Notes: a model not told the origin generated them from the sequence alone. Positions 1-64,000 are shown, numbered from the stretch's first letter. The stretch: 64,000 bases of DNA from Malacoraja senta (GCA_038087875.1 CM075978.1:37386001-37450000); one strand, 5' to 3'. Numbers and translations: made by a program.

Positions 1-835
1 AGGGGAGGGAGATGTCAGAGGTGATCCAAGTAAATTTGAGTGCAGGATGAAAATTGGTGGTGAAGTTGATGAAGTCCATGAATTCTGCATGGGTGCAGGA
101 GGTAGCACCGATGCAGTCATCAACGTAATGGAGATAGAGTTTGGGGATAGGGCCAGTGTACGCCTGGAACAGGGATTGTTCAACGTACCCTACAAAGAGG
201 CAGGCATAGCTGGAGCCCATGCAGGGGCCCATAGCTACGCCTTGGAATTGGAGGAAGTGGGAGGAGTCAAATGAGAAGTTGTTGAGAGTGAGGACCAGCT
301 CCGGTAGGCGCAGTGTTAGTGGAGGGAAATTGGATGGTTCTGTGGTCGAGGAAGAAACGGCTTTAAGACTTTCCTGGTGGGGGATGGTGTGGAGTGACTG
401 AATGTCCATAGTAAAGATGAGGGAGTGGGGACTCAGAAAGCAGAAGTCATTAAAGAGATGAAGGGCATGTGAGGTATCTTGGACATTAGTTAGGAGAGAT
501 TGGACCGGGGAGATAGGATGGAGTCGAGGTATGTGGAAATCATTTCCGTGGGACTGGAGCAGGCAGGATCTGCCAAGGCAGTTGTGGATTTTGGCGAGAA
601 GGTAAAAACGGCCTGTGCGGGGCTGGGAAACGACAAGGTTGGAGGCTGTGGAAGGAAATCAGTAATGGTGTTTGAGATTAAGGCCTGGTGCTCATCTGTG
701 GGATCATGGTCGAAGGATAATAGGAGGAAGTGTCTGAGAGTTGGCACCTGGCCTCAGCCCGGTAGAGGTCCGCACGCCAGACTACCACTGCACCTCCCTT
801 GTTGGCGGATTTGCTTATAATATCAGGGTTGATGA
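1..835 (-). mobile_element. Penelope-like element RT fragment (degenerate, runs off the window edge)
   Basis: Minus translations NPDIISKSANKGGAVVVW and GVAMGPCMGSSYACLFVGYVEQ...LHYVDDCIG are typical of Penelope RT. Confidence 0.85.
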
Positions 836-1274
836 ATACACGGATTTTCAATGTTGTTTGCACGTTTTACTAATGAATACATTTACTAGCAAAGTTAAGG
901 TTCACAAAGTTACAGAAAGGTTGATGTTAAATTGTTTTCATACTGGATGATAAGAATTGATATTTGGAATGCCTCTCTTGTTGATCCATTTTAATCAGTC
1001 TAAGACAGACAAATTTTAATTTTTTAGATGACACAAAACTCTAAAATATAGTAAGCAATGAATAGAAAAGTAACATTCAGAACTCTTGAATACGTTAGTG
1101 GAATAGTGAGAAACATGGCAGATGTAATTTAATCAGAGATGTTGTACATAATCTTAGGAAGATCTAGGCACTATGAACAGAGGACTGGAGTAAAGAAAGG
1201 GGAATTTTTGTCAAATCTTAGAGGAATTGGTAGACTATAGCTTGAATATTGGCAATTTTTGGCACATGATTAGT

Positions 1275-1605
1275 GGCACTGGTAGCTGAGTTGCTGCCTC
1301 ACAGTTCCAGCATCCCAGGTTCAATCCTGACCTCTGGAGCTGTCCTATAAAGTTTGTATGTTCGCCCTGTGACCATGAGGGTTTGTTCCTGGTGCTCCAG
1401 TTTGTTCCCACGTCCCACATTGGTAGGTTAATTGGACATTGCAAATTGCTTCTTATGTGTAAGTGAATGGTACTCAGGGAGTTTTGGGGAATGTGGAGAG
1501 AATAACATAGCAATAGTGCAGAATTAGTATAAATGGATATGTTACACCCAGCATTGACCTTGTAGGCTGAAGGGCCTGTTTCTTACCATATAATTCTATG
1601 ACTAT
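1275..1605 (+). mobile_element. tRNA-derived SINE (HE1/V-SINE-like)
   Basis: Box-B-like ggttcaatcc, V-domain-like ggtgctccagttt, CR1-like tail ggctgaagggcctgtttc. Confidence 0.7.
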
Positions 1606-1747
1606 AATGGAAATGGAGAATGGGTGCATTGTTCTCTTTACAATAGAGAAAGCTCAGAGGAATTATGATTGTGGTATCATATTTAATTACCAGATAATGG
1701 TGGTTTTGATTACAAGTCAAATCTATATCCAGTGGTAGAAAGCTCAA

Positions 1748-1950
1748 TGTGTAGGAAGCGACTGCAGATGCTGGTTTACACTGAAGATGGACACAAAATA
1801 CTGGAGTAACTCAGCAGATCGGGCAGCATCTCTGGAGAAAAGGATTAGGTAACGTTTCGAGTCTACCCAGTCTGAAGATAAGTCTTGACCCAAAACGTCA
1901 CATATTCCTTTTCTCCAGAGATGTCGCCTGATATTCCAGCATTTTGGATC
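1748..1950. repeat. Fold-back short repeat, Penelope-terminal-repeat-like
   Basis: ctggagtaactcagc...gcatctctggagaaaagg arm with inverted ccttttctccagagatg...ccagcattttg arm; ctgaaga...aaacgtc near the centre. Confidence 0.7.
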
Positions 1951-2593
1951 TATGGTAGAAAGATCGATGATTGACAAAAGAACCAATATAATATGAGAAA
2001 CATATTTTGATGGTGGGTGATCATGATTTGGAATACACTGACTGAAAGGGCTGTGGGATCTGAATTAATAATAATCTTCAAATTAAATTTGGATGTATTT
2101 GAAAAGGGGAAAAAAATCATAGCTATGGATAGTATAACTATTCAAATAGCTGTACCTTGGAAATGGCACAGTTACAATGTGCCCTGTTCAATGATGTTTC
2201 TTAAGTGTTATGATCTAATCATCGGACTCATTTGATTTATGTTTCTGAATAAATGAAGCCTTTAAGTGTGATAAAAGTTGCAGAGTTCGAAGGATAGAAA
2301 ATAATAAAAGGTCAAACATTCCTGAAATTCCTCCAGGCATGCCATACTTTTAAAAATGCCTTAATAAAAAAAAATATTGTTTTTAAATTGAAATTGAACA
2401 TACATATGTATTAATGTGGCTTTTTTAGAATAGAGAAATATGGAATTATTTGCACTGAATTGTATTCATTACACTGGATGAAAGCAAACAAATTTGCTTG
2501 TCCATTTATGGAAATAATCTGAGCCTAATAAAGTGTATATTCATCCATTTATCCAGATGACTAGATCATGTGGTGGCTCGTGATTACTTTCAG

Positions 2594-2710
2594 CTGAAGA
2601 TAGACACAAAAGACTGGAGTAACTCAGTGGGACAGGCAGCATCTCTGGAGAGAAGGTGATGTTTAGGGTCGAGACCCTTCTTCAGACTGGTTAGGGGTAA
2701 GGGAAACAAG
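2594..2710 (-). repeat. Single-arm copy of the same short repeat
   Basis: gacacaaaagactggagtaactcag...gggtcgagacccttcttcagac. Confidence 0.7.
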
Positions 2711-2981
2711 CTGGAATACAACAAAAAGGATTCTCTGATCTGCGTTGAGCTAGCTATTGAGCTCACATGGAACACAAGGCCTAATTTTAGAAGCAGTTGG
2801 TAAACTCAAATCTGAAGAAACTGCTTTTGAGTAAAAACTCAAAGACCTAAAACCTCGACCAACATTCCTAAAAAATCACAGAGGTTATTCATCTCACTGT
2901 GGGATTCTGTGATTATAAATTGGGGCAGCGTGGGCTTCTGTCTTCTGCCATACTTCCAGCTTGGTTCTGGAGCAGACAAAA

Positions 2982-3175
2982 TGTGTAAGAAGACACTGCA
3001 GATGCTGGTTTAAACCGAAGATAAACACAAAAAGGTGGAGTAACTCAGCGAGTCAGACAGCATCTCTGGAGAAAAGGAATAGTTGATGTTTCGGATCTCA
3101 ACCCGAAACATCACCTATTCCTTTTCTCCAGAGATGCTGTCTGACCCACTGAGTTACTCCAGCATTTTGTGTCTG
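2982..3175. repeat. Fold-back copy of the same short repeat (about 150-bp palindrome)
   Basis: Arms at about 3025-3093 and 3103-3172 are reverse complements. Confidence 0.8.
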
Positions 3176-3302
3176 TCTGTGGTTCTAGGGTAGATGGCTA
3201 GTGAGCTCCATATATCGGCATATCTGCCCCACTCTACACCACTCTTGATGGTAAAATGCTGGATGAGATATATTCTAAGTTATTCATGAGATTTATATAT
3301 TA

Positions 3303-3968
3303 CTAGACTAAGTGGGACCCGTTGGGTCCCATGTTCACACGGGAGGGCTGGTCCCCCAACGCAATATTCCACCTCTCCACCAATTCCAATATTGGTGGCC
3401 AGTGGGGGGGGGGGGGGGGGCTTTCTGGAGCGCTGGTATGGGTGTTGTTGGCTGCAGGGACTACTGATCTCCAGAGGGCTAGTATGGACATTGTGGGCCA
3501 AATGGATTATTGGGGTGGCAGCTCATTCCCTCAAGCCTGATGTGCTGGCAGCTCACTCACGGCTGGTGGGTTGGCAGTTGACTCACGGCTATTCCTTGAA
3601 ATTCCATTTCAAGCAGAGTGCAAGGCCACCAAATTCAAATCCATTTGTGCAAATGGTTGTTTGGTTTTTTTGGGGTTGAAGTTAAAAGGCAGTGCAAATG
3701 GTTGTTTGGGGGGGTTTGGGGTTGAAGTAAAAAGGAAGTGCAAATAGTTGTTTGGGGGGGTTTTGGGTTGAAGTAAAAAGGCAGTGCAAATGGATGTTTG
3801 GGGGGTTTGGGGTTGAAGTAAAAAGGCAGTGCAAATGGATATTTGGGAGGGTTTTGGGTTGAAGTAAAAATGTCACCCAACCATTTGCACTGTCTTTTTA
3901 CTTCAACCCAAACCCCCCCCCCCCCCAAACAACCATTTGCACTGCGTTTTTACTTCAACCCAAACCAT
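3303..3968 (-). mobile_element. Non-autonomous Helitron, 3' portion
   Basis: Minus strand ends TGGGACCCAACGGGTCCCA (hairpin)-CTTAGT-CTAG followed by T. 3363-3525 is homologous to 12655-12812 in inverted orientation. Confidence 0.8.
3647..3965. repeat. 45-46-bp minisatellite, 5 direct plus 2 inverted units
   Basis: gtgcaaatggttgtttgggggggtttggggttgaagtaaaaaggca at 3647, 3692, 3738, 3784, 3829; reverse-complement units at about 3879-3965. Confidence 0.9.
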
Positions 3969-3978
3969 GCCAGGTACG

Positions 3979-5820
3979 TTCTCATCTAAATCATTGATAC
4001 AGATGGCAAACAGCAATGGGCCCAGCACCGAACCCTGTGGCACACCGCTAGTCACAGTCCTCTAGTCCGAAAAGCAACCTTCCATCACCACCCTCTGTTT
4101 CCTTCCATGAAGCCAATTTTCTATCCATTCAACTATCTCTCCCTAAATCCCATGGGATCTAACCTTCCAGAACAGCCTACCATGCGGAACCTTGTCAAAT
4201 GCCTTATTAAAATCCATGTACAATATACAATGTCTACAGCTCTGCCTTCATCTACTTTTTTGGTCACATCTACAAAAAACTCAATCAAATTCGTGAGGCA
4301 TGACCTCCCATGAATAAAATCGTTAATTATCCCTAATCAGCCCTAGTCCACCTGTGCATGTATATTCTACCCCTCAGAATACTCTCTAGTAACTTTCCAG
4401 CCACAGATGTTAAGCTCACTGGCCTGTAGTTCCCAGCCTTTTCCCTGCTGCCCTTCTTGAATAGAGGCACAATATTTGCCTCCCTCCAGTATCCCGGCAC
4501 AACACATGTCGTTAAATACAACAAGGGCTCCTGTAATTTCCTCTCTAGTTTCCCACTGTGTCCTCGGATATATCTGGTCAGACCCTGGAGATTTGTCTAT
4601 CTTCATATGCGTCACGACCTTCAGCACATCTGCGACCGTAATATTGAATGCTCTTGTGACACTTCCAGTGACTACCCCAAGATCCCCCATCCTCCTGTCT
4701 TTCTCCATGGTAAAAACAGAGGAGAAATACTCGTTGAGGCCCTTGCCCATCTCCTGTGGCTCCACTCAGTTGACCACCGATTCCTGAGGAGCCCCTCTCT
4801 CTCTCTCTCTCTCTGGTTATCCCTTTTCCCTTTATGTGCTCATAACATCTCTTGGGATTATCCCTAATGCAATCTGCTGGAGCTATCTCCTGTTCCCCTT
4901 TTGCTCTTATGATTTCCTTTTTTTGATTATAGTTCCCAAAACTCCTCCAGGGATACACTTGATCCCAGCTGCCTATACCTGTCCCATGCCTCCTTCATTC
5001 TCTTGATCAAAGCCTCAATTCCCTCGTCATCCAGGCTTCCTTACGTTTGCCTGCCTTGCCCTTCACTCTAACAGGGACGTGTTGTGAACTCTTGTCAGCA
5101 CACTTTTAAAAACATCCCACTTTCCAGACGTGCGTTTTTCATCAAATCTACTTGAGTTCCAGTCTCATACCCTCATAGTTGGCCTTGCCCTAATTTAGCA
5201 TTTGAACCCGTGGGGCTGCTCTGTCCCTATCCATAATTATCTTAAATCTAATAGAACAGTGGTTGCTGGTTCCATACACCTTATCCAAAAAAATGTCATC
5301 CACTTGCCCCTCCCAATTTTCCAAGACTAGATCAAGCATTACCCTCTCCTGTGTAAGGTCCTCAACATGTTGCCGGAGGAAACTTTGCTGAGCACATTTG
5401 ACAAATTCCCCCCATCTAAATCTTTCACACAATGGCATTCCCAGTCAATGGGAAATACCCTACTACGACAACCTTATTAGACCTGCAGCTGCATGCAATC
5501 TCCTGGCACCTTTGCTCTTCTAATTCCCGTAGACTATTTGAGGTCCTGAAGTACACCCCCAACAAGGTCATCATCCCTTTATTGTTCTTCAGCTCCACCC
5601 ATATAGCCTCACTGGACGAACTGTCTAGTGAGGCTATTTTTAATGACTCTTGCATTAAAATCCATGCAATTTAAACCAACATTCCTTCCTCCCTCCCTGC
5701 CTTTCTCCTCCTATTCTATCCTCTATACTTTCTCTCATCACCCTCAACACCAACTTCTAACCTTTCCCCTGCCTCGGTCCTGTATAAGATCCCACCCTCC
5801 TGCCAATCTAGTTTAACTCC
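3979..5820 (-). mobile_element. CR1 LINE fragment (endonuclease to RT), degenerate
   Basis: SEAIWVELKNNKG, KSPGSDQIYPR, WREANIVPLFKKG, GNYRPVSLTSV. Confidence 0.9.
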
Positions 5821-7907
5821 AACCATGTAGCACTAGCAAACCTGTGTGTATTGGGTAATGCAGAAAAAAAAAGGACCTAAGTGTTTTCCCAGTCAAATCA
5901 TAGCCTGATTGAAAGGTTAGCTGCGTTTGGAAACAATCGTTTACAGGAAAGTGGTGCAGCAGAATGCAGATACAGTGACAGTGAGGAGAAATTACAGGTG
6001 AGTGGAGATAATGATCTATGGGAAAAATTGCAAAGGATGGAGGTATCGAGTGCAAGAGAGAACACTTGGTCTTTGGGAGAAAAACCACATGTGGAGATGG
6101 GAATTTGAGGAGAGTTTATGGACAATATGGAGATAAGTGTTTTAAATTTATCAAACAAAAGTAGAACTCTTTCACCAATTCTGACTATGAGAATCAAAAA
6201 TCAAGTTTACACTGAGTCATTTCTTATTGACGATTTAATATCGATGTTTAATATATAAATGCAGCATTTGGATCTCTGCCCAGGCCTAAATGTCAGTACA
6301 GCCTTTAACAAAGGTTTATTGCTTTCTTTGCAAGAGATCAGGTATCTTTTTTCAGGATGTCAGGCATTTTAGTTGATTTATATCGGAAGCCATGTCTATC
6401 TACTGTATGCTTTAGTTTAGAGGTACAGCGTGGAAACAGACCCTTCGGATCACCATGTCTGTGCCAACCAGCAAGCAGCCAGTAGAGACCTTAACCTCTG
6501 CCCTTTAATATTTAAGTACATTACCTTCAGCAAGTTGCATGCCCACAACAACCTAGGTTTTATCATGGATTGGAAATTTTACCTGGTAAAGGCACCTTAT
6601 TCCTCTGTACAAATAGGAGTAAATCAAAGGCTGGATATTCTTTGTTGAGTGGTGCACCTCCTGATTCCCACAACCTTTTCATTATCTGCTATGTATAATT
6701 CATGAGTGAAAAAATATATAACATTGCTTGCTTGAATGAGTGCAATCAAGCACATTGATGCCATTCCAGAACAAAACATCCAATCCATCCAAATCCCAAA
6801 CCATTCCACATTCCACCACTGTCAAGTCAAGTCAATTGAGTTTATTGTCATTGGCACAAGTAGGGTGAGGTTCAGGTACAATTGAAGTCTTGCTCCAGAG
6901 ATCTTCACCAGGTAAAAAAAAGGGGCCATTAGGAAATGGCTCTGGCCACATTTGTGTGCAGGATTCTTCTTGGCATCAATATTGCCTGGTGTGGATTTGT
7001 GACTAGATACAGTATATGAGGTCATTACATTTCTGTAGCAAGTAAGTTCTAACTACTTCAGTCCCGGCATTGACTTCAATTTGCTTCCTTCTCCCACTTC
7101 TCCAACCTTTGCCTGTGGAAAAGAGAGACCCTGTGGAAGAGCCTCTCTCCTCCAAAAACATATCAGCCAAAACATCCAGAGCAACAACAATAACATGAGC
7201 TGCCTGTTTTCAGCAGTGATTAGACATAGTTTACAGAAAGCAAATTGCATTATGATATCCACCTCAATGTCAATCCCAAATTCCGCTTCACCATCCACCT
7301 CCTCACCCCTCTACCTCAACTTTCACTCAAAGAGCTGCAGGAATGATACTGACAAGTTTGAGTTGGTGTTAGCCACTGAAAAGGTTGTGGTCTGTAGATA
7401 TATTTGTTAAGGCAGGAAACAGCATAGTTGGTGCTGTCTTGTTACCAATATCAAGTTATTATGGCTGTTACAGAAATTCTATGAGCATCTCATACCATTT
7501 GTTGGTTAATCAGACATCATGATCCCTGAACCCCCTTTTGCAGTACATTACAATTTAGCACCCAGCCAACAATAACCTGTACGACAAGAATGCTTTTAGT
7601 ACGAAAATATATTTTAACTCTCTCCAATCAGTGGAGAAAGAACTGGGGAGCAGTTACAACCAAATTCAGTTGTTCATTTAAAAGCCATTGATTTTTTTTT
7701 TTTTGCAGATGAGTTTTTGTCTCTCTTAGATGACAATACTAATTCATGGATGGATAAGGGAGTCTGATGCTATTTCCATCCACTGCTGGGCAGCATCCTC
7801 ACCTTAGCTGCCCAACCTAGAAAAAGCTGTTGAGAAGTGAATAAAGATTTTTTTTATGAAAAGCAATGTATGGGCTCTTCATGATCTCATTTTCTCTCCT
7901 CTTGGTC

Positions 7908-10900
7908 ATAATAGACAATAGACAATAGGTGCAGGAGTAGGCCATTCTCCCTTTCGAGCCAGCACTGCCATTCAATGTGATCATGGCTGATCATCCACAA
8001 TCAATACCCCGTTCCTGCCTTCTCCCCATATCCCTTGACTCCACTATCTTTAACAGCTCTATCTAACTCTCTCTTGAAAGCATCCAGAGAACTGGCCTCC
8101 ACCGCCCTCTCAGGCAGAGAATTCCACAGACACACAACTCTCTGTGTGAAAAAGTTTTTCCTCATCTCCGTTCTAAATGGCTTACCCCTTATTCTTAAAC
8201 TGTGGCCCCTGGTTCTGGACTCACCCAACATCGGGAACATGCTTCCTGCCTCTAGCGTGTCCAAACACTTAATAATCTTATATGTTTCAAGAAGATCCCC
8301 TCTCATCCTCCTAAATTCCAGAGTATACAAGCCCAGCGCTCTATTCTATCAACATTTGACAGTCCCACCATCCCAGGAATTAACCTTGTGAACCTATGCT
8401 GCACTCCCTCATTAGCAAGAACGTCCTTCCTCAAATTAGGGGACCACAACTGCACAAAATATTCCAGGTGTGGTCTCACTAGGGCCCTGTTCAACTGCAG
8501 AAGGACCTCTTTGCTCCTATACTCAACTCCTCTTGTTATGAAGGCAAACATGCCATTTGCTTTCTTCACTGCCTGCTGTACCTACATGCTTACTTTCAGT
8601 GACTGATGAACAAGGACCCCCAGATCCCGTTGTACTTCCCCTTTTTCCAACTTGACACCATTTAGATAATAATCTGCCTTCCTGTTTTTGCCACCAAAGT
8701 GGATAACCTCACATTTATCCACATTAAACTGTATCTGCCATGCCTCTGCCCACTCACCCAACATGTCCAGGTCACCCTGCATCCTCATAGCATCCTCCTC
8801 ACAGTTCACACTGCCACCCAGCTTTGTGTCATCTGCAAATTTGCTAATGTTACTTTTAATCTCTTCAACTAAATCATTAATGTATATTGTAAATAGCTGC
8901 GGTCCCAGCACCGAGCCTTGCGGTACCCCACTAGTCACTGCCTGCCATTCTGAAAGGGACCCATTAATCCTTACTCTTTGTTTCCTGTCTGCCAACCAAT
9001 TTTCTATCCATGTCAACACCCTACCCACAATACCATGTGCTCTAATTGTGCCCACTAATCTCCTATGTGGGACCTTATCAAATGCTTTCTGAAAGTCCAG
9101 GTACACTACATCCACTGGCTCTCCCTTGTCCATTTTCCTAGTTACATCCTCAAACAATTCCAGAAAATTAGTCAAGCATGATTTCCCCTTCGTAAATCTA
9201 TGATGACTCAGACCGATCCTGTTACTGCTATCCAAATGTGCTGCTAATTCATCTTTTATAATTGACTCCAGCATCTTCCCCACCACCGATGTCAGGCTAA
9301 CTGGGTCTATACTTCCCTGTTTTCTCTCTCCCACCTTTCCTAATAAGTGGGATAACATTAGCTACCCTCCAATCCAAAGGAACTGATCCTGAATCTATAG
9401 AACATTGAAAAGTGATCACCAATGCGTCCACAATTTCTAGAGCCACTTCCTTAAGTACCCTGGGATGCAGACCATCAGGCCTGGGGATTTATCAGCCTTC
9501 AGTCCCATCAGTCTACCCAACACCATTTCCTGCCTAATGTGAATTTCCTTCAGTTCCTCTGTCACCCTAGATCATCTGGCCACTAGTATATCAGGGAGAT
9601 TGTTTGTGTCCTCCTTAGTGAAGACAGATCCAAAGTACCTGTTCAACTCGTCTGCCATTTCCTTGTTCCCCATAATAAATTCACCTTTTACAGCCTTCAA
9701 GGGTCCAACTTTGGTCGTAACTATTTTTTTCCTCTTCACATACCTAAAGAAGTTTTTACTATCCTCCTTTATATTCTTGGCTAGCTTACCTTCATACTCA
9801 TCTTTTCTCCCTGTATTGTCTTTTTAATTATCATCTGTTGCTCTTTAAAAGTTACCCAATCCCCTGGCTTCCCGCTCATCTTTGCTATGTTATACTTCTT
9901 CCCTTTTATTTTCATACTCTCCCTGACTTCCCTTGTCAGCCACGGTCGCCCCTTACTCCTCTTGGAATCTTTCTTCCTCTTTGGAATGAACTGATCCTGC
10001 ACCTTCTGTATTATTAGCAGAAATACCTGCCATTGTTGTTCCACTGTCATCCCTGCCAAGGTCAACTTTGGCCAGCTCCTCCCTCATGGCTCCATAGTCC
10101 CCTTTGTTCAACTGCAATACTGACACCTCCGATTTACCCTTCTCCTTCCCAAATTGTAGATTAAAACTTATCATATTATGGTCACTACCTTCTAATGATT
10201 TATTTACCTCAAGTTCCCTTATCAAATTCGGTTCATTATACAACATTAAATCCAGAATTGCCTTCTCCCTGGTAGGCTCCAGTACAAGCTGCTCTAAGAA
10301 TCCATCACGGAGGCACTCCACAAACTCCCTTTCTTGGGGTCCAATACCAATCTGATTTTCTCAGTCTACCTGCATGTTGAAATCTCCCATAACAACCATA
10401 GCATTACCTTTACGACATGCCAATTTTAACTCTTGATTCAACTTGCACCCTATATCCAGGCTACTTTTTGGGGGCCTGTAGATAACTCCCATTAGGGTCT
10501 TTTTACCCTTACAATTCCTTAGTTCTATCCATACTGAATCTCCATCTCCTGATTCTATGTCTCCCGTCGCAAGGGACTGAATTTCATTCCTCACCAACAG
10601 AGCTACGCCACCCCCTCTGCCCACCTGTCTGTCTTTTCGATAAGACGTATACCCTTGAATATTCAGTTCCCAGCCCTGGTCCTCTTGTAGCCATGTCTCT
10701 GTAATTCCCACAACATCATACTTGCCAATTTCTAAGCTCATTCACTTTATGTCTTATACTTTGCACATTCATATACAACACTTTGACCGGTATTCACCTC
10801 CCCTCTCACACCGGTCACTATTGGCCCTGACCTTACTCTCTTATCCCTTCTCGAACTTTCCTTCCCATTAATTCGTGAGTCTTTTGTAACATTTCCAGTA

Positions 10901-10948
10901 CTCACTTCCCCTTTAACTCCATCTTTATACTCCTAATTTGTCAATCCC
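7908..10948 (-). mobile_element. CR1 LINE, near-complete ORF2 with frameshifts and 3' tail
   Basis: EN motifs (ITETWL, IYRPP, MGDFN, SDH), RT motifs ([26 protein letters not shown]), (ctattgt)n tail at about 7910. Confidence 0.95.
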
Positions 10949-10954
10949 TTGACA

Positions 10955-11455
10955 ATAAGTTTAGTTTAGTTGATTATTATCATGAGTACCGAGGTACAGT
11001 GAAAAGGTTTTTTTTCGCGTGCTATCCAGTCAGCAAAACATATATACATGACTATAATCAAGCCGTCCACATTGTACAGATACAGGATAAGGGAATAACG
11101 TTTAATGCTTGATAAAGTCAAGTAAAGTCCAATAAAAGATAGTCCAAGGGTCTCCTATGAGGTAGTCAAGACCGCTCTCTAGTTGGTGATAGGATGGTTC
11201 AGTTGCTTGATAACAGGTGGGAAGAAATTATCCCCAAACATGGAGGTGTGGGCTTTTACACTTCTGTACCTCTAGCCTGATGGGAGAAGGGAAAAGAGGG
11301 AGTGGCTGGGGTGAGACTCGTCCTTGATTATGCTGGTGGCTTTGCTGAGGTAATGTGAACTGTAGATGGAATCAATGGAAGGAAGATTGGTTTGCGTGAT
11401 GGTCAGGGCTACATCCACAACACTCAGCAATTTCTTTTGGTCTTGGATGGAGCTG
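10955..11455 (-). mobile_element. Rex1/Babar-like LINE 3' fragment
   Basis: LPSIDSIY...IIKDESHPSHSLFSLLPSG; (aaact)n tail. Confidence 0.7.
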
Positions 11456-11964
11456 TTTTGCAACTGCAACCCAGACATTCCCCAGCTATGTTACTCATGG
11501 ACTAACTTTGTTGCTGTCAGTCTTCTAGTGCTGGTAGCCTGTGAACCAGCACCTCAATCTGTATTAAAAGGAGGAACAGTGGTAAAAATCTGTTTGGACT
11601 TGTGCAGGTTTGTTACTGCATGTACTGGTCTCCTGGCTCCATGGAGTGTAATCAAGTTTGACAAGTGTAGAAAATAATGATTCAGAAGTCATACAACCCA
11701 TCCAATGTTCCAGTCTACTGAAATCAATTATAGGTGGCATAGTTGATACTTCCATTAAATGCCCTTATCAAATTAAATGTTTATTGTGTAATTCTGTTAA
11801 CATGATGGGTTAAGCCTGGTCGAAGGTGGTGGGATAAAACTGTCCTAAATCGCACTGTCATGCACCTTTTTGCACTCTGATCCTGGATTTTTTAATTATA
11901 TATTACCAGAGGCTCCTTTCTTTCAAGCTATCATATCATGTTATTTGTCCAGGGTATTTAGCTA

Positions 11965-12812
11965 TCTATATTACTAAAAGTCTGATCTTGACCGCTTTTG
12001 GCTCGCTGTGGTGTGATTTCCGAGAGAACGCCGCCACCTATGGCCGTCATTTTTGGCCACCTCGCTCAGAGCCCCCCTCCGCCTTCCTGGACCAGAGGAT
12101 TTTTCCCATCGATGAAAAATCAGAGAGATATTAATGTTTTTAAATAATTTGCCATTCTCTCTGCTGCCCCTGCTGGAGGGAGGGGGAGGGACTATAAAAC
12201 CAGGAAGTGGTGTGCCTCACTCAGTCTCTGTAAGATGGAGGAAGCCAGTCATGTCTCTCTGAGCTCTGAATAGCACTGAACACATGTCTACTCAACTGTG
12301 AGTGCCCTTAATGTGGTTCTAAAATGCTTGCAAAAAGTGTCTATGGTTCTAAAATGCTTGCACAAAGTGTCTATTGGTTCTAAATGGTTGCAAAAAGTGC
12401 CTATTGGTTCTAAATGGTTGCAGAAAGTGTCTCTATTGGGTCTAAAATGCTTGCAGAAAGTGTCTCTATTGGGTCTAAAATGCTTGCAAAAAGTGTCTCT
12501 ATTGGATCTAAAATGCTTGCAGAAAGTGTCTCTATTGGTTCTAAAATGCTGCATGGCCAGAGTGACCGAGCTGCATGGCCAGAGTGACCGAGCTGCGTGG
12601 CCAGAGTGACCGAGCTGCCTGGCCAGAGTGACCGAGCTGCCTGGCCTGAGCGACTGAGCTGCCAGCCCAAGAATCCATTCGGCCCACAATGTCCATACTA
12701 GCCCTCTGGAGACCAGTCCCTTTGACCCACAACAAACACACTAGCACTCCAGAAAGCCCCCCCCCCCCCCCACTGGCCAGCAATATTGGAATTGGTGGAG
12801 AGGTGGAATATT
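11965..12812 (+). mobile_element. Non-autonomous Helitron, 5' end intact, 3' end lost in assembly gap
   Basis: Starts A|TCTATATTACTAAAAG (Helitron 5'-TC after A). Distal part matches the subterminal region of the 3303 copy. Confidence 0.78.
12315..12660. repeat. Two adjacent minisatellites (30-33 bp x about 7; 22 bp x about 5)
   Basis: ggttctaaaatgcttgcaaaaagtgtct(ct)att units, then gctgcatggccagagtgaccga at 12548, 12570, 12592, 12614, 12636. Confidence 0.9.
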
Positions 12813-13012
12813 NNNNNNNNNNNNNNNNNNNNNNNNNNNNNNNNNNNNNNNNNNNNNNNNNNNNNNNNNNNNNNNNNNNNNNNNNNNNNNNNNNNNNNNN
12901 NNNNNNNNNNNNNNNNNNNNNNNNNNNNNNNNNNNNNNNNNNNNNNNNNNNNNNNNNNNNNNNNNNNNNNNNNNNNNNNNNNNNNNNNNNNNNNNNNNNN
13001 NNNNNNNNNNNN
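12813..13012. other. Assembly gap (200 N)
   Basis: Run of n. Confidence 1.
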
Positions 13013-13207
13013 ATACCATTGACAACATGAGAAGAATGAGTTGGTCTAGGCATAATAATTACAAAAAAAGTAGAAGAAGCAGTCAATTCTCTATCAATCA
13101 CCTGGGCAAGATCCAGAGAAAATGTTCACTTTCCAGAGGTGTTAGCTCTAGTATTTCACAATGAACCACTACTATAAAAAATTTAAGAATTTTGTTGAAT
13201 TTTGGGA

Positions 13208-13385
13208 GCGTGGAAGCCGGTCCGAGAATGAAGAGGGCCACCAGAGAGCGAGGAGGGTCGTCAGAGAGTGAGGGGGAGATCGGAGAGCGAGGAGGGCCAT
13301 CGGAGAGCGAGGGGGACCGTTGCACAGTGAGGAAGGCCGCTGGAGACCCATCGGAAAGCATAGAGGGCCGTCGGAGAATCAAGGG
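13208..13385. repeat. GC/purine-rich degenerate tandem repeat of about 20 bp just 3' of the AHNAK2 stop
   Basis: Recurrent gagggc(c/t)...c(a/g)gagagcgag units. Confidence 0.55.
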
Positions 13386-13607
13386 TCAGTGAGAACAAAT
13401 CAGGGTCTAGGCGGGGTGCGTCGTGAACAGAGGGGTGACCCAACAAGAGAACGAAAGCTCTATTTCTATGCTGTACATCTGTGACTTGCAGAATGATTTT
13501 CAATAACACGTCCACATTGTTCCTATGGACAAGAGAGCATCTACCATAATCATATGGTTTAATTTCAATTGTGCATACTTAGACGTTTATGTTAGGTGCA
13601 TTCATAT

Positions 13608-16600
13608 TTAATCAGGTGAATTTAAGAATTTTGTTGATACTTCACCAACTCGGACAGAAAATGACACAATATCAATGTCAGTACCTGGTTCTTTGGCCAC
13701 AACCTTGGCAGCATCAGCATCTTGTGAGGATGAAACATCTTTCTTTGATGTTGTAATGCCAAAGTCCACATCTGGAAATGTAAATTTAGGAATAGAAACT
13801 TTGAATGTTGACACTTTCACCGCTGGCAGTTTCAGATCATGATCACCATCTGAATCAGTATCCATACTCAATTTTGTTGCACCATCTACAGTTGTTTCTG
13901 AGCATTCGAACTTTGGCCTTTCCAGATTGGCATAAACACCCTCCACAGAAATGCCTCCTGCATCGACATCAGCCTTGAACTTGCCTGGTACTATATCAGC
14001 TTCTGGTAATTTCACATCTACGTCAGCTTTTGGGAGTAAAAGGTCAACATTAGCTATGCTAATATCACAGCTCTTGTTTGGAGCTGATCCATCGTGAGTG
14101 GGAATTCCAAATGTTGACCCTTCAAATTTGAGAAGATTTATTTTCCGCCCCTTGCCTTCGATATCCATATCCGTTGTCTCAATGGCAACACCAAATCCTG
14201 GAGCACCCAAATCAGGGATTTTGCCCCTAACCTCTCCTTCAGGGTTTGTGAGCAAAATGTCCATATCTGGCTCTTCCAGACCTACGCCCATCTCTGCATC
14301 TTTGAATTTTGGAAGAGAAATTCCAAATGGCATTTTTATGAATGGCATTTTAAACTTACTGTCATGGGCTTTAACCTTCGGGTCGGCTGAGTCAACATCT
14401 ACATCTATTGTTGGTGCATGGATGCCAGTAGGTGGAGCCTTGACGTTCATTGAGAGATCTGGTGCTGCAAAATCATGTTCAGTCTTCGACTGTCCTGCAT
14501 GAACATCAAGCTCAATGACCACCTTTGGAAGTGCAAAATCTATTGATGGCTTTTCAATCTTGGGCATTTTAAGACATGCATCACGCCCGTCCACATGAAT
14601 GATTCTTGCACCAAAATCAGCTTCCAACCTGTCACGTTTCATATCAGCTTCTTGCAATTTCAAATCCAAATCAGCTTTGGAGTGAGAAATGTCAACTTGG
14701 GGCAAACTGACATCAAGACTCATTTGAGAAGCTGATCCATCAGGAGCAGAAATTCCAAAATCTGGCCTTTTAAATTTGGCAAGTTTTATTTTACCTCCTT
14801 TGCCTTTGATATCTACGTCTGGTGTGTCAATGTTAACTTCAGAATCTAGAGCACCCACGTAAGGCATATTGCCCTTTACTTCCACCTCAGGCTTTGTGAG
14901 TGAAATGTCCACATCTGGCTCTTCCAGACCTACGTCCACGTCTGGACCTTTGAATTTGGGAAGGGAAATTCCAAATGATGGCATTTTCATTGATGGCATT
15001 TTCATTGATGGTATTTTGAACTTACTGTCCCGGCCTTTCATCTTAAGGTCAGCTGAGTCCAACACTACATCAGTTGTTGGTGCATGGAAGACAGTGTCTG
15101 GAGCCTTGATGTTCATTGAGAAATCTGGTGCGGCAACATCAAATTCAGGCTTCGACAGACCTGCATCAATATCAAATTTTCCTTCCACGTTTAGCGCTGC
15201 ACGATCTATTGGTGGCATTGTAATCTCTGGTATTTTAATACTTGCATCAGGACCTTCCACATCGAGGGTACCGGCAGAGCATTCAACTTCCAACTTGCCT
15301 GGTTCTATTTCTCCTTCTGGTAACTTCACTTCTGCATCAGCTTTTGGAAGAGAAATATCAAGTTTGGGCAGGTTGACATCAATGCTCATTTTTGGAGCTT
15401 TTAAATCAGGACCAGAAATTCCAAACTTTGGCCCTTTAAATTTGGGAAGTTTCATTTTCCCTCCCTTGCCATCGATGTCAATGTCAACTTCACACTCTGG
15501 AGCTCCCGCATCAGGAATTTTGCCCTTTACTTCCACGTCAGGCATTGTGAGTGAAATGTCCACATTTGTTTTTTTCAATCCTACATCTATATCTGGACCT
15601 TTGAATTTGGGAAGAGAAACTCCAAATCTTGGCATTTTCATTGAAGGCATTTTGAACTTACTGTCATGGCCTTTCATCTTAAGGTCAGCTGAGTCTAAAA
15701 CTACATCTATTGTTGGTGCACTGCAAAGAGTATCTGGAGCCTTGATGTCCATTGAGAGATCTGGTGCTACAACATCAAATTCAGGCTTCGACAGACCTGC
15801 ATCAATATCAAATTTTCCTTCCACGTTTAGCAATGCACAATCAATTGATGGCATTGTAATCTCTGGAATTTTAATACTTGCTTCTGGACGCTCAACATCT
15901 ATGGTACCCGCTTGGATTTCAGCTTCTAACTCGCCACGTTTTACATCTGATAATTTCACATCTGCATCAGCTTTTGGAGAAGAAAAATTAAGTTTGGGCA
16001 CGTTGGCAACAATGCTCATTTTTGGAGCCTTTATATCAGGACCAGAAGTTCCAAATTTTGGCCCTTTAAATTTGGGAAGTTTAATTTTCCCTCCCTTGCC
16101 TTTGATGTCCACGTCCGGTGTGTCAATGGCAACTTCACACTTGAGAGCACCCACATTAGGCATTTTGCCCTTTACTTCTATGTCAGGCTTGGTAAGTGAA
16201 ATGTCCACGTCTGTTTTTTCTAGTCCTACATCCACATCTGGACCTTTGAATTTGGGAAGAGAAACTCCAAATCTTGGCATTTTCATTGATGGCATTTTGA
16301 ACTTACTGTCCTGGCCTTTCATCTTAAGGTCAGTGGAGTCCAAATCTACATCTATTGTTGGTGCATGGAAGCCAGTATCTGGAGCCTTGATGTCCATTGA
16401 GAAATCTGGTGCTGCTACATCAACTTCAGGTTTCGACAGACCTGCATCAATATCAAATTTTCCTTTCACGTTTGGCGCTGCATGATCTATTAATGGCATT
16501 GTAATCTCTGGTATTTTAACACTTGCATCAGGACCTTCCACATCTAGGGTACCGGCAGAGCACTCAACTTCCAACTTGCCTGGTTTTATTTCTCCTTCTG

Positions 16601-19600
16601 GTAACTTCACTTCTGCATCAGCTTTTGGAAGAGAAATATCAAGTTTGGGCAGGTTGACATCAATGCTCATTTTTGGAGCTTTTATATCAGGACCAGAAAT
16701 TCCAAATTTTGGCCCTTTAAATTTGGAAAGTTTCATTTTCCCTCCCTTGTCCTCGATGTCGATGTCAACTTCACACTCTGGAGCACCCGCATCCGGCATT
16801 TTGCCCGTTACTTCTACATCAGGCATTGTGAGTGAAATGTCCACATCTGTTTTTTTCAGTCCTACATCAACATCTGGACCTTTGAATTTGGGAAGAGTAA
16901 CTCCAAATCTTGGCATTTTCATTGATGGCATTTTGAACTTACTCTCATGGGATTTCATCTTAAGGTCAACTGAGTCTAAATCTACATCTATTGTTGGTGG
17001 ATGGAACCCAGCAGCTGGAGCATTGACATCCATTGAGAGATCTGGTGCTGCAACATCAAGTTCAGGCTTCGACTGTCCTATATCAAAATCAAATTTTCCT
17101 TCCACGTTTGGCACTACAATATCTAGAGATGGTTTTTCAAACTCAGTCATTTTCAGACTTGTTTCAGGACCCTCAACATTTATGGTACCCGCTCGGATTT
17201 CAGCTTCTAACTCGCCAGGTTTCACATCTGATAATTTCACATGTGCATCAGCTTTTGGAAGCGAAAAATCAAGTTTGGGCAGGTCGACATCAATGTTCAT
17301 TTTTGAAACTTTTATATCAGGACCAGAAATTCCAAATTTTGGCCCTTCAAATTTAGAAACTTTCATTTTCCCTCCCTTGCCTTTGATGTCCACATCCGGT
17401 GTGTCAATGGCAACTTCACACTCTGGTGCACCCACATCACGCATTTTGCCCTTTACTTCCACGTCAGGAATGGTGAATGAAATGTCCCCATCTGGCATTT
17501 TCAGTTCTCCATCCACATGTGAAGCTTTGAATTTGGGAAGGGAAATTCCAAATGATGGCATTTTCATTGATGGCATTTTCATTGATGGCATTTTGAACTT
17601 TCTGCCCTGGCCTTTCATCTTCAGGTCGGTTGAGTCTACATCTACATCTATTGTTGGTGCATGGAAGCCAGTATCTGTAGCCTTGATGTCCATTGAGAAA
17701 TCTGGTGCTGCAACATCAAATTCAGGTTTCGACAGACCTGCATCAATATCAAATTTTCTTTCCACATTTGGTGCTGCAAGATCTATTGATGGCATTCTAA
17801 TCTCTGGTATATTAATACTTGCATCAGGACCTTCCACATCGAGGGCACCGGCAGAGCATTCAACTTCCAACTTGCCTGGTATTATTTCTCCTTCTGGTAA
17901 CTTCACTTCTGCATCAGCTTTTGGAAGAGAAATATCAAGTTTGGGCAGGTTGACATCAATGCCCATTTTTGGAGCTTTTATATCAGGACCAGAAATTCCA
18001 AATTTTGGCACTTTAAATTTGGAATGTTTCATTTTCCCTCCCTTGCCTTCGATGTCAATGTCAACTTCAAACTCTGGAACACACGCATCAGGAATTTTGC
18101 CCTTTACTTCCACGTCAGGCATTGTGAGTGAAATGTCCACATCTGTTTTTTTCAGTCCTACATCAACATCTGGACCTTTGAATTTGGGAACAGAAACTCC
18201 AAATCTTGGCATTTTCATTGATGGCATTTTGAACTTTCTGTCGTGGTCTTTCACCTTCAGGTCAGTTGAGTCTAAATGTACATCTATTGTTGGTGCATGG
18301 ATGTCAATAGCTGGAGCATTGACGTCCATTGAGAGATCGTGTGCTGCAACAGCAAGTTCAGAATTCAACACCCCTTTATCAGCATCAAATTTACCTTCCA
18401 CCTTTGGCACTGTGCTATCCATTGATGGCTTTGTAATCTCTGGTATTTTAATACTTGCTTCAGGACCTTCCACATCCACGGTACCAGCAAGGAATTCAAC
18501 TTCGAACTTGCCTGGTTTAATTTCTCCTTCTGGAAACTTCACTTCTGCATCAGCTTTTGGAAGAGAAATATCCAGTTTGGGCAGGTTGACATCAATGCTC
18601 ATTTTTGAAGCTTTTATATCAGGACCAGAAATTCCAAATTTTGGCCCTTTAAATTTAGGAAATTTAATTTTCCCTCCCTTGCCTTTCATGTCCACGTCCA
18701 AGGTGTCAATGGCAATTTCACACTCTGGAGCACCCACATCAGGCATTTTGGCCTTTATTACCATGTCAGGCTTTGTGAGTGAAATGTCCACATCTGTTTT
18801 TTTCAGTCCTACATCCACTTCGGGACCTTTGAATTTGGGAAGAGAAACTGCAAATTGTGGCATTTTCATTGATGGCATTTTGAACTTACTGTCCTGGCCT
18901 TTCAGGTTAACGTCAGCTGAGTCTAAAACTACATCTATTGTTGGTGCATGGAGGACAGTATCTGGAGTCTTGATGTCCATTGATAGATCTGGTGCTACAA
19001 CATCAAATTCAGGCTTCGACAGACCTGCATCAATATCAAATTTTCCTTCCACGTTTGGCAATGCACGATCAATTGATGGCATTGTAATCTCTGGTATTTT
19101 AATACTTGCTTCTGGACCCTCAACATCGATGGTACCCGCTTGGATTTCAGCTTCTAACTCGCCAGGTTTTACATTTGATAATTTCACATTTGCATCAGTT
19201 TTTGGATAAGAAATATCAAGTTTGGGCACTTTGGCATCAATGCTCATTTTTGGAGCTTTTATATCAGGACCAGAAATACCAAATTTTGGCCCTTCAAATT
19301 GGGGAAGTTTAATTTTCCCTCCCTTGCCTTTGATGTCCACATCCGGTGTGTCAATGGCAACTTCACACTCGAGAGCACCCGCATCAGGCATTTTGCCCTT
19401 TACTTCCACGTCATAATTGGTGAGTGAAATGTCCACATATGGTTTTTTTTGTCCATCATCCACATCTGAACCTTTGAATTTGGGAAGAGAAATTCCAAAT
19501 GATGGCATTTTCATTGATGGCATTTTCATTGATGGCATTTTGAACATACTGTCCTGGCCTTTCAGCTTGAGGTCAGTTGAGTCCACGACCACATCTATTG

Positions 19601-22600
19601 TTGGTGCACGGAAGCCAGTATCTGGAGCCTTGATGTCCATTGAGAAATCTGGTGCTGCAACATCAAATTCAGTTTTCGACAGACCTGCATCAATATCAAA
19701 TTTTCCTTCCACGTTTGACACTGCACGATCTATTGATGGCATTGTAATCTCTGGTATTTTAATACTTGCATCAGGACCTTCCACATCGAGGGTACCGGCA
19801 GAGCATTCAACTTCCAACTTGCCTGGTTTTATTTCTCCTTCTGGTAACTTCACTTCTGTATCAGCTTTTGGAAGGGAAATATCAAGCTTGGGCAGGTTGA
19901 CATCAATGCCCATTTTTGGAGCTTTTATATCACGACCAGAAATTCCAAATTTTGGCACTTTAAATTTGGAATGTTTCATTTTCCCTCCCTTGCCTTCCAT
20001 GTCAATGTCAACTTCAAACTCTGGAGCACCCACATCAGGAATTTTGCCCTTTACTTCCACGTCAGGCAATGTGAGTGAAATGTCCACATCTGTTTTTTTC
20101 AGTCCTACATCAACATCTGGACCTTTGAATTTGGGAACAGAAACTCCAAATCTTGGCATTTTCATTGATGGCATTTTGAACTTTCTGTCGTGGTCTTTCA
20201 CCTTCAGGTCAGTTGAGTCTAAATCTACATCTATTGTTGGTGCATGGATGTCAATAGCTGGAGCATTGACGTCCATTGAGAGATTGTGTGCTGCAACAGC
20301 AAGTTCAGAATTCAACACCCCTTTATCAGCATCAAATTTACCTTCCACCTTTGGCACTGTGCTATCCATTGATGGCTTTGTAATCTCTGGTATTTTAATA
20401 CTTGTTTCAGGACCTTCCACATCCACGGTACCAGCAAGTAATTCAACTTCGAACTTGCCTGGTTTTATTTCTCCTTCTGGAAACTTCACTTCTGCATCAG
20501 CTTTTGGAAGAGAAATATCCAGTTTGGGCAGGTTGACATCAATGCTCATTTTTGGAGCTTTTATATCAGGACCAGAAATTCCAAATTTTGGCCCTTTAAA
20601 TTTGGGAAGTTTAAATTTCCCTCCCTTGCCTTTGATGTCCACGTCCGATGTGTCATTGGCAACTTCACACTTGAGAGCACCTACATTAAGCATTTTGCCC
20701 TTTACTTCTACGTCAGGCTTGGTAAGTGAAATGTCCACGTCTGTTTTTTCTAGTCCAACATCCACATCTGGACCTTTGAATTTGGGAAGGGAAACTGCTA
20801 ATGATGGCATTTTCATTGATGGTATTTTGAACATACTGTCCTGGCCTTTCATATTGAGGTCAGTTGAGTCCAGGACCACATCTATTGTTGGTGCACGGAA
20901 GCCAGTATCTGGAGCCTTGATGTCCATTGAGAAATCTGGTGCTGCAACATCAAATTCAGTTTTCGACAGACCTGCATCAATATCAAATTTTCCTTCTACG
21001 TTTGGCACTGCACGATCTATTGATGGCATTGTAATCTCTGGTATTTTAATACTTGCATCAGGACCTTCCACATCGAGGGTACCGGCAGAGCATTCAACTT
21101 CCAACTTGCCTGGTTTTATTTCTCCTTCTGGTAACTTCACTACTGCATCAGCTTTTGGAAGAGAAATATCAAGTTTGGGCAGGTTGACATCAATGCCCAT
21201 TTTCGGAGCTTTTATATCAGGACCAGAAATTCCAAATTTTGGCACTTTAAATTTGGAATGTTTTATTTTCCCTCCCTTTCCTTCGATGTCAATGTCAACT
21301 TCACACTCTGGAGCACCTGCATCAGTAATTTTGCCCTTTACTTCCACGTCAGGCATTGTGAGCGAAACGTCCACATCTGTTTTTTTCAGTCCTACAACAA
21401 CATCTGGACCTTTGAATTTGGGAACAGAAACTCCAAATCTTGGCATTCTCATTGATGGCATTTTCATTGATGGCATTTTCAACTTTCTGTCGTGGTCTTT
21501 CACCTTCAGGTCAGTTGAGACTAAATCTACATCTATTGTTGGTGCCTGGATGTCAATAGCTGGAGCATTGATGTCCATTGAGAGATCGTGTGCTGCAACA
21601 GCAAGTTCAGAATTCAACACCCCTTTATCAGCATCAAATTTACCTTCCACCTTTGGCACTGTGCTATCCATTGATGGCTTTGTAATCTCTGGTATTTTAA
21701 TACTTGCTTCAGGACCTTCCACATCCACGGTACCAGCAAGGAATTCAACTTCGAACTTGCCTGGTTTTATTTCTCCTTCTGGAAACTTCACTTCTGCATC
21801 AGCTTTTGGAAGAGAAATATCCAGTTTGGGCAGGTTGACATCAATGCTCATTTTTGAAGCTTTTATATCAGGACCAGAAATTCCAAATTTTGGCCCTTTA
21901 AATTTAGGAAGTTTAATTTTCCCTCCCTTGCCTTTCATGTCCACGTCCAAGGTTTCAATGGCAATTTCACACTCTGGAGCACCCACATCAGGCATTTTGG
22001 CCTTTATTACCATGTCAGGCTTTGTGAGTGAAATGTCCACATCTGTTTTTTTCAGTCCTACATCCACTTCGGGACCTTTGAATTTGGGAAGATAAACTGC
22101 AAATTGTGGCATTTTCATTGATGGCATTTTGAACTTACTGTCCTGGCCTTTCAGGTTAACGTCAGCTGAGTCTAAAACTACATCTATTGTTGGTGCATGG
22201 AGGACAGTATCTGGAGTCTTGATGTACATTGATAGATCTGGTGCTACAACATTAAATTCAGGCTTCGACAGACCTGCATCAATATCAAATTTTCCTTCCA
22301 CGTTTGGCAATGCACGATCAATTGATGGCATTGTAATCTCTGGTATTTTAATACTTGCTTCTGGACCCTCAACATCGATGGTACCCGCTTGGATTTCAGC
22401 TTCTAACTCGCCAGGTTTTACATCTGATAATTTCACATTTGCATCAGTTTTTGGATAAGAAATATCAAGTTTGGGCACGTTGGCATCAATGCTCATTTTT
22501 GGAGCTTTTATATCAGGACCAGAAATACCAAATTTTGGCCCTTCAAATTGGGGAAGTTTAATTTTCCCTCCCTTGCCTTTGATGTCCACATCCGGTGTGT

Positions 22601-25600
22601 CAATGGCAACTTCACACTCGAGAGCACCCGCATCAGGCATTTTGCCCTTTACTTTCACGTCATAATTGGTGAGTGAAATGTCCATATATGGTTTTTTTTG
22701 TCCATCATCCACATCTGAACCTTTGAATTTGGGAAGAGAAATTCCAAATGATGGCATTTTCATTGATGGCATTTTCATTGATGGCATTTTGAACATACTG
22801 TCCTGGCCTTTCAGCTTGAGGTCAGTTGAGTCCACGACCACATCTATTGTTGGTGCACGGAAGCCAGTATCTGGAGCCTTGATGTCCATTGAGAAATCTG
22901 GTGCTGCAACATCAAATTCAGTTTTCGACAGACCTGCATCAATATCAAATTTTCCTTCCACGTTTGGCACTGCACGATCTATTGATGGCATTGTAATCTC
23001 TGGTATTTTAATACTTGCATCAGGACCTTCCACATCGAGGGTACCGGCAGAGCATTCAACTTCCAACTTGCCTGGTTTTATTTCTCCTTCTGGTAACTTC
23101 ACTTCTGCATCAGCTTTTGGAAGAGAAATATCAAGTTTGGGCAGGTTGACATCAATGCCCATTTTTGGAGCTTTTATATCAGGACCAGAAATTCCAAATT
23201 TTGGCACTTTAAATTTGGAATGTTTTATTTTCCCTCCCTTGCCTTCGATATCAATGTCAACTTCACACTCTGGAGCACCTGCATCAGTAATTTTGCCCTT
23301 TACTTCCACGTCAGGCATTGTGAGTGAAATGTCCACATCTGTTTTTTTCAGTCCTACATCAACATCTGGACCTTTGAATTTGGGAACAGAAACTCCAAAT
23401 CTTGGCATTTTCATTGATGGCATTTTGAACTTTCTGTCGTGGTCTTTCACCTTCAGGTCAGTTGAGTCTAAATCTACATCTATTTTTGGTGCATGGATGT
23501 CAATAGCTGGAGCATTGATGTCCATTGAGAGATCGTGTGCTGCAACAGCAAGTTCAGAATTCAACACCCCTTTATCAGCATCAAATTTACCTTCCACCTT
23601 TGGCACTGTGCTATCCATTGATGGCTTTGTAATCTCTGGTATTTTAATACTTGCTTCAGGACCTTCCACATCAACGGTACCAGCAAGGAATTCAACTTCG
23701 AACTTGCCTGGTTTTATTTCTCCTTCTGGTAACTTCACTTCTGCATCAGCTTTTGGAAGGGAAATATCAAGTTTGGGCAGGTTGACATCAATGCTCATTT
23801 TTGAAGCTTTTATATCAGGACCAGAAATTCCAAATTTTGGCCCTTTAAATTTAGGAAGTTTAATTTTCCCTCCCTTGCCTTTCATGTCCACGTCCAAGGT
23901 TTCAATGGCAATTTCACACTCTGGAGCACCCACATCAGGCATTTTGGCCTTTATTACCATGTCAGGCTTTGTGAGTGAAATGTCCACATCTGTTTTTTTC
24001 AGTCCTACATCCACTTCGGGACCTTTGAATTTGGGAAGATAAACTGCAAATTGTGGCATTTTCATTGATGGCATTTTGAACTTACTGTCCTGGCCTTTCA
24101 GGTTAACGTCAGCTGAGTCTAAAACTACATCTATTGTTGGTGCATGGAGGACAGTATCTGGAGTCTTGATGTACATTGATAGATCTGGTGCTACAACATC
24201 AAATTCAGGCTTCGACAGACCTGCATCAATATCAAATTTTCCTTCCACGTTTGGCAATGCACGATCAATTGATGGCATTGTAATCTCTGGTATTTTAATA
24301 CTTGCTTCTGGACCCTCAACATCGATGGTACCCGCTTGGATTTCAGCTTCTAACTCGCCAGGTTTTACATCTGATAATTTCACATTTGCATCAGTTTTTG
24401 GATAAGAAATATCAAGTTTGGGCACGTTGGCATCAATGCTCATTTTTGGAGCTTTTATATCAGGACCAGAAATACCAAATTTTGGCCCTTCAAATTGGGG
24501 AAGTTTAATTTTCCCTCCCTTGCCTTTGATGTCCACATCCGGTGTGTCAATGGCAACTTCACACTCGAGAGCACCCGCATCAGGCATTTTGCCCTTTACT
24601 TTCACGTCATAATTGGTGAGTGAAATGTCCATATATGGTTTTTTTTGTCCATCATCCACATCTGAACCTTTGAATTTGGGAAGAGAAATTCCAAATGATG
24701 GCATTTTCATTGATGGCATTTTCATTGATGGCATTTTGAACATACTGTCCTGGCCTTTCAGCTTGAGGTCAGTTGAGTCCACGACCACATCTATTGTTGG
24801 TGCACGGAAGCCAGTATCTGGAGCCTTGATGTCCATTGAGAAATCTGGTGCTGCAACATCAAATTCAGTTTTCGACAGACCTGCATCAATATCAAATTTT
24901 CCTTCCACGTTTGGCACTGCACGATCTATTGATGGCATTGTAATCTCTGGTATTTTAATACTTGCATCAGGACCTTCCACATCGAGGGTACCGGCAGAGC
25001 ATTCAACTTCCAACTTGCCTGGTTTTATTTCTCCTTCTGGTAACTTCACTTCTGCATCAGCTTTTGGAAGAGAAATATCAAGTTTGGGCAGGTTGACATC
25101 AATGCCCATTTTCGGAGCTTTTATATCAGGACCAGAAATTCCAAATTTTGGCACTTTAAATTTGGAATGTTTTATTTTCCCTCCCTTGCCTTCGATATCA
25201 ATGTCAACTTCACACTCTGGAGCACCTGCATCAGTAATTTTGCCCTTTACTTCCACGTCAGGCATTGTGAGTGAAATGTCCACATCTGTTTTTTTCAGTC
25301 CTACATCAACATCTGGACCTTTGAATTTGGGAACAGAAACTCCAAATCTTGGCATTTTCATTGATGGCATTTTGAACTTTCTGTCGTGGTCTTTCACCTT
25401 CAGGTCAGTTGAGTCTAAATCTACATCTATTTTTGGTGCATGGATGTCAATAGCTGGAGCATTGATGTCCATTGAGAGATCGTGTGCTGCAACAGCAAGT
25501 TCAGAATTCAACACCCCTTTATCAGCATCAAATTTACCTTCCACCTTTGGCACTGTGCTATCCATTGATGGCTTTGTAATCTCTGGTATTTTAATACTTG

Positions 25601-28600
25601 CTTCAGGACCTTCCACATCAACGGTACCAGCAAGGAATTCAACTTCGAACTTGCCTGGTTTTATTTCTCCTTCTGGTAACTTCACTTCTGCATCAGCTTT
25701 TGGAAGGGAAATATCAAGTTTGGGCAGGTTGACATCAATGCCCATTTTTGGAGCTTTTATATCAGGACCAGAAATTCCAAATTTTGGCACTTTAAATTTG
25801 GAATGTTTCATTTTCCCTCCCTTGCCTTCCATGTCAATGTCAACTTCAAACTCTGGAGCACCCGCATCAGGAATTTTGCCCTTTACTTCCACGTCAGGCA
25901 ATGTGAGTGAAATGTCCACATCTGTTTTATTCAGTCCTACATCAACATCTGGACCTTTGAATTTGGGAACAGAAACTCCAAATCTTGGCATTTTCAATGA
26001 TGGCATTTTGAACTTTCTGTCGTGGTCTTTCACCTTCAGGTCAGTTGAGTCTAAATCTACATCTATTGTTGGTGCATGGATGTCAATAGCTGGAGCATTG
26101 ACGTCCATTGAGAGATCGTGTGCTGCAACAGCAAGTTCAGAATTCAACACCCCTTTATCAGCATCAAATTTACCTTCCACTTTTGGCACTGTGCTATCCA
26201 TTGATGGCTTTGTAATCTCTGGTATTTTAATACTTGTTTCAGGACCTTCCACATCCACGGTACCAGCAAGTAATTCAACTTCGAACTTGCCTGGTTTTAT
26301 TTCTCCTTCTGGAAACTTCACTTCTGCATCAGCTTTTGGAAGAGAAATATCCAGTTTGGGCAGGTTGACATCAATCCTCATTTTTGGAGCTTTTATATCA
26401 GGACCAGAAATTCCAAATTTTGGCCCTTTAAATTTGGGAAGTTTAAATTTCCCTCCCTTGCCTTTGATGTCCACGTCCGATGTGTCATTGGCAACTTCAC
26501 ACTTGAGAGCACCTACATTAAGCATTTTGCCCTTTACTTCTACGTCAGGCTTGGTAAGTGAAATGTCCACGTCTGTTTTTTCTAGTCCAACATCCACATC
26601 TGGACCTTTGAATTTGGGAAGGGAAACTGCTAATGATGGCATTTTCATTGATGGTATTTTGAACATACTGTCCTGGCCTTTCATATTGAGGTCAGTTGAG
26701 TCCAGGACCACATCTATTGTTGGTGCACGGAAGCCAGTATCTGGAGCCTTGATGTCCATTGAGAAATCTGGTGCTGCAACATCAAATTCAGTTTTCGACA
26801 GACCTGCATCAATATCAAATTTTCCTTCTACGTTTGGCACTGCACGATCTATTGATGGCATTGTAATCTCTGGTATTTTAATACTTGCATCAGGACCTTC
26901 CACATCGAGGGTACCGGCAGAGCATTCAACTTCCAACTTGCCTGGTTTTATTTCTCCTTCTGGTAACTTCACTTCTGCATCAGCTTTTGGAAGAGAAATA
27001 TCAAGTTTGGGCAGGTTGACATCAATGCCCATTTTCGTAGCTTTTATATCAGGACCAGAAATTCCAAATTTTGGCACTTTAAATTTGGAATGTTTTATTT
27101 TCCCTCCCTTGCCTTCGATGTCAATGTCAACTTCACACTCTGGAGCACCTGCATCAGTAATTTTGCCCTTTACTTCCACGTCAGGCATTGTGAGCGAAAC
27201 GTCCACATCTGTTTTTTTCAGTCCTACAACAACATCTGGACCTTTGAATTTGGGAACAGAAACTCCAAATCTTGGCATTCTCATTGATGGCATTTTCATT
27301 GATGGCATTTTCAACTTTCTGTCGTGGTCTTTCACCTTCAGGTCAGTTGAGACTAAATCTACATCTATTGTTGGTGCATGGATGTCAATAGCTGGAGCAT
27401 TGATGTCCATTGAGAGATCGTGTGCTGCAACAGCAAGTTCAGAATTCAACACCCCTTTATCAGCATCAAATTTACCTTCCACCTTTGGCACTGTGCTAAC
27501 CATTGATGGCGTTGTAATCTCTGGTATTTTAATACTTGCTTCAGGACCTTCCACATCCACGGTACCAGCAAGGAATTCAACTTCGAACTTGCCTGGTTTT
27601 ATTTCTCCTTCTGGAAACTTCACTTCTGCATCAGCTTTTGGAAGAGAAATATCCAGTTTGGGCAGGTTGACATCAATGCTCATTTTTGAAGCTTTTATAT
27701 CAGGACCAGAAATTCCAAATTTTGGCCCTTTAAATTTAGGAAGTTTAATTTTCCCTCCCTTGCCTTTCATGTCCACGTCCAAGGTGTCAATGGCAATTTC
27801 ACACTCTGGAGCACCCACATCAGGCATTTTGGCCTTTATTACCATGTCAGGCTTTGTGAGTGAAATGTCCACATCTGTTTTTTTCAGTCCTACATCCACT
27901 TCGGGACCTTTGAATTTGGGAAGAGAAACTGCAAATTGTGGCATTTTCATTGATGGCATTTTGAACTTACTGTCCTGGCCTTTCAGGTTAACGTCAGCTG
28001 AGTCTAAAACTACATCTATTGTTGGTGCATGGAGGACAGTATCTGGAGTCTTGATGTCCATTGATAGATCTGGTGCTACAACATCAAATTCAGGCTTCGA
28101 CAGACCTGCATCAATATCAAATTTTCCTTCCACGTTTGCCAATGCACGATCAATTGATGGCATTGTAATCTCTGGTATTTTAATACTTGCTTCTGGACCC
28201 TCAACATCGATGGTACCCACTTGGATTTCAGCTTCTAACTCGCCAGGTTTTACATCTGATAATTTCACATTTGCATCAGTTTTTGGATAAGAAATATCAA
28301 GTTTGGGCACGTTGGCATCAATGCTCATTTTTGGAGCTTTTATATCAGGACCAGAAATACCAAATTTTGGCCCTTCAAATTGGGGAAGTTTAATTTTCCC
28401 TCCCTTGCCTTTGATGTCCACATCCGGTGTGTCAATGGCAACTTCACACTCGAGAGCACCCGCATCAGGCATTTTGCCCTTTACTTCCACGTCATAATTG
28501 GTGAGTGAAATGTCCACATATGGTTTTTTTTGTCCATCATCCACATCTGAACCTTTGAATTTGGGAAGAGAAATTCCAAATGATGGCATTTTCATTGATG

Positions 28601-31600
28601 GCATTTTCATTGATGGCATTTTGAACATACTGTCCTGGCCTTTCAGCTTGAGGTCAGTTGAGTCCACGACCACATCTATTGTTGGTGCACGGAAGCCAGT
28701 ATCTGGAGCCTTGATGTCCATTGAGAAATCTGGTGCTGCAACATCAAATTCAGTTTTCGACAGACCTGCATCAATATCAAATTTTCCTTCCACGTTTGGC
28801 ACTGCACGATCTATTGATGGCATTGTAATCTCTGGTATTTGAATACTTGCATCAGGACCTTCCACATCGAGGGTACCGGCAGAGCATTCAACTTCCAACT
28901 TGCCTGGTTTTATTTCTCCTTCTGGTAACTTCACTTCTGCATCAGCTTTTGGAAGAGAAATATCAAGTTTGGGCAGGTTGACATCAATGCCCATTTTCGG
29001 AGTTTTTATATCAGGACCAGAAATTCCAAATTTTGGCACTTTAAATTTGGAATGTTTTATTTTCCCTCCCTTGCCTTCGATGTCAATGTCAACTTCACAC
29101 TCTGGAGCACCTGCATCAGTAATTTTGCCCTTTACTTCCACGTCAGGCATTGTGAGCGAAACGTCCACATCTGTTTTTTTCAATCCTACAACAACATCTG
29201 GACCTTTGAATTTGGGAACAGAAACTCCAAATCTTGGGATTCTCATTGATGGCATTTTCATTGATGGCATTTTCAACTTTCTGTCGTGGTCTTTCACCTT
29301 CAGGTCAGTTGAGACTAAATCTACATCTATTGTTGGTGCATGGATGTCAATAGCTGGAGCATTGATGTCCATTGAGAGATTGTGTGCTGCAACAGCAAGT
29401 TCAGAATTCAACACCCCTTTATCAGCATCAAATTTACCTTCCACCTTTGGCACTGTGCTATCCATTGATGGCTTTGTAATCTCTGGTATTTTAATACTTG
29501 CTTCAGGACCTTCCACATCGAGGGTACCGGCAGAGCATTCAACTTCGAACTTGCCTGGTTTTATTTCTCCTTCTGGTAACTTCACTTCTGCATCAGCTTT
29601 TGGAAGAGAAATATCAAGTTTGGGCAGGTTGACATCAATGCCCATTTTTGGAGCTTTTATATCAGGACCAGAAATTCCAAATTTTGGCACTTTAAATTTG
29701 GAATGTTTCATTTTCCCTCCCTTGCCTTCCATGTCAATGTCAACTTCAAACTCTGGAGCACCCACATCAGGAATTTTGCCCTTTACTTCCACGTCAGGCA
29801 TTGTGAGTGAAATGTCCACATCTGTTTTTTTCAGTCCTACATCAACATCTGGACCTTTGAATTTGGGAACAGAAACTCCAAATCTTGGCATTTTCATTGA
29901 TGGCATTTTGAACTTTCTGTCGTGGTCTTTCACCTTCAGGTCAGTTGAGTCTAAATCTACATCTATTGTTGGTGCATGGATGTCAATAGCTGGAGCATTG
30001 ACGTCCATTGAGAGATCGTGTGCTGCAACTGCAAGTTCAGAATTCAACACCCCTTTATCAGCATAAAATTTACCTTCCACCTTTGGCACTGTGCTATACA
30101 TTGATGGCTTTGTAATCTCTGGTATTTTAATACTTGCTTCAGGACCTTCCACATCCACGGTACCAGCAAGGAATTCAACTTCGAACTTGCCTGGTTTTAT
30201 TTCTCCTTCTGGAAACTTCACTTCTGCATCAGCTTTTGGAAGAGAAATATCCAGTTTGGGCAGGTTGACATCAATGCTCATTTTTGAAGCTTTTATATCA
30301 GGACCAGAAATTCCAAATTTTGGCCCTTTAAATTTAGGAAGTTTAATTTTCCCTCCCTTGCCTTTCATGTCCACGTCCAAGGTGTCAATGGCAATTTCAC
30401 ACTCTGGAGCACCCACATCAGGCATTTTGGCCTTTATTACCATGTCAGGCTTTGTGAGTGAAATGTCCACATCTGGTTTTTTCAGTCCTACATCCACTTC
30501 GGGACCTTTGAATTTGGGAAGATAAACTGCAAATTGTGGCATTTTCATTGATGGCATTTTGAACTTACTGTCCTGGCCTTTCAGGTTAACGTCAGCTGAG
30601 TCTAAAACTACATCTATTGTTGGTGCATGGAGGACAGTATCTGGAGTCTTGATGTCCATTGATAGATCTGGTGCTACAACATCAAATTCAGGCTTCGACA
30701 GACCTGCATCAATATCAAATTTTCCTTCCACGTTTGGCAATGCACGATCAATTGATGGCATTGTAATCTCTGGTATTTTAATACTTGCTTCTGGACCCTC
30801 AACATCGATGGTACCCGCTTGGATTTCAGCTTCTAACTCGCCAGGTTTTACATCTGATAATTTCACATTTGCATCAGTTTTTGGATAAGAAATATCAAGT
30901 TTGGGCACGTTGGCATCAATGCTCATTTTTGGAGCTTTTATATCAGGACCAGAAATACCAAATTTTGGCCCTTCAAATTGGGGAAGTTTAATTTTCCCTC
31001 CCTTGCCTTTGATGTCCACATCCGGTGTGTCAATGGCAACTTCACACTCGAGAGCACCCGCATCAGGCATTTTGCCCTTTACTTCCACGTCATACTTGGT
31101 GAGTGAAATGTCCACATATGGTTTTTTTTGTCCATCATCCACATCTGAACCTTTGAATTTGGGAAGAGAAATTCCAAATGATGGCATTTTCATTGATGGC
31201 ATTTTCATTGATGGCATTTTGAACATACTGTCCTGGCCTTTCAGCTTGAGGTCAGTTGAGTCCACGACCACATCTATTGTTGGTGCACGGAAGCCAGTAT
31301 CTGGAGCCTTGATGTCCATTGAGAAATCTGGTGCTGCAACATCAAATTCAGTTTTCGACAGACCTGCATCAATATCAAATTTTCCTTCCACGTTTGGCAC
31401 TGCACGATCTATTGATGGCATTGTAATCTCTGGTATTTGAATACTTGCATCAGGACCTTCCACATCGAGGGTACCGGCAGAGCATTCAACTTCCAACTTG
31501 CCTGGTTTTATTTCTCCTTCTGGTAACTTCACTTCTGCATCAGCTTTTGGAAGAGAAATATCAAGTTTGGGCAGGTTGACATCAATGCCCATTTTCGGAG

Positions 31601-34600
31601 TTTTTATATCAGGACCAGAAATTCCAAATTTTGGCACTTTAAATTTGGAATGTTTTATTTTCCCTCCCTTGCCTTCGATGTCAATGTCAACTTCACACTC
31701 TGGAGCACCTGCATCAGTAATTTTGCCCTTTACTTCCACGTCAGGCATTGTGAGCGAAACGTCCACATCTGTTTTTTTCAATCCTACAACAACATCTGGA
31801 CCTTTGAATTTGGGAACAGAAACTCCAAATCTTGGGATTCTCATTGATGGCATTTTCATTGATGGCATTTTCAACTTTCTGTCGTGGTCTTTCACCTTCA
31901 GGTCAGTTGAGACTAAATCTACATCTATTGTTGGTGCATGGATGTCAATAGCTGGAGCATTGATGTCCATTGAGAGATTGTGTGCTGCAACAGCAAGTTC
32001 AGAATTCAACACCCCTTTATCAGCATCAAATTTACCTTCCACCTTTGGCACTGTGCTATCCATTGATGGCTTTGTAATCTCTGGTATTTTAATACTTGCT
32101 TCAGGACCTTCCACATCGAGGGTACCGGCAGAGCATTCAAATTCGAACTTGCCTGGTTTTATTTCTCCTTCTGGTAACTTCACTTCTGCATCAGCTTTTG
32201 GAAGAGAAATATCAAGTTTGGGCAGGTTGACATCAATGCCCATTTTTGGAGCTTTTATATCAGGACCAGAAATTCCAAATTTTGGCACTTTAAATTTGGA
32301 ATGTTTAATTTTCCCTCCCTTGCCTTCGATGTCAATGTCAACTTCAAACTCTGGAGCACCTGCATCAGTAATTTTGCCCTTTACTTCCACGTCAGGCATT
32401 GTGAGCGAAACGTCCACATCTGTTTTTTTCAGTCCTACATCAACATCTGGACCTTTGAATTTGGGAACAGAAACTCCAAATCTTGGCATTTTCATTGATG
32501 GCATTTTGAACTTTCTGTCGTGGTCTTTCACCTTCAGGTCAGTTGAGTCTAAATCTACATCTATTGTTGGTGCATGGATGTCAATAGCTGGAGCATTGAC
32601 GTCCATTGAGAGATCGTGTGCTGCAACAGCAAGTTCAGAATTCAACACCCCTTTATCAGCATCAAATTTACCTTCCACCTTTGGCACTGTGCTATCCATT
32701 GATGGCTTTTTAATCTCTGGTATTTTAATACTTGCTTCAGGACCTTCCACATCCACGGTACCAGCAAGTAATTCAACTTCAAACTTGCCTGGTTTTATTT
32801 CTCCTTCTGGAAACTTCACTTCTGCATCAGCTTTTGGAAGAGAAATATCCAGTTTGGGCAGGTTGACATCAATGCTCATTTTTGGAGCTTTTATATCAGG
32901 ACCAGAAATTCCAAATTTTGGCCCTTTAAATTTGGGAAGTTTAAATTTCCCTCCCTTGCCTTTGATGTCCACGTCCGATGTGTCATTGGCAACTTCACAC
33001 TTGAGAGCACCTACATTAAGCATTTTGCCCTTTACTTCTACGTCAGGCTTGGTAAGTGAAATGTCCACGTCTGTTTTTTCTAGTCCAACATCCACATCTG
33101 GACCTTTGAATTTGGGAAGGGAAACTGCTAATGATGGCATTTTCATTGATGGTATTTTGAACATGCTGTCCTGGCCTTTCATATTGAGGTCAGTTGAGTC
33201 CAGGACCACATCTATTGTTGGTGCACGGAAGCCAGTATCTGGAGTCTTGATGTCCATTGAGAAATCTGGTGCTGCAACATCAAATTCAGTTTTCGACAGA
33301 CCTGCATCAATATCAAATTTTCCTTCTACGTTTGGTACTGCACGATCTATTGATGGCATTGTAATCTCTGGTATTTTAATACTTGCATCAGGACCTTCCA
33401 CATCGAGGGTACCGGCAGAGCATTCAACTTCCAACTTGCCTGGTTTTATTTCTCCTTCTGGTAACTTCACTTCTGCATCAGCTTTTGGAAGAGAAATATC
33501 AAGTTTGGGCAGGTTGACATCAATGCCCATTTTCGGAGCTTTTATATCAGTACCAGAAATTCCAAATTTTGGCACTTTAAATTTGGAATGTTTTATTTTC
33601 CCTCCCTTGCCTTCGATGTCAATGTCAACTTCACACTCTGGAGCACCTGCATCAGTAATTTTGCCCTTTACTTCCACGTCAGGCATTGTGAGCGAAACGT
33701 CCACATCTGTTTTTTTCAGTCCTACAACAACATCTGGACCATTGAATTTGGGAACAGAAACTCCAAATCTTGGCATTCTCATTGATGGCATTTTCATTGA
33801 TGGCATTTTCAACTTTCTGTCGTGGTCTTTCACCTTCAGGTCAGTTGAGACTAAATCTACATCTATTGTTGGTGCATGGATGTCAATAGCTGGAGCATTG
33901 ATGTCCATTGAGAGATCGTGTGCTGCAACAGCAAGTTCAGAATTCAACACCCCTTTATCAGCATAAAATTTACCTTCCACCTTTGGCACTGTGCTATACA
34001 TTGATGGCTTTGTAATCTCTGGTATTTTAATACTTGCTTCAGGACCTTCCACATCCACGGTACCAGCAAGGAATTCAACTTCGAACTTGCCTGGTTTTAT
34101 TTCTCCTTCTGGAAACTTCACTTCTGCATCAGCTTTTGGAAGAGAAATATCCAGTTTGGGCAGGTTGACATCAATGCTCATTTTTGAAGCTTTTATATCA
34201 GGACCAGAAATTCCAAATTTTGGCCCTTTAAATTTAGGAAGTTTAATTTTCCCTCCCTTGCCTTTCATGTCCACGTCCAAGGTGTCAATGGCAATTTCAC
34301 ACTCTGGAGCACCCACATCAGGCATTTTGGCCTTTATTACCATGTCAGGCTTTGTGAGTGAAATGTCCACATCTGGTTTTTTCAGTCCTACATCCACTTC
34401 GGGACCTTTGAATTTGGGAAGATAAACTGCAAATTGTGGCATTTTCATTGATGGCATTTTGAACTTACTGTCCTGGCCTTTCAGGTTAACGTCAGCTGAG
34501 TCTAAAACTACATCTATTGTTGGTGCATGGAGGACAGTATCTGGAGTCTTGATGTCCATTGATAGATCTGGTGCTACAACATCAAATTCAGGCTTCGACA

Positions 34601-37600
34601 GACCTGCATCAATATCAAATTTTCCTTCCACGTTTGGCAATGCACGATCAATTGATGGCATTGTAATCTCTGGTATTTTAATACTTGCTTCTGGACCCTC
34701 AACATCGATGGTACCCGCTTGGATTTCAGCTTCTAACTCGCCAGGTTTTACATCTGATAATTTCACATTTGCATCAGTTTTTGGATAAGAAATATCAAGT
34801 TTGGGCACGTTGGCATCAATGCTCATTTTTGGAGCTTTTATATCAGGACCAGAAATACCAAATTTTGGCCCTTCAAATTGGGGAAGTTTAATTTTCCCTC
34901 CCTTGCCTTTGATGTCCACATCCGGTGTGTCAATGGCAACTTCACACTCGAGAGCACCCGCATCAGGCATTTTGCCCTTTACTTCCACGTCATACTTGGT
35001 GAGTGAAATGTCCACATATGGTTTTTTTTGTCCATCATCCACATCTGAACCTTTGAATTTGGGAAGAGAAATTCCAAATGATGGCATTTTCATTGATGGC
35101 ATTTTCATTGATGGCATTTTGAACATACTGTCCTGGCCTTTCAGCTTGAGGTCAGTTGAGTCCACGACCACATCTATTGTTGGTGCACGGAAGCCAGTAT
35201 CTGGAGCCTTGATGTCCATTGAGAAATCTGGTGCTGCAACATCAAATTCAGTTTTCGACAGACCTGCATCAATATCAAATTTTCCTTCCACGTTTGGCAC
35301 TGCACAATCTATTGATGGCATTGTAATCTCTGGTATTTTAATACTTGCATCAGGACCTTCCACATCGAGGGTACCGGCAGAGCATTCAACTTCCAACTTG
35401 CCTGGTTTTATTTCTCCTTCTGGTAACTTCACTTCTGCATCAGCTTTTGGAAGAGAAATATCAAGTTTGGGCAGGTTGACATCAATGCCCATTTTCGGAG
35501 CTTTTATATCAGGACCAGAAATTCCAAATTTTGGCACTTTAAATTTGGAATGTTTTATTTTCCCTCCCTTGCCTTCGATGTCAATGTCAACTTCACACTC
35601 TGGAGCACCTGCATCAGTAATTTTGCCCTTTACTTCCACGTCAGGCATTGTGAGCGAAACGTCCACATCTGTTTTTTTCAGTCCTACAACAACATCTGGA
35701 CCTTTGAATTTGGGAACAGAAACTCCAAATCTTGGCATTCTCATTGATGGCATTTTGAACTTTCTGTCGTGGTCTTTCACCTTCAGGTCAGTTGAGTCAA
35801 AATCTACATCTATTGTTGGTGCATGGATGTTAATAGCTGGAGCATTGACGTCCATTGAGAGATCGTGTGCTGCAACAGCAAGTTCAGAATTCAACACCCC
35901 TTTATCAGCATCAAATTTACCTTCCACCTTTGGCACTGTGCTATCCATTGATGGCTTTGTAATCTCTGATATTTTAATACTTGCTTCAGGACCTTCCACA
36001 TCCACGGTACCAGCAAGTAATTCAACTTCGAACTTGCCTGGTTTTATTTCTCCTTCTGGAAACTTCACTTCTGCATCAGCTTTTGGAAGAGAAATATCCA
36101 GTTTGGGCAGGTTGACATCAATGCTCATTTTTGGAGCTTTTATATCAGGACCAGAAATTCCAAATTTTGGCCCTTTAAATTTAGGAAGTTTAATTTTCCC
36201 TCCCTTGCCTTTCATGTCCACGTCCAAGGTGTCAATGGCAATTTCACACTCTGGCGCACCCACATCAGGCATTTTGGCCTTTACTACCATGTCAGGCTTT
36301 GTGAGTGAAATGTCCACATCTGTTTTTTTCAGTCCTACATCCACATCGGGACCTTTGAATTTGGGAAGAGAAACTGCAAATTGTGGCATTTTCATGGATG
36401 GCATTTTGAACTTACTGTCCTGGCCTTTCAACTTAACGTCAGCTGGGTCTAAAACTACATCTATTCTTTGTGCATGGAGGACAGTAACTGGAGTCTTGAT
36501 GTCCATTGAGAGATCTGGTGCTACAACATCAAATTCAGGCTGCGACAGACCTGCATCAATATCAAATGTTCCTTCCACGTTTGGCAATGCACGATCAATT
36601 GATGGCATTGTAATCTTTGGTATTTTAATACTTGCTTCTGGACCCTCAACATCAATGATAACCGCTTGGATTTCAGCTTCTAACTCGCCAGGTTTTACAT
36701 CTGATAATTTCACATTTGCATCAGTTTTTGGATAAGAAATATCAAGTTTGGGCACGTTGGCATCAATGCTCATTTTTGGAGCCTTTATATCAGGACCAGA
36801 AATTCCAAATTTTGTCCCTTTAAATTTGGGAAGTTTAATTTTCCCTCCCTTGCCTTTGATGTCCACGTCCGATGTGTCATTGGCAACTTCACACTTGAGA
36901 ACACCCACATTAGGCATTTTGCCCTTTACTTCTGCGTCAGGCTTGGTAAGTGAAATGTCCACGTCTGGTTTTTTTAGTCCTACTTCCACATCTGGACCTT
37001 TGAATTTGGCAATAGAAACTGCCAATGATGGCATTTTCATTGATGGCCTTTTGAACATACTGTCCTGGCCTTTCATCTTGAGGTCAGTTGAGTCCAGCAC
37101 CACATCTATTGTTGGTGCACGGAAGCCAGTATCTGGAGCCTTGATGTCCATTGAGAAATCTGGTGCGGCAACATCAAATTCAGGTTTCGACAGACCTGCA
37201 TCAATATCAAATTTTCCTTCCACGTTTGCCGCTGCACGATCTATTGATGGCATTGTAATCTCTGGTATTTTAATACTTGCATCAGGACCTTCCACATCGA
37301 GGGTACCAGCAGTGCATTCAACTTCCAACTTGCCTGGTTTTATTTCTCCTTCTGGTAACTTCACTTCTGCATCAGCTTTTGGAAGAGAAATATCAAGTTT
37401 GGGCAGGTTGACATCAATGCCCATTTTGGGAGCTATTATATCAGGCCCAGAAATCCCAAATTTTGGCCCTTTAAGTTTGGAAAGTTTCATTTTCCCTCCC
37501 TTGCCTTTGATGTCAATATCAACTTCACACTCTGGAGCACCCGCATCAGGGATTTTGCCCTTTACTTCCACGTCAGGCATTGTGAGTGAAACTTCCACAT

Positions 37601-40600
37601 CTGTTTTTTTCTGTCCTACATCAACATCTGTACCTTTGAATTTGGGAACAGAAACTCCAAATCCTGGCATTTTCATTGATGGCATTTTCATTGATGGCAT
37701 TTTGAACTTTCTGTCGTGGTCTTTCACCTTCAGGTCAGTTGAGTCTAAATCTACATCTATTGTTGGTGCATGGATGTCAATAGCTGGAGCATTGACGTCC
37801 ATTGAGAGATCGTGTGCTGCAACTGCAAGTTCAGAATTCAACACCCCTTTATCAGCATCAAATTTACCTTCCACCTTTGGCACTGTGCTATCCATTGATG
37901 GCTTTGTAATCTCTGGTATTTTAATACTTGCTTCAGGAACTTCCACATCCACGGTACCAGCAAGGAATTCAACTTCGAACTTGCCTGGTTTTATTTCTCC
38001 TTCTGGAAACTTCACTTCTGCATCAGCTTTTGGAAGAGAAATATCCAGTTTGGGCATGTTGACATCAATGCTCATTTTTGGAGCTTTTATATCAGGACCA
38101 GAAATTCCAAATTTTGGCCCTTTAAATTTAGGAAGTTTAATTTTCCCTCCCTTGCCTTTCATGTCCACGTCCAAGGTGTCAATGGCAATTTCACACTCTG
38201 GAGCACCCACATCAGGCATTTTGGCCTTTATTACCATGTCAGGCTTTGTGAGTGAAATGTCCACATCTGTTTTTTTCAGTCCTACATTCACTTCGGGACC
38301 TTTGAATTTGGGAAGAGAAACTGCAAATTGTGGCATTTTCATTGATGGCATTTTGAACTTACTGTCCTGGCCTTTCAGGTTAACGTCAGCTGAGTCTAAA
38401 ACTACATCTATTGTTGGTGCATGGAGGACAGTATCTGGAGTCTTGATGTCCATTGATAGATCTGGTGCTACAACATCAAATTCAGGCTTCGACAGACCTG
38501 CATCAATATCAAATTTTCCTTCCACGTTTGGCAATGCACGATCAATTGATGGCATTGTAATCTCTGGTATTTTAATACTTGCTTCTGGACCCTCAACATT
38601 GATGGTACCCGCTTGGATTTCAGCTTCTAACTCGCCAGGTTTTACATCTGATAATTTCACATTTGCATCAGTTTTTGGATAAGAAATATCAAGTTTGGGC
38701 AGGTTGGCATCAATGCTCATTTTTTGAGCCTTTATATCAGGACGAGAAATTCCAAATTTTGGCTCTTTAAATATGGGAAGTTTAATTTTCCCTCCCTTGC
38801 CTTTGATGTCCATGTCCGGTGTGTCAATGGCAACTTCACACTCGAGAGCACCCGCATCAGGCATTTTGCCCTTTACTTCTACGTCAGCCTTGGTGAGTGA
38901 AATGTCCACATATGTTTTTTTTTGTCCTACATCCACATCTGAACCTTTGAATTTGGGAAGCGTAACTCCAAATCTTGGCATTTTCTTTGATGGCATTTTG
39001 AACTTACTCTCATGGCCTTTCATTTTGTGGTCAGCTGAGTCTAAATCTACATCTATTGTTGGTGGATGGAACCCAACAGCTGGAGCATTGACATCCATTG
39101 AGAGATCTGGTGCTGCAACATCAAGTTCAGGCTTCGACAGTCCTGTATCAAAATCATATTTTCCTTCCACGTTTGGCACTGCAATATCTAGAGATGGTTT
39201 TTCAAACTCAGTCATTTTCAGACTTGTTTCAGGACCCTCAACATCTATGGTACCCGCTCGGATTTCAGCTTCTAACTCGCCAGGTCTCACATCTGATAAT
39301 TTCACATGTGCATCAGCTTTTGGAAGTGAAACATCAAGTTTGGGCAGGTTGACTTCAATGTTCATTTTTGGAGCTTTTATATCAGGACCAGAAATACCAA
39401 ATTTTCGCCCTTCAAATTTAGGAAGTTTCATTTTCCCTCCCTTGCCTTTGATGTCCACATCCGGTGTGTCAATGGCAACTTCACACTCTGGAGCACCCAC
39501 ATCCGCCATTTTGCCCTTTACTTCCACGTCATAATTGGTGAGTGAAATGTCCCCATCTGGCATTTTCAGTTCTCCATCCACATGTGAAGCTTTGAATTGG
39601 GGAAGGGAAATTCCAAATGATGGCATTTTCATTGATGGCATTTTCATTGATGGCATTTTGAACATACTGTCCTGACCTTTCATCTTGAGGTCAGTTGAGT
39701 CCAGCACCACATCTATTGTTGGTGCACGGAAGCCAGTATCTGGAGCCTTGATGTCCATTGAGAAATCTGGTGCTGCAACATCAAATTCAGGTTTCGACAG
39801 ACCTGCATCAATATCAAATTTTCCTTCCACGTTTGCCGCTGCACGATCTATTGATGGCATTGTAATCTCTGGTATTTTAATACTTGCATCAGGACCTTCC
39901 ACATCGAGGGTACCGGCAGTGCATTCAACTTCCAACTTGCCTGGTTTTATTTCTCCTTCTGGTAACTTCACTTCTGCATCAGCTTTTGGAAGAGAAATAT
40001 CAAGTTTGGGCAGGTTGACATCAATGCCCATTTTGGGAGCTATTATATCAGGACCAGAAATTCCAAATTTTGGCCCTTTAAGTTTGGAACGTTTCTTTTT
40101 CCCTCCCTTGCCTTTGATGTCAATGTCAACTTCACACTCTGGAGCACCCGCATCAGGAATTTTGCCCTTTACTTCCACGTCAGGCATTGTGAGTGAAACT
40201 TCCACATCTGTTTTTTTCTGTCCTACATCAACATCTGTACCTTTGAATTTGGGAACTGAAACTCCAAATCTTGGCATTTTCATTGATGGCATTTTGAACT
40301 TTCTGTCGTGGTCTTTCACCTTCAGGTCAGTTGAGACTAAATCTACATCTATTGTTGGTGCATGGATGTCAATAGCTGGAGCATTGACATCCATTGAGAG
40401 ATCGTGTGCTGCAACAGCAAGTTCAGAATTCAACACCCCTTTATCAGCATCAAATTTACCTTCCACCTTTGGCACTGTGCTATCCATTGATGGCTTTGTA
40501 ATCTCTGGTATTTTAATACTTGCTTCAGGACCTTCCACATCCACGGTACCAGCAAGTAATTCAACTTCGAACTTGCCTGGTTTTATTTCTCCTTCTGGAA

Positions 40601-42959
40601 ACTTCACTTCTGCATCAGCTTTTGGAAGAGAAATATCCAGTTTGGGCAGGTTGACATCAATGCTCATTTTTGGAGCTTTTATATCAGGACCAGAAATTCC
40701 AAACTGTGACCCTTTAAATTTGGGAAGTTTCATCTTCCCTCCCTTGCCTTTCATGTCCACGTCCAAGGTGTCAGTGGCAATTTCACACTCTGGAGCACCC
40801 ACATCAGGCATTTTGGCCTTTACTACCATGTCAGGCTTTGTGAGTGAAATGTCCACATCTGTTTTTTTTAGTCCTACATCCACATCGGGACCTTTGAATT
40901 TGGGAAGAGAAACTGCAAAAGGTGACATTTTCATTGATGGCATTTTGAACTTACTGTCCTGGCCTTTCACCTTATGGTCAGCTGAGTCTAAAACTACATC
41001 TATTGTTGGTGCATTGAAGCCAGCATCTGGAGCCTTGATGTCCATTGATAGATCTGGTGCTGCAACATCAAATTCAGGCTTCGACAGTCCTGCATCAATA
41101 TCAAATTTTCCTTCCACGTTTGGCAATGCACGATCAATTGATGGCATTGTAATCTCTGGTATTTTAATACTTGCTTCAGGACCTTCAACATCTATTGTAA
41201 TCGCTCGGATTTCAGCTTCTAATTCGCCAGGTTTTACATCTGATAATTCCACATCTGCATCAGCTTTTGGAGGAGAAAAATCAAGTTTGGACACGTTGGC
41301 ATCAATGCTCATTTTTTGAGCCTTTATATCAGGACCAGAAATTCCAAACTTTGGCCCTGTTAATTTGGGAAGAGAAACTCGAAATAATGGCATTTTTAAT
41401 TTACTGTCCTGGCCTTTCATCTTATGGTCGGCTGAGTCTAAATCTACATCTATTGCGGGAGCTTTGACGTTCATTGCGATGTCTTGTGCTGCAACATCAA
41501 GTTCAGGCTTCGACACATCTGCATCAATATCACTTTTAAGTTCTACCTTTGGCAGTGCAATTTCTATTGATGTCTTTTCAATCTGAGTTCTTTTAAGATT
41601 CTCTTCAGGACCCCCCACATCTTTGGCCCCAGCATGAAATTCAGCTTCCAACTTGCCTGGTTTTATCGCTCCTGATAATTTCACATCTGCATTAGTTTTT
41701 GCGAGTGAAATTTCAACTTTGGCCTTTTTACTTTTTGATTTTTGTATTTTACTTCCTTTCTTTGTTTGTTTAATTGGTGTTGCTCCAAACTGTTTTGAAC
41801 TTGTAACACATTCTTGTCCTTTTGCCGTGAGTTCTCCATCCCTGATGTTATCTTGATTAGAGGCACCATCAAGTGAAATTGCACCATCAAGTTTCTTTGT
41901 TCCTGTCTTCACATTTTGAATAATGGTTTGTTCTTCTAGGCCACTCATCTGCTCACTCTCCATTGTGCTTGGCCCTGTTATTACCTCTGTAGTTGTCACA
42001 GCAAGATCTTTGCTTGTTTGTGAAACATCAAATTTCATTAGACTGACATCAATTGCAATTGTAGAAGATTCAGTTCCAGAGATTTTATCTTTGGGTTTGG
42101 TGATTTTTGATTGCTTTATTTTCTGTTGCCTCTCATTATTCTTTTTCTCGTTTTCTGTTTCAAATGATTGAATAGAAATATCTGTTGCTTGCTTGCTCAT
42201 ATCTTCATCATGCTTCTTTGGTAATGGTAACATAAAATCTGTTTTTACATCTGTAATGTTAGGTTCTTTTTTTGAGATATCCTCTGGCATTGATTCAAAA
42301 TGTGCTCTTTCCTCTAGTATTTTGGTGGCAATATGTTGTGTTGTAAGAATTGGTCCTGGAAGCACAAATTTAGCTATTTTCAGTTTTGGCATTTTGACAT
42401 TGGATTTACTGCTAATATTGTCGCATTCCATTTGTTCACTTTGTTTATCCAGCATTTGGGTACTTTGATTTGTAGTTATCATTATAGTTTCATTTGATCT
42501 TTGTGGTGTACTAGCTGTATTTATTTGCAATGTGTCTTGTTCTACAGCAGCACAATCCTTGATTCCAATCAAAATGTCTTGCTTTTCATCTTCAGAAGTT
42601 TCTTTTTTCCCCATGTTTACAGCACTTGTACCAATATGCGGTAGTTTTATTTTTCTTTTGTTTTTTTTCCTTTTTTGAGGGTTTTCAATATCTGTGCATG
42701 TTGAGGTAATGTCATATTGATCGTGTTGTTCTGGTTCTGTTAAGCTTTGAGACCTGTTGAGTTTATGTGACTTTGACTTTTTGAAACTTGAAAACTTGGG
42801 ACAGATAAAGCTGACATCGGATACTTCAGCCTTCTTCGTCTTCCCCTTCTGAGTGGTTTCTTGAATGAGTGGTCTTTCTTCGGCATTACATTCATCAGAA
42901 ATACCTCTTGTATTTGATTTACTTGCATAGAGTTTCATAAAAAAGTCTTCCTCGGCTCC
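13608..42959 (-). CDS. AHNAK2: AHNAK2 giant terminal coding exon (29,352 nt; about 43 tandem 210-222-aa AHNAK-type repeats)
   Basis: 9776-aa ORF with AHNAK-family motifs (KFKMPSMKMP, KGPDVDV, KFGISGPDIKAPK). Acceptor ttcttctcttag precedes 42959 and adds GAEEDFF in phase 0 ahead of the ORF-track Met. Stop TAA at 13608-13610. Confidence 0.93.
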   Translation of the reverse strand, partial: GAEEDFFMKLYASKSNTRGISDECNAEERPLIQETTQKGKTKKAEVSDVSFICPKFSSFKKSKSHKLNRSQSLTEPEQHDQYDITSTCTDIENPQKRKKNKRKIKLPHIGTSAVNMGKKETSEDEKQDILIGIKDCAAVEQDTLQINTASTPQRSNETIMITTNQSTQMLDKQSEQMECDNISSKSNVKMPKLKIAKFVLPGPILTTQHIATKILEERAHFESMPEDISKKEPNITDVKTDFMLPLPKKHDEDMSKQATDISIQSFETENEKKNNERQQKIKQSKITKPKDKISGTESSTIAIDVSLMKFDVSQTSKDLAVTTTEVITGPSTMESEQMSGLEEQTIIQNVKTGTKKLDGAISLDGASNQDNIRDGELTAKGQECVTSSKQFGATPIKQTKKGSKIQKSKSKKAKVEISLAKTNADVKLSGAIKPGKLEAEFHAGAKDVGGPEENLKRTQIEKTSIEIALPKVELKSDIDADVSKPELDVAAQDIAMNVKAPAIDVDLDSADHKMKGQDSKLKMPLFRVSLPKLTGPKFGISGPDIKAQKMSIDANVSKLDFSPPKADADVELSDVKPGELEAEIRAITIDVEGPEASIKIPEITMPSIDRALPNVEGKFDIDAGLSKPEFDVAAPDLSMDIKAPDAGFNAPTIDVVLDSADHKVKGQDSKFKMPSMKMSPFAVSLPKFKGPDVDVGLKKTDVDISLTKPDMVVKAKMPDVGAPECEIATDTLDVDMKGKGGKMKLPKFKGSQFGISGPDIKAPKMSIDVNLPKLDISLPKADAEVKFPEGEIKPGKFEVELLAGTVDVEGPEASIKIPEITKPSMDSTVPKVEGKFDADKGVLNSELAVAAHDLSMDVNAPAIDIHAPTIDVDLVSTDLKVKDHDRKFKMPSMKMPRFGVSVPKFKGTDVDVGQKKTDVEVSLTMPDVEVKGKIPDAGAPECEVDIDIKGKGGKKKRSKLKGPKFGISGPDIIAPKMGIDVNLPKLDISLPKADAEVKLPEGEIKPGKLEVECTAGTLDVEGPDASIKIPEITMPSIDRAAANVEGKFDIDAGLSKPEFDVAAPDFSMDIKAPDTGFRAPTIDVVLDSTDLKMKGQDSMFKMPSMKMPSMKMPSFGISLPQFKASHVDGELKMPDGDISLTNYDVEVKGKMADVGAPECEVAIDTPDVDIKGKGGKMKLPKFEGRKFGISGPDIKAPKMNIEVNLPKLDVSLPKADAHVKLSDVRPGELEAEIRAGTIDVEGPETSLKMTEFEKPSLDIAVPNVEGKYDFDTGLSKPELDVAAPDLSMDVNAPAVGFHPPTIDVDLDSADHKMKGHESKFKMPSKKMPRFGVTLPKFKGSDVDVGQKKTYVDISLTKADVEVKGKMPDAGALECEVAIDTPDMDIKGKGGKIKLPIFKEPKFGISRPDIKAQKMSIDANLPKLDISYPKTDANVKLSDVKPGELEAEIQAGTINVEGPEASIKIPEITMPSIDRALPNVEGKFDIDAGLSKPEFDVVAPDLSMDIKTPDTVLHAPTIDVVLDSADVNLKGQDSKFKMPSMKMPQFAVSLPKFKGPEVNVGLKKTDVDISLTKPDMVIKAKMPDVGAPECEIAIDTLDVDMKGKGGKIKLPKFKGPKFGISGPDIKAPKMSIDVNMPKLDISLPKADAEVKFPEGEIKPGKFEVEFLAGTVDVEVPEASIKIPEITKPSMDSTVPKVEGKFDADKGVLNSELAVAAHDLSMDVNAPAIDIHAPTIDVDLDSTDLKVKDHDRKFKMPSMKMPSMKMPGFGVSVPKFKGTDVDVGQKKTDVEVSLTMPDVEVKGKIPDAGAPECEVDIDIKGKGGKMKLSKLKGPKFGISGPDIIAPKMGIDVNLPKLDISLPKADAEVKLPEGEIKPGKLEVECTAGTLDVEGPDASIKIPEITMPSIDRAAANVEGKFDIDAGLSKPEFDVAAPDFSMDIKAPDTGFRAPTIDVVLDSTDLKMKGQDSMFKRPSMKMPSLAVSIAKFKGPDVEVGLKKPDVDISLTKPDAEVKGKMPNVGVLKCEVANDTSDVDIKGKGGKIKLPKFKGTKFGISGPDIKAPKMSIDANVPKLDISYPKTDANVKLSDVKPGELEAEIQAVIIDVEGPEASIKIPKITMPSIDRALPNVEGTFDIDAGLSQPEFDVVAPDLSMDIKTPVTVLHAQRIDVVLDPADVKLKGQDSKFKMPSMKMPQFAVSLPKFKGPDVDVGLKKTDVDISLTKPDMVVKAKMPDVGAPECEIAIDTLDVDMKGKGGKIKLPKFKGPKFGISGPDIKAPKMSIDVNLPKLDISLPKADAEVKFPEGEIKPGKFEVELLAGTVDVEGPEASIKISEITKPSMDSTVPKVEGKFDADKGVLNSELAVAAHDLSMDVNAPAINIHAPTIDVDFDSTDLKVKDHDRKFKMPSMRMPRFGVSVPKFKGPDVVVGLKKTDVDVSLTMPDVEVKGKITDAGAPECEVDIDIEGKGGKIKHSKFKVPKFGISGPDIKAPKMGIDVNLPKLDISLPKADAEVKLPEGEIKPGKLEVECSAGTLDVEGPDASIKIPEITMPSIDCAVPNVEGKFDIDAGLSKTEFDVAAPDFSMDIKAPDTGFRAPTIDVVVDSTDLKLKGQDSMFKMPSMKMPSMKMPSFGISLPKFKGSDVDDGQKKPYVDISLTKYDVEVKGKMPDAGALECEVAIDTPDVDIKGKGGKIKLPQFEGPKFGISGPDIKAPKMSIDANVPKLDISYPKTDANVKLSDVKPGELEAEIQAGTIDVEGPEASIKIPEITMPSIDRALPNVEGKFDIDAGLSKPEFDVVAPDLSMDIKTPDTVLHAPTIDVVLDSADVNLKGQDSKFKMPSMKMPQFAVYLPKFKGPEVDVGLKKPDVDISLTKPDMVIKAKMPDVGAPECEIAIDTLDVDMKGKGGKIKLPKFKGPKFGISGPDIKASKMSIDVNLPKLDISLPKADAEVKFPEGEIKPGKFEVEFLAGTVDVEGPEASIKIPEITKPSMYSTVPKVEGKFYADKGVLNSELAVAAHDLSMDINAPAIDIHAPTIDVDLVSTDLKVKDHDRKLKMPSMKMPSMRMPRFGVSVPKFNGPDVVVGLKKTDVDVSLTMPDVEVKGKITDAGAPECEVDIDIEGKGGKIKHSKFKVPKFGISGTDIKAPKMGIDVNLPKLDISLPKADAEVKLPEGEIKPGKLEVECSAGTLDVEGPDASIKIPEITMPSIDRAVPNVEGKFDIDAGLSKTEFDVAAPDFSMDIKTPDTGFRAPTIDVVLDSTDLNMKGQDSMFKIPSMKMPSLAVSLPKFKGPDVDVGLEKTDVDISLTKPDVEVKGKMLNVGALKCEVANDTSDVDIKGKGGKFKLPKFKGPKFGISGPDIKAPKMSIDVNLPKLDISLPKADAEVKFPEGEIKPGKFEVELLAGTVDVEGPEASIKIPEIKKPSMDSTVPKVEGKFDADKGVLNSELAVAAHDLSMDVNAPAIDIHAPTIDVDLDSTDLKVKDHDRKFKMPSMKMPRFGVSVPKFKGPDVDVGLKKTDVDVSLTMPDVEVKGKITDAGAPEFEVDIDIEGKGGKIKHSKFKVPKFGISGPDIKAPKMGIDVNLPKLDISLPKADAEVKLPEGEIKPGKFEFECSAGTLDVEGPEASIKIPEITKPSMDSTVPKVEGKFDADKGVLNSELAVAAHNLSMDINAPAIDIHAPTIDVDLVSTDLKVKDHDRKLKMPSMKMPSMRIPRFGVSVPKFKGPDVVVGLKKTDVDVSLTMPDVEVKGKITDAGAPECEVDIDIEGKGGKIKHSKFKVPKFGISGPDIKTPKMGIDVNLPKLDISLPKADAEVKLPEGEIKPGKLEVECSAGTLDVEGPDASIQIPEITMPSIDRAVPNVEGKFDIDAGLSKTEFDVAAPDFSMDIKAPDTGFRAPTIDVVVDSTDLKLKGQDSMFKMPSMKMPSMKMPSFGISLPKFKGSDVDDGQKKPYVDISLTKYDVEVKGKMPDAGALECEVAIDTPDVDIKGKGGKIKLPQFEGPKFGISGPDIKAPKMSIDANVPKLDISYPKTDANVKLSDVKPGELEAEIQAGTIDVEGPEASIKIPEITMPSIDRALPNVEGKFDIDAGLSKPEFDVVAPDLSMDIKTPDTVLHAPTIDVVLDSADVNLKGQDSKFKMPSMKMPQFAVYLPKFKGPEVDVGLKKPDVDISLTKPDMVIKAKMPDVGAPECEIAIDTLDVDMKGKGGKIKLPKFKGPKFGISGPDIKASKMSIDVNLPKLDISLPKADAEVKFPEGEIKPGKFEVEFLAGTVDVEGPEASIKIPEITKPSMYSTVPKVEGKFYADKGVLNSELAVAAHDLSMDVNAPAIDIHAPTIDVDLDSTDLKVKDHDRKFKMPSMKMPRFGVSVPKFKGPDVDVGLKKTDVDISLTMPDVEVKGKIPDVGAPEFEVDIDMEGKGGKMKHSKFKVPKFGISGPDIKAPKMGIDVNLPKLDISLPKADAEVKLPEGEIKPGKFEVECSAGTLDVEGPEASIKIPEITKPSMDSTVPKVEGKFDADKGVLNSELAVAAHNLSMDINAPAIDIHAPTIDVDLVSTDLKVKDHDRKLKMPSMKMPSMRIPRFGVSVPKFKGPDVVVGLKKTDVDVSLTMPDVEVKGKITDAGAPECEVDIDIEGKGGKIKHSKFKVPKFGISGPDIKTPKMGIDVNLPKLDISLPKADAEVKLPEGEIKPGKLEVECSAGTLDVEGPDASIQIPEITMPSIDRAVPNVEGKFDIDAGLSKTEFDVAAPDFSMDIKAPDTGFRAPTIDVVVDSTDLKLKGQDSMFKMPSMKMPSMKMPSFGISLPKFKGSDVDDGQKKPYVDISLTNYDVEVKGKMPDAGALECEVAIDTPDVDIKGKGGKIKLPQFEGPKFGISGPDIKAPKMSIDANVPKLDISYPKTDANVKLSDVKPGELEAEIQVGTIDVEGPEASIKIPEITMPSIDRALANVEGKFDIDAGLSKPEFDVVAPDLSMDIKTPDTVLHAPTIDVVLDSADVNLKGQDSKFKMPSMKMPQFAVSLPKFKGPEVDVGLKKTDVDISLTKPDMVIKAKMPDVGAPECEIAIDTLDVDMKGKGGKIKLPKFKGPKFGISGPDIKASKMSIDVNLPKLDISLPKADAEVKFPEGEIKPGKFEVEFLAGTVDVEGPEASIKIPEITTPSMVSTVPKVEGKFDADKGVLNSELAVAAHDLSMDINAPAIDIHAPTIDVDLVSTDLKVKDHDRKLKMPSMKMPSMRMPRFGVSVPKFKGPDVVVGLKKTDVDVSLTMPDVEVKGKITDAGAPECEVDIDIEGKGGKIKHSKFKVPKFGISGPDIKATKMGIDVNLPKLDISLPKADAEVKLPEGEIKPGKLEVECSAGTLDVEGPDASIKIPEITMPSIDRAVPNVEGKFDIDAGLSKTEFDVAAPDFSMDIKAPDTGFRAPTIDVVLDSTDLNMKGQDSMFKIPSMKMPSLAVSLPKFKGPDVDVGLEKTDVDISLTKPDVEVKGKMLNVGALKCEVANDTSDVDIKGKGGKFKLPKFKGPKFGISGPDIKAPKMRIDVNLPKLDISLPKADAEVKFPEGEIKPGKFEVELLAGTVDVEGPETSIKIPEITKPSMDSTVPKVEGKFDADKGVLNSELAVAAHDLSMDVNAPAIDIHAPTIDVDLDSTDLKVKDHDRKFKMPSLKMPRFGVSVPKFKGPDVDVGLNKTDVDISLTLPDVEVKGKIPDAGAPEFEVDIDMEGKGGKMKHSKFKVPKFGISGPDIKAPKMGIDVNLPKLDISLPKADAEVKLPEGEIKPGKFEVEFLAGTVDVEGPEASIKIPEITKPSMDSTVPKVEGKFDADKGVLNSELAVAAHDLSMDINAPAIDIHAPKIDVDLDSTDLKVKDHDRKFKMPSMKMPRFGVSVPKFKGPDVDVGLKKTDVDISLTMPDVEVKGKITDAGAPECEVDIDIEGKGGKIKHSKFKVPKFGISGPDIKAPKMGIDVNLPKLDISLPKADAEVKLPEGEIKPGKLEVECSAGTLDVEGPDASIKIPEITMPSIDRAVPNVEGKFDIDAGLSKTEFDVAAPDFSMDIKAPDTGFRAPTIDVVVDSTDLKLKGQDSMFKMPSMKMPSMKMPSFGISLPKFKGSDVDDGQKKPYMDISLTNYDVKVKGKMPDAGALECEVAIDTPDVDIKGKGGKIKLPQFEGPKFGISGPDIKAPKMSIDANVPKLDISYPKTDANVKLSDVKPGELEAEIQAGTIDVEGPEASIKIPEITMPSIDRALPNVEGKFDIDAGLSKPEFDVVAPDLSMYIKTPDTVLHAPTIDVVLDSADVNLKGQDSKFKMPSMKMPQFAVYLPKFKGPEVDVGLKKTDVDISLTKPDMVIKAKMPDVGAPECEIAIETLDVDMKGKGGKIKLPKFKGPKFGISGPDIKASKMSIDVNLPKLDISLPKADAEVKLPEGEIKPGKFEVEFLAGTVDVEGPEASIKIPEITKPSMDSTVPKVEGKFDADKGVLNSELAVAAHDLSMDINAPAIDIHAPKIDVDLDSTDLKVKDHDRKFKMPSMKMPRFGVSVPKFKGPDVDVGLKKTDVDISLTMPDVEVKGKITDAGAPECEVDIDIEGKGGKIKHSKFKVPKFGISGPDIKAPKMGIDVNLPKLDISLPKADAEVKLPEGEIKPGKLEVECSAGTLDVEGPDASIKIPEITMPSIDRAVPNVEGKFDIDAGLSKTEFDVAAPDFSMDIKAPDTGFRAPTIDVVVDSTDLKLKGQDSMFKMPSMKMPSMKMPSFGISLPKFKGSDVDDGQKKPYMDISLTNYDVKVKGKMPDAGALECEVAIDTPDVDIKGKGGKIKLPQFEGPKFGISGPDIKAPKMSIDANVPKLDISYPKTDANVKLSDVKPGELEAEIQAGTIDVEGPEASIKIPEITMPSIDRALPNVEGKFDIDAGLSKPEFNVVAPDLSMYIKTPDTVLHAPTIDVVLDSADVNLKGQDSKFKMPSMKMPQFAVYLPKFKGPEVDVGLKKTDVDISLTKPDMVIKAKMPDVGAPECEIAIETLDVDMKGKGGKIKLPKFKGPKFGISGPDIKASKMSIDVNLPKLDISLPKADAEVKFPEGEIKPGKFEVEFLAGTVDVEGPEASIKIPEITKPSMDSTVPKVEGKFDADKGVLNSELAVAAHDLSMDINAPAIDIQAPTIDVDLVSTDLKVKDHDRKLKMPSMKMPSMRMPRFGVSVPKFKGPDVVVGLKKTDVDVSLTMPDVEVKGKITDAGAPECEVDIDIEGKGGKIKHSKFKVPKFGISGPDIKAPKMGIDVNLPKLDISLPKADAVVKLPEGEIKPGKLEVECSAGTLDVEGPDASIKIPEITMPSIDRAVPNVEGKFDIDAGLSKTEFDVAAPDFSMDIKAPDTGFRAPTIDVVLDSTDLNMKGQDSMFKIPSMKMPSLAVSLPKFKGPDVDVGLEKTDVDISLTKPDVEVKGKMLNVGALKCEVANDTSDVDIKGKGGKFKLPKFKGPKFGISGPDIKAPKMSIDVNLPKLDISLPKADAEVKFPEGEIKPGKFEVELLAGTVDVEGPETSIKIPEITKPSMDSTVPKVEGKFDADKGVLNSELAVAAHNLSMDVNAPAIDIHAPTIDVDLDSTDLKVKDHDRKFKMPSMKMPRFGVSVPKFKGPDVDVGLKKTDVDISLTLPDVEVKGKIPDVGAPEFEVDIDMEGKGGKMKHSKFKVPKFGISGRDIKAPKMGIDVNLPKLDISLPKADTEVKLPEGEIKPGKLEVECSAGTLDVEGPDASIKIPEITMPSIDRAVSNVEGKFDIDAGLSKTEFDVAAPDFSMDIKAPDTGFRAPTIDVVVDSTDLKLKGQDSMFKMPSMKMPSMKMPSFGISLPKFKGSDVDDGQKKPYVDISLTNYDVEVKGKMPDAGALECEVAIDTPDVDIKGKGGKIKLPQFEGPKFGISGPDIKAPKMSIDAKVPKLDISYPKTDANVKLSNVKPGELEAEIQAGTIDVEGPEASIKIPEITMPSIDRALPNVEGKFDIDAGLSKPEFDVVAPDLSMDIKTPDTVLHAPTIDVVLDSADVNLKGQDSKFKMPSMKMPQFAVSLPKFKGPEVDVGLKKTDVDISLTKPDMVIKAKMPDVGAPECEIAIDTLDVDMKGKGGKIKFPKFKGPKFGISGPDIKASKMSIDVNLPKLDISLPKADAEVKFPEGEIKPGKFEVEFLAGTVDVEGPEASIKIPEITKPSMDSTVPKVEGKFDADKGVLNSELAVAAHDLSMDVNAPAIDIHAPTIDVHLDSTDLKVKDHDRKFKMPSMKMPRFGVSVPKFKGPDVDVGLKKTDVDISLTMPDVEVKGKIPDACVPEFEVDIDIEGKGGKMKHSKFKVPKFGISGPDIKAPKMGIDVNLPKLDISLPKADAEVKLPEGEIIPGKLEVECSAGALDVEGPDASINIPEIRMPSIDLAAPNVERKFDIDAGLSKPEFDVAAPDFSMDIKATDTGFHAPTIDVDVDSTDLKMKGQGRKFKMPSMKMPSMKMPSFGISLPKFKASHVDGELKMPDGDISFTIPDVEVKGKMRDVGAPECEVAIDTPDVDIKGKGGKMKVSKFEGPKFGISGPDIKVSKMNIDVDLPKLDFSLPKADAHVKLSDVKPGELEAEIRAGTINVEGPETSLKMTEFEKPSLDIVVPNVEGKFDFDIGQSKPELDVAAPDLSMDVNAPAAGFHPPTIDVDLDSVDLKMKSHESKFKMPSMKMPRFGVTLPKFKGPDVDVGLKKTDVDISLTMPDVEVTGKMPDAGAPECEVDIDIEDKGGKMKLSKFKGPKFGISGPDIKAPKMSIDVNLPKLDISLPKADAEVKLPEGEIKPGKLEVECSAGTLDVEGPDASVKIPEITMPLIDHAAPNVKGKFDIDAGLSKPEVDVAAPDFSMDIKAPDTGFHAPTIDVDLDSTDLKMKGQDSKFKMPSMKMPRFGVSLPKFKGPDVDVGLEKTDVDISLTKPDIEVKGKMPNVGALKCEVAIDTPDVDIKGKGGKIKLPKFKGPKFGTSGPDIKAPKMSIVANVPKLNFSSPKADADVKLSDVKRGELEAEIQAGTIDVERPEASIKIPEITMPSIDCALLNVEGKFDIDAGLSKPEFDVVAPDLSMDIKAPDTLCSAPTIDVVLDSADLKMKGHDSKFKMPSMKMPRFGVSLPKFKGPDIDVGLKKTNVDISLTMPDVEVKGKIPDAGAPECEVDIDIDGKGGKMKLPKFKGPKFGISGPDLKAPKMSIDVNLPKLDISLPKADAEVKLPEGEIEPGKLEVECSAGTLDVEGPDASIKIPEITMPPIDRAALNVEGKFDIDAGLSKPEFDVAAPDFSMNIKAPDTVFHAPTTDVVLDSADLKMKGRDSKFKIPSMKMPSMKMPSFGISLPKFKGPDVDVGLEEPDVDISLTKPEVEVKGNMPYVGALDSEVNIDTPDVDIKGKGGKIKLAKFKRPDFGISAPDGSASQMSLDVSLPQVDISHSKADLDLKLQEADMKRDRLEADFGARIIHVDGRDACLKMPKIEKPSIDFALPKVVIELDVHAGQSKTEHDFAAPDLSMNVKAPPTGIHAPTIDVDVDSADPKVKAHDSKFKMPFIKMPFGISLPKFKDAEMGVGLEEPDMDILLTNPEGEVRGKIPDLGAPGFGVAIETTDMDIEGKGRKINLLKFEGSTFGIPTHDGSAPNKSCDISIANVDLLLPKADVDVKLPEADIVPGKFKADVDAGGISVEGVYANLERPKFECSETTVDGATKLSMDTDSDGDHDLKLPAVKVSTFKVSIPKFTFPDVDFGITTSKKDVSSSQDADAAKVVAKEPGTDIDIVSFSVRVGEVSTKFLNSPD
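14000..41650 (-). repeat. Coding tandem array, unit 630-666 bp, about 43 units, with 1947-bp higher-order repeat
   Basis: The FGISGPD-type codon motif recurs 43 times from 14091 to 41328, with spacings of 630/636/645/651/666 bp (648 once, at the diverged end). Confidence 0.95.
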
Positions 42960-43309
42960 CTAAGAGAAGAAATGGACCGTTATTTTCTATCTTTTTGTGA
43001 GGGATAAATCCAGCTGAAGAGGCAAACAGACACAAGTATCCACTGTAAAAGTACTGAACGTGAAACAGTTTACAGTATTTATAAGGCTAGAGTTTTACAA
43101 CATATTTATAGCTCTGGCACTTTAAAATTACTAAAGATGGCCTTAAGTATATGGGCTAAACCTTTTAACCAGCCGGTAACAAAGAAGCATCTTCAATGTA
43201 TCTCACAAAATTGTAACGCTTATTTTGTGCATCATAAGACCTTTATGTTATTTTTAATGACTTGCCTAGCATTGTTGAACACAGAGTTTTCAAGAACACC
43301 GGGAAAAGA

Positions 43310-43900
43310 AACAAGAGTTTAGGAACAGGAGTAGGCACAAAATATCCTTGAGCTTGCATTGTCATTCAGTACAATCAAGGTTGTTCTGACCCTTTGCCTG
43401 GATTTGATCTTCCTACCCAAACCCATACCCTCGATTTCCCCGATAAACTAAAAAATCTGTCTTAGCCTTCAATATATTTAATGACGTAGGATCCATTGTT
43501 GTATGGAATGGCAAAATTAATAAACTCACAACCCGCTGAGAAGACATTCCTCCTTATCACAGACTTAATGATCAATATATTGTCTTGAGAATGTGCCCCC
43601 TAGTTTCAGAGACATCTAACGTGAATCATTCTCTCTTGGCATTAACCTTCTCAACTCCCTCCAGAATCTTATAAATTCCAATAATTCTCAAGTCTTGTTC
43701 TTCCAAACATTAGAGTTGAACCCTTTTCTTCTCAGTCTTTCTTCATAAAATGGCACTTTTAATCCAGGAATCAGCCTGGATACCAAATCATTGCCTTTAA
43801 GGCAATAACTTCTTATTTTAATGCAATTTTAAGTGCTTCTCCTGCGCACGCTGTAGACATCAATTTTGCATGAATTGTAATTTGATTATAGGTGTAGCAT
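43310..43900 (-). mobile_element. Old CR1 3' fragment
   Basis: Diverged similarity to the CR1 3' end (ggaacaggagtaggc...cattcagtacaatca). Confidence 0.55.
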
Positions 43901-44179
43901 ACCAAATATAATGTTGGAACAGGGTGAAAAGTAAAGGTAAAACTACACCTTGTGGGAGGAGGACATTTTCCATTTAGCCATTTAGCACAACTATGGGCCG
44001 AGACCACAACCTTCTTTAAAGGAATATGAATACAAGTGACATGTCTCAATGATTACTGACTGATTGTCTTTTGATCCGTTGTCATGAAGTACTCTGCAAG
44101 ACTGGTAATGATGCATATCAACTCATGCCTTAGCAATGACCTGTCCAATTCACCCATGACCACAACAGATCAACAGTGG

Positions 44180-44345
44180 AGACAAAAGTAACTGCAGATG
44201 TTGGTGTACAAAACAAAAACACAAGTGCTGGAGTAATTCAGCAGATCAGGCAGCATATTTGGAGGACATGGAAAGGCAACTTTTCGGGTTCAGGACCTTT
44301 CTTCAGACTTCAGTTTCTCTGCTGAGTTACTCTAGCACTTTGTTT
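44180..44345 (-). repeat. Copy of the same short repeat in the intron preceding the giant exon
   Basis: actgcagatgttgg...ctggagtaattcagc...gacctttcttcagac. Confidence 0.65.
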
Positions 44346-44409
44346 TTTCAGATTAACAGTGGATGCAGGAAAGCAATTAAGGTTTTAACATTTAGGTTTT
44401 AACATTTAC

Positions 44410-45170
44410 AAGACCAAAGATTGATTATGGACTTCTGGAAGGGAAAGCTGAAGATCCATGACTTCATCAGCAGGTCTGTAATGGAGAGTAAATAGCTTGA
44501 ATTTTGCTAGGCATGCACATCTCTGAAGATCTGACTTCAGCCTAGTACAAAGAAAGCTCATCAATGTCTCTATTTCCTCAGAAAATCTGAGGAGATTTGG
44601 CATGTTGCTGAAAATGCTATCAAACATCTACAGGTGCATACTGACTAGTAATATCATGGGCTAGTTCAGTAACTCAAGTGCCCAAGAATGAAGAAGGCTG
44701 CAGAAAGTGGTAGACATTACCATTATGAGTATTGACTTCCCCACCATTGAAAGCATCCACAGGAAGCATTGCCTCACAAAGTCATTTAATATCGTCAAAG
44801 ACACACACTAGCCTGGCTGCACTCTCATCTTTCTGTTACCACCGGGAAGAAGGACAGGAGCCTAAGAACTGTGACCTTCAAGTTCAAGAACAGCTTCTTC
44901 TCATCAACACTTGGGCTCTTGAACCACAATGCACAACTGTAATCATATTCATACATCAGCAACAAACTCCTATGGACTTTGCATAGGTTGCACTCTGTAC
45001 TTCAGTCTACACTGTTACGGTCTGATTACCTAGTAATTACTGGTAATTTACTGCATTCTTTTTATTGTATATTTATTTGTTGTGTTGTGCATTCATTTAT
45101 CTATAAAACTGCAGCAAGTAAGAATGTCATTGCTCTGTTCCCAGTGTACATTTGAACACTCTTGACTCGA
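44410..45170 (+). mobile_element. Rex1/Babar-like LINE 3' fragment, degenerate
   Basis: aagaccaaag...ggacttc, tctatttcctcagaaaatctg, ttcaagaacagcttcttc; tail ...aacactcttgactc. Confidence 0.6.
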
Positions 45171-45889
45171 GCCTTAACTTATATTAGCACTTTCAAATTC
45201 TCAGATGTTAGCTTTTTATCCTTCCCTTTTGCAACTACCAACAGTTCATTTACATCCTTACCTCAACCATTAATAAGTTCATAAATTCTAAGGTCCATAG
45301 TTCGGCCCATCAAGTCTACTCCGTCATTCGATCATAGCTGATCTATCTTTCTCTCTTAACCCCATTCTCCCGTGTTCACCCCATAACCCCTGACACTAAT
45401 ACTTTAACCCAATTCAAATTATTATACTCTCCTGCACTGGTTGCTGCCTTTGGTGTCCTCATTTGTTTCTCTCATTTTCAGGAACATAGAATTGAATTGG
45501 CACAGACATTGTGGGCCAAAGGGCCCATTCATGTGCTGCACTGTTCCAGGTTCTATGAATATTACATAGATCTGTAATGCTTGAGACTTTATTCTGCTAT
45601 CTAGAATTCTGAACCTGAATCATCCATTCAATCCATTCAAAGTCCCATTGATTACCATGAAGATAAATAACCAATGAAGTATACGTGGGAGAATGGAAAT
45701 TATATGATCCAGTTTTCACTGTGAATGTGTTGTGTGCACACCTATTTCATATTCCCTTCCTCTCTGTGTCTTTTCTTTCCTGCATTACAATTTTTACTAG
45801 CAAAATATTCTTCATTACATTGATGAAAGTAAGTTTCTAAGAAAATATTACTATCTATATCCAATGTGAATGTTTGAAAGTAAACCTAC

Positions 45890-46059
45890 CGCATTAGGCT
45901 TTGTTCCTTTTCCTTCAACTTCGACTGATTCTACAGTACTAGGTATTGTTCTTTTTAGGCAGTATTGCATTTTATATGGTTCTGAGTACTGTAAAATCTT
46001 GAGTGCATCTTCATATTTGACATTATCAAAATAAATTGTAGCACTGATAAGTTGATCAC
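45890..46059 (-). CDS. AHNAK2: AHNAK2 exon, PDZ C-terminal half
   Basis: tttttatcag|GT GAT CAA... translates (G)[56 protein letters not shown]|gtaggt. 170 nt, phase 1 to 0. [16 protein letters not shown] matches AHNAK2 PDZ as I recall it. Confidence 0.95.
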
Positions 46060-46680
46060 CTGATAAAAAACAAAATCATAAATTTGATTATATGTTAATA
46101 AGGTAATAAATTAATCAAAAGTTTTCAGTATCTTAGCTATCTATATTAAAGTATAGTAAATTTTATAACTAAACATACTGTTGTGGACAAGATGAATGTG
46201 AGCTGTATTGTGGTCTCTGAAGGTGTTAAAGTATTATTCTATTTTGCAGGTGGTAGAAATGTCTAATAACAGTATTGTTCTGTTTTGCTGGTAGTTGAAA
46301 TGTCTAATAACCAAGCTAACACTTAGTTAAGGTATCATTATTAACCGTCTTACCTCCAGCTCAGAAGATGGGGTGTTCAAGCCTTTTCCTGGAAATGATT
46401 ACATAATTACAACCAAAAACACAATACTAATGGATTACTGCATTGTCCCAGATTACTGGGACCTTAGCCTGTCACTTCCTGTGTATTCAGAGAGATGTAA
46501 TTTATCCTGTGACACTGTTCAAAGATGAGATGTGTCCTTTTATTATTGCTCTGTCAATTACCATAACAAATCCACTGGTTCTCATTGTCTATGAAACATA
46601 CTGTACAGAAATCAGCTGCCTTTCTTTCTATTTAATGTCAATTCATAGGCTTCACATGTTCCACTTTTATTATTTGACAT

Positions 46681-47636
46681 ATAACCATATAACCATATAA
46701 CAATTACAGCACGGAAACAGGCCATCTCGGCCCTTCTAGTCCGTGCCGAACACTTACTCTCACCTAGTCCCATCTATCTGCACTCAAACCATAATCCTCC
46801 ATTCCTTTCCCATCCATATACCTATCCAATTTATTTTTAAATGATAAAATCGAACCTGCCTCCACCACTTCCACTGGAAACTCATTCCATACAGCTACCA
46901 CTCTCTGAGTAAATAAGTTCCCCCTCATGTTACCCCTAAACTTTTGTCCCTTAATTCTCAAATCATGACCTCGTGTTTGAATCTTCCCTACTCTCAATGG
47001 AAAAAGCTTATCCACGTCAACTCTGTCTATCCCCCTCATAATTTTAAAGACCTCTATCAAGTCCCCCCTTAACCTTCTGCGCTCCAAAGAATAAAAACCT
47101 AACTTGTTCAACCTTTCTCTGTAACTTAGGTGCTGAAACCCAGGCAACATTCTAGTAAATCTCCTCTATACTCTCTCTATTTTGTTGACATCTTTCCTAT
47201 AATTTGGCGACCAAAATTGTACACCATACTCCAGAATTGGCCTCACCAAAGCCTTGTGCAATTTTAACATTACATCCCAACTTCTATACTCAATGCTTTG
47301 ATTTATAAAGGCCAGCACACCAAAAGCTTTCTTTACCACCCTATCTACATGAGATTCCACCTTCAGGGAACTATGCACAGTTATTCCTAGATCCCTCTGT
47401 TCAACTGCATTCCTCAATTCGCTACCAGTTACCATGTACGTCCTATTTTGATTTGTCCTGCCAAGTTGTAGCACCTCACACTTATCAGCATTAAACTCCA
47501 TCTGCATTCTTTCAGCCCACTCTTCCAAATGGCCTAAATCTCTCTGTAGACTTTGAAAATCTACTTCATTATCCACACCACCTATCTTAGTATCATCTGC
47601 ATACTTATTAATCCAATTTACCACACCATCATCCAG
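46681..47636 (-). mobile_element. CR1 LINE 3' fragment
   Basis: KYADDTKIGG, LVRPILEY, TRGH; (atatggtt)n tail. Confidence 0.93.
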
Positions 47637-47639
47637 ATC

Positions 47640-48118
47640 AGACATAGAAAGGCTATTTGGCCCATCAAGTGTATGCTGGCTCTCAGAGCAATCCCATTCC
47701 ATCACCTATTTCTCTGTAACCCATTTTCTTATACGTTGGTGGTAATTTGCAGGTATCAGTTAAGCTACCGGGGTAAAGGAAAGAGCGTTCACGTCGCAGC
47801 CCTGTTTCCACCAATCTTTCCACAAGAAACAATCTTGTGCACAAGAAGCACAAGAAGCCCAAGATGACATTTTATGCAGATGCCGAGAAGTGTGTTCAGC
47901 TCTGGCTGAACAATTTCTAATCTTGTGATGTAGACTCGATAAGAAGTTAAGTTACCAACCAGTTTTTGGGATGTGGAGGAAACTAGTGTGCCAAGAAGAA
48001 CACAGTTACCGATAGAATGTGCAAACTCCACACAGTGAGCCTCAAAGGCAAAGATTGAACTGGGATTTTACTGGAACTGTGATGCCACAACATTACCTGC
48101 TGCTTCACTGTGCTGCCC
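47640..48118 (-). mobile_element. tRNA-derived SINE (HE1/V-SINE-like), diverged
   Basis: Reverse complement has gcagcacagtg...cagttcaatc...gtgtggagtttgcacattct and a CR1-like tail. Confidence 0.6.
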
Positions 48119-48305
48119 GGTGAAGATGATAGGTTGAAAAACTGCTATGGTTAAAAGAATCAACTACATCTGAGTTGGACTAGAATCACATGACACCAGC
48201 CATTTATTTCCAGATTTTTCATATTGAATTCAAATTCTCAAACAGTCACATAGTATATTCTGGATTTAAATTCCAGAACATCTGGACTTAAATTCCATGT
48301 TTTAC

Positions 48306-48462
48306 CTTCTCTCATGCTCAGCCGTTTTGCAGCAGGTGACTCTTTCTGAACATGTTTAATAAATATCCCGTCCTTTTTACCACCTTTAACACTGAAGCCA
48401 CTTGCACCTTTTTCAATGTCTGTGGTCACAAGCATTTCCACAATGTCCTCTTCCTTCTCTTT
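48306..48462 (-). CDS. AHNAK2: AHNAK2 exon, PDZ N-terminal half
   Basis: ttttttcag|KEKEEDIVEMLVTTDIEKGASGFSVKGGKKDGIFIKHVQKESPAAKRLSMRE(G)|gtaaaa. 157 nt, phase 0 to 1, compatible with the next exon. Confidence 0.95.
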
Positions 48463-48577
48463 CTGAAAAAAATCAAAATGATTTAAGTGCCAGCCAGTAT
48501 TTTCATTATTTTCATTTTAATTGTTTCCAAATTAAACAAATGTTATGAAAATTATAGATATCAAAAAATAAACCTAC

Positions 48578-48685
48578 CGCTTTGTTACTCATGTTTGCAG
48601 AAAAACTTTTCTTTGATAGATTTTGTAATCTTTGTTTATTGTCTATAATGTCAATTAATGTCTCAGCTGGTATTTCCTCCAGTAC
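48578..48685 (-). CDS. AHNAK2: AHNAK2 small exon (36 codons)
   Basis: ttcttgttcag|VLEEIPAETLIDIIDNKQRLQNLSKKSFSANMSNKA|gtaggt. 108 nt, open, phase 0-0, between flanking exons. Confidence 0.75.
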
Positions 48686-48883
48686 CTGAACAAGAAAATT
48701 CAGTAATCATTGCATATAATAGGAAATCTTAAAGCGATAGATTATGAAACTTGTTAAAACCTAATCTAAAATAATTAAAACCTAAAATAATCTAAAACCT
48801 AAAATAATCTAGTGATAATAGTTGATTTTTACCTTGAGGACACTTTAATTTTTTGTTAGCATGAATAAATTAGTGCCAGAGAC

Positions 48884-49022
48884 CTGGGTGGCGCAGTGCC
48901 AGAGACCTGGGTTCAATCGTGATTACGGGTGTTGTTTGTATGTTCTCCCTGTGACCGTATGGGTTTTCCCGGGTGTTCTAGTTCCCTCCCGCATTACAAA
49001 GACATACAGGTTTGTAAGGTTT
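48884..49022 (+). mobile_element. SINE 5' fragment truncated by CR1
   Basis: ggtggcgcagt...gggttcaatc...gttctccctgtgaccgtatgggttttcccggg. Confidence 0.65.
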
Positions 49023-49948
49023 ATAATAGACAATAGGTGCAGGAGTAGTCGATTTGGCCCTTCGAGCCAGCACCGCCATTCAATGTGATCATGGCTGATC
49101 ATCCCAATTAGTACCCCGTTCCTCCCCATATCCCCTCTGCTATTTTGAAGAGCCCTATCTAGCTCTCTCTTGAAAGCATCCAGAGAACCTGCCTCCACTG
49201 CCCTCTGAGGCAGAGAATTCCACAGACTTACCACTGTGAGAAAAAGTGTTTCCTCGTCTCCGTTCTAAATGGCTTACTCCTTATTCTTAAACTGTGGCCC
49301 CTGGTTCTGGACTCCCCCAACATCGGGAACATGTTTCCTGCCTCTAGCGTGTCTAAGCCCTTAACAATCATATATGTTTCAATGAGATCCCTCTCATCCT
49401 TCTCAACTCCAGAGTGTACAAGCCCAGCTGCTCCATTCTCTCAGCATATGACAGTCCCGCCATCCCGGGAATTAACCTCGTAAACCTACGCTGCACTCCC
49501 TCAATAGCAAGAATGTCCTTCCTCAAATTAGGGGACCAAAACTGCACACAATACTCCAGGTGTGGTCTCACTAGGGCGCTGTACAACTGCAGAAGGACCT
49601 CTTTGCTCCTATATTCGATTCCTCTTGTTATAAAGGCCAACATGCCATTCGCTTTCTTCACTGCCTGCTGTACCTGCATGCTTACTTTCATAGACTGATG
49701 AACAAGGACCCCCAGATCCCGTTGTACTTCTCCTTTTCCCAACTTGATGCCATTTAGATAGTCATCTGCCTTCCTGTTTTTGCTACCAAAGTGGATAACC
49801 TCACATTTATCCACATTAAACTTCATCTGCCATGCATCTGCCCACTCCCCCAACCTGTCCAAGTCACCCTGCATTCTCATAGCATCCTCCTCACAGTTCA
49901 CACTGCCACCCAGCTTTGTGTCATCTGCAAATTTGCTAATGTTACTTT
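49023..49948 (-). mobile_element. CR1 LINE 3' fragment (same family as 7908-10948), abutting a truncated SINE
   Basis: FADDTKLGG...LVRPHLEYC; highly similar to 7915-8855. Confidence 0.93.
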
Positions 49949-51050
49949 GAAGTTTGTAAGTACCTCTCAAATACATTAAATATATTAAATTAACTTAAAT
50001 TGTGGTTTGGTCAGAAAAACTTAGATTTCTAGATTTGTGACAGACTAGTAAATTAAAAAAGGTAGGTGTTATATAATCACCAAGTGTCAGTTTTAATGTG
50101 AGTGAAAAACACAGGTTGTGGTTGCACTTCTGGCTGCCAATCTCTTTTGTTTAAGGTGGACATGATTGCTGTGCTTTAAGTGCACATTTGATACCAGACG
50201 AACAGAAGACATTATTAGTTGATTCACACTGGGAGATGTCCAGACCAATATTCTCAGCATTCCTCATCAACCTGGAAATTCTTACCAGCAAGAACTAACA
50301 GGTGCAAAGTATTTTTTGTATACAATTTAAATAGTGCATTGCAAAATGTGCCAATGTCCAATTTCTCAGCACCATACTGTATTTTTTTTAACTTTTAAAT
50401 TAAGTTGTAACTGCTTGGTAATCTAAGAGGTAAAAAAATATTTTTGCAGGAAATAGTTTTTCTTAGCCCAGGGAAGGTTGAGGGGAAAACCTGATGAGAA
50501 TGTCCAAAATCATGATGGAGTAAATAAGGAGAATGATCAGTAACCAGTGATATCAATTTAATCTGTAGCAAGAATTCCAGAAGTACCAAGAGGAAATTAG
50601 TTGGATTTCAGAGAACTGAGCCAGGATCAATGGGCTGAATAGTCTCTTTCTAGCAATTTGATTTTACATGAGGCACCCAAAACAGTCATGTTCCAATCAA
50701 AATTAATCTTACATCAGAAAATGTATTCACAATATAGTCGTTATTGACACCTCAGTTTCCTACCAATGCGTATACTTTTTAGTCCCCTGAGTGTAATAAA
50801 AGCTTCTGGTCAAATGCGTAAATTTTAAATTTAGTCACACTGTTGTGCCCAGCAGTATATTACTGGGAAATATTCTGATAATCTATCTTTCTGGGTGGGT
50901 TCCATAATCTGATGTTCTCAGAACAAATTACACTCCTAAAGTTAATGTATGCTAATAGTCTTTGATATTAAATCCAATGTCAGGTTGTAGATCATACACA
51001 TTTTAACCATTTTTATTCTCATTGCTTCAGCTTTATATTTATTTACATAC

Positions 51051-51155
51051 ATTTTTGTCCTTGTATTCTTCAGTCAGCGTGTAGTCATATATCGGTGAAG
51101 ATCCTTGAGGTCTTGGTCTTACAGTTTCTACAAATTCTGTTGGCAACTCGCACAC
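51051..51155 (-). CDS. AHNAK2: AHNAK2 N-terminal exon with RPRPQGSSP motif
   Basis: tttccttgcag|VCELPTEFVETVRPRPQGSSPIYDYTLTEEYKDKN|gtatgt. 105 nt, phase 0-0. Motif matches RPRPQGSSPVYEY of mammalian AHNAK2 as I recall it. Confidence 0.9.
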
Positions 51156-51479
51156 CTGCAAGGAAATAAAGTACTGGTATTAAATAATCTAAAGCAGAAT
51201 CAGTTTAAGTATAATGCTAAAAATTCTCAATAAATAAACATGCCATTCAGCATGTAATTATGATTGTGGTAACAAAATTAATAAATAATGTGTTTGATAT
51301 TTTTCTATGGAAGATGAAATTTAAATTGAAATTTTTCACTGACAGGACAGAGCATGTGAATGTTTAAGTGTACAAGCAAACTTTTTGCACTATTTCCTGT
51401 AAGATATTACATTTCACAAAATAATAGGGGCTGAGCTTAATATAAAAACAAATAATTTTGCCCAAATTTACTTGCAAGT

Positions 51480-51790
51480 TGGCACAGTGACTTGTAAATA
51501 GAACTGTTGCCTCGACCCAGGATTTAATCCTGACTTCTGCTACTGTCAGTGCAAAGTTTGCATGTTCTTCCTGTGACTATGTGGATTTCCTCTGGATGCT
51601 ATGGTTTCCTCCCACAGCATCAAAAACATGTCAGAAGGTTAATGGGCTCCTGTAACTTGCCCTTAGTGGAGGAGTGTGGTAGGAAAATCAGGTAGTAGTT
51701 AATGTGAGAGAAATTAGGATACAGAGATAAAATGGGGGAAGGGTTGCTTTGAGAATGGGCTGAATGGTGGACTTCTATGTTGTAAAGAAG
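51480..51790 (+). mobile_element. tRNA-derived SINE (HE1/V-SINE-like)
   Basis: ggcacagtg...gtttgcatgttcttcctgtgact...ggtttcctcccaca. Confidence 0.65.
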
Positions 51791-52083
51791 TATGAAGTGA
51801 AATGCTCAGAAGATCAAACAGCATGATGAATATTTCCGGTTGATGACCTTTGAGCAGATTCTGCTTTCTTTTAGGATTCCATTATTTGTGTTGTTGTTCA
51901 TTGATATTTATGTAAATTTATTATATCATTTCAATGAATATAATTTAAAATAAACATTTAAAAATTGTAATTTCAAATTTGATCAATTGTCTGCAACATT
52001 TGTTTTTAACCCAATAAATTTTATAAAATACAACATGTAAAACAAATTTAGATGTCTTACATTTGAAAACAAAAATTACTTAC

Positions 52084-52136
52084 AGAATCCTGTTCTCCAG
52101 GTTCTGTCTCAGCATCTTTTAAGCACTGGACTGAGC
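52084..52136 (-). CDS. AHNAK2: AHNAK2 probable exon 2
   Basis: catttgcag|(G)SVQCLKDAETEPGEQDS|gtaagt. 53 nt, phase 1 to 0, requiring an upstream phase-1 exon that I did not find in the window. Confidence 0.75.
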
Positions 52137-52915
52137 CTGCAAATGCAATCAAATTTATAGTACTTAATAATCATATTAGACAATGTAAAACCTGCAGAAA
52201 AACATAGGAAGAATGTTGTATTGGCTTTGGCACACCATGTAAATAGTTAACGCTGTTCTGTGTCAATGAATTCACTGCTTCCTCGTTCATAAATTTACCA
52301 GAAAGAGCTTGTTGACTCAAAATTAAAACATTGCGGTACAACTTATTCATACGCAAAGCCGCTTCCAAAACAAATGATTACTAATAACTCGCTAAAGTTG
52401 ATCGAAGAAGCATGTTTGAGGACAAATGAATGTCCGGCAAGTAGGTTGCTTTTAAAAGAGTGAATGTGAGAGTTCAAGCCATGCATGTTCCTTTTAAAAT
52501 AAAGGACAAGACAGCTGAGAGTAAGGAATGTATCAGGCAACTGAATCATCCTACCACAACTAGAGAACAGTCCTGAACTACTATCTACAGTACCTCATTG
52601 GTGAACTCGGACTATCCTTGATCGGACTTTTCTGGCTTTACCTTGCATTAAATGTTATTCCCTTATCATGTATCTATACACTGTAAATGGCTCAATTGTA
52701 ACCATGTATTGGACTGGATAACCACTGACTGGATAGCACACAACAAAAGCTTTCCACTGTACCTCGGTACACGTGATAATAAACTAAACTAAACTGGAAG
52801 TCTGGATGATGAGAAATGGGAGCTCCTGTCAGGAAGAAGGAGACATGGGTCAGATATAGGCAGCTGGGATTAAAGTGTATCCCAAGAAGAGTTTAGGGGA
52901 CAGAGGATCATACTT

Positions 52916-53501
52916 TCTTTAAAAAAAAAAAGTTTTTATTGATTTTCGACAGAGATACATACAAAACAGTGCAACACCATCACCATAAATAAAACAAAAT
53001 AAGAAAAACAACAATCAAAATAATATTAAAAAATAAATAGGGAAAAAAAGAGGTAAATAAATAAAAAAATTGGAATAAGACCATGTGGTTCACTTCCCAA
53101 ATTAAAAAGAAAATTACATAGATTAGTTATCTGGAGATATTTCAATATTCACACAAACATACCATCTAGTTCTATATAACACAATCTTCCCATATCTAGC
53201 TCGGCATTTATCTAGTTGGTGTCATGGCTCAAATAAACGGTCCATTTTTCCCAGATCTTCTCAAATGAATTCTCCTTGACTCTCAAGAAATATGTCAGTT
53301 TCTCCATAGTAAAGATGTCTCGCACAATTTCTAGCCACTGTTCCTGTTTTGGTTTTTTTTTCATTAAGCCACTGCCTGGTAATGGCCTTCTTACTTGCTG
53401 CAAGCAAAACTTTAATCAAATAGGTATCTTCTATCTTTACAATATCTTTAATGTGCCCCAGATACATCACCGGGCAGGGATTTGAAATTTTATACCCCAA
53501 G
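52916..53501 (-). mobile_element. L1-clade LINE 3' fragment with 13-bp TSD
   Basis: LLAASKKAITRQWL...WLEIVRDIFTMEKLT...FEKIWEKW (fish-type L1 ORF2 C-terminus). TSD gaggatcatactt at 52903-52915 and 53502-53514. Confidence 0.8.
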
Positions 53502-53522
53502 GAGGATCATACTTAAGAAGGA

Positions 53523-53884
53523 TATGATCCTCCTTATTATTAGGATTATTATGTTGATAATAAATGGTTTTAGGACCTAGTGAGGGGTGAGTAAAGATAA
53601 GAAGTAGGTGCATCCCTTTCACATTGTCCTATCTTATTTTCTTTTTTCTCTTTTTTTCTTTTTTTCTTTAACTACTTCTTGTGGTTTAGGTTCACATGTG
53701 TGTTCCTGGACCACTTTTTCATTCACTCACTGACTGTCTTTGCTAGCCCTTTCTATCCTTTCTTTCTATTAAAGTTGAAAAACAGAAGTGGTACAAGAAC
53801 TGTATAAATTTACGTTATTGCAGATTACTGTAATGTAAAATACTTCTAATTTTAAAAAAAATAAAAAATAAAAATAAAAATAAA
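53523..53884 (+). mobile_element. L1-like 3' UTR fragment with poly(A) and 14-bp TSD
   Basis: T-rich UTR and A-rich tail resembling 57100-57455. TSD atacttaagaagga at 53509-53522 and 53885-53898. Confidence 0.7.
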
Positions 53885-54861
53885 ATACTTAAGAAGGACA
53901 TCAGGAGGGCAAAAAGGGGGCAGGAGGTAGTTCTTCAATATTAAGGAAAATTAAATCCAAAGAGATTTTATAAGTACATTAATGGAAAGAGGGTAACTAG
54001 AGAGAGAGTATGGATCCTCAGAAACCAAAGTGGTCAACTATGTATGCAGCTGCAGAAAATGAGCAAGATCTTCAATAGGTATTTCCTATTTTTACTGTGG
54101 AAAAAAACATGAAGGCAAGGGATCTTGGGGCAGTCATTGGAGATGTGTTGAGTGCCATCCGTATTATGGTCAAGGAGGTGCTGACATCCTTGGGCCTATG
54201 AAGGTAGATAAATCTCCCAGGCCAGATCAATATGTCCAAGGATGGTGTGGAAAGCAAGAGAAGAAGTTACGGGCAAGTAGAGTGGTGAAAAAGGCTTTTT
54301 GTACATTAATCTTATCAGTCAGGTTATTGAGTATAGAAATTGAGATATTATGTTACATTTGTGCAAGATGTTTGTGAGGCCACATTTGGTGTACAATGTT
54401 CAATTCTGGCCACCTTCTATAAGAAGTATGTCATTAAGCTGCAAAGAGTGCAGAGATAATTTACAAGCATGTTGCCAGGACTGGAGTGTCTGAGCTATAG
54501 GGAGAGGTTGGACAGGCTAGGATTTTAGTCCTTGGATCGCAGGAGGCTGAGGGGTGATCTAATAGAGGTGTATAAATGCATGAGGGGAATAGATAGGGTG
54601 AAAGCATATTTACCCAGAATAGGGGAATCAAAAACAAGAGGACAGATTTAAGGTGAGAGGGGCAACATTTTCACCCAGAGGGCAGTGGGTGTATGGAACT
54701 AGCTGCCAGAGGATGTACTTGAGGCAGGTAAAGCAGCATTTAAAAGACACTTGGACAAATGCATGGATAGGAAAGGCTTAGAAGGATATAGGCTAGTGGG
54801 ACTAGGTTTGATGGGCATCTTGGTTGAAATGGATAATTTGGGCCGAAGGGGCTATATGATT

Positions 54862-55765
54862 CTACGCCTCTCATAATCTTATGTACTTCTCTCTGGTCAC
54901 TTCTCAACCTTCTTTGCTCCTGGGAAAACAATCCCATCCTATCTGATTATTCCCAATAACTATTATCCTCCAATCTTGGCAAAGTGCTGATGATTCTCTT
55001 CTGTACTCTCTCTGGTGCAATCGCTTTTTTTCTATAGTTTGTGACCAGAACTGCACATAGTTCGCCAAGTGTGCAGTTCACCAGTGACTTCTACAGCTGC
55101 ATCATGATGTCTCAACAATTATACTCAATACTTTCGTCCCAGTGAAGCCAAGCCTGTCAAATGCCGCTTTCACCGCACTTTCCACCCGACTCGCCACTTT
55201 GAGGAAAAAGCGCATCTGTACTCCCAGATCTCTGTTCTGCAACACTGTCCAGAGCTCTACCAATTAATGTGTAAATCCTACCCTGGTTTGACATACCAAA
55301 GTGCAACACCTCACACTTGTCAGAGTATAATACCATTTGCCATTCCTTGGACCATTTTCCCAACTGATCTAGATCTTGGAAACATAGGTATAAAATATAG
55401 AACAGTCGAGCACAGGAATAGATCCGTTGGCCCACAATGTCCATACATAATGACAGGTTAAACTAACCTCTGCTTGTGACTAATCCATAATCCTCCATTC
55501 CCAGTGCATTGATATGCCTACCTCAAAGCTTCTTTAGTGCCACTATAGTCTCTGTCTTCAAAGCCATCCCTGGCAATGTGTTCCAGGCACTCATAACTAT
55601 GTAAAAACCATGCCCTGCACATGTCCTTTAAATTTTACCAAACTACCTTCCTCACTGTCTACTATGCCACTAGTGTCACCTGCAAATTTACTGACAATGT
55701 TAACTACATTATCATCCAAGTCATTAATGTTTTTTTAACAAAGCATGGGAACCAGCACTAAACCC
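54862..55765 (-). mobile_element. Degenerate CR1 fragments
   Basis: QDLDQLGKWSKEWQM...DKCEVLHFG; second 3' tail at about 55380-55450. Confidence 0.75.
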
Positions 55766-55769
55766 TACG

Positions 55770-55860
55770 GCTGAAGAAGGGTCTCAAATCGAAATGTCAC
55801 CTATTCCTTTTCTCCAGAGATGCTGCCTGACCTGCTGAGTTACTCCAGCTTTTTGTGTCC
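55770..55860 (+). repeat. Copy of the same short repeat
   Basis: ctgaagaagggtctcaaatcgaaatgtcacctattccttttctccagagatgctg. Confidence 0.7.
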
Positions 55861-56178
55861 ACCCTACTGCACACCACAGGTCAACTTTCCCACAACGAAA
55901 GACTGTCAAGGTGCGCTGCGGGGTGGAGCGACCCAGCAGACAGGCAGCCGAGAGCAAGGAAGGAACCGTGCCGCCAAGAACTAGGAGGGATCCTCACCAT
56001 CAGGAGCAACCTGGGGGGGGGTGGGGTGGGGGGACATCGGGGGACATGCTGCCGGGAGCGAAGAGCCGATGAGAGCGTAGGGGGACCTGCGCCACCGACA
56101 GCGAAGAGGGCTGGCAAGAGTGATGGGGGGGCACCAAGTGTTGGGGTACACACCACAGGGCCATCAAGGATGAAGGAG

Positions 56179-57451
56179 ACTTGTATGAAACTGGAAAATT
56201 ACTATCATTCCAACAATTACAACTAAAATATAATCTGGAAAACAATCAATATTTTAAATATTGTGATTATCTGAAAAAATATACAAAAGATTATTATAAT
56301 ATGCCATTAGATTTACTGGACGAAGCAATGAAGACAAAAGCCGAATCAGCAAACTTAATATCTTATTTGTATAATATTATTTTAAATGTAAAAATACCAG
56401 CAACGGATGTTATTAGAAGAGATTGGGAACAAGAATTAGCTATTAAAATTTCAAAAGAGAGGTGGGATGAACATTTATTAAATGTGCACAAATGCTCGAT
56501 TAATGTAAGACACACTTTAATTCAATTTAAAATTTTACACAGATTATACTACTCAAAAACCAAAATAAGTAAACTTTTTCCCAACGTATCACCTATCTGT
56601 GATAAATGTCAGTCTCAAGAAGCTACTATAGCGCATTCATTTGTCTTTTGTATAAAAATTCAAAAATTTTGGATTGAAATTTTTGAAATCTTTACAAAAT
56701 TATTTTAAATAAAACTGATACCAAAAGCAGAATGGATTATCTTTGGAACAACGGAAGGTAGCCCTGAACTAAATGTGTTTCAAAAGAACCTATTTGATTA
56801 TGGGTTAATAACTGGAAAAAAGCTTATTCTAAAATTCTGGAAAAATGCTCCTATACCAACAATAAACATGTGGATTTCAAATATGAAACATTACACCTGC
56901 AGAGATAAGACTCCTCCTGGCAGGCAAATCAGATCACTTCTATAGGACGTGGTCTTCATTTATAGAATTACTACAAGCATAAGTGACTTTGAGTCCTGAA
57001 AAACGCTATATAAATAAAATCTATTATTATTATTATAAGATGCAACAGTACTTTAAAAAGGCACCGATGTCAGGACTTGGTAAAGGGGGATGAAAGGTGG
57101 CGAGCTGGTATATCCCTTTTGCGCGATGTTCATAATAGAGTATCTGTCTTTCTCTTTTTTCTTCTTTCTCTTTTTTCTTTCCTAGGGTCTATCTCTTAAT
57201 TTCCTTTCTCTAATTTCTCGTCTAAAGGGTCTTCTTTCTCTTTCTTCTTTCCTTTCGTCACGTTTTTACACTAACACTATTTTCTTTCACTTTCTCTATT
57301 TTCTCAATTTCAACCTTTTTTTAATAGCTTTAAAAAATGAAGGGGTACATTAAATGTAATAAGATATACGTGGTGTGTATTAATGTAATTGATTGTAATT
57401 TAATGTACTTCTAATAAATAAAAATAAAAAAATTTAAAAAAATTAAAAAAA
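56179..57451 (+). mobile_element. L1-clade LINE 3' fragment (CCHC region, 3' UTR, poly(A))
   Basis: IQFKILHRLY...CDKC-x8-H-x4-C. TSD aag(g/a)atgaaggag at 56166-56178 and 57452-57464. Confidence 0.88.
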
Positions 57452-58089
57452 AAGAATGAAGGAGGACCCGGCGGGGGGTTCGCTGATAAGTTTTCCATTA
57501 AATTTTGTGACTGCCGGCGCCAGCTACGTGGCGACTGTGTACTGCCTAGGTGTGGTCTGTATGACTTTACATGGTTGTATGCAAAACAAAAAAATTCACT
57601 GTGCCTAGATACATGTGACAAAAAAGTATCATTGAATCGTAGAACTGACAATGGGTTCGCAGGCCAGAAGTTCCCTGACTTGTCCCCTTGTTGTTAATTT
57701 GCTTTAAAACCACCAATACTTCCTTTTTGATCATTCGAAAAGAATAGAAAAAAACTTGAAATGCAGATAAGACAAAACAAAATTCCATGTTTGCATTTCT
57801 CTTCCATTGGAACCTTTTTAAATAACTAAAAAACTGAGAAACAGCAAAATTTCCACAGTGAAAACTTCAAGAGTCAAGAGAGTTTTATTGTCATGTGTCC
57901 CTGATAGGACAATGAAATTCTTACTTGCTGCAGCACAACAGAATATGTAAACATAGTACAGAACTGGAGATAAAAGTTCCGTGTGTCTATAGACCATAGA
58001 CCATATATACATAATAAATAGTAAGATTAAATGAGAACTTACCAGTTTGAAGTTTGATCTTTATTTTATGAGGAGTTACGATGAGGGAT

Positions 58090-58127
58090 TACATGAAGAG
58101 CCCGCCAGGGCGCATGCGCGACATATC
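58090..58127. repeat. DIRS inverted terminal repeat core (pairs with 62728-62765)
   Basis: tacatgaagagcccgccagggcgcatgcgcgacatatc is the reverse complement of 62728-62765 with 2 mismatches. Confidence 0.95.
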
Positions 58128-58232
58128 TTCAAAGCAGTGGTGTGAAATCACAGATACGGTAGTCGAATTAACATAGTAAGATAAGAACTTGAATACCAGC
58201 TGACCTTTATAATAGAGGGTGGGCGTGGAGGG

Positions 58233-58330
58233 CACGTAATCCCTCAACGTAACTCCCCATAAAATAAAGATCAAACTTCAAACTGGTAAGTTCTCGTTTA
58301 ATCTTACTATTTTACTTCGGAGTCACGTGA
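58233..58330. other. DIRS internal complementary region (ICR)
   Basis: 58233-58312 is complementary to 58016-58095, and 58308-58330 is complementary to 62771-62793. Confidence 0.95.
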
Positions 58331-58473
58331 ACGCGTCCATGCTTCACACCCTGCTGTCGTAGACTGAGGAGGAAGTATGTTAACAAATCCAGACATGAAT
58401 CAATTGTCAAAAAGAAACAATAAGTGATTTATTAACACAAATTATAATAATGACCCCTGTCCTTCGGGGCATA

Positions 58474-59457
58474 TTATAAAACAGAACTCAAAATAGTCTC
58501 TGCAAAGGTCACAGGCTTGGCAACTGGCTTATTATAAAATTCTTGGAAGGTCTTCTCCCTGGACCATCCTGCCGTACCCAAGATGTGATCCATTGGAACC
58601 TCCATGTGCCGTGCTGCCGATGTGGCTGCAGCCCTGGTGGAATGAGATTTAAAAATATCAGTATCCACCCCTGCAGCCCCCAAAACCTGTCTAAGCCATC
58701 TAGATATAGTTTGGGCCGATACCCTATTGTGAGGTCTTTTGTGGCTCACTAATAGTGCCAATTCTTGGCCTCTTACTTTAGCTATTAGCTCAATGTAAAG
58801 TAACAGATGTGTCATAACGCATAAGCGAACATCTGTAGGGTATGCCCGAAACTCTAGTTTAAGGCCAGATGACCCTGGCCTGTTTTGCTTTACCAGTTCA
58901 TGAATATAAAATGTTATATCATATGTCCCTTTGGCCATCGAGTTCAGTCGTAATTTGTGTAAAGATTGCACCCGCTGGGCCGAGACCAGTGCCATCAGCA
59001 TTACCAATTTAAGGGTAAGTTTCTCCAGGGACAGGGACGTTGCTGGTGACCAACCCCGAAGCAACGTCAGCACAATACTCACATCCCAAATGTGAGAGTA
59101 TCTGGCCTTAGGGGGATTCGAGTTGAATATACCCCTCATTAGTTTGGAAACCAAGGGGTGAGATCCCAGTGAATGGTGGTCGAATCCCCGCCACAAATAG
59201 GTCGATAGGGCACTCCTGGCCCTGTTGATGGCACTGTAGCTAAGCCTTTCATCGAAATGAAGGTTAGCGAGGAACTCCAGGACATTAGTTACAGTGGCTG
59301 AGTTATACTCAACATTAGTCCTGGAACGATATAGTTCCCATTTCCTGATGTAAGTCAGGTACTGTTTCCTGGTAGACTCTCTTTGTGCCGCCGTGATCAT
59401 GTTGATGGTTCGGTCCGTCAGTCCAAGATCCAGAAGTGGCCTGTTCAAATTCTGCAA
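58474..59457 (-). CDS. DIRS tyrosine recombinase (uninterrupted 327-codon frame, TTG start in the ORF track)
   Basis: Catalytic-type motifs SAQR...HSTR...AGW...FY; N-terminal SAM-like segment RESTRKQYLTYIRKW. Confidence 0.93.
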   Translation of the reverse strand: MQNLNRPLLDLGLTDRTINMITAAQRESTRKQYLTYIRKWELYRSRTNVEYNSATVTNVLEFLANLHFDERLSYSAINRARSALSTYLWRGFDHHSLGSHPLVSKLMRGIFNSNPPKARYSHIWDVSIVLTLLRGWSPATSLSLEKLTLKLVMLMALVSAQRVQSLHKLRLNSMAKGTYDITFYIHELVKQNRPGSSGLKLEFRAYPTDVRLCVMTHLLLYIELIAKVRGQELALLVSHKRPHNRVSAQTISRWLRQVLGAAGVDTDIFKSHSTRAAATSAARHMEVPMDHILGTAGWSREKTFQEFYNKPVAKPVTFAETILSSVL

Positions 59458-61392
59458 ATTAACAGATTAGTCCTGTCATGGCATGGATGACTTTCGCCAG
59501 TAACAGGATGGACCATCAAGTCTGGTCTTTTAGTGACGGCCATACATGGTTCTGAAACTATGTCGAGAACCACAGGGAACCATGGCTGGGTAGGCCAGTC
59601 GGGTACTACCAAAATACCTGACACAGAGTCTTGTTGTATTTTGCGTAAGACCCGACTGATGAGGCAGAAGGGGGGAAATGCATAGAAAAACAAATTTCCC
59701 CAGTGCAGCGAAAATGCGTCCATCGCTGCTGCCCCAGGGTCTGGTTCCCATGCAACATATGTCGGCAACTGGTGGTTAAGCCTAGATGCAAATAGATCGA
59801 TATCTGGTGTTCCATATCTTGCTATGATGTCTGCAAACACTTTGGGGTCCAACATCCATTCAGTGTTGTCATTAAATTTTCGTGACCTGGTGTCTGCCAC
59901 TGAATTAAGTTTACCTGGTAGGTAAATAGCAGATATCCAAATGTTTCTCTTGATACACCATTGCCAGATTGAATTGGCCAGATCATCACATGATATCGAT
60001 CTGATTCCACCCATGTGATTAATATAAGCCACCGCAGTGGTATTAGCTATTTGTAGGCGAACATGCAAATGATGCATTTTTGAACAGTACGCCTTCATAG
60101 AATGCTCCCAACATTTCCAAATAATTTATACCAAGTGTATAAAGCAAAGATGATTCATGCGCATCCCATGCCCCCACAACTGGAGATGGTGTTGGTGGCA
60201 CCCCAACCTTGAGCGCTGGCATCAGTCTGTAATACAACTGACGGGTTGCTAATAATAATGGAGCTGAAGGAACGCCAAATATTATGCGTCCACCATCGGA
60301 GTTCCAAAATAGCTTTTGTTGGTAATTGCATTGGTCTATCGAAATGACCAGCATGATGTTTAAGTGCTTGCACCTTTGCTCTCTGTAAATTTTGGTAGTG
60401 CAAAGGTCCAAAGTGTGTCGCTGGAAAAGCAGCTACGATTTTGCCAATTACCCTTGCTACTTGTCTGATAGATGGTTGACTGATGACAGCAAGGTTGCTG
60501 CAAACTTCCATTAATTCAGTTGCCTTTCCCCTAGGTAAAGTCACAGTCATGTGAACTGAATTAATGGCGAATCCCAAATAGTCCATAGTCGTGGATGGTG
60601 TTAACTGATTTATCTGGATGTATGATAAACCCCAGTTTCTCAAAATAGTCCTATGGTAGCTGTAACAGCTAATTTGGCTAATTCGTAGGTTTTACCCACG
60701 ATTAGTATGTCATCTAAATACGCCATGACAATATGTTTTTGTTTCCGAAGAAACGCCAGAGCTGGTTTCAGTAATTTGGTGAATAATCTGGGGGCTGAGG
60801 TCAATCCATTAGGTGGTGCTTTGTACTGCCAAAGCTGCCCCATCCAGTTAAACTTCAGATATCGGCGGTGATCCTTGTGTATAGGCACCGAATAGTATGC
60901 ATCTTTTAAATCGATGCATGCCATGAAGTAGCCTTCGGAAATCAATTGTTTGGCCATGACAAAGGTTTCCATTTTGAAGTGAGTATACTGCACAAATGTG
61001 TTCAATTGTCTCAAATCAATAATGATGCGACATCCACCATCTTTTTTCTTTTTTGTGAAAATGTTTGACACAAATTCTCGAGACTCATGTTGAGATCTCT
61101 CAATTACACCCTTAGTATAAAGCCTTATAATTTCAGCATGACCATCCAACTTCTCTTGTTGTGATAGAATAAATGATCTGATGGGTGCATGCTGAACCGG
61201 AGGAAGGTGTTTGTTTTCTAATTCAATTTCATATCCTTGAACACTATGCAGTGGATAAGAATCAGAGGTTATTGAGCTCCATGCCTCACAAAACCAGTGT
61301 AACCTACCACCAACAAGTGTATCCATTGCACCTGCTATGTCCTGGGAGGAACCAGACCCACCTACCTCCATGGTTACCAGTGGGGTGTTCAT
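59445..61392 (-). pseudogene. DIRS pol: RT + RNase H + DNA N6-adenine methyltransferase-like domain, split by about 3 frameshifts
   Basis: RT: KKKDGGCRIIIDLR, IDLKDAY, GLTSAPRLF, YLDD (60640-61392). RNase H: TDAS, INYLEM, NTTAVAYINHMGG, NSVADTRSR. MT: IDLFAS, YAFPPF, LVVPDWPTQPWF (59445-60098). Confidence 0.92.
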
Positions 61393-62593
61393 CTCTTCTT
61401 CTTATGTTTCTTGGCCGATTGAGGTGCTGGAATTCGGGGTTGGCGCATCTTCAACGAAGGTCGCTCTGGGCCGCGGTCTAAAAAAGACCTTTGTCCTTGA
61501 GTTGCGGCCTTCAAGCTTTCACCAGCTTCGACGTGACGTGCCCTGCTGGTGGATGCATAGGGGTGCTGTCGCCGAGGTATTTTGCCCGATGCCTTGATGA
61601 GCCCGGCGGCTTTCGCCTCTTCATCCAGCTCTTTAACCTGTTTGGACAGGTTGCCCCCGAATAACAAAATTGGCGGCGGTGTGGTGTTGGTCTTGCACAG
61701 AGCCGCAAATTTGGGGTTCAAGGCTTGGCGGATGGAGTTCTTTCGGAAACAGTTGATCTCGAACTGTGTATTGCAAAGCATCGCCAGCGTATCTTGCTGA
61801 GCCTCTGTCATTTCCGTGTCATCCACTGACCGGGCAAATTCTGAAATCCCCGTTGTTAAAAGTTTGAGGATTTTCTGCATTTGTACCTCCTGTGCCCTTA
61901 TACCTGCACCAATATGTCCCCAGATGGAGGGATTCACTGCTGGGACATTCAGTGAAATACAGTTCCCTGGTGCCAGGTATTTTGCAGTGGTTTCATTAAG
62001 TGCCTGTTCCTGTAATTGATGGGTTGAAAGGTAGTCAATGCTGGCTGCTAGTTGTTGTTTCAGCGGCTGCCCTGACTGTGGAGGCACCGCAAACTTTTTC
62101 ACCATACCCAGCATCTTCTCTTCTGGCACCCCCAGCACACTTGAAGTATCTTCAGCCAACCCTTGTTCAGAGTCACCCCAGAAATGACTCCCAATGCTCC
62201 CCTCTGTCGAGGGAAATACATTGTGCAGCCCTGAAAAAAGGTACTGCCATGGGCTTCCTAGGAGGCCCGTAGTGACATAACTCCTTCTCCCGGAGTTTGT
62301 CACGGTGAAGCAATGGCTCCACTAGCCGTTCCAGACGTGAAATGCGACTACTGTCGCTGTCTGCCGGCGGCGTTTGCTCATGGCCCGATACATTGGAGTC
62401 CATGAGCGTGTTCCTCCTTTTGCCGTTCCTGTCAGCTATGTGGTGACCCAGGCTGCACAGGTGCCGGGACAGAGACCGCTGATCGCAAAGATTGCGATGC
62501 TGCAGTCGGCCGCTGCTGGCTCCCGGTACTCTCGCGGTCCTCCTCAGCCAGTTTCTTAGCGGCCCATTTAGACTTGGTACGGGTCCTGTCCAT
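61389..62593 (-). pseudogene. DIRS ORF1 (gag-like), about 2 frameshifts
   Basis: ATG at 62593 (MDRTRTKSKW). Continues through ORF-track frames 62173-62622 and 61389-62303 (PAVNPSIW, LLFGGNL, basic C-terminus). Stop overlaps the pol ATG as ATGA at 61392-61389. Confidence 0.75.
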
Positions 62594-62727
62594 CGTTGGT
62601 CTTCCTGTAAACAGAAAGACACTCGAAAAACGACCTCAGAGTAAGTAACTTACCTGTAGGTCTCCGGTTTTAAGCTTACCGCTGCGGGGAACGCTCCTCC
62701 CCGCCTGTCGCTCTCAATGCGCTAGAC

Positions 62728-62765
62728 GATATGTCGCGCATGCGCCCTGGCGTGCTCTTCACGTA
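62728..62765. repeat. DIRS inverted terminal repeat core (pairs with 58090-58127)
   Basis: gatatgtcgcgcatgcgccctggcgtgctcttcacgta. Confidence 0.95.
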
Positions 62766-63659
62766 GTCACTCACGTGACTCTGAAGTAAAATAAACAGAT
62801 AAAGTGCAATAGTAATAATAGACTTATTGTTCAGAGCTTATTTGATGTTGTGTTTAATAGCCTGATGGCTGTGGGGAAGAAGCTGTTCCTGATGTTATAG
62901 ATTTCAGGCTCCTTTACCTCCTTCCCGATGGCAACGGAGAGATGAGTGTGTGACCAGGATGGTGACCAGGACGGACACGTAATCCAAAGGTTAACATATA
63001 TGGGGGATGGTTGTGGCCCCTTACACAAAGCACACAACTTTTAAAAGAATACACTGCCTCTTAAAACACAAGAGGTCCGGTAAATGTATTTATCTTTCTT
63101 GTTACTCACTTTGTGCGTGCTTTACTGTTGCTAGTCTTACCATCTCGTGCTGATTCTTCGCCATGGCTACAAATATTTTTCTTCCTTAAAAAACATTTCC
63201 TTGTCTCTTCCACCAAGCCTTTTGCTCCGTGGGGAGTGCTTCCAGGTTATATCCTTTACCTATTACTGTTATAATTATTTTTTTATTATTGTTCACTATA
63301 GTTTGTACTATGGATCCCTAGGATCCCCCTTCGATATTACCGCATTTCTTATTGATACCCATCCTCAGTATGTTTGGTTGTACTATTTTATACCACCTTA
63401 AGGTTTCTTTCTCTTCAACACAAGCTGCCCTGATGTCTAACTTTCTCCGTGTCAGTACCCTGACTTTTAATTTCTTGTGTCAGTATCTTGATATCAAACC
63501 TCTCCTTCTTGTTTTGTGCTAATCAATAATCTCTTGAGCCTGCTTCATCATTCAGCAAGATCTTCTAATTAACACAATTGTTCTGCTCATTACCATATCT
63601 TGTAATTCTTCTCATATCCAAATATTTATTTAATTCTGTTGTGATTGAGAACAATGTTT

Positions 63660-63880
63660 ATCCGTGTGGAGTTTGCACATTCTTCCTGTGACCGAGTGCG
63701 TTTCCATCAGCTGCTCCGGTTTCTTCCCACGTACTGAAGTCGTGCCGTTTTGTAGGTTAATTGCCCTCTGTAAATTGGCCCTTGTGTAAAGCGTGTAGAT
63801 ATAAAAGTGGGATTAAGTAGTGCTGAAGTGGATAGGTGGCCGGCGTAGACGGTGGGCCGAATGGACTAGTTCTACTACTA
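63660..63880 (+). mobile_element. SINE fragment (HE1/V-SINE-like)
   Basis: gtgtggagtttgcacattct...ctccggtttcttcccac...ggtgggccgaatggac. Confidence 0.65.
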
Positions 63881-64000
63881 TCACTTACGATCTTATGGCT
63901 TGCATTATCCACACTGAAGGACCAATCCATCATGATCAGCACATCCTATGCTGCATTTTCTTCCTGACATTCTGCATGGACATACTGAATTTGTCACAAT

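What the first reader, a model, noticed from the sequence alone, without database searches (positions are those of the whole stretch)
13608..42959. A single 29.35-kb stop-free coding exon giving an AHNAK2 of about 10,000 aa
Seen: 9,783 consecutive sense codons from the acceptor at 42959 to the TAA at 13608, spliced in phase to the PDZ exons. Known: human AHNAK2 is about 5,800 aa, and the largest human coding exons are roughly 17-22 kb (TTN, AHNAK, MUC16). Inference: this would be among the longest vertebrate coding exons, encoding a scaffold above 1 MDa. The lack of any stop or TE insertion across 29 kb in an otherwise repeat-dense locus implies purifying selection or active homogenisation.
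Basis: partly seen in the sequence, partly recalled or inferred. Interest (0 to 1): 0.75.

Follow-up and report, generated by a model that had tools for sequence, protein, structure and literature searches.

The report
Skate AHNAK2 giant 29-kb repeat exon
One uninterrupted 29.35-kb coding exon of a skate's AHNAK2 gene carries about 43 copies of a 215-residue repeat, giving a scaffold protein of about 10,000 residues and over 1 MDa: a real, unusually long member of a gene family already known for giant repeat exons.

Summary
The minus strand is open for 9,783 sense codons, from the AG acceptor at 42959 to the TAA at 13608. It has no N. It splices in phase (GT-AG) to two PDZ exons at 48462-48306 and 46059-45890.

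The gene is the skate orthologue of AHNAK2:
- The unique N-terminus is 94% identical to the 7,146-aa NCBI model "protein AHNAK2 [Amblyraja radiata]".
- A PDZ tree places it in the AHNAK2 clade, apart from AHNAK1.

The exon holds 42 full units of 210-222 aa plus degenerate end units. There are three unit types, arranged in a 649-aa (1,947-bp) higher-order repeat.

- **Concerted evolution:** central units are 96-100% identical within the species but only 82-94% identical to Amblyraja units. The first and last units are orthologous between the species.
- **Copy number:** word depth in two DNA runs of the same species gives 10-17 copies where the assembly has 7-12. I see no sign of over-expansion.
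- **Expression:** RNA contigs of a related species cover the exons, skip the intron and stop at the predicted exon boundaries.
- **Selection:** recent unit variants look neutral at the amino-acid level (omega about 1). No stops occur (5.4 expected) and all indels are in frame.

It is about 25% longer than any of the 70 AHNAK-family proteins retrieved. A full-length transcript was not shown.

The scan also noted this stretch as s1-187704.

The parts
13608..42959 (-). Giant terminal coding exon of AHNAK2: 9,783 sense codons plus TAA. Product 1,050 kDa, pI 5.06.
41385..42959 (-). Non-repeat N-terminal part of the exon (aa 1-525), 94% identical to Amblyraja AHNAK2. It contains two degenerate proto-units (aa 276-531).
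14157..41384 (-). Array of 42 full repeat units of 210-222 aa (630-666 bp). Types A/B/C form a 1,947-bp (649-aa) higher-order repeat.
18048..38801 (-). Homogenised core (units 4-35). Median best-paralogue identity is 99.4% nt. Multi-unit block duplications sit at offsets of 3, 4, 6 and 9 units. The longest exact repeat is 1,375 bp.
13611..14156 (-). Degenerate last unit and short C-terminal tail. The preceding unit (u41, 14157-14804) is orthologous to the last Amblyraja unit (91%).
42960..45889 (-). Intron between PDZ exon 2 and the giant exon, GT...AG. It holds very high-copy transposon fragments at 44200-44400 and 45000-45600.
45890..46059 (-). PDZ exon 2 (170 nt), ending in phase 0 before GTAGGT.
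48306..48462 (-). PDZ exon 1 (157 nt). Pfam PDZ PF00595 scores 23.6 bits on this exon alone (cut-off 23.2).
51051..51155 (-). Small upstream coding exon (VCELPTEF...KDKN), 94% identical to Amblyraja AHNAK2 residues 37-72.
52084..52136 (-). Small upstream coding exon (SVQCLKDAETEPGEQDS), matching Amblyraja residues 18-37. The initiator exon was not found in the window.
12813..13012 (.). 200-N assembly gap, 596 nt downstream of the stop codon. The 3' UTR is therefore incomplete.

Best explanation
This is the giant last coding exon of the skate orthologue of AHNAK2. AHNAK2 is a PDZ-headed, highly charged scaffold protein with no confidently predicted fold.

The body of the exon is a tandem array of about 43 units of roughly 215 aa, organised as a three-unit (A-B-C) higher-order repeat of 1,947 bp. 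The array grew and was homogenised within the skate lineage by unequal crossing-over or gene conversion of blocks of 3, 4, 6 and 9 units. This happened after the split from the Amblyraja lineage (inferred from identity patterns).

Selection keeps the frame open: there are no stops, no frameshifts and no transposon insertions. It hardly constrains individual residues of the young copies. What seems to matter is an uninterrupted, long repetitive rod rather than each unit's exact sequence (inferred).

The cellular role is taken from mammalian AHNAK and AHNAK2 and was not tested here: a membrane or costamere scaffold involved in calcium-channel regulation and membrane repair.
For: - **Frame and splicing:** open frame and splice sites.
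- **Nearest proteins:** 'protein AHNAK2 [Amblyraja radiata]' is 94% identical over the unique N-terminus with the same exon junction.
- **Paralogue assignment:** the PDZ tree splits AHNAK1 from AHNAK2 with 100/99 support, and the window falls in the AHNAK2 clade. A Pfam PDZ hit supports the domain.
- **Unit anatomy:**
- **Concerted evolution:** 96-100% identity within the species against 82-94% between species for central units, with orthologous edge units.
- **Block duplications:** 99.5-100% nt identity.
- **Copy number:** DNA runs X1 and X2 belong to the same species (3 and 10 differences in a roughly 2.9-kb single-copy contig). Repeat contigs have 10.3, 13.4 and 10.4 times (X1) and 14.1 and 16.7 times (X2) the single-copy word depth. 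The assembly multiplicities for the same contigs are 9.2, 11.6, 7.1, 10.0 and 11.9.
- **Expression:** RNA-library contigs of a relative about 3-4% divergent (X23) lie only on exon sequence, with zero depth in the unique intron. They stop at 42960 and 45890.
- **Selection:** 177 distinct variants in the core, 42 synonymous and 135 non-synonymous, match the neutral expectation (omega 1.05). There are no stops against 5.4 expected (P = 0.004). All 5 indel sites are multiples of 3.
- **Structure:** AlphaFold2 on a 53-unit alignment gives pLDDT 40.9 and no secondary structure.
Against: - No read or transcript spanning the array was available. Depth evidence comes from five short contigs over units 0-1 only, and contig word depth is a rough measure.
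- The RNA evidence is from a related species, at low depth, and covers only the first 1.7 kb of the exon and the PDZ exon edge. I did not see the joint itself in the truncated table.
- Omega of about 1 among young units would also fit relaxed constraint.
- A 200-N gap lies 596 nt past the stop, so the contig ends close to the array.
- Ahnak2 repeat number was wrong in the mouse reference assembly (PMC12903361), so this locus type is error-prone.
- The long non-repeat C-terminal domain described for human AHNAK2 is not evident here.
Confidence: 0.8

Rival explanations
1. The exon is real, but its unit number is an assembly artefact. For example, haplotype copies placed in tandem or mis-joined long reads would make the true exon and protein substantially shorter.
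For: The core has almost no unique 20-mers. Several multi-unit blocks are 99.5-100% identical. A scaffold gap sits 596 nt from the exon. Mouse Ahnak2 repeat number was mis-assembled in GRCm39 (PMC12903361). The Amblyraja model has only about 30 units.
Against: Contig word depth in two DNA runs gives 1.1-1.5 times the assembly's own multiplicity, not less. The longest exact repeat is 1,375 bp. Every 5-kb stretch differs by at least 114 bases from any other placement, so accurate long reads can place themselves uniquely.
Confidence: 0.1
2. The open frame is genomic, but the mature mRNA is shorter. Internal cryptic introns or alternative 3' ends would remove much of the array, so the 10,000-aa protein would be rarely or never made.
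For: No transcript evidence exists beyond the first 1.7 kb. NCBI lists many length isoforms for AHNAK-family genes in other species. Young units show no amino-acid constraint.
Against: No stop or frameshift occurs in 29 kb, against 5.4 stops expected from the variants observed. That is hard to explain if most of the array were spliced out. Orthologues are annotated with uninterrupted arrays of 30-31 units.
Confidence: 0.08
3. The array is a decaying or non-functional coding satellite. It would be too young to have picked up stops yet, rather than a maintained gene body.
For: Omega is about 1 among core variants, and pN/pS is 3.07 for pairs under 1% diverged.
Against: - Older units show pN/pS of 0.5-0.7.
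- The 217-aa unit is conserved between skates and a hexanchiform shark.
- Edge units and the N-terminus are conserved with Amblyraja.
- Stops are fewer than expected and indels are in frame.
- The exon's 5' part is present in an RNA library of a relative.
Confidence: 0.02

Closest known systems
Human AHNAK2 (C14orf78), as summarised in PMC10682155
   Same: Same layout: small 5' exons encoding an N-terminal PDZ domain, then one giant exon encoding a central array of long tandem units. The PDZ domain is 57-70% identical to tetrapod AHNAK2 and falls in the same clade.
   Different: The human protein is 5,795 aa with 24 units of 165 aa, a giant exon of about 17.6 kb and a roughly 100-kDa non-repeat C-terminus. 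Here there are about 43 units of about 215 aa in a 3-unit higher-order repeat, a 29.35-kb exon and about 10,000 aa. No long non-repeat C-terminal domain was detected.
NCBI model 'protein AHNAK2 [Amblyraja radiata]' (P0001, 7,146 aa)
   Same: It is the orthologue. The unique N-terminus is 94% identical, the exon junction is the same, the unit is the same 217 aa, and the first and last units are orthologous.
   Different: It has about 30 units, two of them truncated, and its C-terminus ends earlier. Its central units are homogenised separately (82-94% between species, 96-100% within). Its shorter length may be real or may reflect its assembly or annotation.
AHNAK (AHNAK1, desmoyokin), including skate AHNAK models P0035 and P0036
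   Same: It belongs to the same family, with a PDZ head, a giant repeat exon and charged K/D/P/V-rich units. The repeats are mutually detectable at 26-30% identity.
   Different: It is a separate paralogue present alongside this gene in skates. PDZ identity is only 44-48%, it forms a distinct clade (100/99 support), and its repeat periods are 192-320 aa.
Other giant repeat-bearing coding exons (human MUC16 and TTN from my own knowledge; the 24.9-kb versican exon noted in this same genome, s1-172317)
   Same: Each is a single very long exon built by tandem amplification of a coding cassette and kept in frame.
   Different: The protein families and compartments differ: secreted or glycosylated mucin and proteoglycan, or sarcomeric titin. 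The exon here is longer than the human examples as I recall them (about 17-22 kb).

Membership tests
AHNAK family | N-terminal PDZ domain encoded by small 5' exons | tested here: met
   Pfam PF00595 scores 23.6 bits on window exon 48462-48306 (cut-off 23.2) and 30.1 bits on the 98%-identical Amblyraja segment. The exons are mapped.
AHNAK family | One giant exon encoding a central array of long tandem repeat units | tested here: met
   The open exon is 29,352 nt including the stop, with 42 full units of 210-222 aa.
AHNAK family | Sequence homology of the repeats to AHNAK and AHNAK2 proteins | tested here: met
   70 hits, 65 of them with source names, and nearly all of those are named AHNAK or AHNAK2, across vertebrates. 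E-values run from 0 to 1e-60.
AHNAK2 (orthology, as against AHNAK1) | PDZ and N-terminus group with AHNAK2 of other vertebrates while a separate AHNAK1 exists in the same lineage | tested here: met
   The IQ-TREE PDZ tree splits AHNAK1 from AHNAK2 at 100/99. The window sits with Amblyraja AHNAK2 (100/94) and Heptranchias (98/88), next to tetrapod AHNAK2 (94/63). Skate AHNAK1 models fall in the other clade.
AHNAK2 (orthology) | Conserved gene neighbourhood | not testable with these tools
   The window flanks (1-12800 and 52300-64000) hold only transposon debris and a DIRS element.
AHNAK2 (human-type architecture) | 165-aa repeat unit | tested here: not met
   The unit here is 210-222 aa. The period varies by lineage: 217 in chondrichthyans, 386 in turtles, 236 in a lizard, 337-359 in birds and about 150 in a marsupial and a rodent. 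Unit length therefore does not define the family.
AHNAK2 (human-type architecture) | Long non-repeat C-terminal domain (about 100 kDa) | tested here: inconclusive
   Only a degenerate unit and a short tail follow the array. tblastn with the C-terminal tails of Heptranchias and tetrapod AHNAK2 finds nothing downstream of 13608. A gap at 12813-13012 limits the search.
AHNAK2 | Expressed as a giant mRNA and protein | tested here: inconclusive
   Contigs from an RNA library of a related species cover 41204-42960 and 45890-45999, with none in the unique intron. Nothing is known for the repeat body.

The most novel reading that the evidence does not exclude
This may be the longest uninterrupted protein-coding exon and the largest AHNAK-family protein yet documented in a vertebrate. 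Together with the 24.9-kb versican exon in the same genome, it would point to a skate-lineage tendency to amplify coding cassettes inside exons. AHNAK2 rod length could then be a fast-evolving, possibly polymorphic and selectable trait.
Probability: 0.25. Interest if true: 0.55.

Novelty: new member of a known kind. Interest (0 to 1): 0.4.

Why it matters
The result shows how far a coding tandem array can grow inside a single exon while staying translatable: 29 kb and over 1 MDa. It gives a clean example of concerted evolution of a three-unit higher-order repeat within a protein. The pattern of selection, on frame integrity but not on residues, says something about what giant scaffold repeats are for. 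It also marks a locus where annotation pipelines and short-read assemblies will under-call the gene. It does not reveal a new kind of gene or mechanism.

Tried and rejected
- **Pfam on three 800-1,000-aa pieces of the exon:** this gave only spurious hits, one of them marginally above its cut-off (DUF6470, DUF4097, a beta-helix domain). No curated model covers AHNAK repeats.
- **Profile search of solved structures** with a 53-unit alignment found nothing.
- **AlphaFold2 on that alignment** gave pLDDT 40.9 with no secondary structure, so I ran no fold search.
- **The Heptranchias or tetrapod C-terminal tail** was not found downstream of the stop.
- **One Amblyraja exon and the initiator exon:** residues 73-103 of the Amblyraja model and its first 17 residues were not found in the window.
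- **Summed bin depths from read laying** (10-32 times single copy) were not used as copy number, because overlapping and variant contigs are summed. I used per-contig depth against matched 31-mer multiplicity instead.
- **Literature searches** found no paper on chondrichthyan AHNAK2 and no systematic 'longest exon' survey.
- **The long plus-strand ORFs (up to 1,225 aa)** were considered as an antisense gene and rejected. They are TTG-started by-products of a stop-poor repeat propagated along the array.

Full report
**1. The observation**

The ORF listing reports a minus-strand ORF at 13608..42938 of 9,776 aa. Walking the frame upstream from the TAA at 13608-13610 gives 9,783 sense codons. It ends at an in-frame TAG at 42960-42962. 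The only N run in the window is 12813-13012, outside the exon. The coordinates, the codon count and the stop are therefore exact.

**2. Gene model**

tblastn with the nearest protein maps five coding exons on the minus strand:
- 52136-52084
- 51155-51051
- PDZ exon 1, 48462-48306
- PDZ exon 2, 46059-45890
- the giant exon, 42959-13608

All junctions read here are GT-AG. The split codon between the PDZ exons (G|GT) and the phase-0 junction 45890>42959 keep one frame. That frame reproduces ...RLSMREGDQLIS... and ...GTKPNA|GAEEDFF... of the orthologue.

PDZ exon 1 alone reaches the Pfam PDZ gathering score, 23.6 bits against 23.2.

The initiator exon and one roughly 31-aa exon of the Amblyraja model were not found in the window. 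Splicing 51051 directly to 48462 is also in frame.

The giant exon's product is 9,783 aa, 1,050 kDa, pI 5.06. With the upstream exons the protein is about 9,950-10,000 aa.

**3. Identity**

A search restricted to the C-terminal 621 residues returned 70 proteins of 5,433-7,914 aa. 65 of them carry source names, and nearly all of those are named AHNAK or AHNAK2. The best hit is 'protein AHNAK2 [Amblyraja radiata]' (P0001, 7,146 aa). The next is an AHNAK-like protein of Heptranchias perlo (P0002, 7,526 aa).

A search with the unique N-terminal 520 residues found only these two, at 94% and 53% identity.

The PDZ region is 57-70% identical to tetrapod AHNAK2 and 44-48% identical to chondrichthyan AHNAK1.

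An IQ-TREE tree separates the two paralogue clades with 100/99 support. It puts the window with Amblyraja AHNAK2 and Heptranchias, next to tetrapod AHNAK2.

The window therefore comes from a skate close to, but not the same as, Amblyraja radiata, and the gene is AHNAK2.

**4. Anatomy of the array**

Nearest-repeat distances peak at 636/651 bp and 1,947 bp at DNA level, and at 212/217 and 649 aa at protein level.

Cutting at the GKGGK motif and scanning with an HMM of the units gives 42 full units of 210-222 aa (window 41384-14157). Two degenerate proto-units precede the array, and a degenerate unit and a short tail follow it.

Clustering gives three main unit types in the order ABCDABCABCABCBBCABBCABCBBCABCABCBCABCDCACEF.

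The length classes 212, 217 and 222 arise from a 15-bp micro-repeat (KMPSM) and a few other in-frame indels.

Units 4-35 have a median best-paralogue identity of 99.4% nt. Blocks of 3, 4, 6 and 9 units are duplicated at 99.5-100%. Edge units are only 76-95% identical to their best paralogue. The 5' edge units 2 and 3 match the 3' edge units 36 and 37 best. That is the pattern expected when an array grows from its middle.

**5. Is the copy number real?**

The longest exact internal repeat is 1,375 bp. Every 5-kb stretch differs by at least 114 bases from any other ungapped placement, and every 8-kb stretch by at least 1,425. Accurate long reads can therefore resolve the array. Short reads cannot.

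Two public DNA runs of the same species, X1 and X2, hold the locus. Their single-copy contigs over 41265-44248 differ from the window at 3 and 10 positions, and have word depths of 24.2 and 3.77.

I rebuilt the repeat contigs from the listed differences and compared their depth ratio with the assembly's own 31-mer multiplicity:

| Run | Depth ratio to single copy | Assembly 31-mer multiplicity |
|---|---|---|
| X1 | 10.3 | 9.2 |
| X1 | 13.4 | 11.6 |
| X1 | 10.4 | 7.1 |
| X2 | 14.1 | 10.0 |
| X2 | 16.7 | 11.9 |

Over-expansion predicts depth ratios below the assembly multiplicity. All five are above it.

This sample is limited. It rests on five short contigs over units 0-1, and contig word depth is a coarse measure.

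Ahnak2 repeat number was wrong in the mouse reference assembly (PMC12903361), so spanning reads remain the decisive test.

**6. Expression**

Run X23 is an RNA library of a related organism, about 3-4% divergent. It gives contigs at 41204-41380, 41716-41968, 42329-42655, 42767-42960 and 45890-45999.

Its depth is zero over the unique intron at 43000-44200 and 45600-45800. Two contigs end at the predicted exon edges. One 409-nt contig aligns only from 45890 onward, leaving 269 letters that do not match the intron. That is what a spliced contig would look like, but the joint itself was not in the truncated table.

This supports transcription and both splice boundaries in a close relative. Nothing is known about the repeat body.

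**7. Evolution and selection**

Central units are 96-100% identical (aa) to another unit of the same species. They are only 82-94% identical to any Amblyraja unit, and the same holds in reverse. The first unit (86%) and the last full unit (91%) are closer between species than within. This is concerted evolution or lineage-specific amplification, with orthologous array edges.

The 217-aa unit is shared with a hexanchiform shark, which has 31 units. Repeat periods differ in other vertebrates: 386 aa in turtles, 236 in a lizard, 337-359 in birds and about 150 in a marsupial and a rodent. Human AHNAK2 has 165-aa units (PMC10682155). Turnover of the array is therefore a family trait.

Pooled pairwise pN/pS among same-type units is 0.73. 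It falls to 0.54 for the oldest pairs and rises to 3.07 for pairs under 1% diverged. The pairs are not independent.

I also counted each variant once against the type consensus in units 4-35. There are 177 variants, 42 synonymous and 135 non-synonymous. That matches the neutral expectation (omega 1.05). None creates a stop, against 5.4 expected (P = 0.004).

All five indel sites among units are multiples of three.

My reading is that selection acts against truncation, and little or none acts on individual residues of young copies. Much of the 'cleanliness' of the 29 kb simply reflects the array's youth.

**8. Structure and mechanism**

The exon product is rich in K (13%), D (11%), P (9%) and V (8.5%).

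A profile of 53 units matches no solved structure. AlphaFold2 gives pLDDT 40.9 with no secondary structure. This fits a flexible or extended repetitive rod but does not prove it.

The cellular role is carried over from the mammalian literature (PMC10682155) and was not tested here: a PDZ-anchored membrane or cytoskeletal scaffold with roles in calcium-channel regulation and membrane repair.

A long non-repeat C-terminal domain, as in human AHNAK2, was not detected.

**9. How unusual is it?**

Among 70 AHNAK-family proteins retrieved with an allowed length range of about 5,400-17,100 aa, the longest is 7,914 aa. The skate protein is about 25% longer. Its exon exceeds the 17.6 kb reported for human AHNAK2 (PMC10682155). 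It also exceeds the human record exons as I recall them (about 17-22 kb, from my own knowledge). I found no systematic survey of exon lengths.

The same genome was noted to carry a 24.9-kb versican exon (s1-172317, not checked here).

No paper on chondrichthyan AHNAK2 turned up.

**10. Verdict**

The finding is real and correctly interpreted. It is a quantitative extreme within a family already known for giant repeat exons, not a new kind of element.

Noticed in passing
window 14869-41319, + strand (e.g. 24613-28290): Nine long antisense ORFs of 458-1,225 aa, all TTG-started, lie opposite the array. Two are exactly 644 aa and sit 1,947 bp apart. They look like by-products of a stop-poor antisense frame copied along the repeat, not a gene.
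   Followed up: partly
window 12813-13312: A 200-N gap lies 596 nt downstream of the stop codon. A 20-bp minisatellite (4.1 copies, 13233-13312) sits in the presumed 3' UTR. The only poly(A) signal seen before the gap is ATTAAA at 13563.
   Followed up: partly
window 44200-44400 and 45000-45600: Intron segments reach summed word depths of about 50,000 and 105,000 in a 24x DNA run. That implies transposon fragments present in thousands of copies in this genome.
   Followed up: no
window 46764-47705, 49368-49976, 8004-10741: Reverse-transcriptase-like ORF fragments (LINE-type) lie in the intron between the PDZ exons, in the intron upstream of PDZ exon 1, and downstream of the gene. The coding exons themselves are free of insertions.
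   Followed up: no
window 58016-62793: A DIRS-like element (tyrosine recombinase, RT/RNase H and gag-like ORFs) lies upstream of the mapped AHNAK2 exons. It is probably in a 5' intron or 5' flank. The scan noted it separately as s1-187705.
   Followed up: no
P0001 (Amblyraja radiata AHNAK2 model), residues 4635-4819, 6567-6716 and the C-terminus: The orthologue's model has two truncated repeat units. It ends about 250 aa before the point where the window's ORF ends. Its array may be under-assembled or under-annotated.
   Followed up: partly
window 18048-38801 (units 4-35): Unit pairs under 1% diverged show pooled pN/pS of 3.07 (about 118 non-synonymous against 11 synonymous differences, pairs not independent). 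This excess of amino-acid changes among the youngest copies is unexplained.
   Followed up: partly
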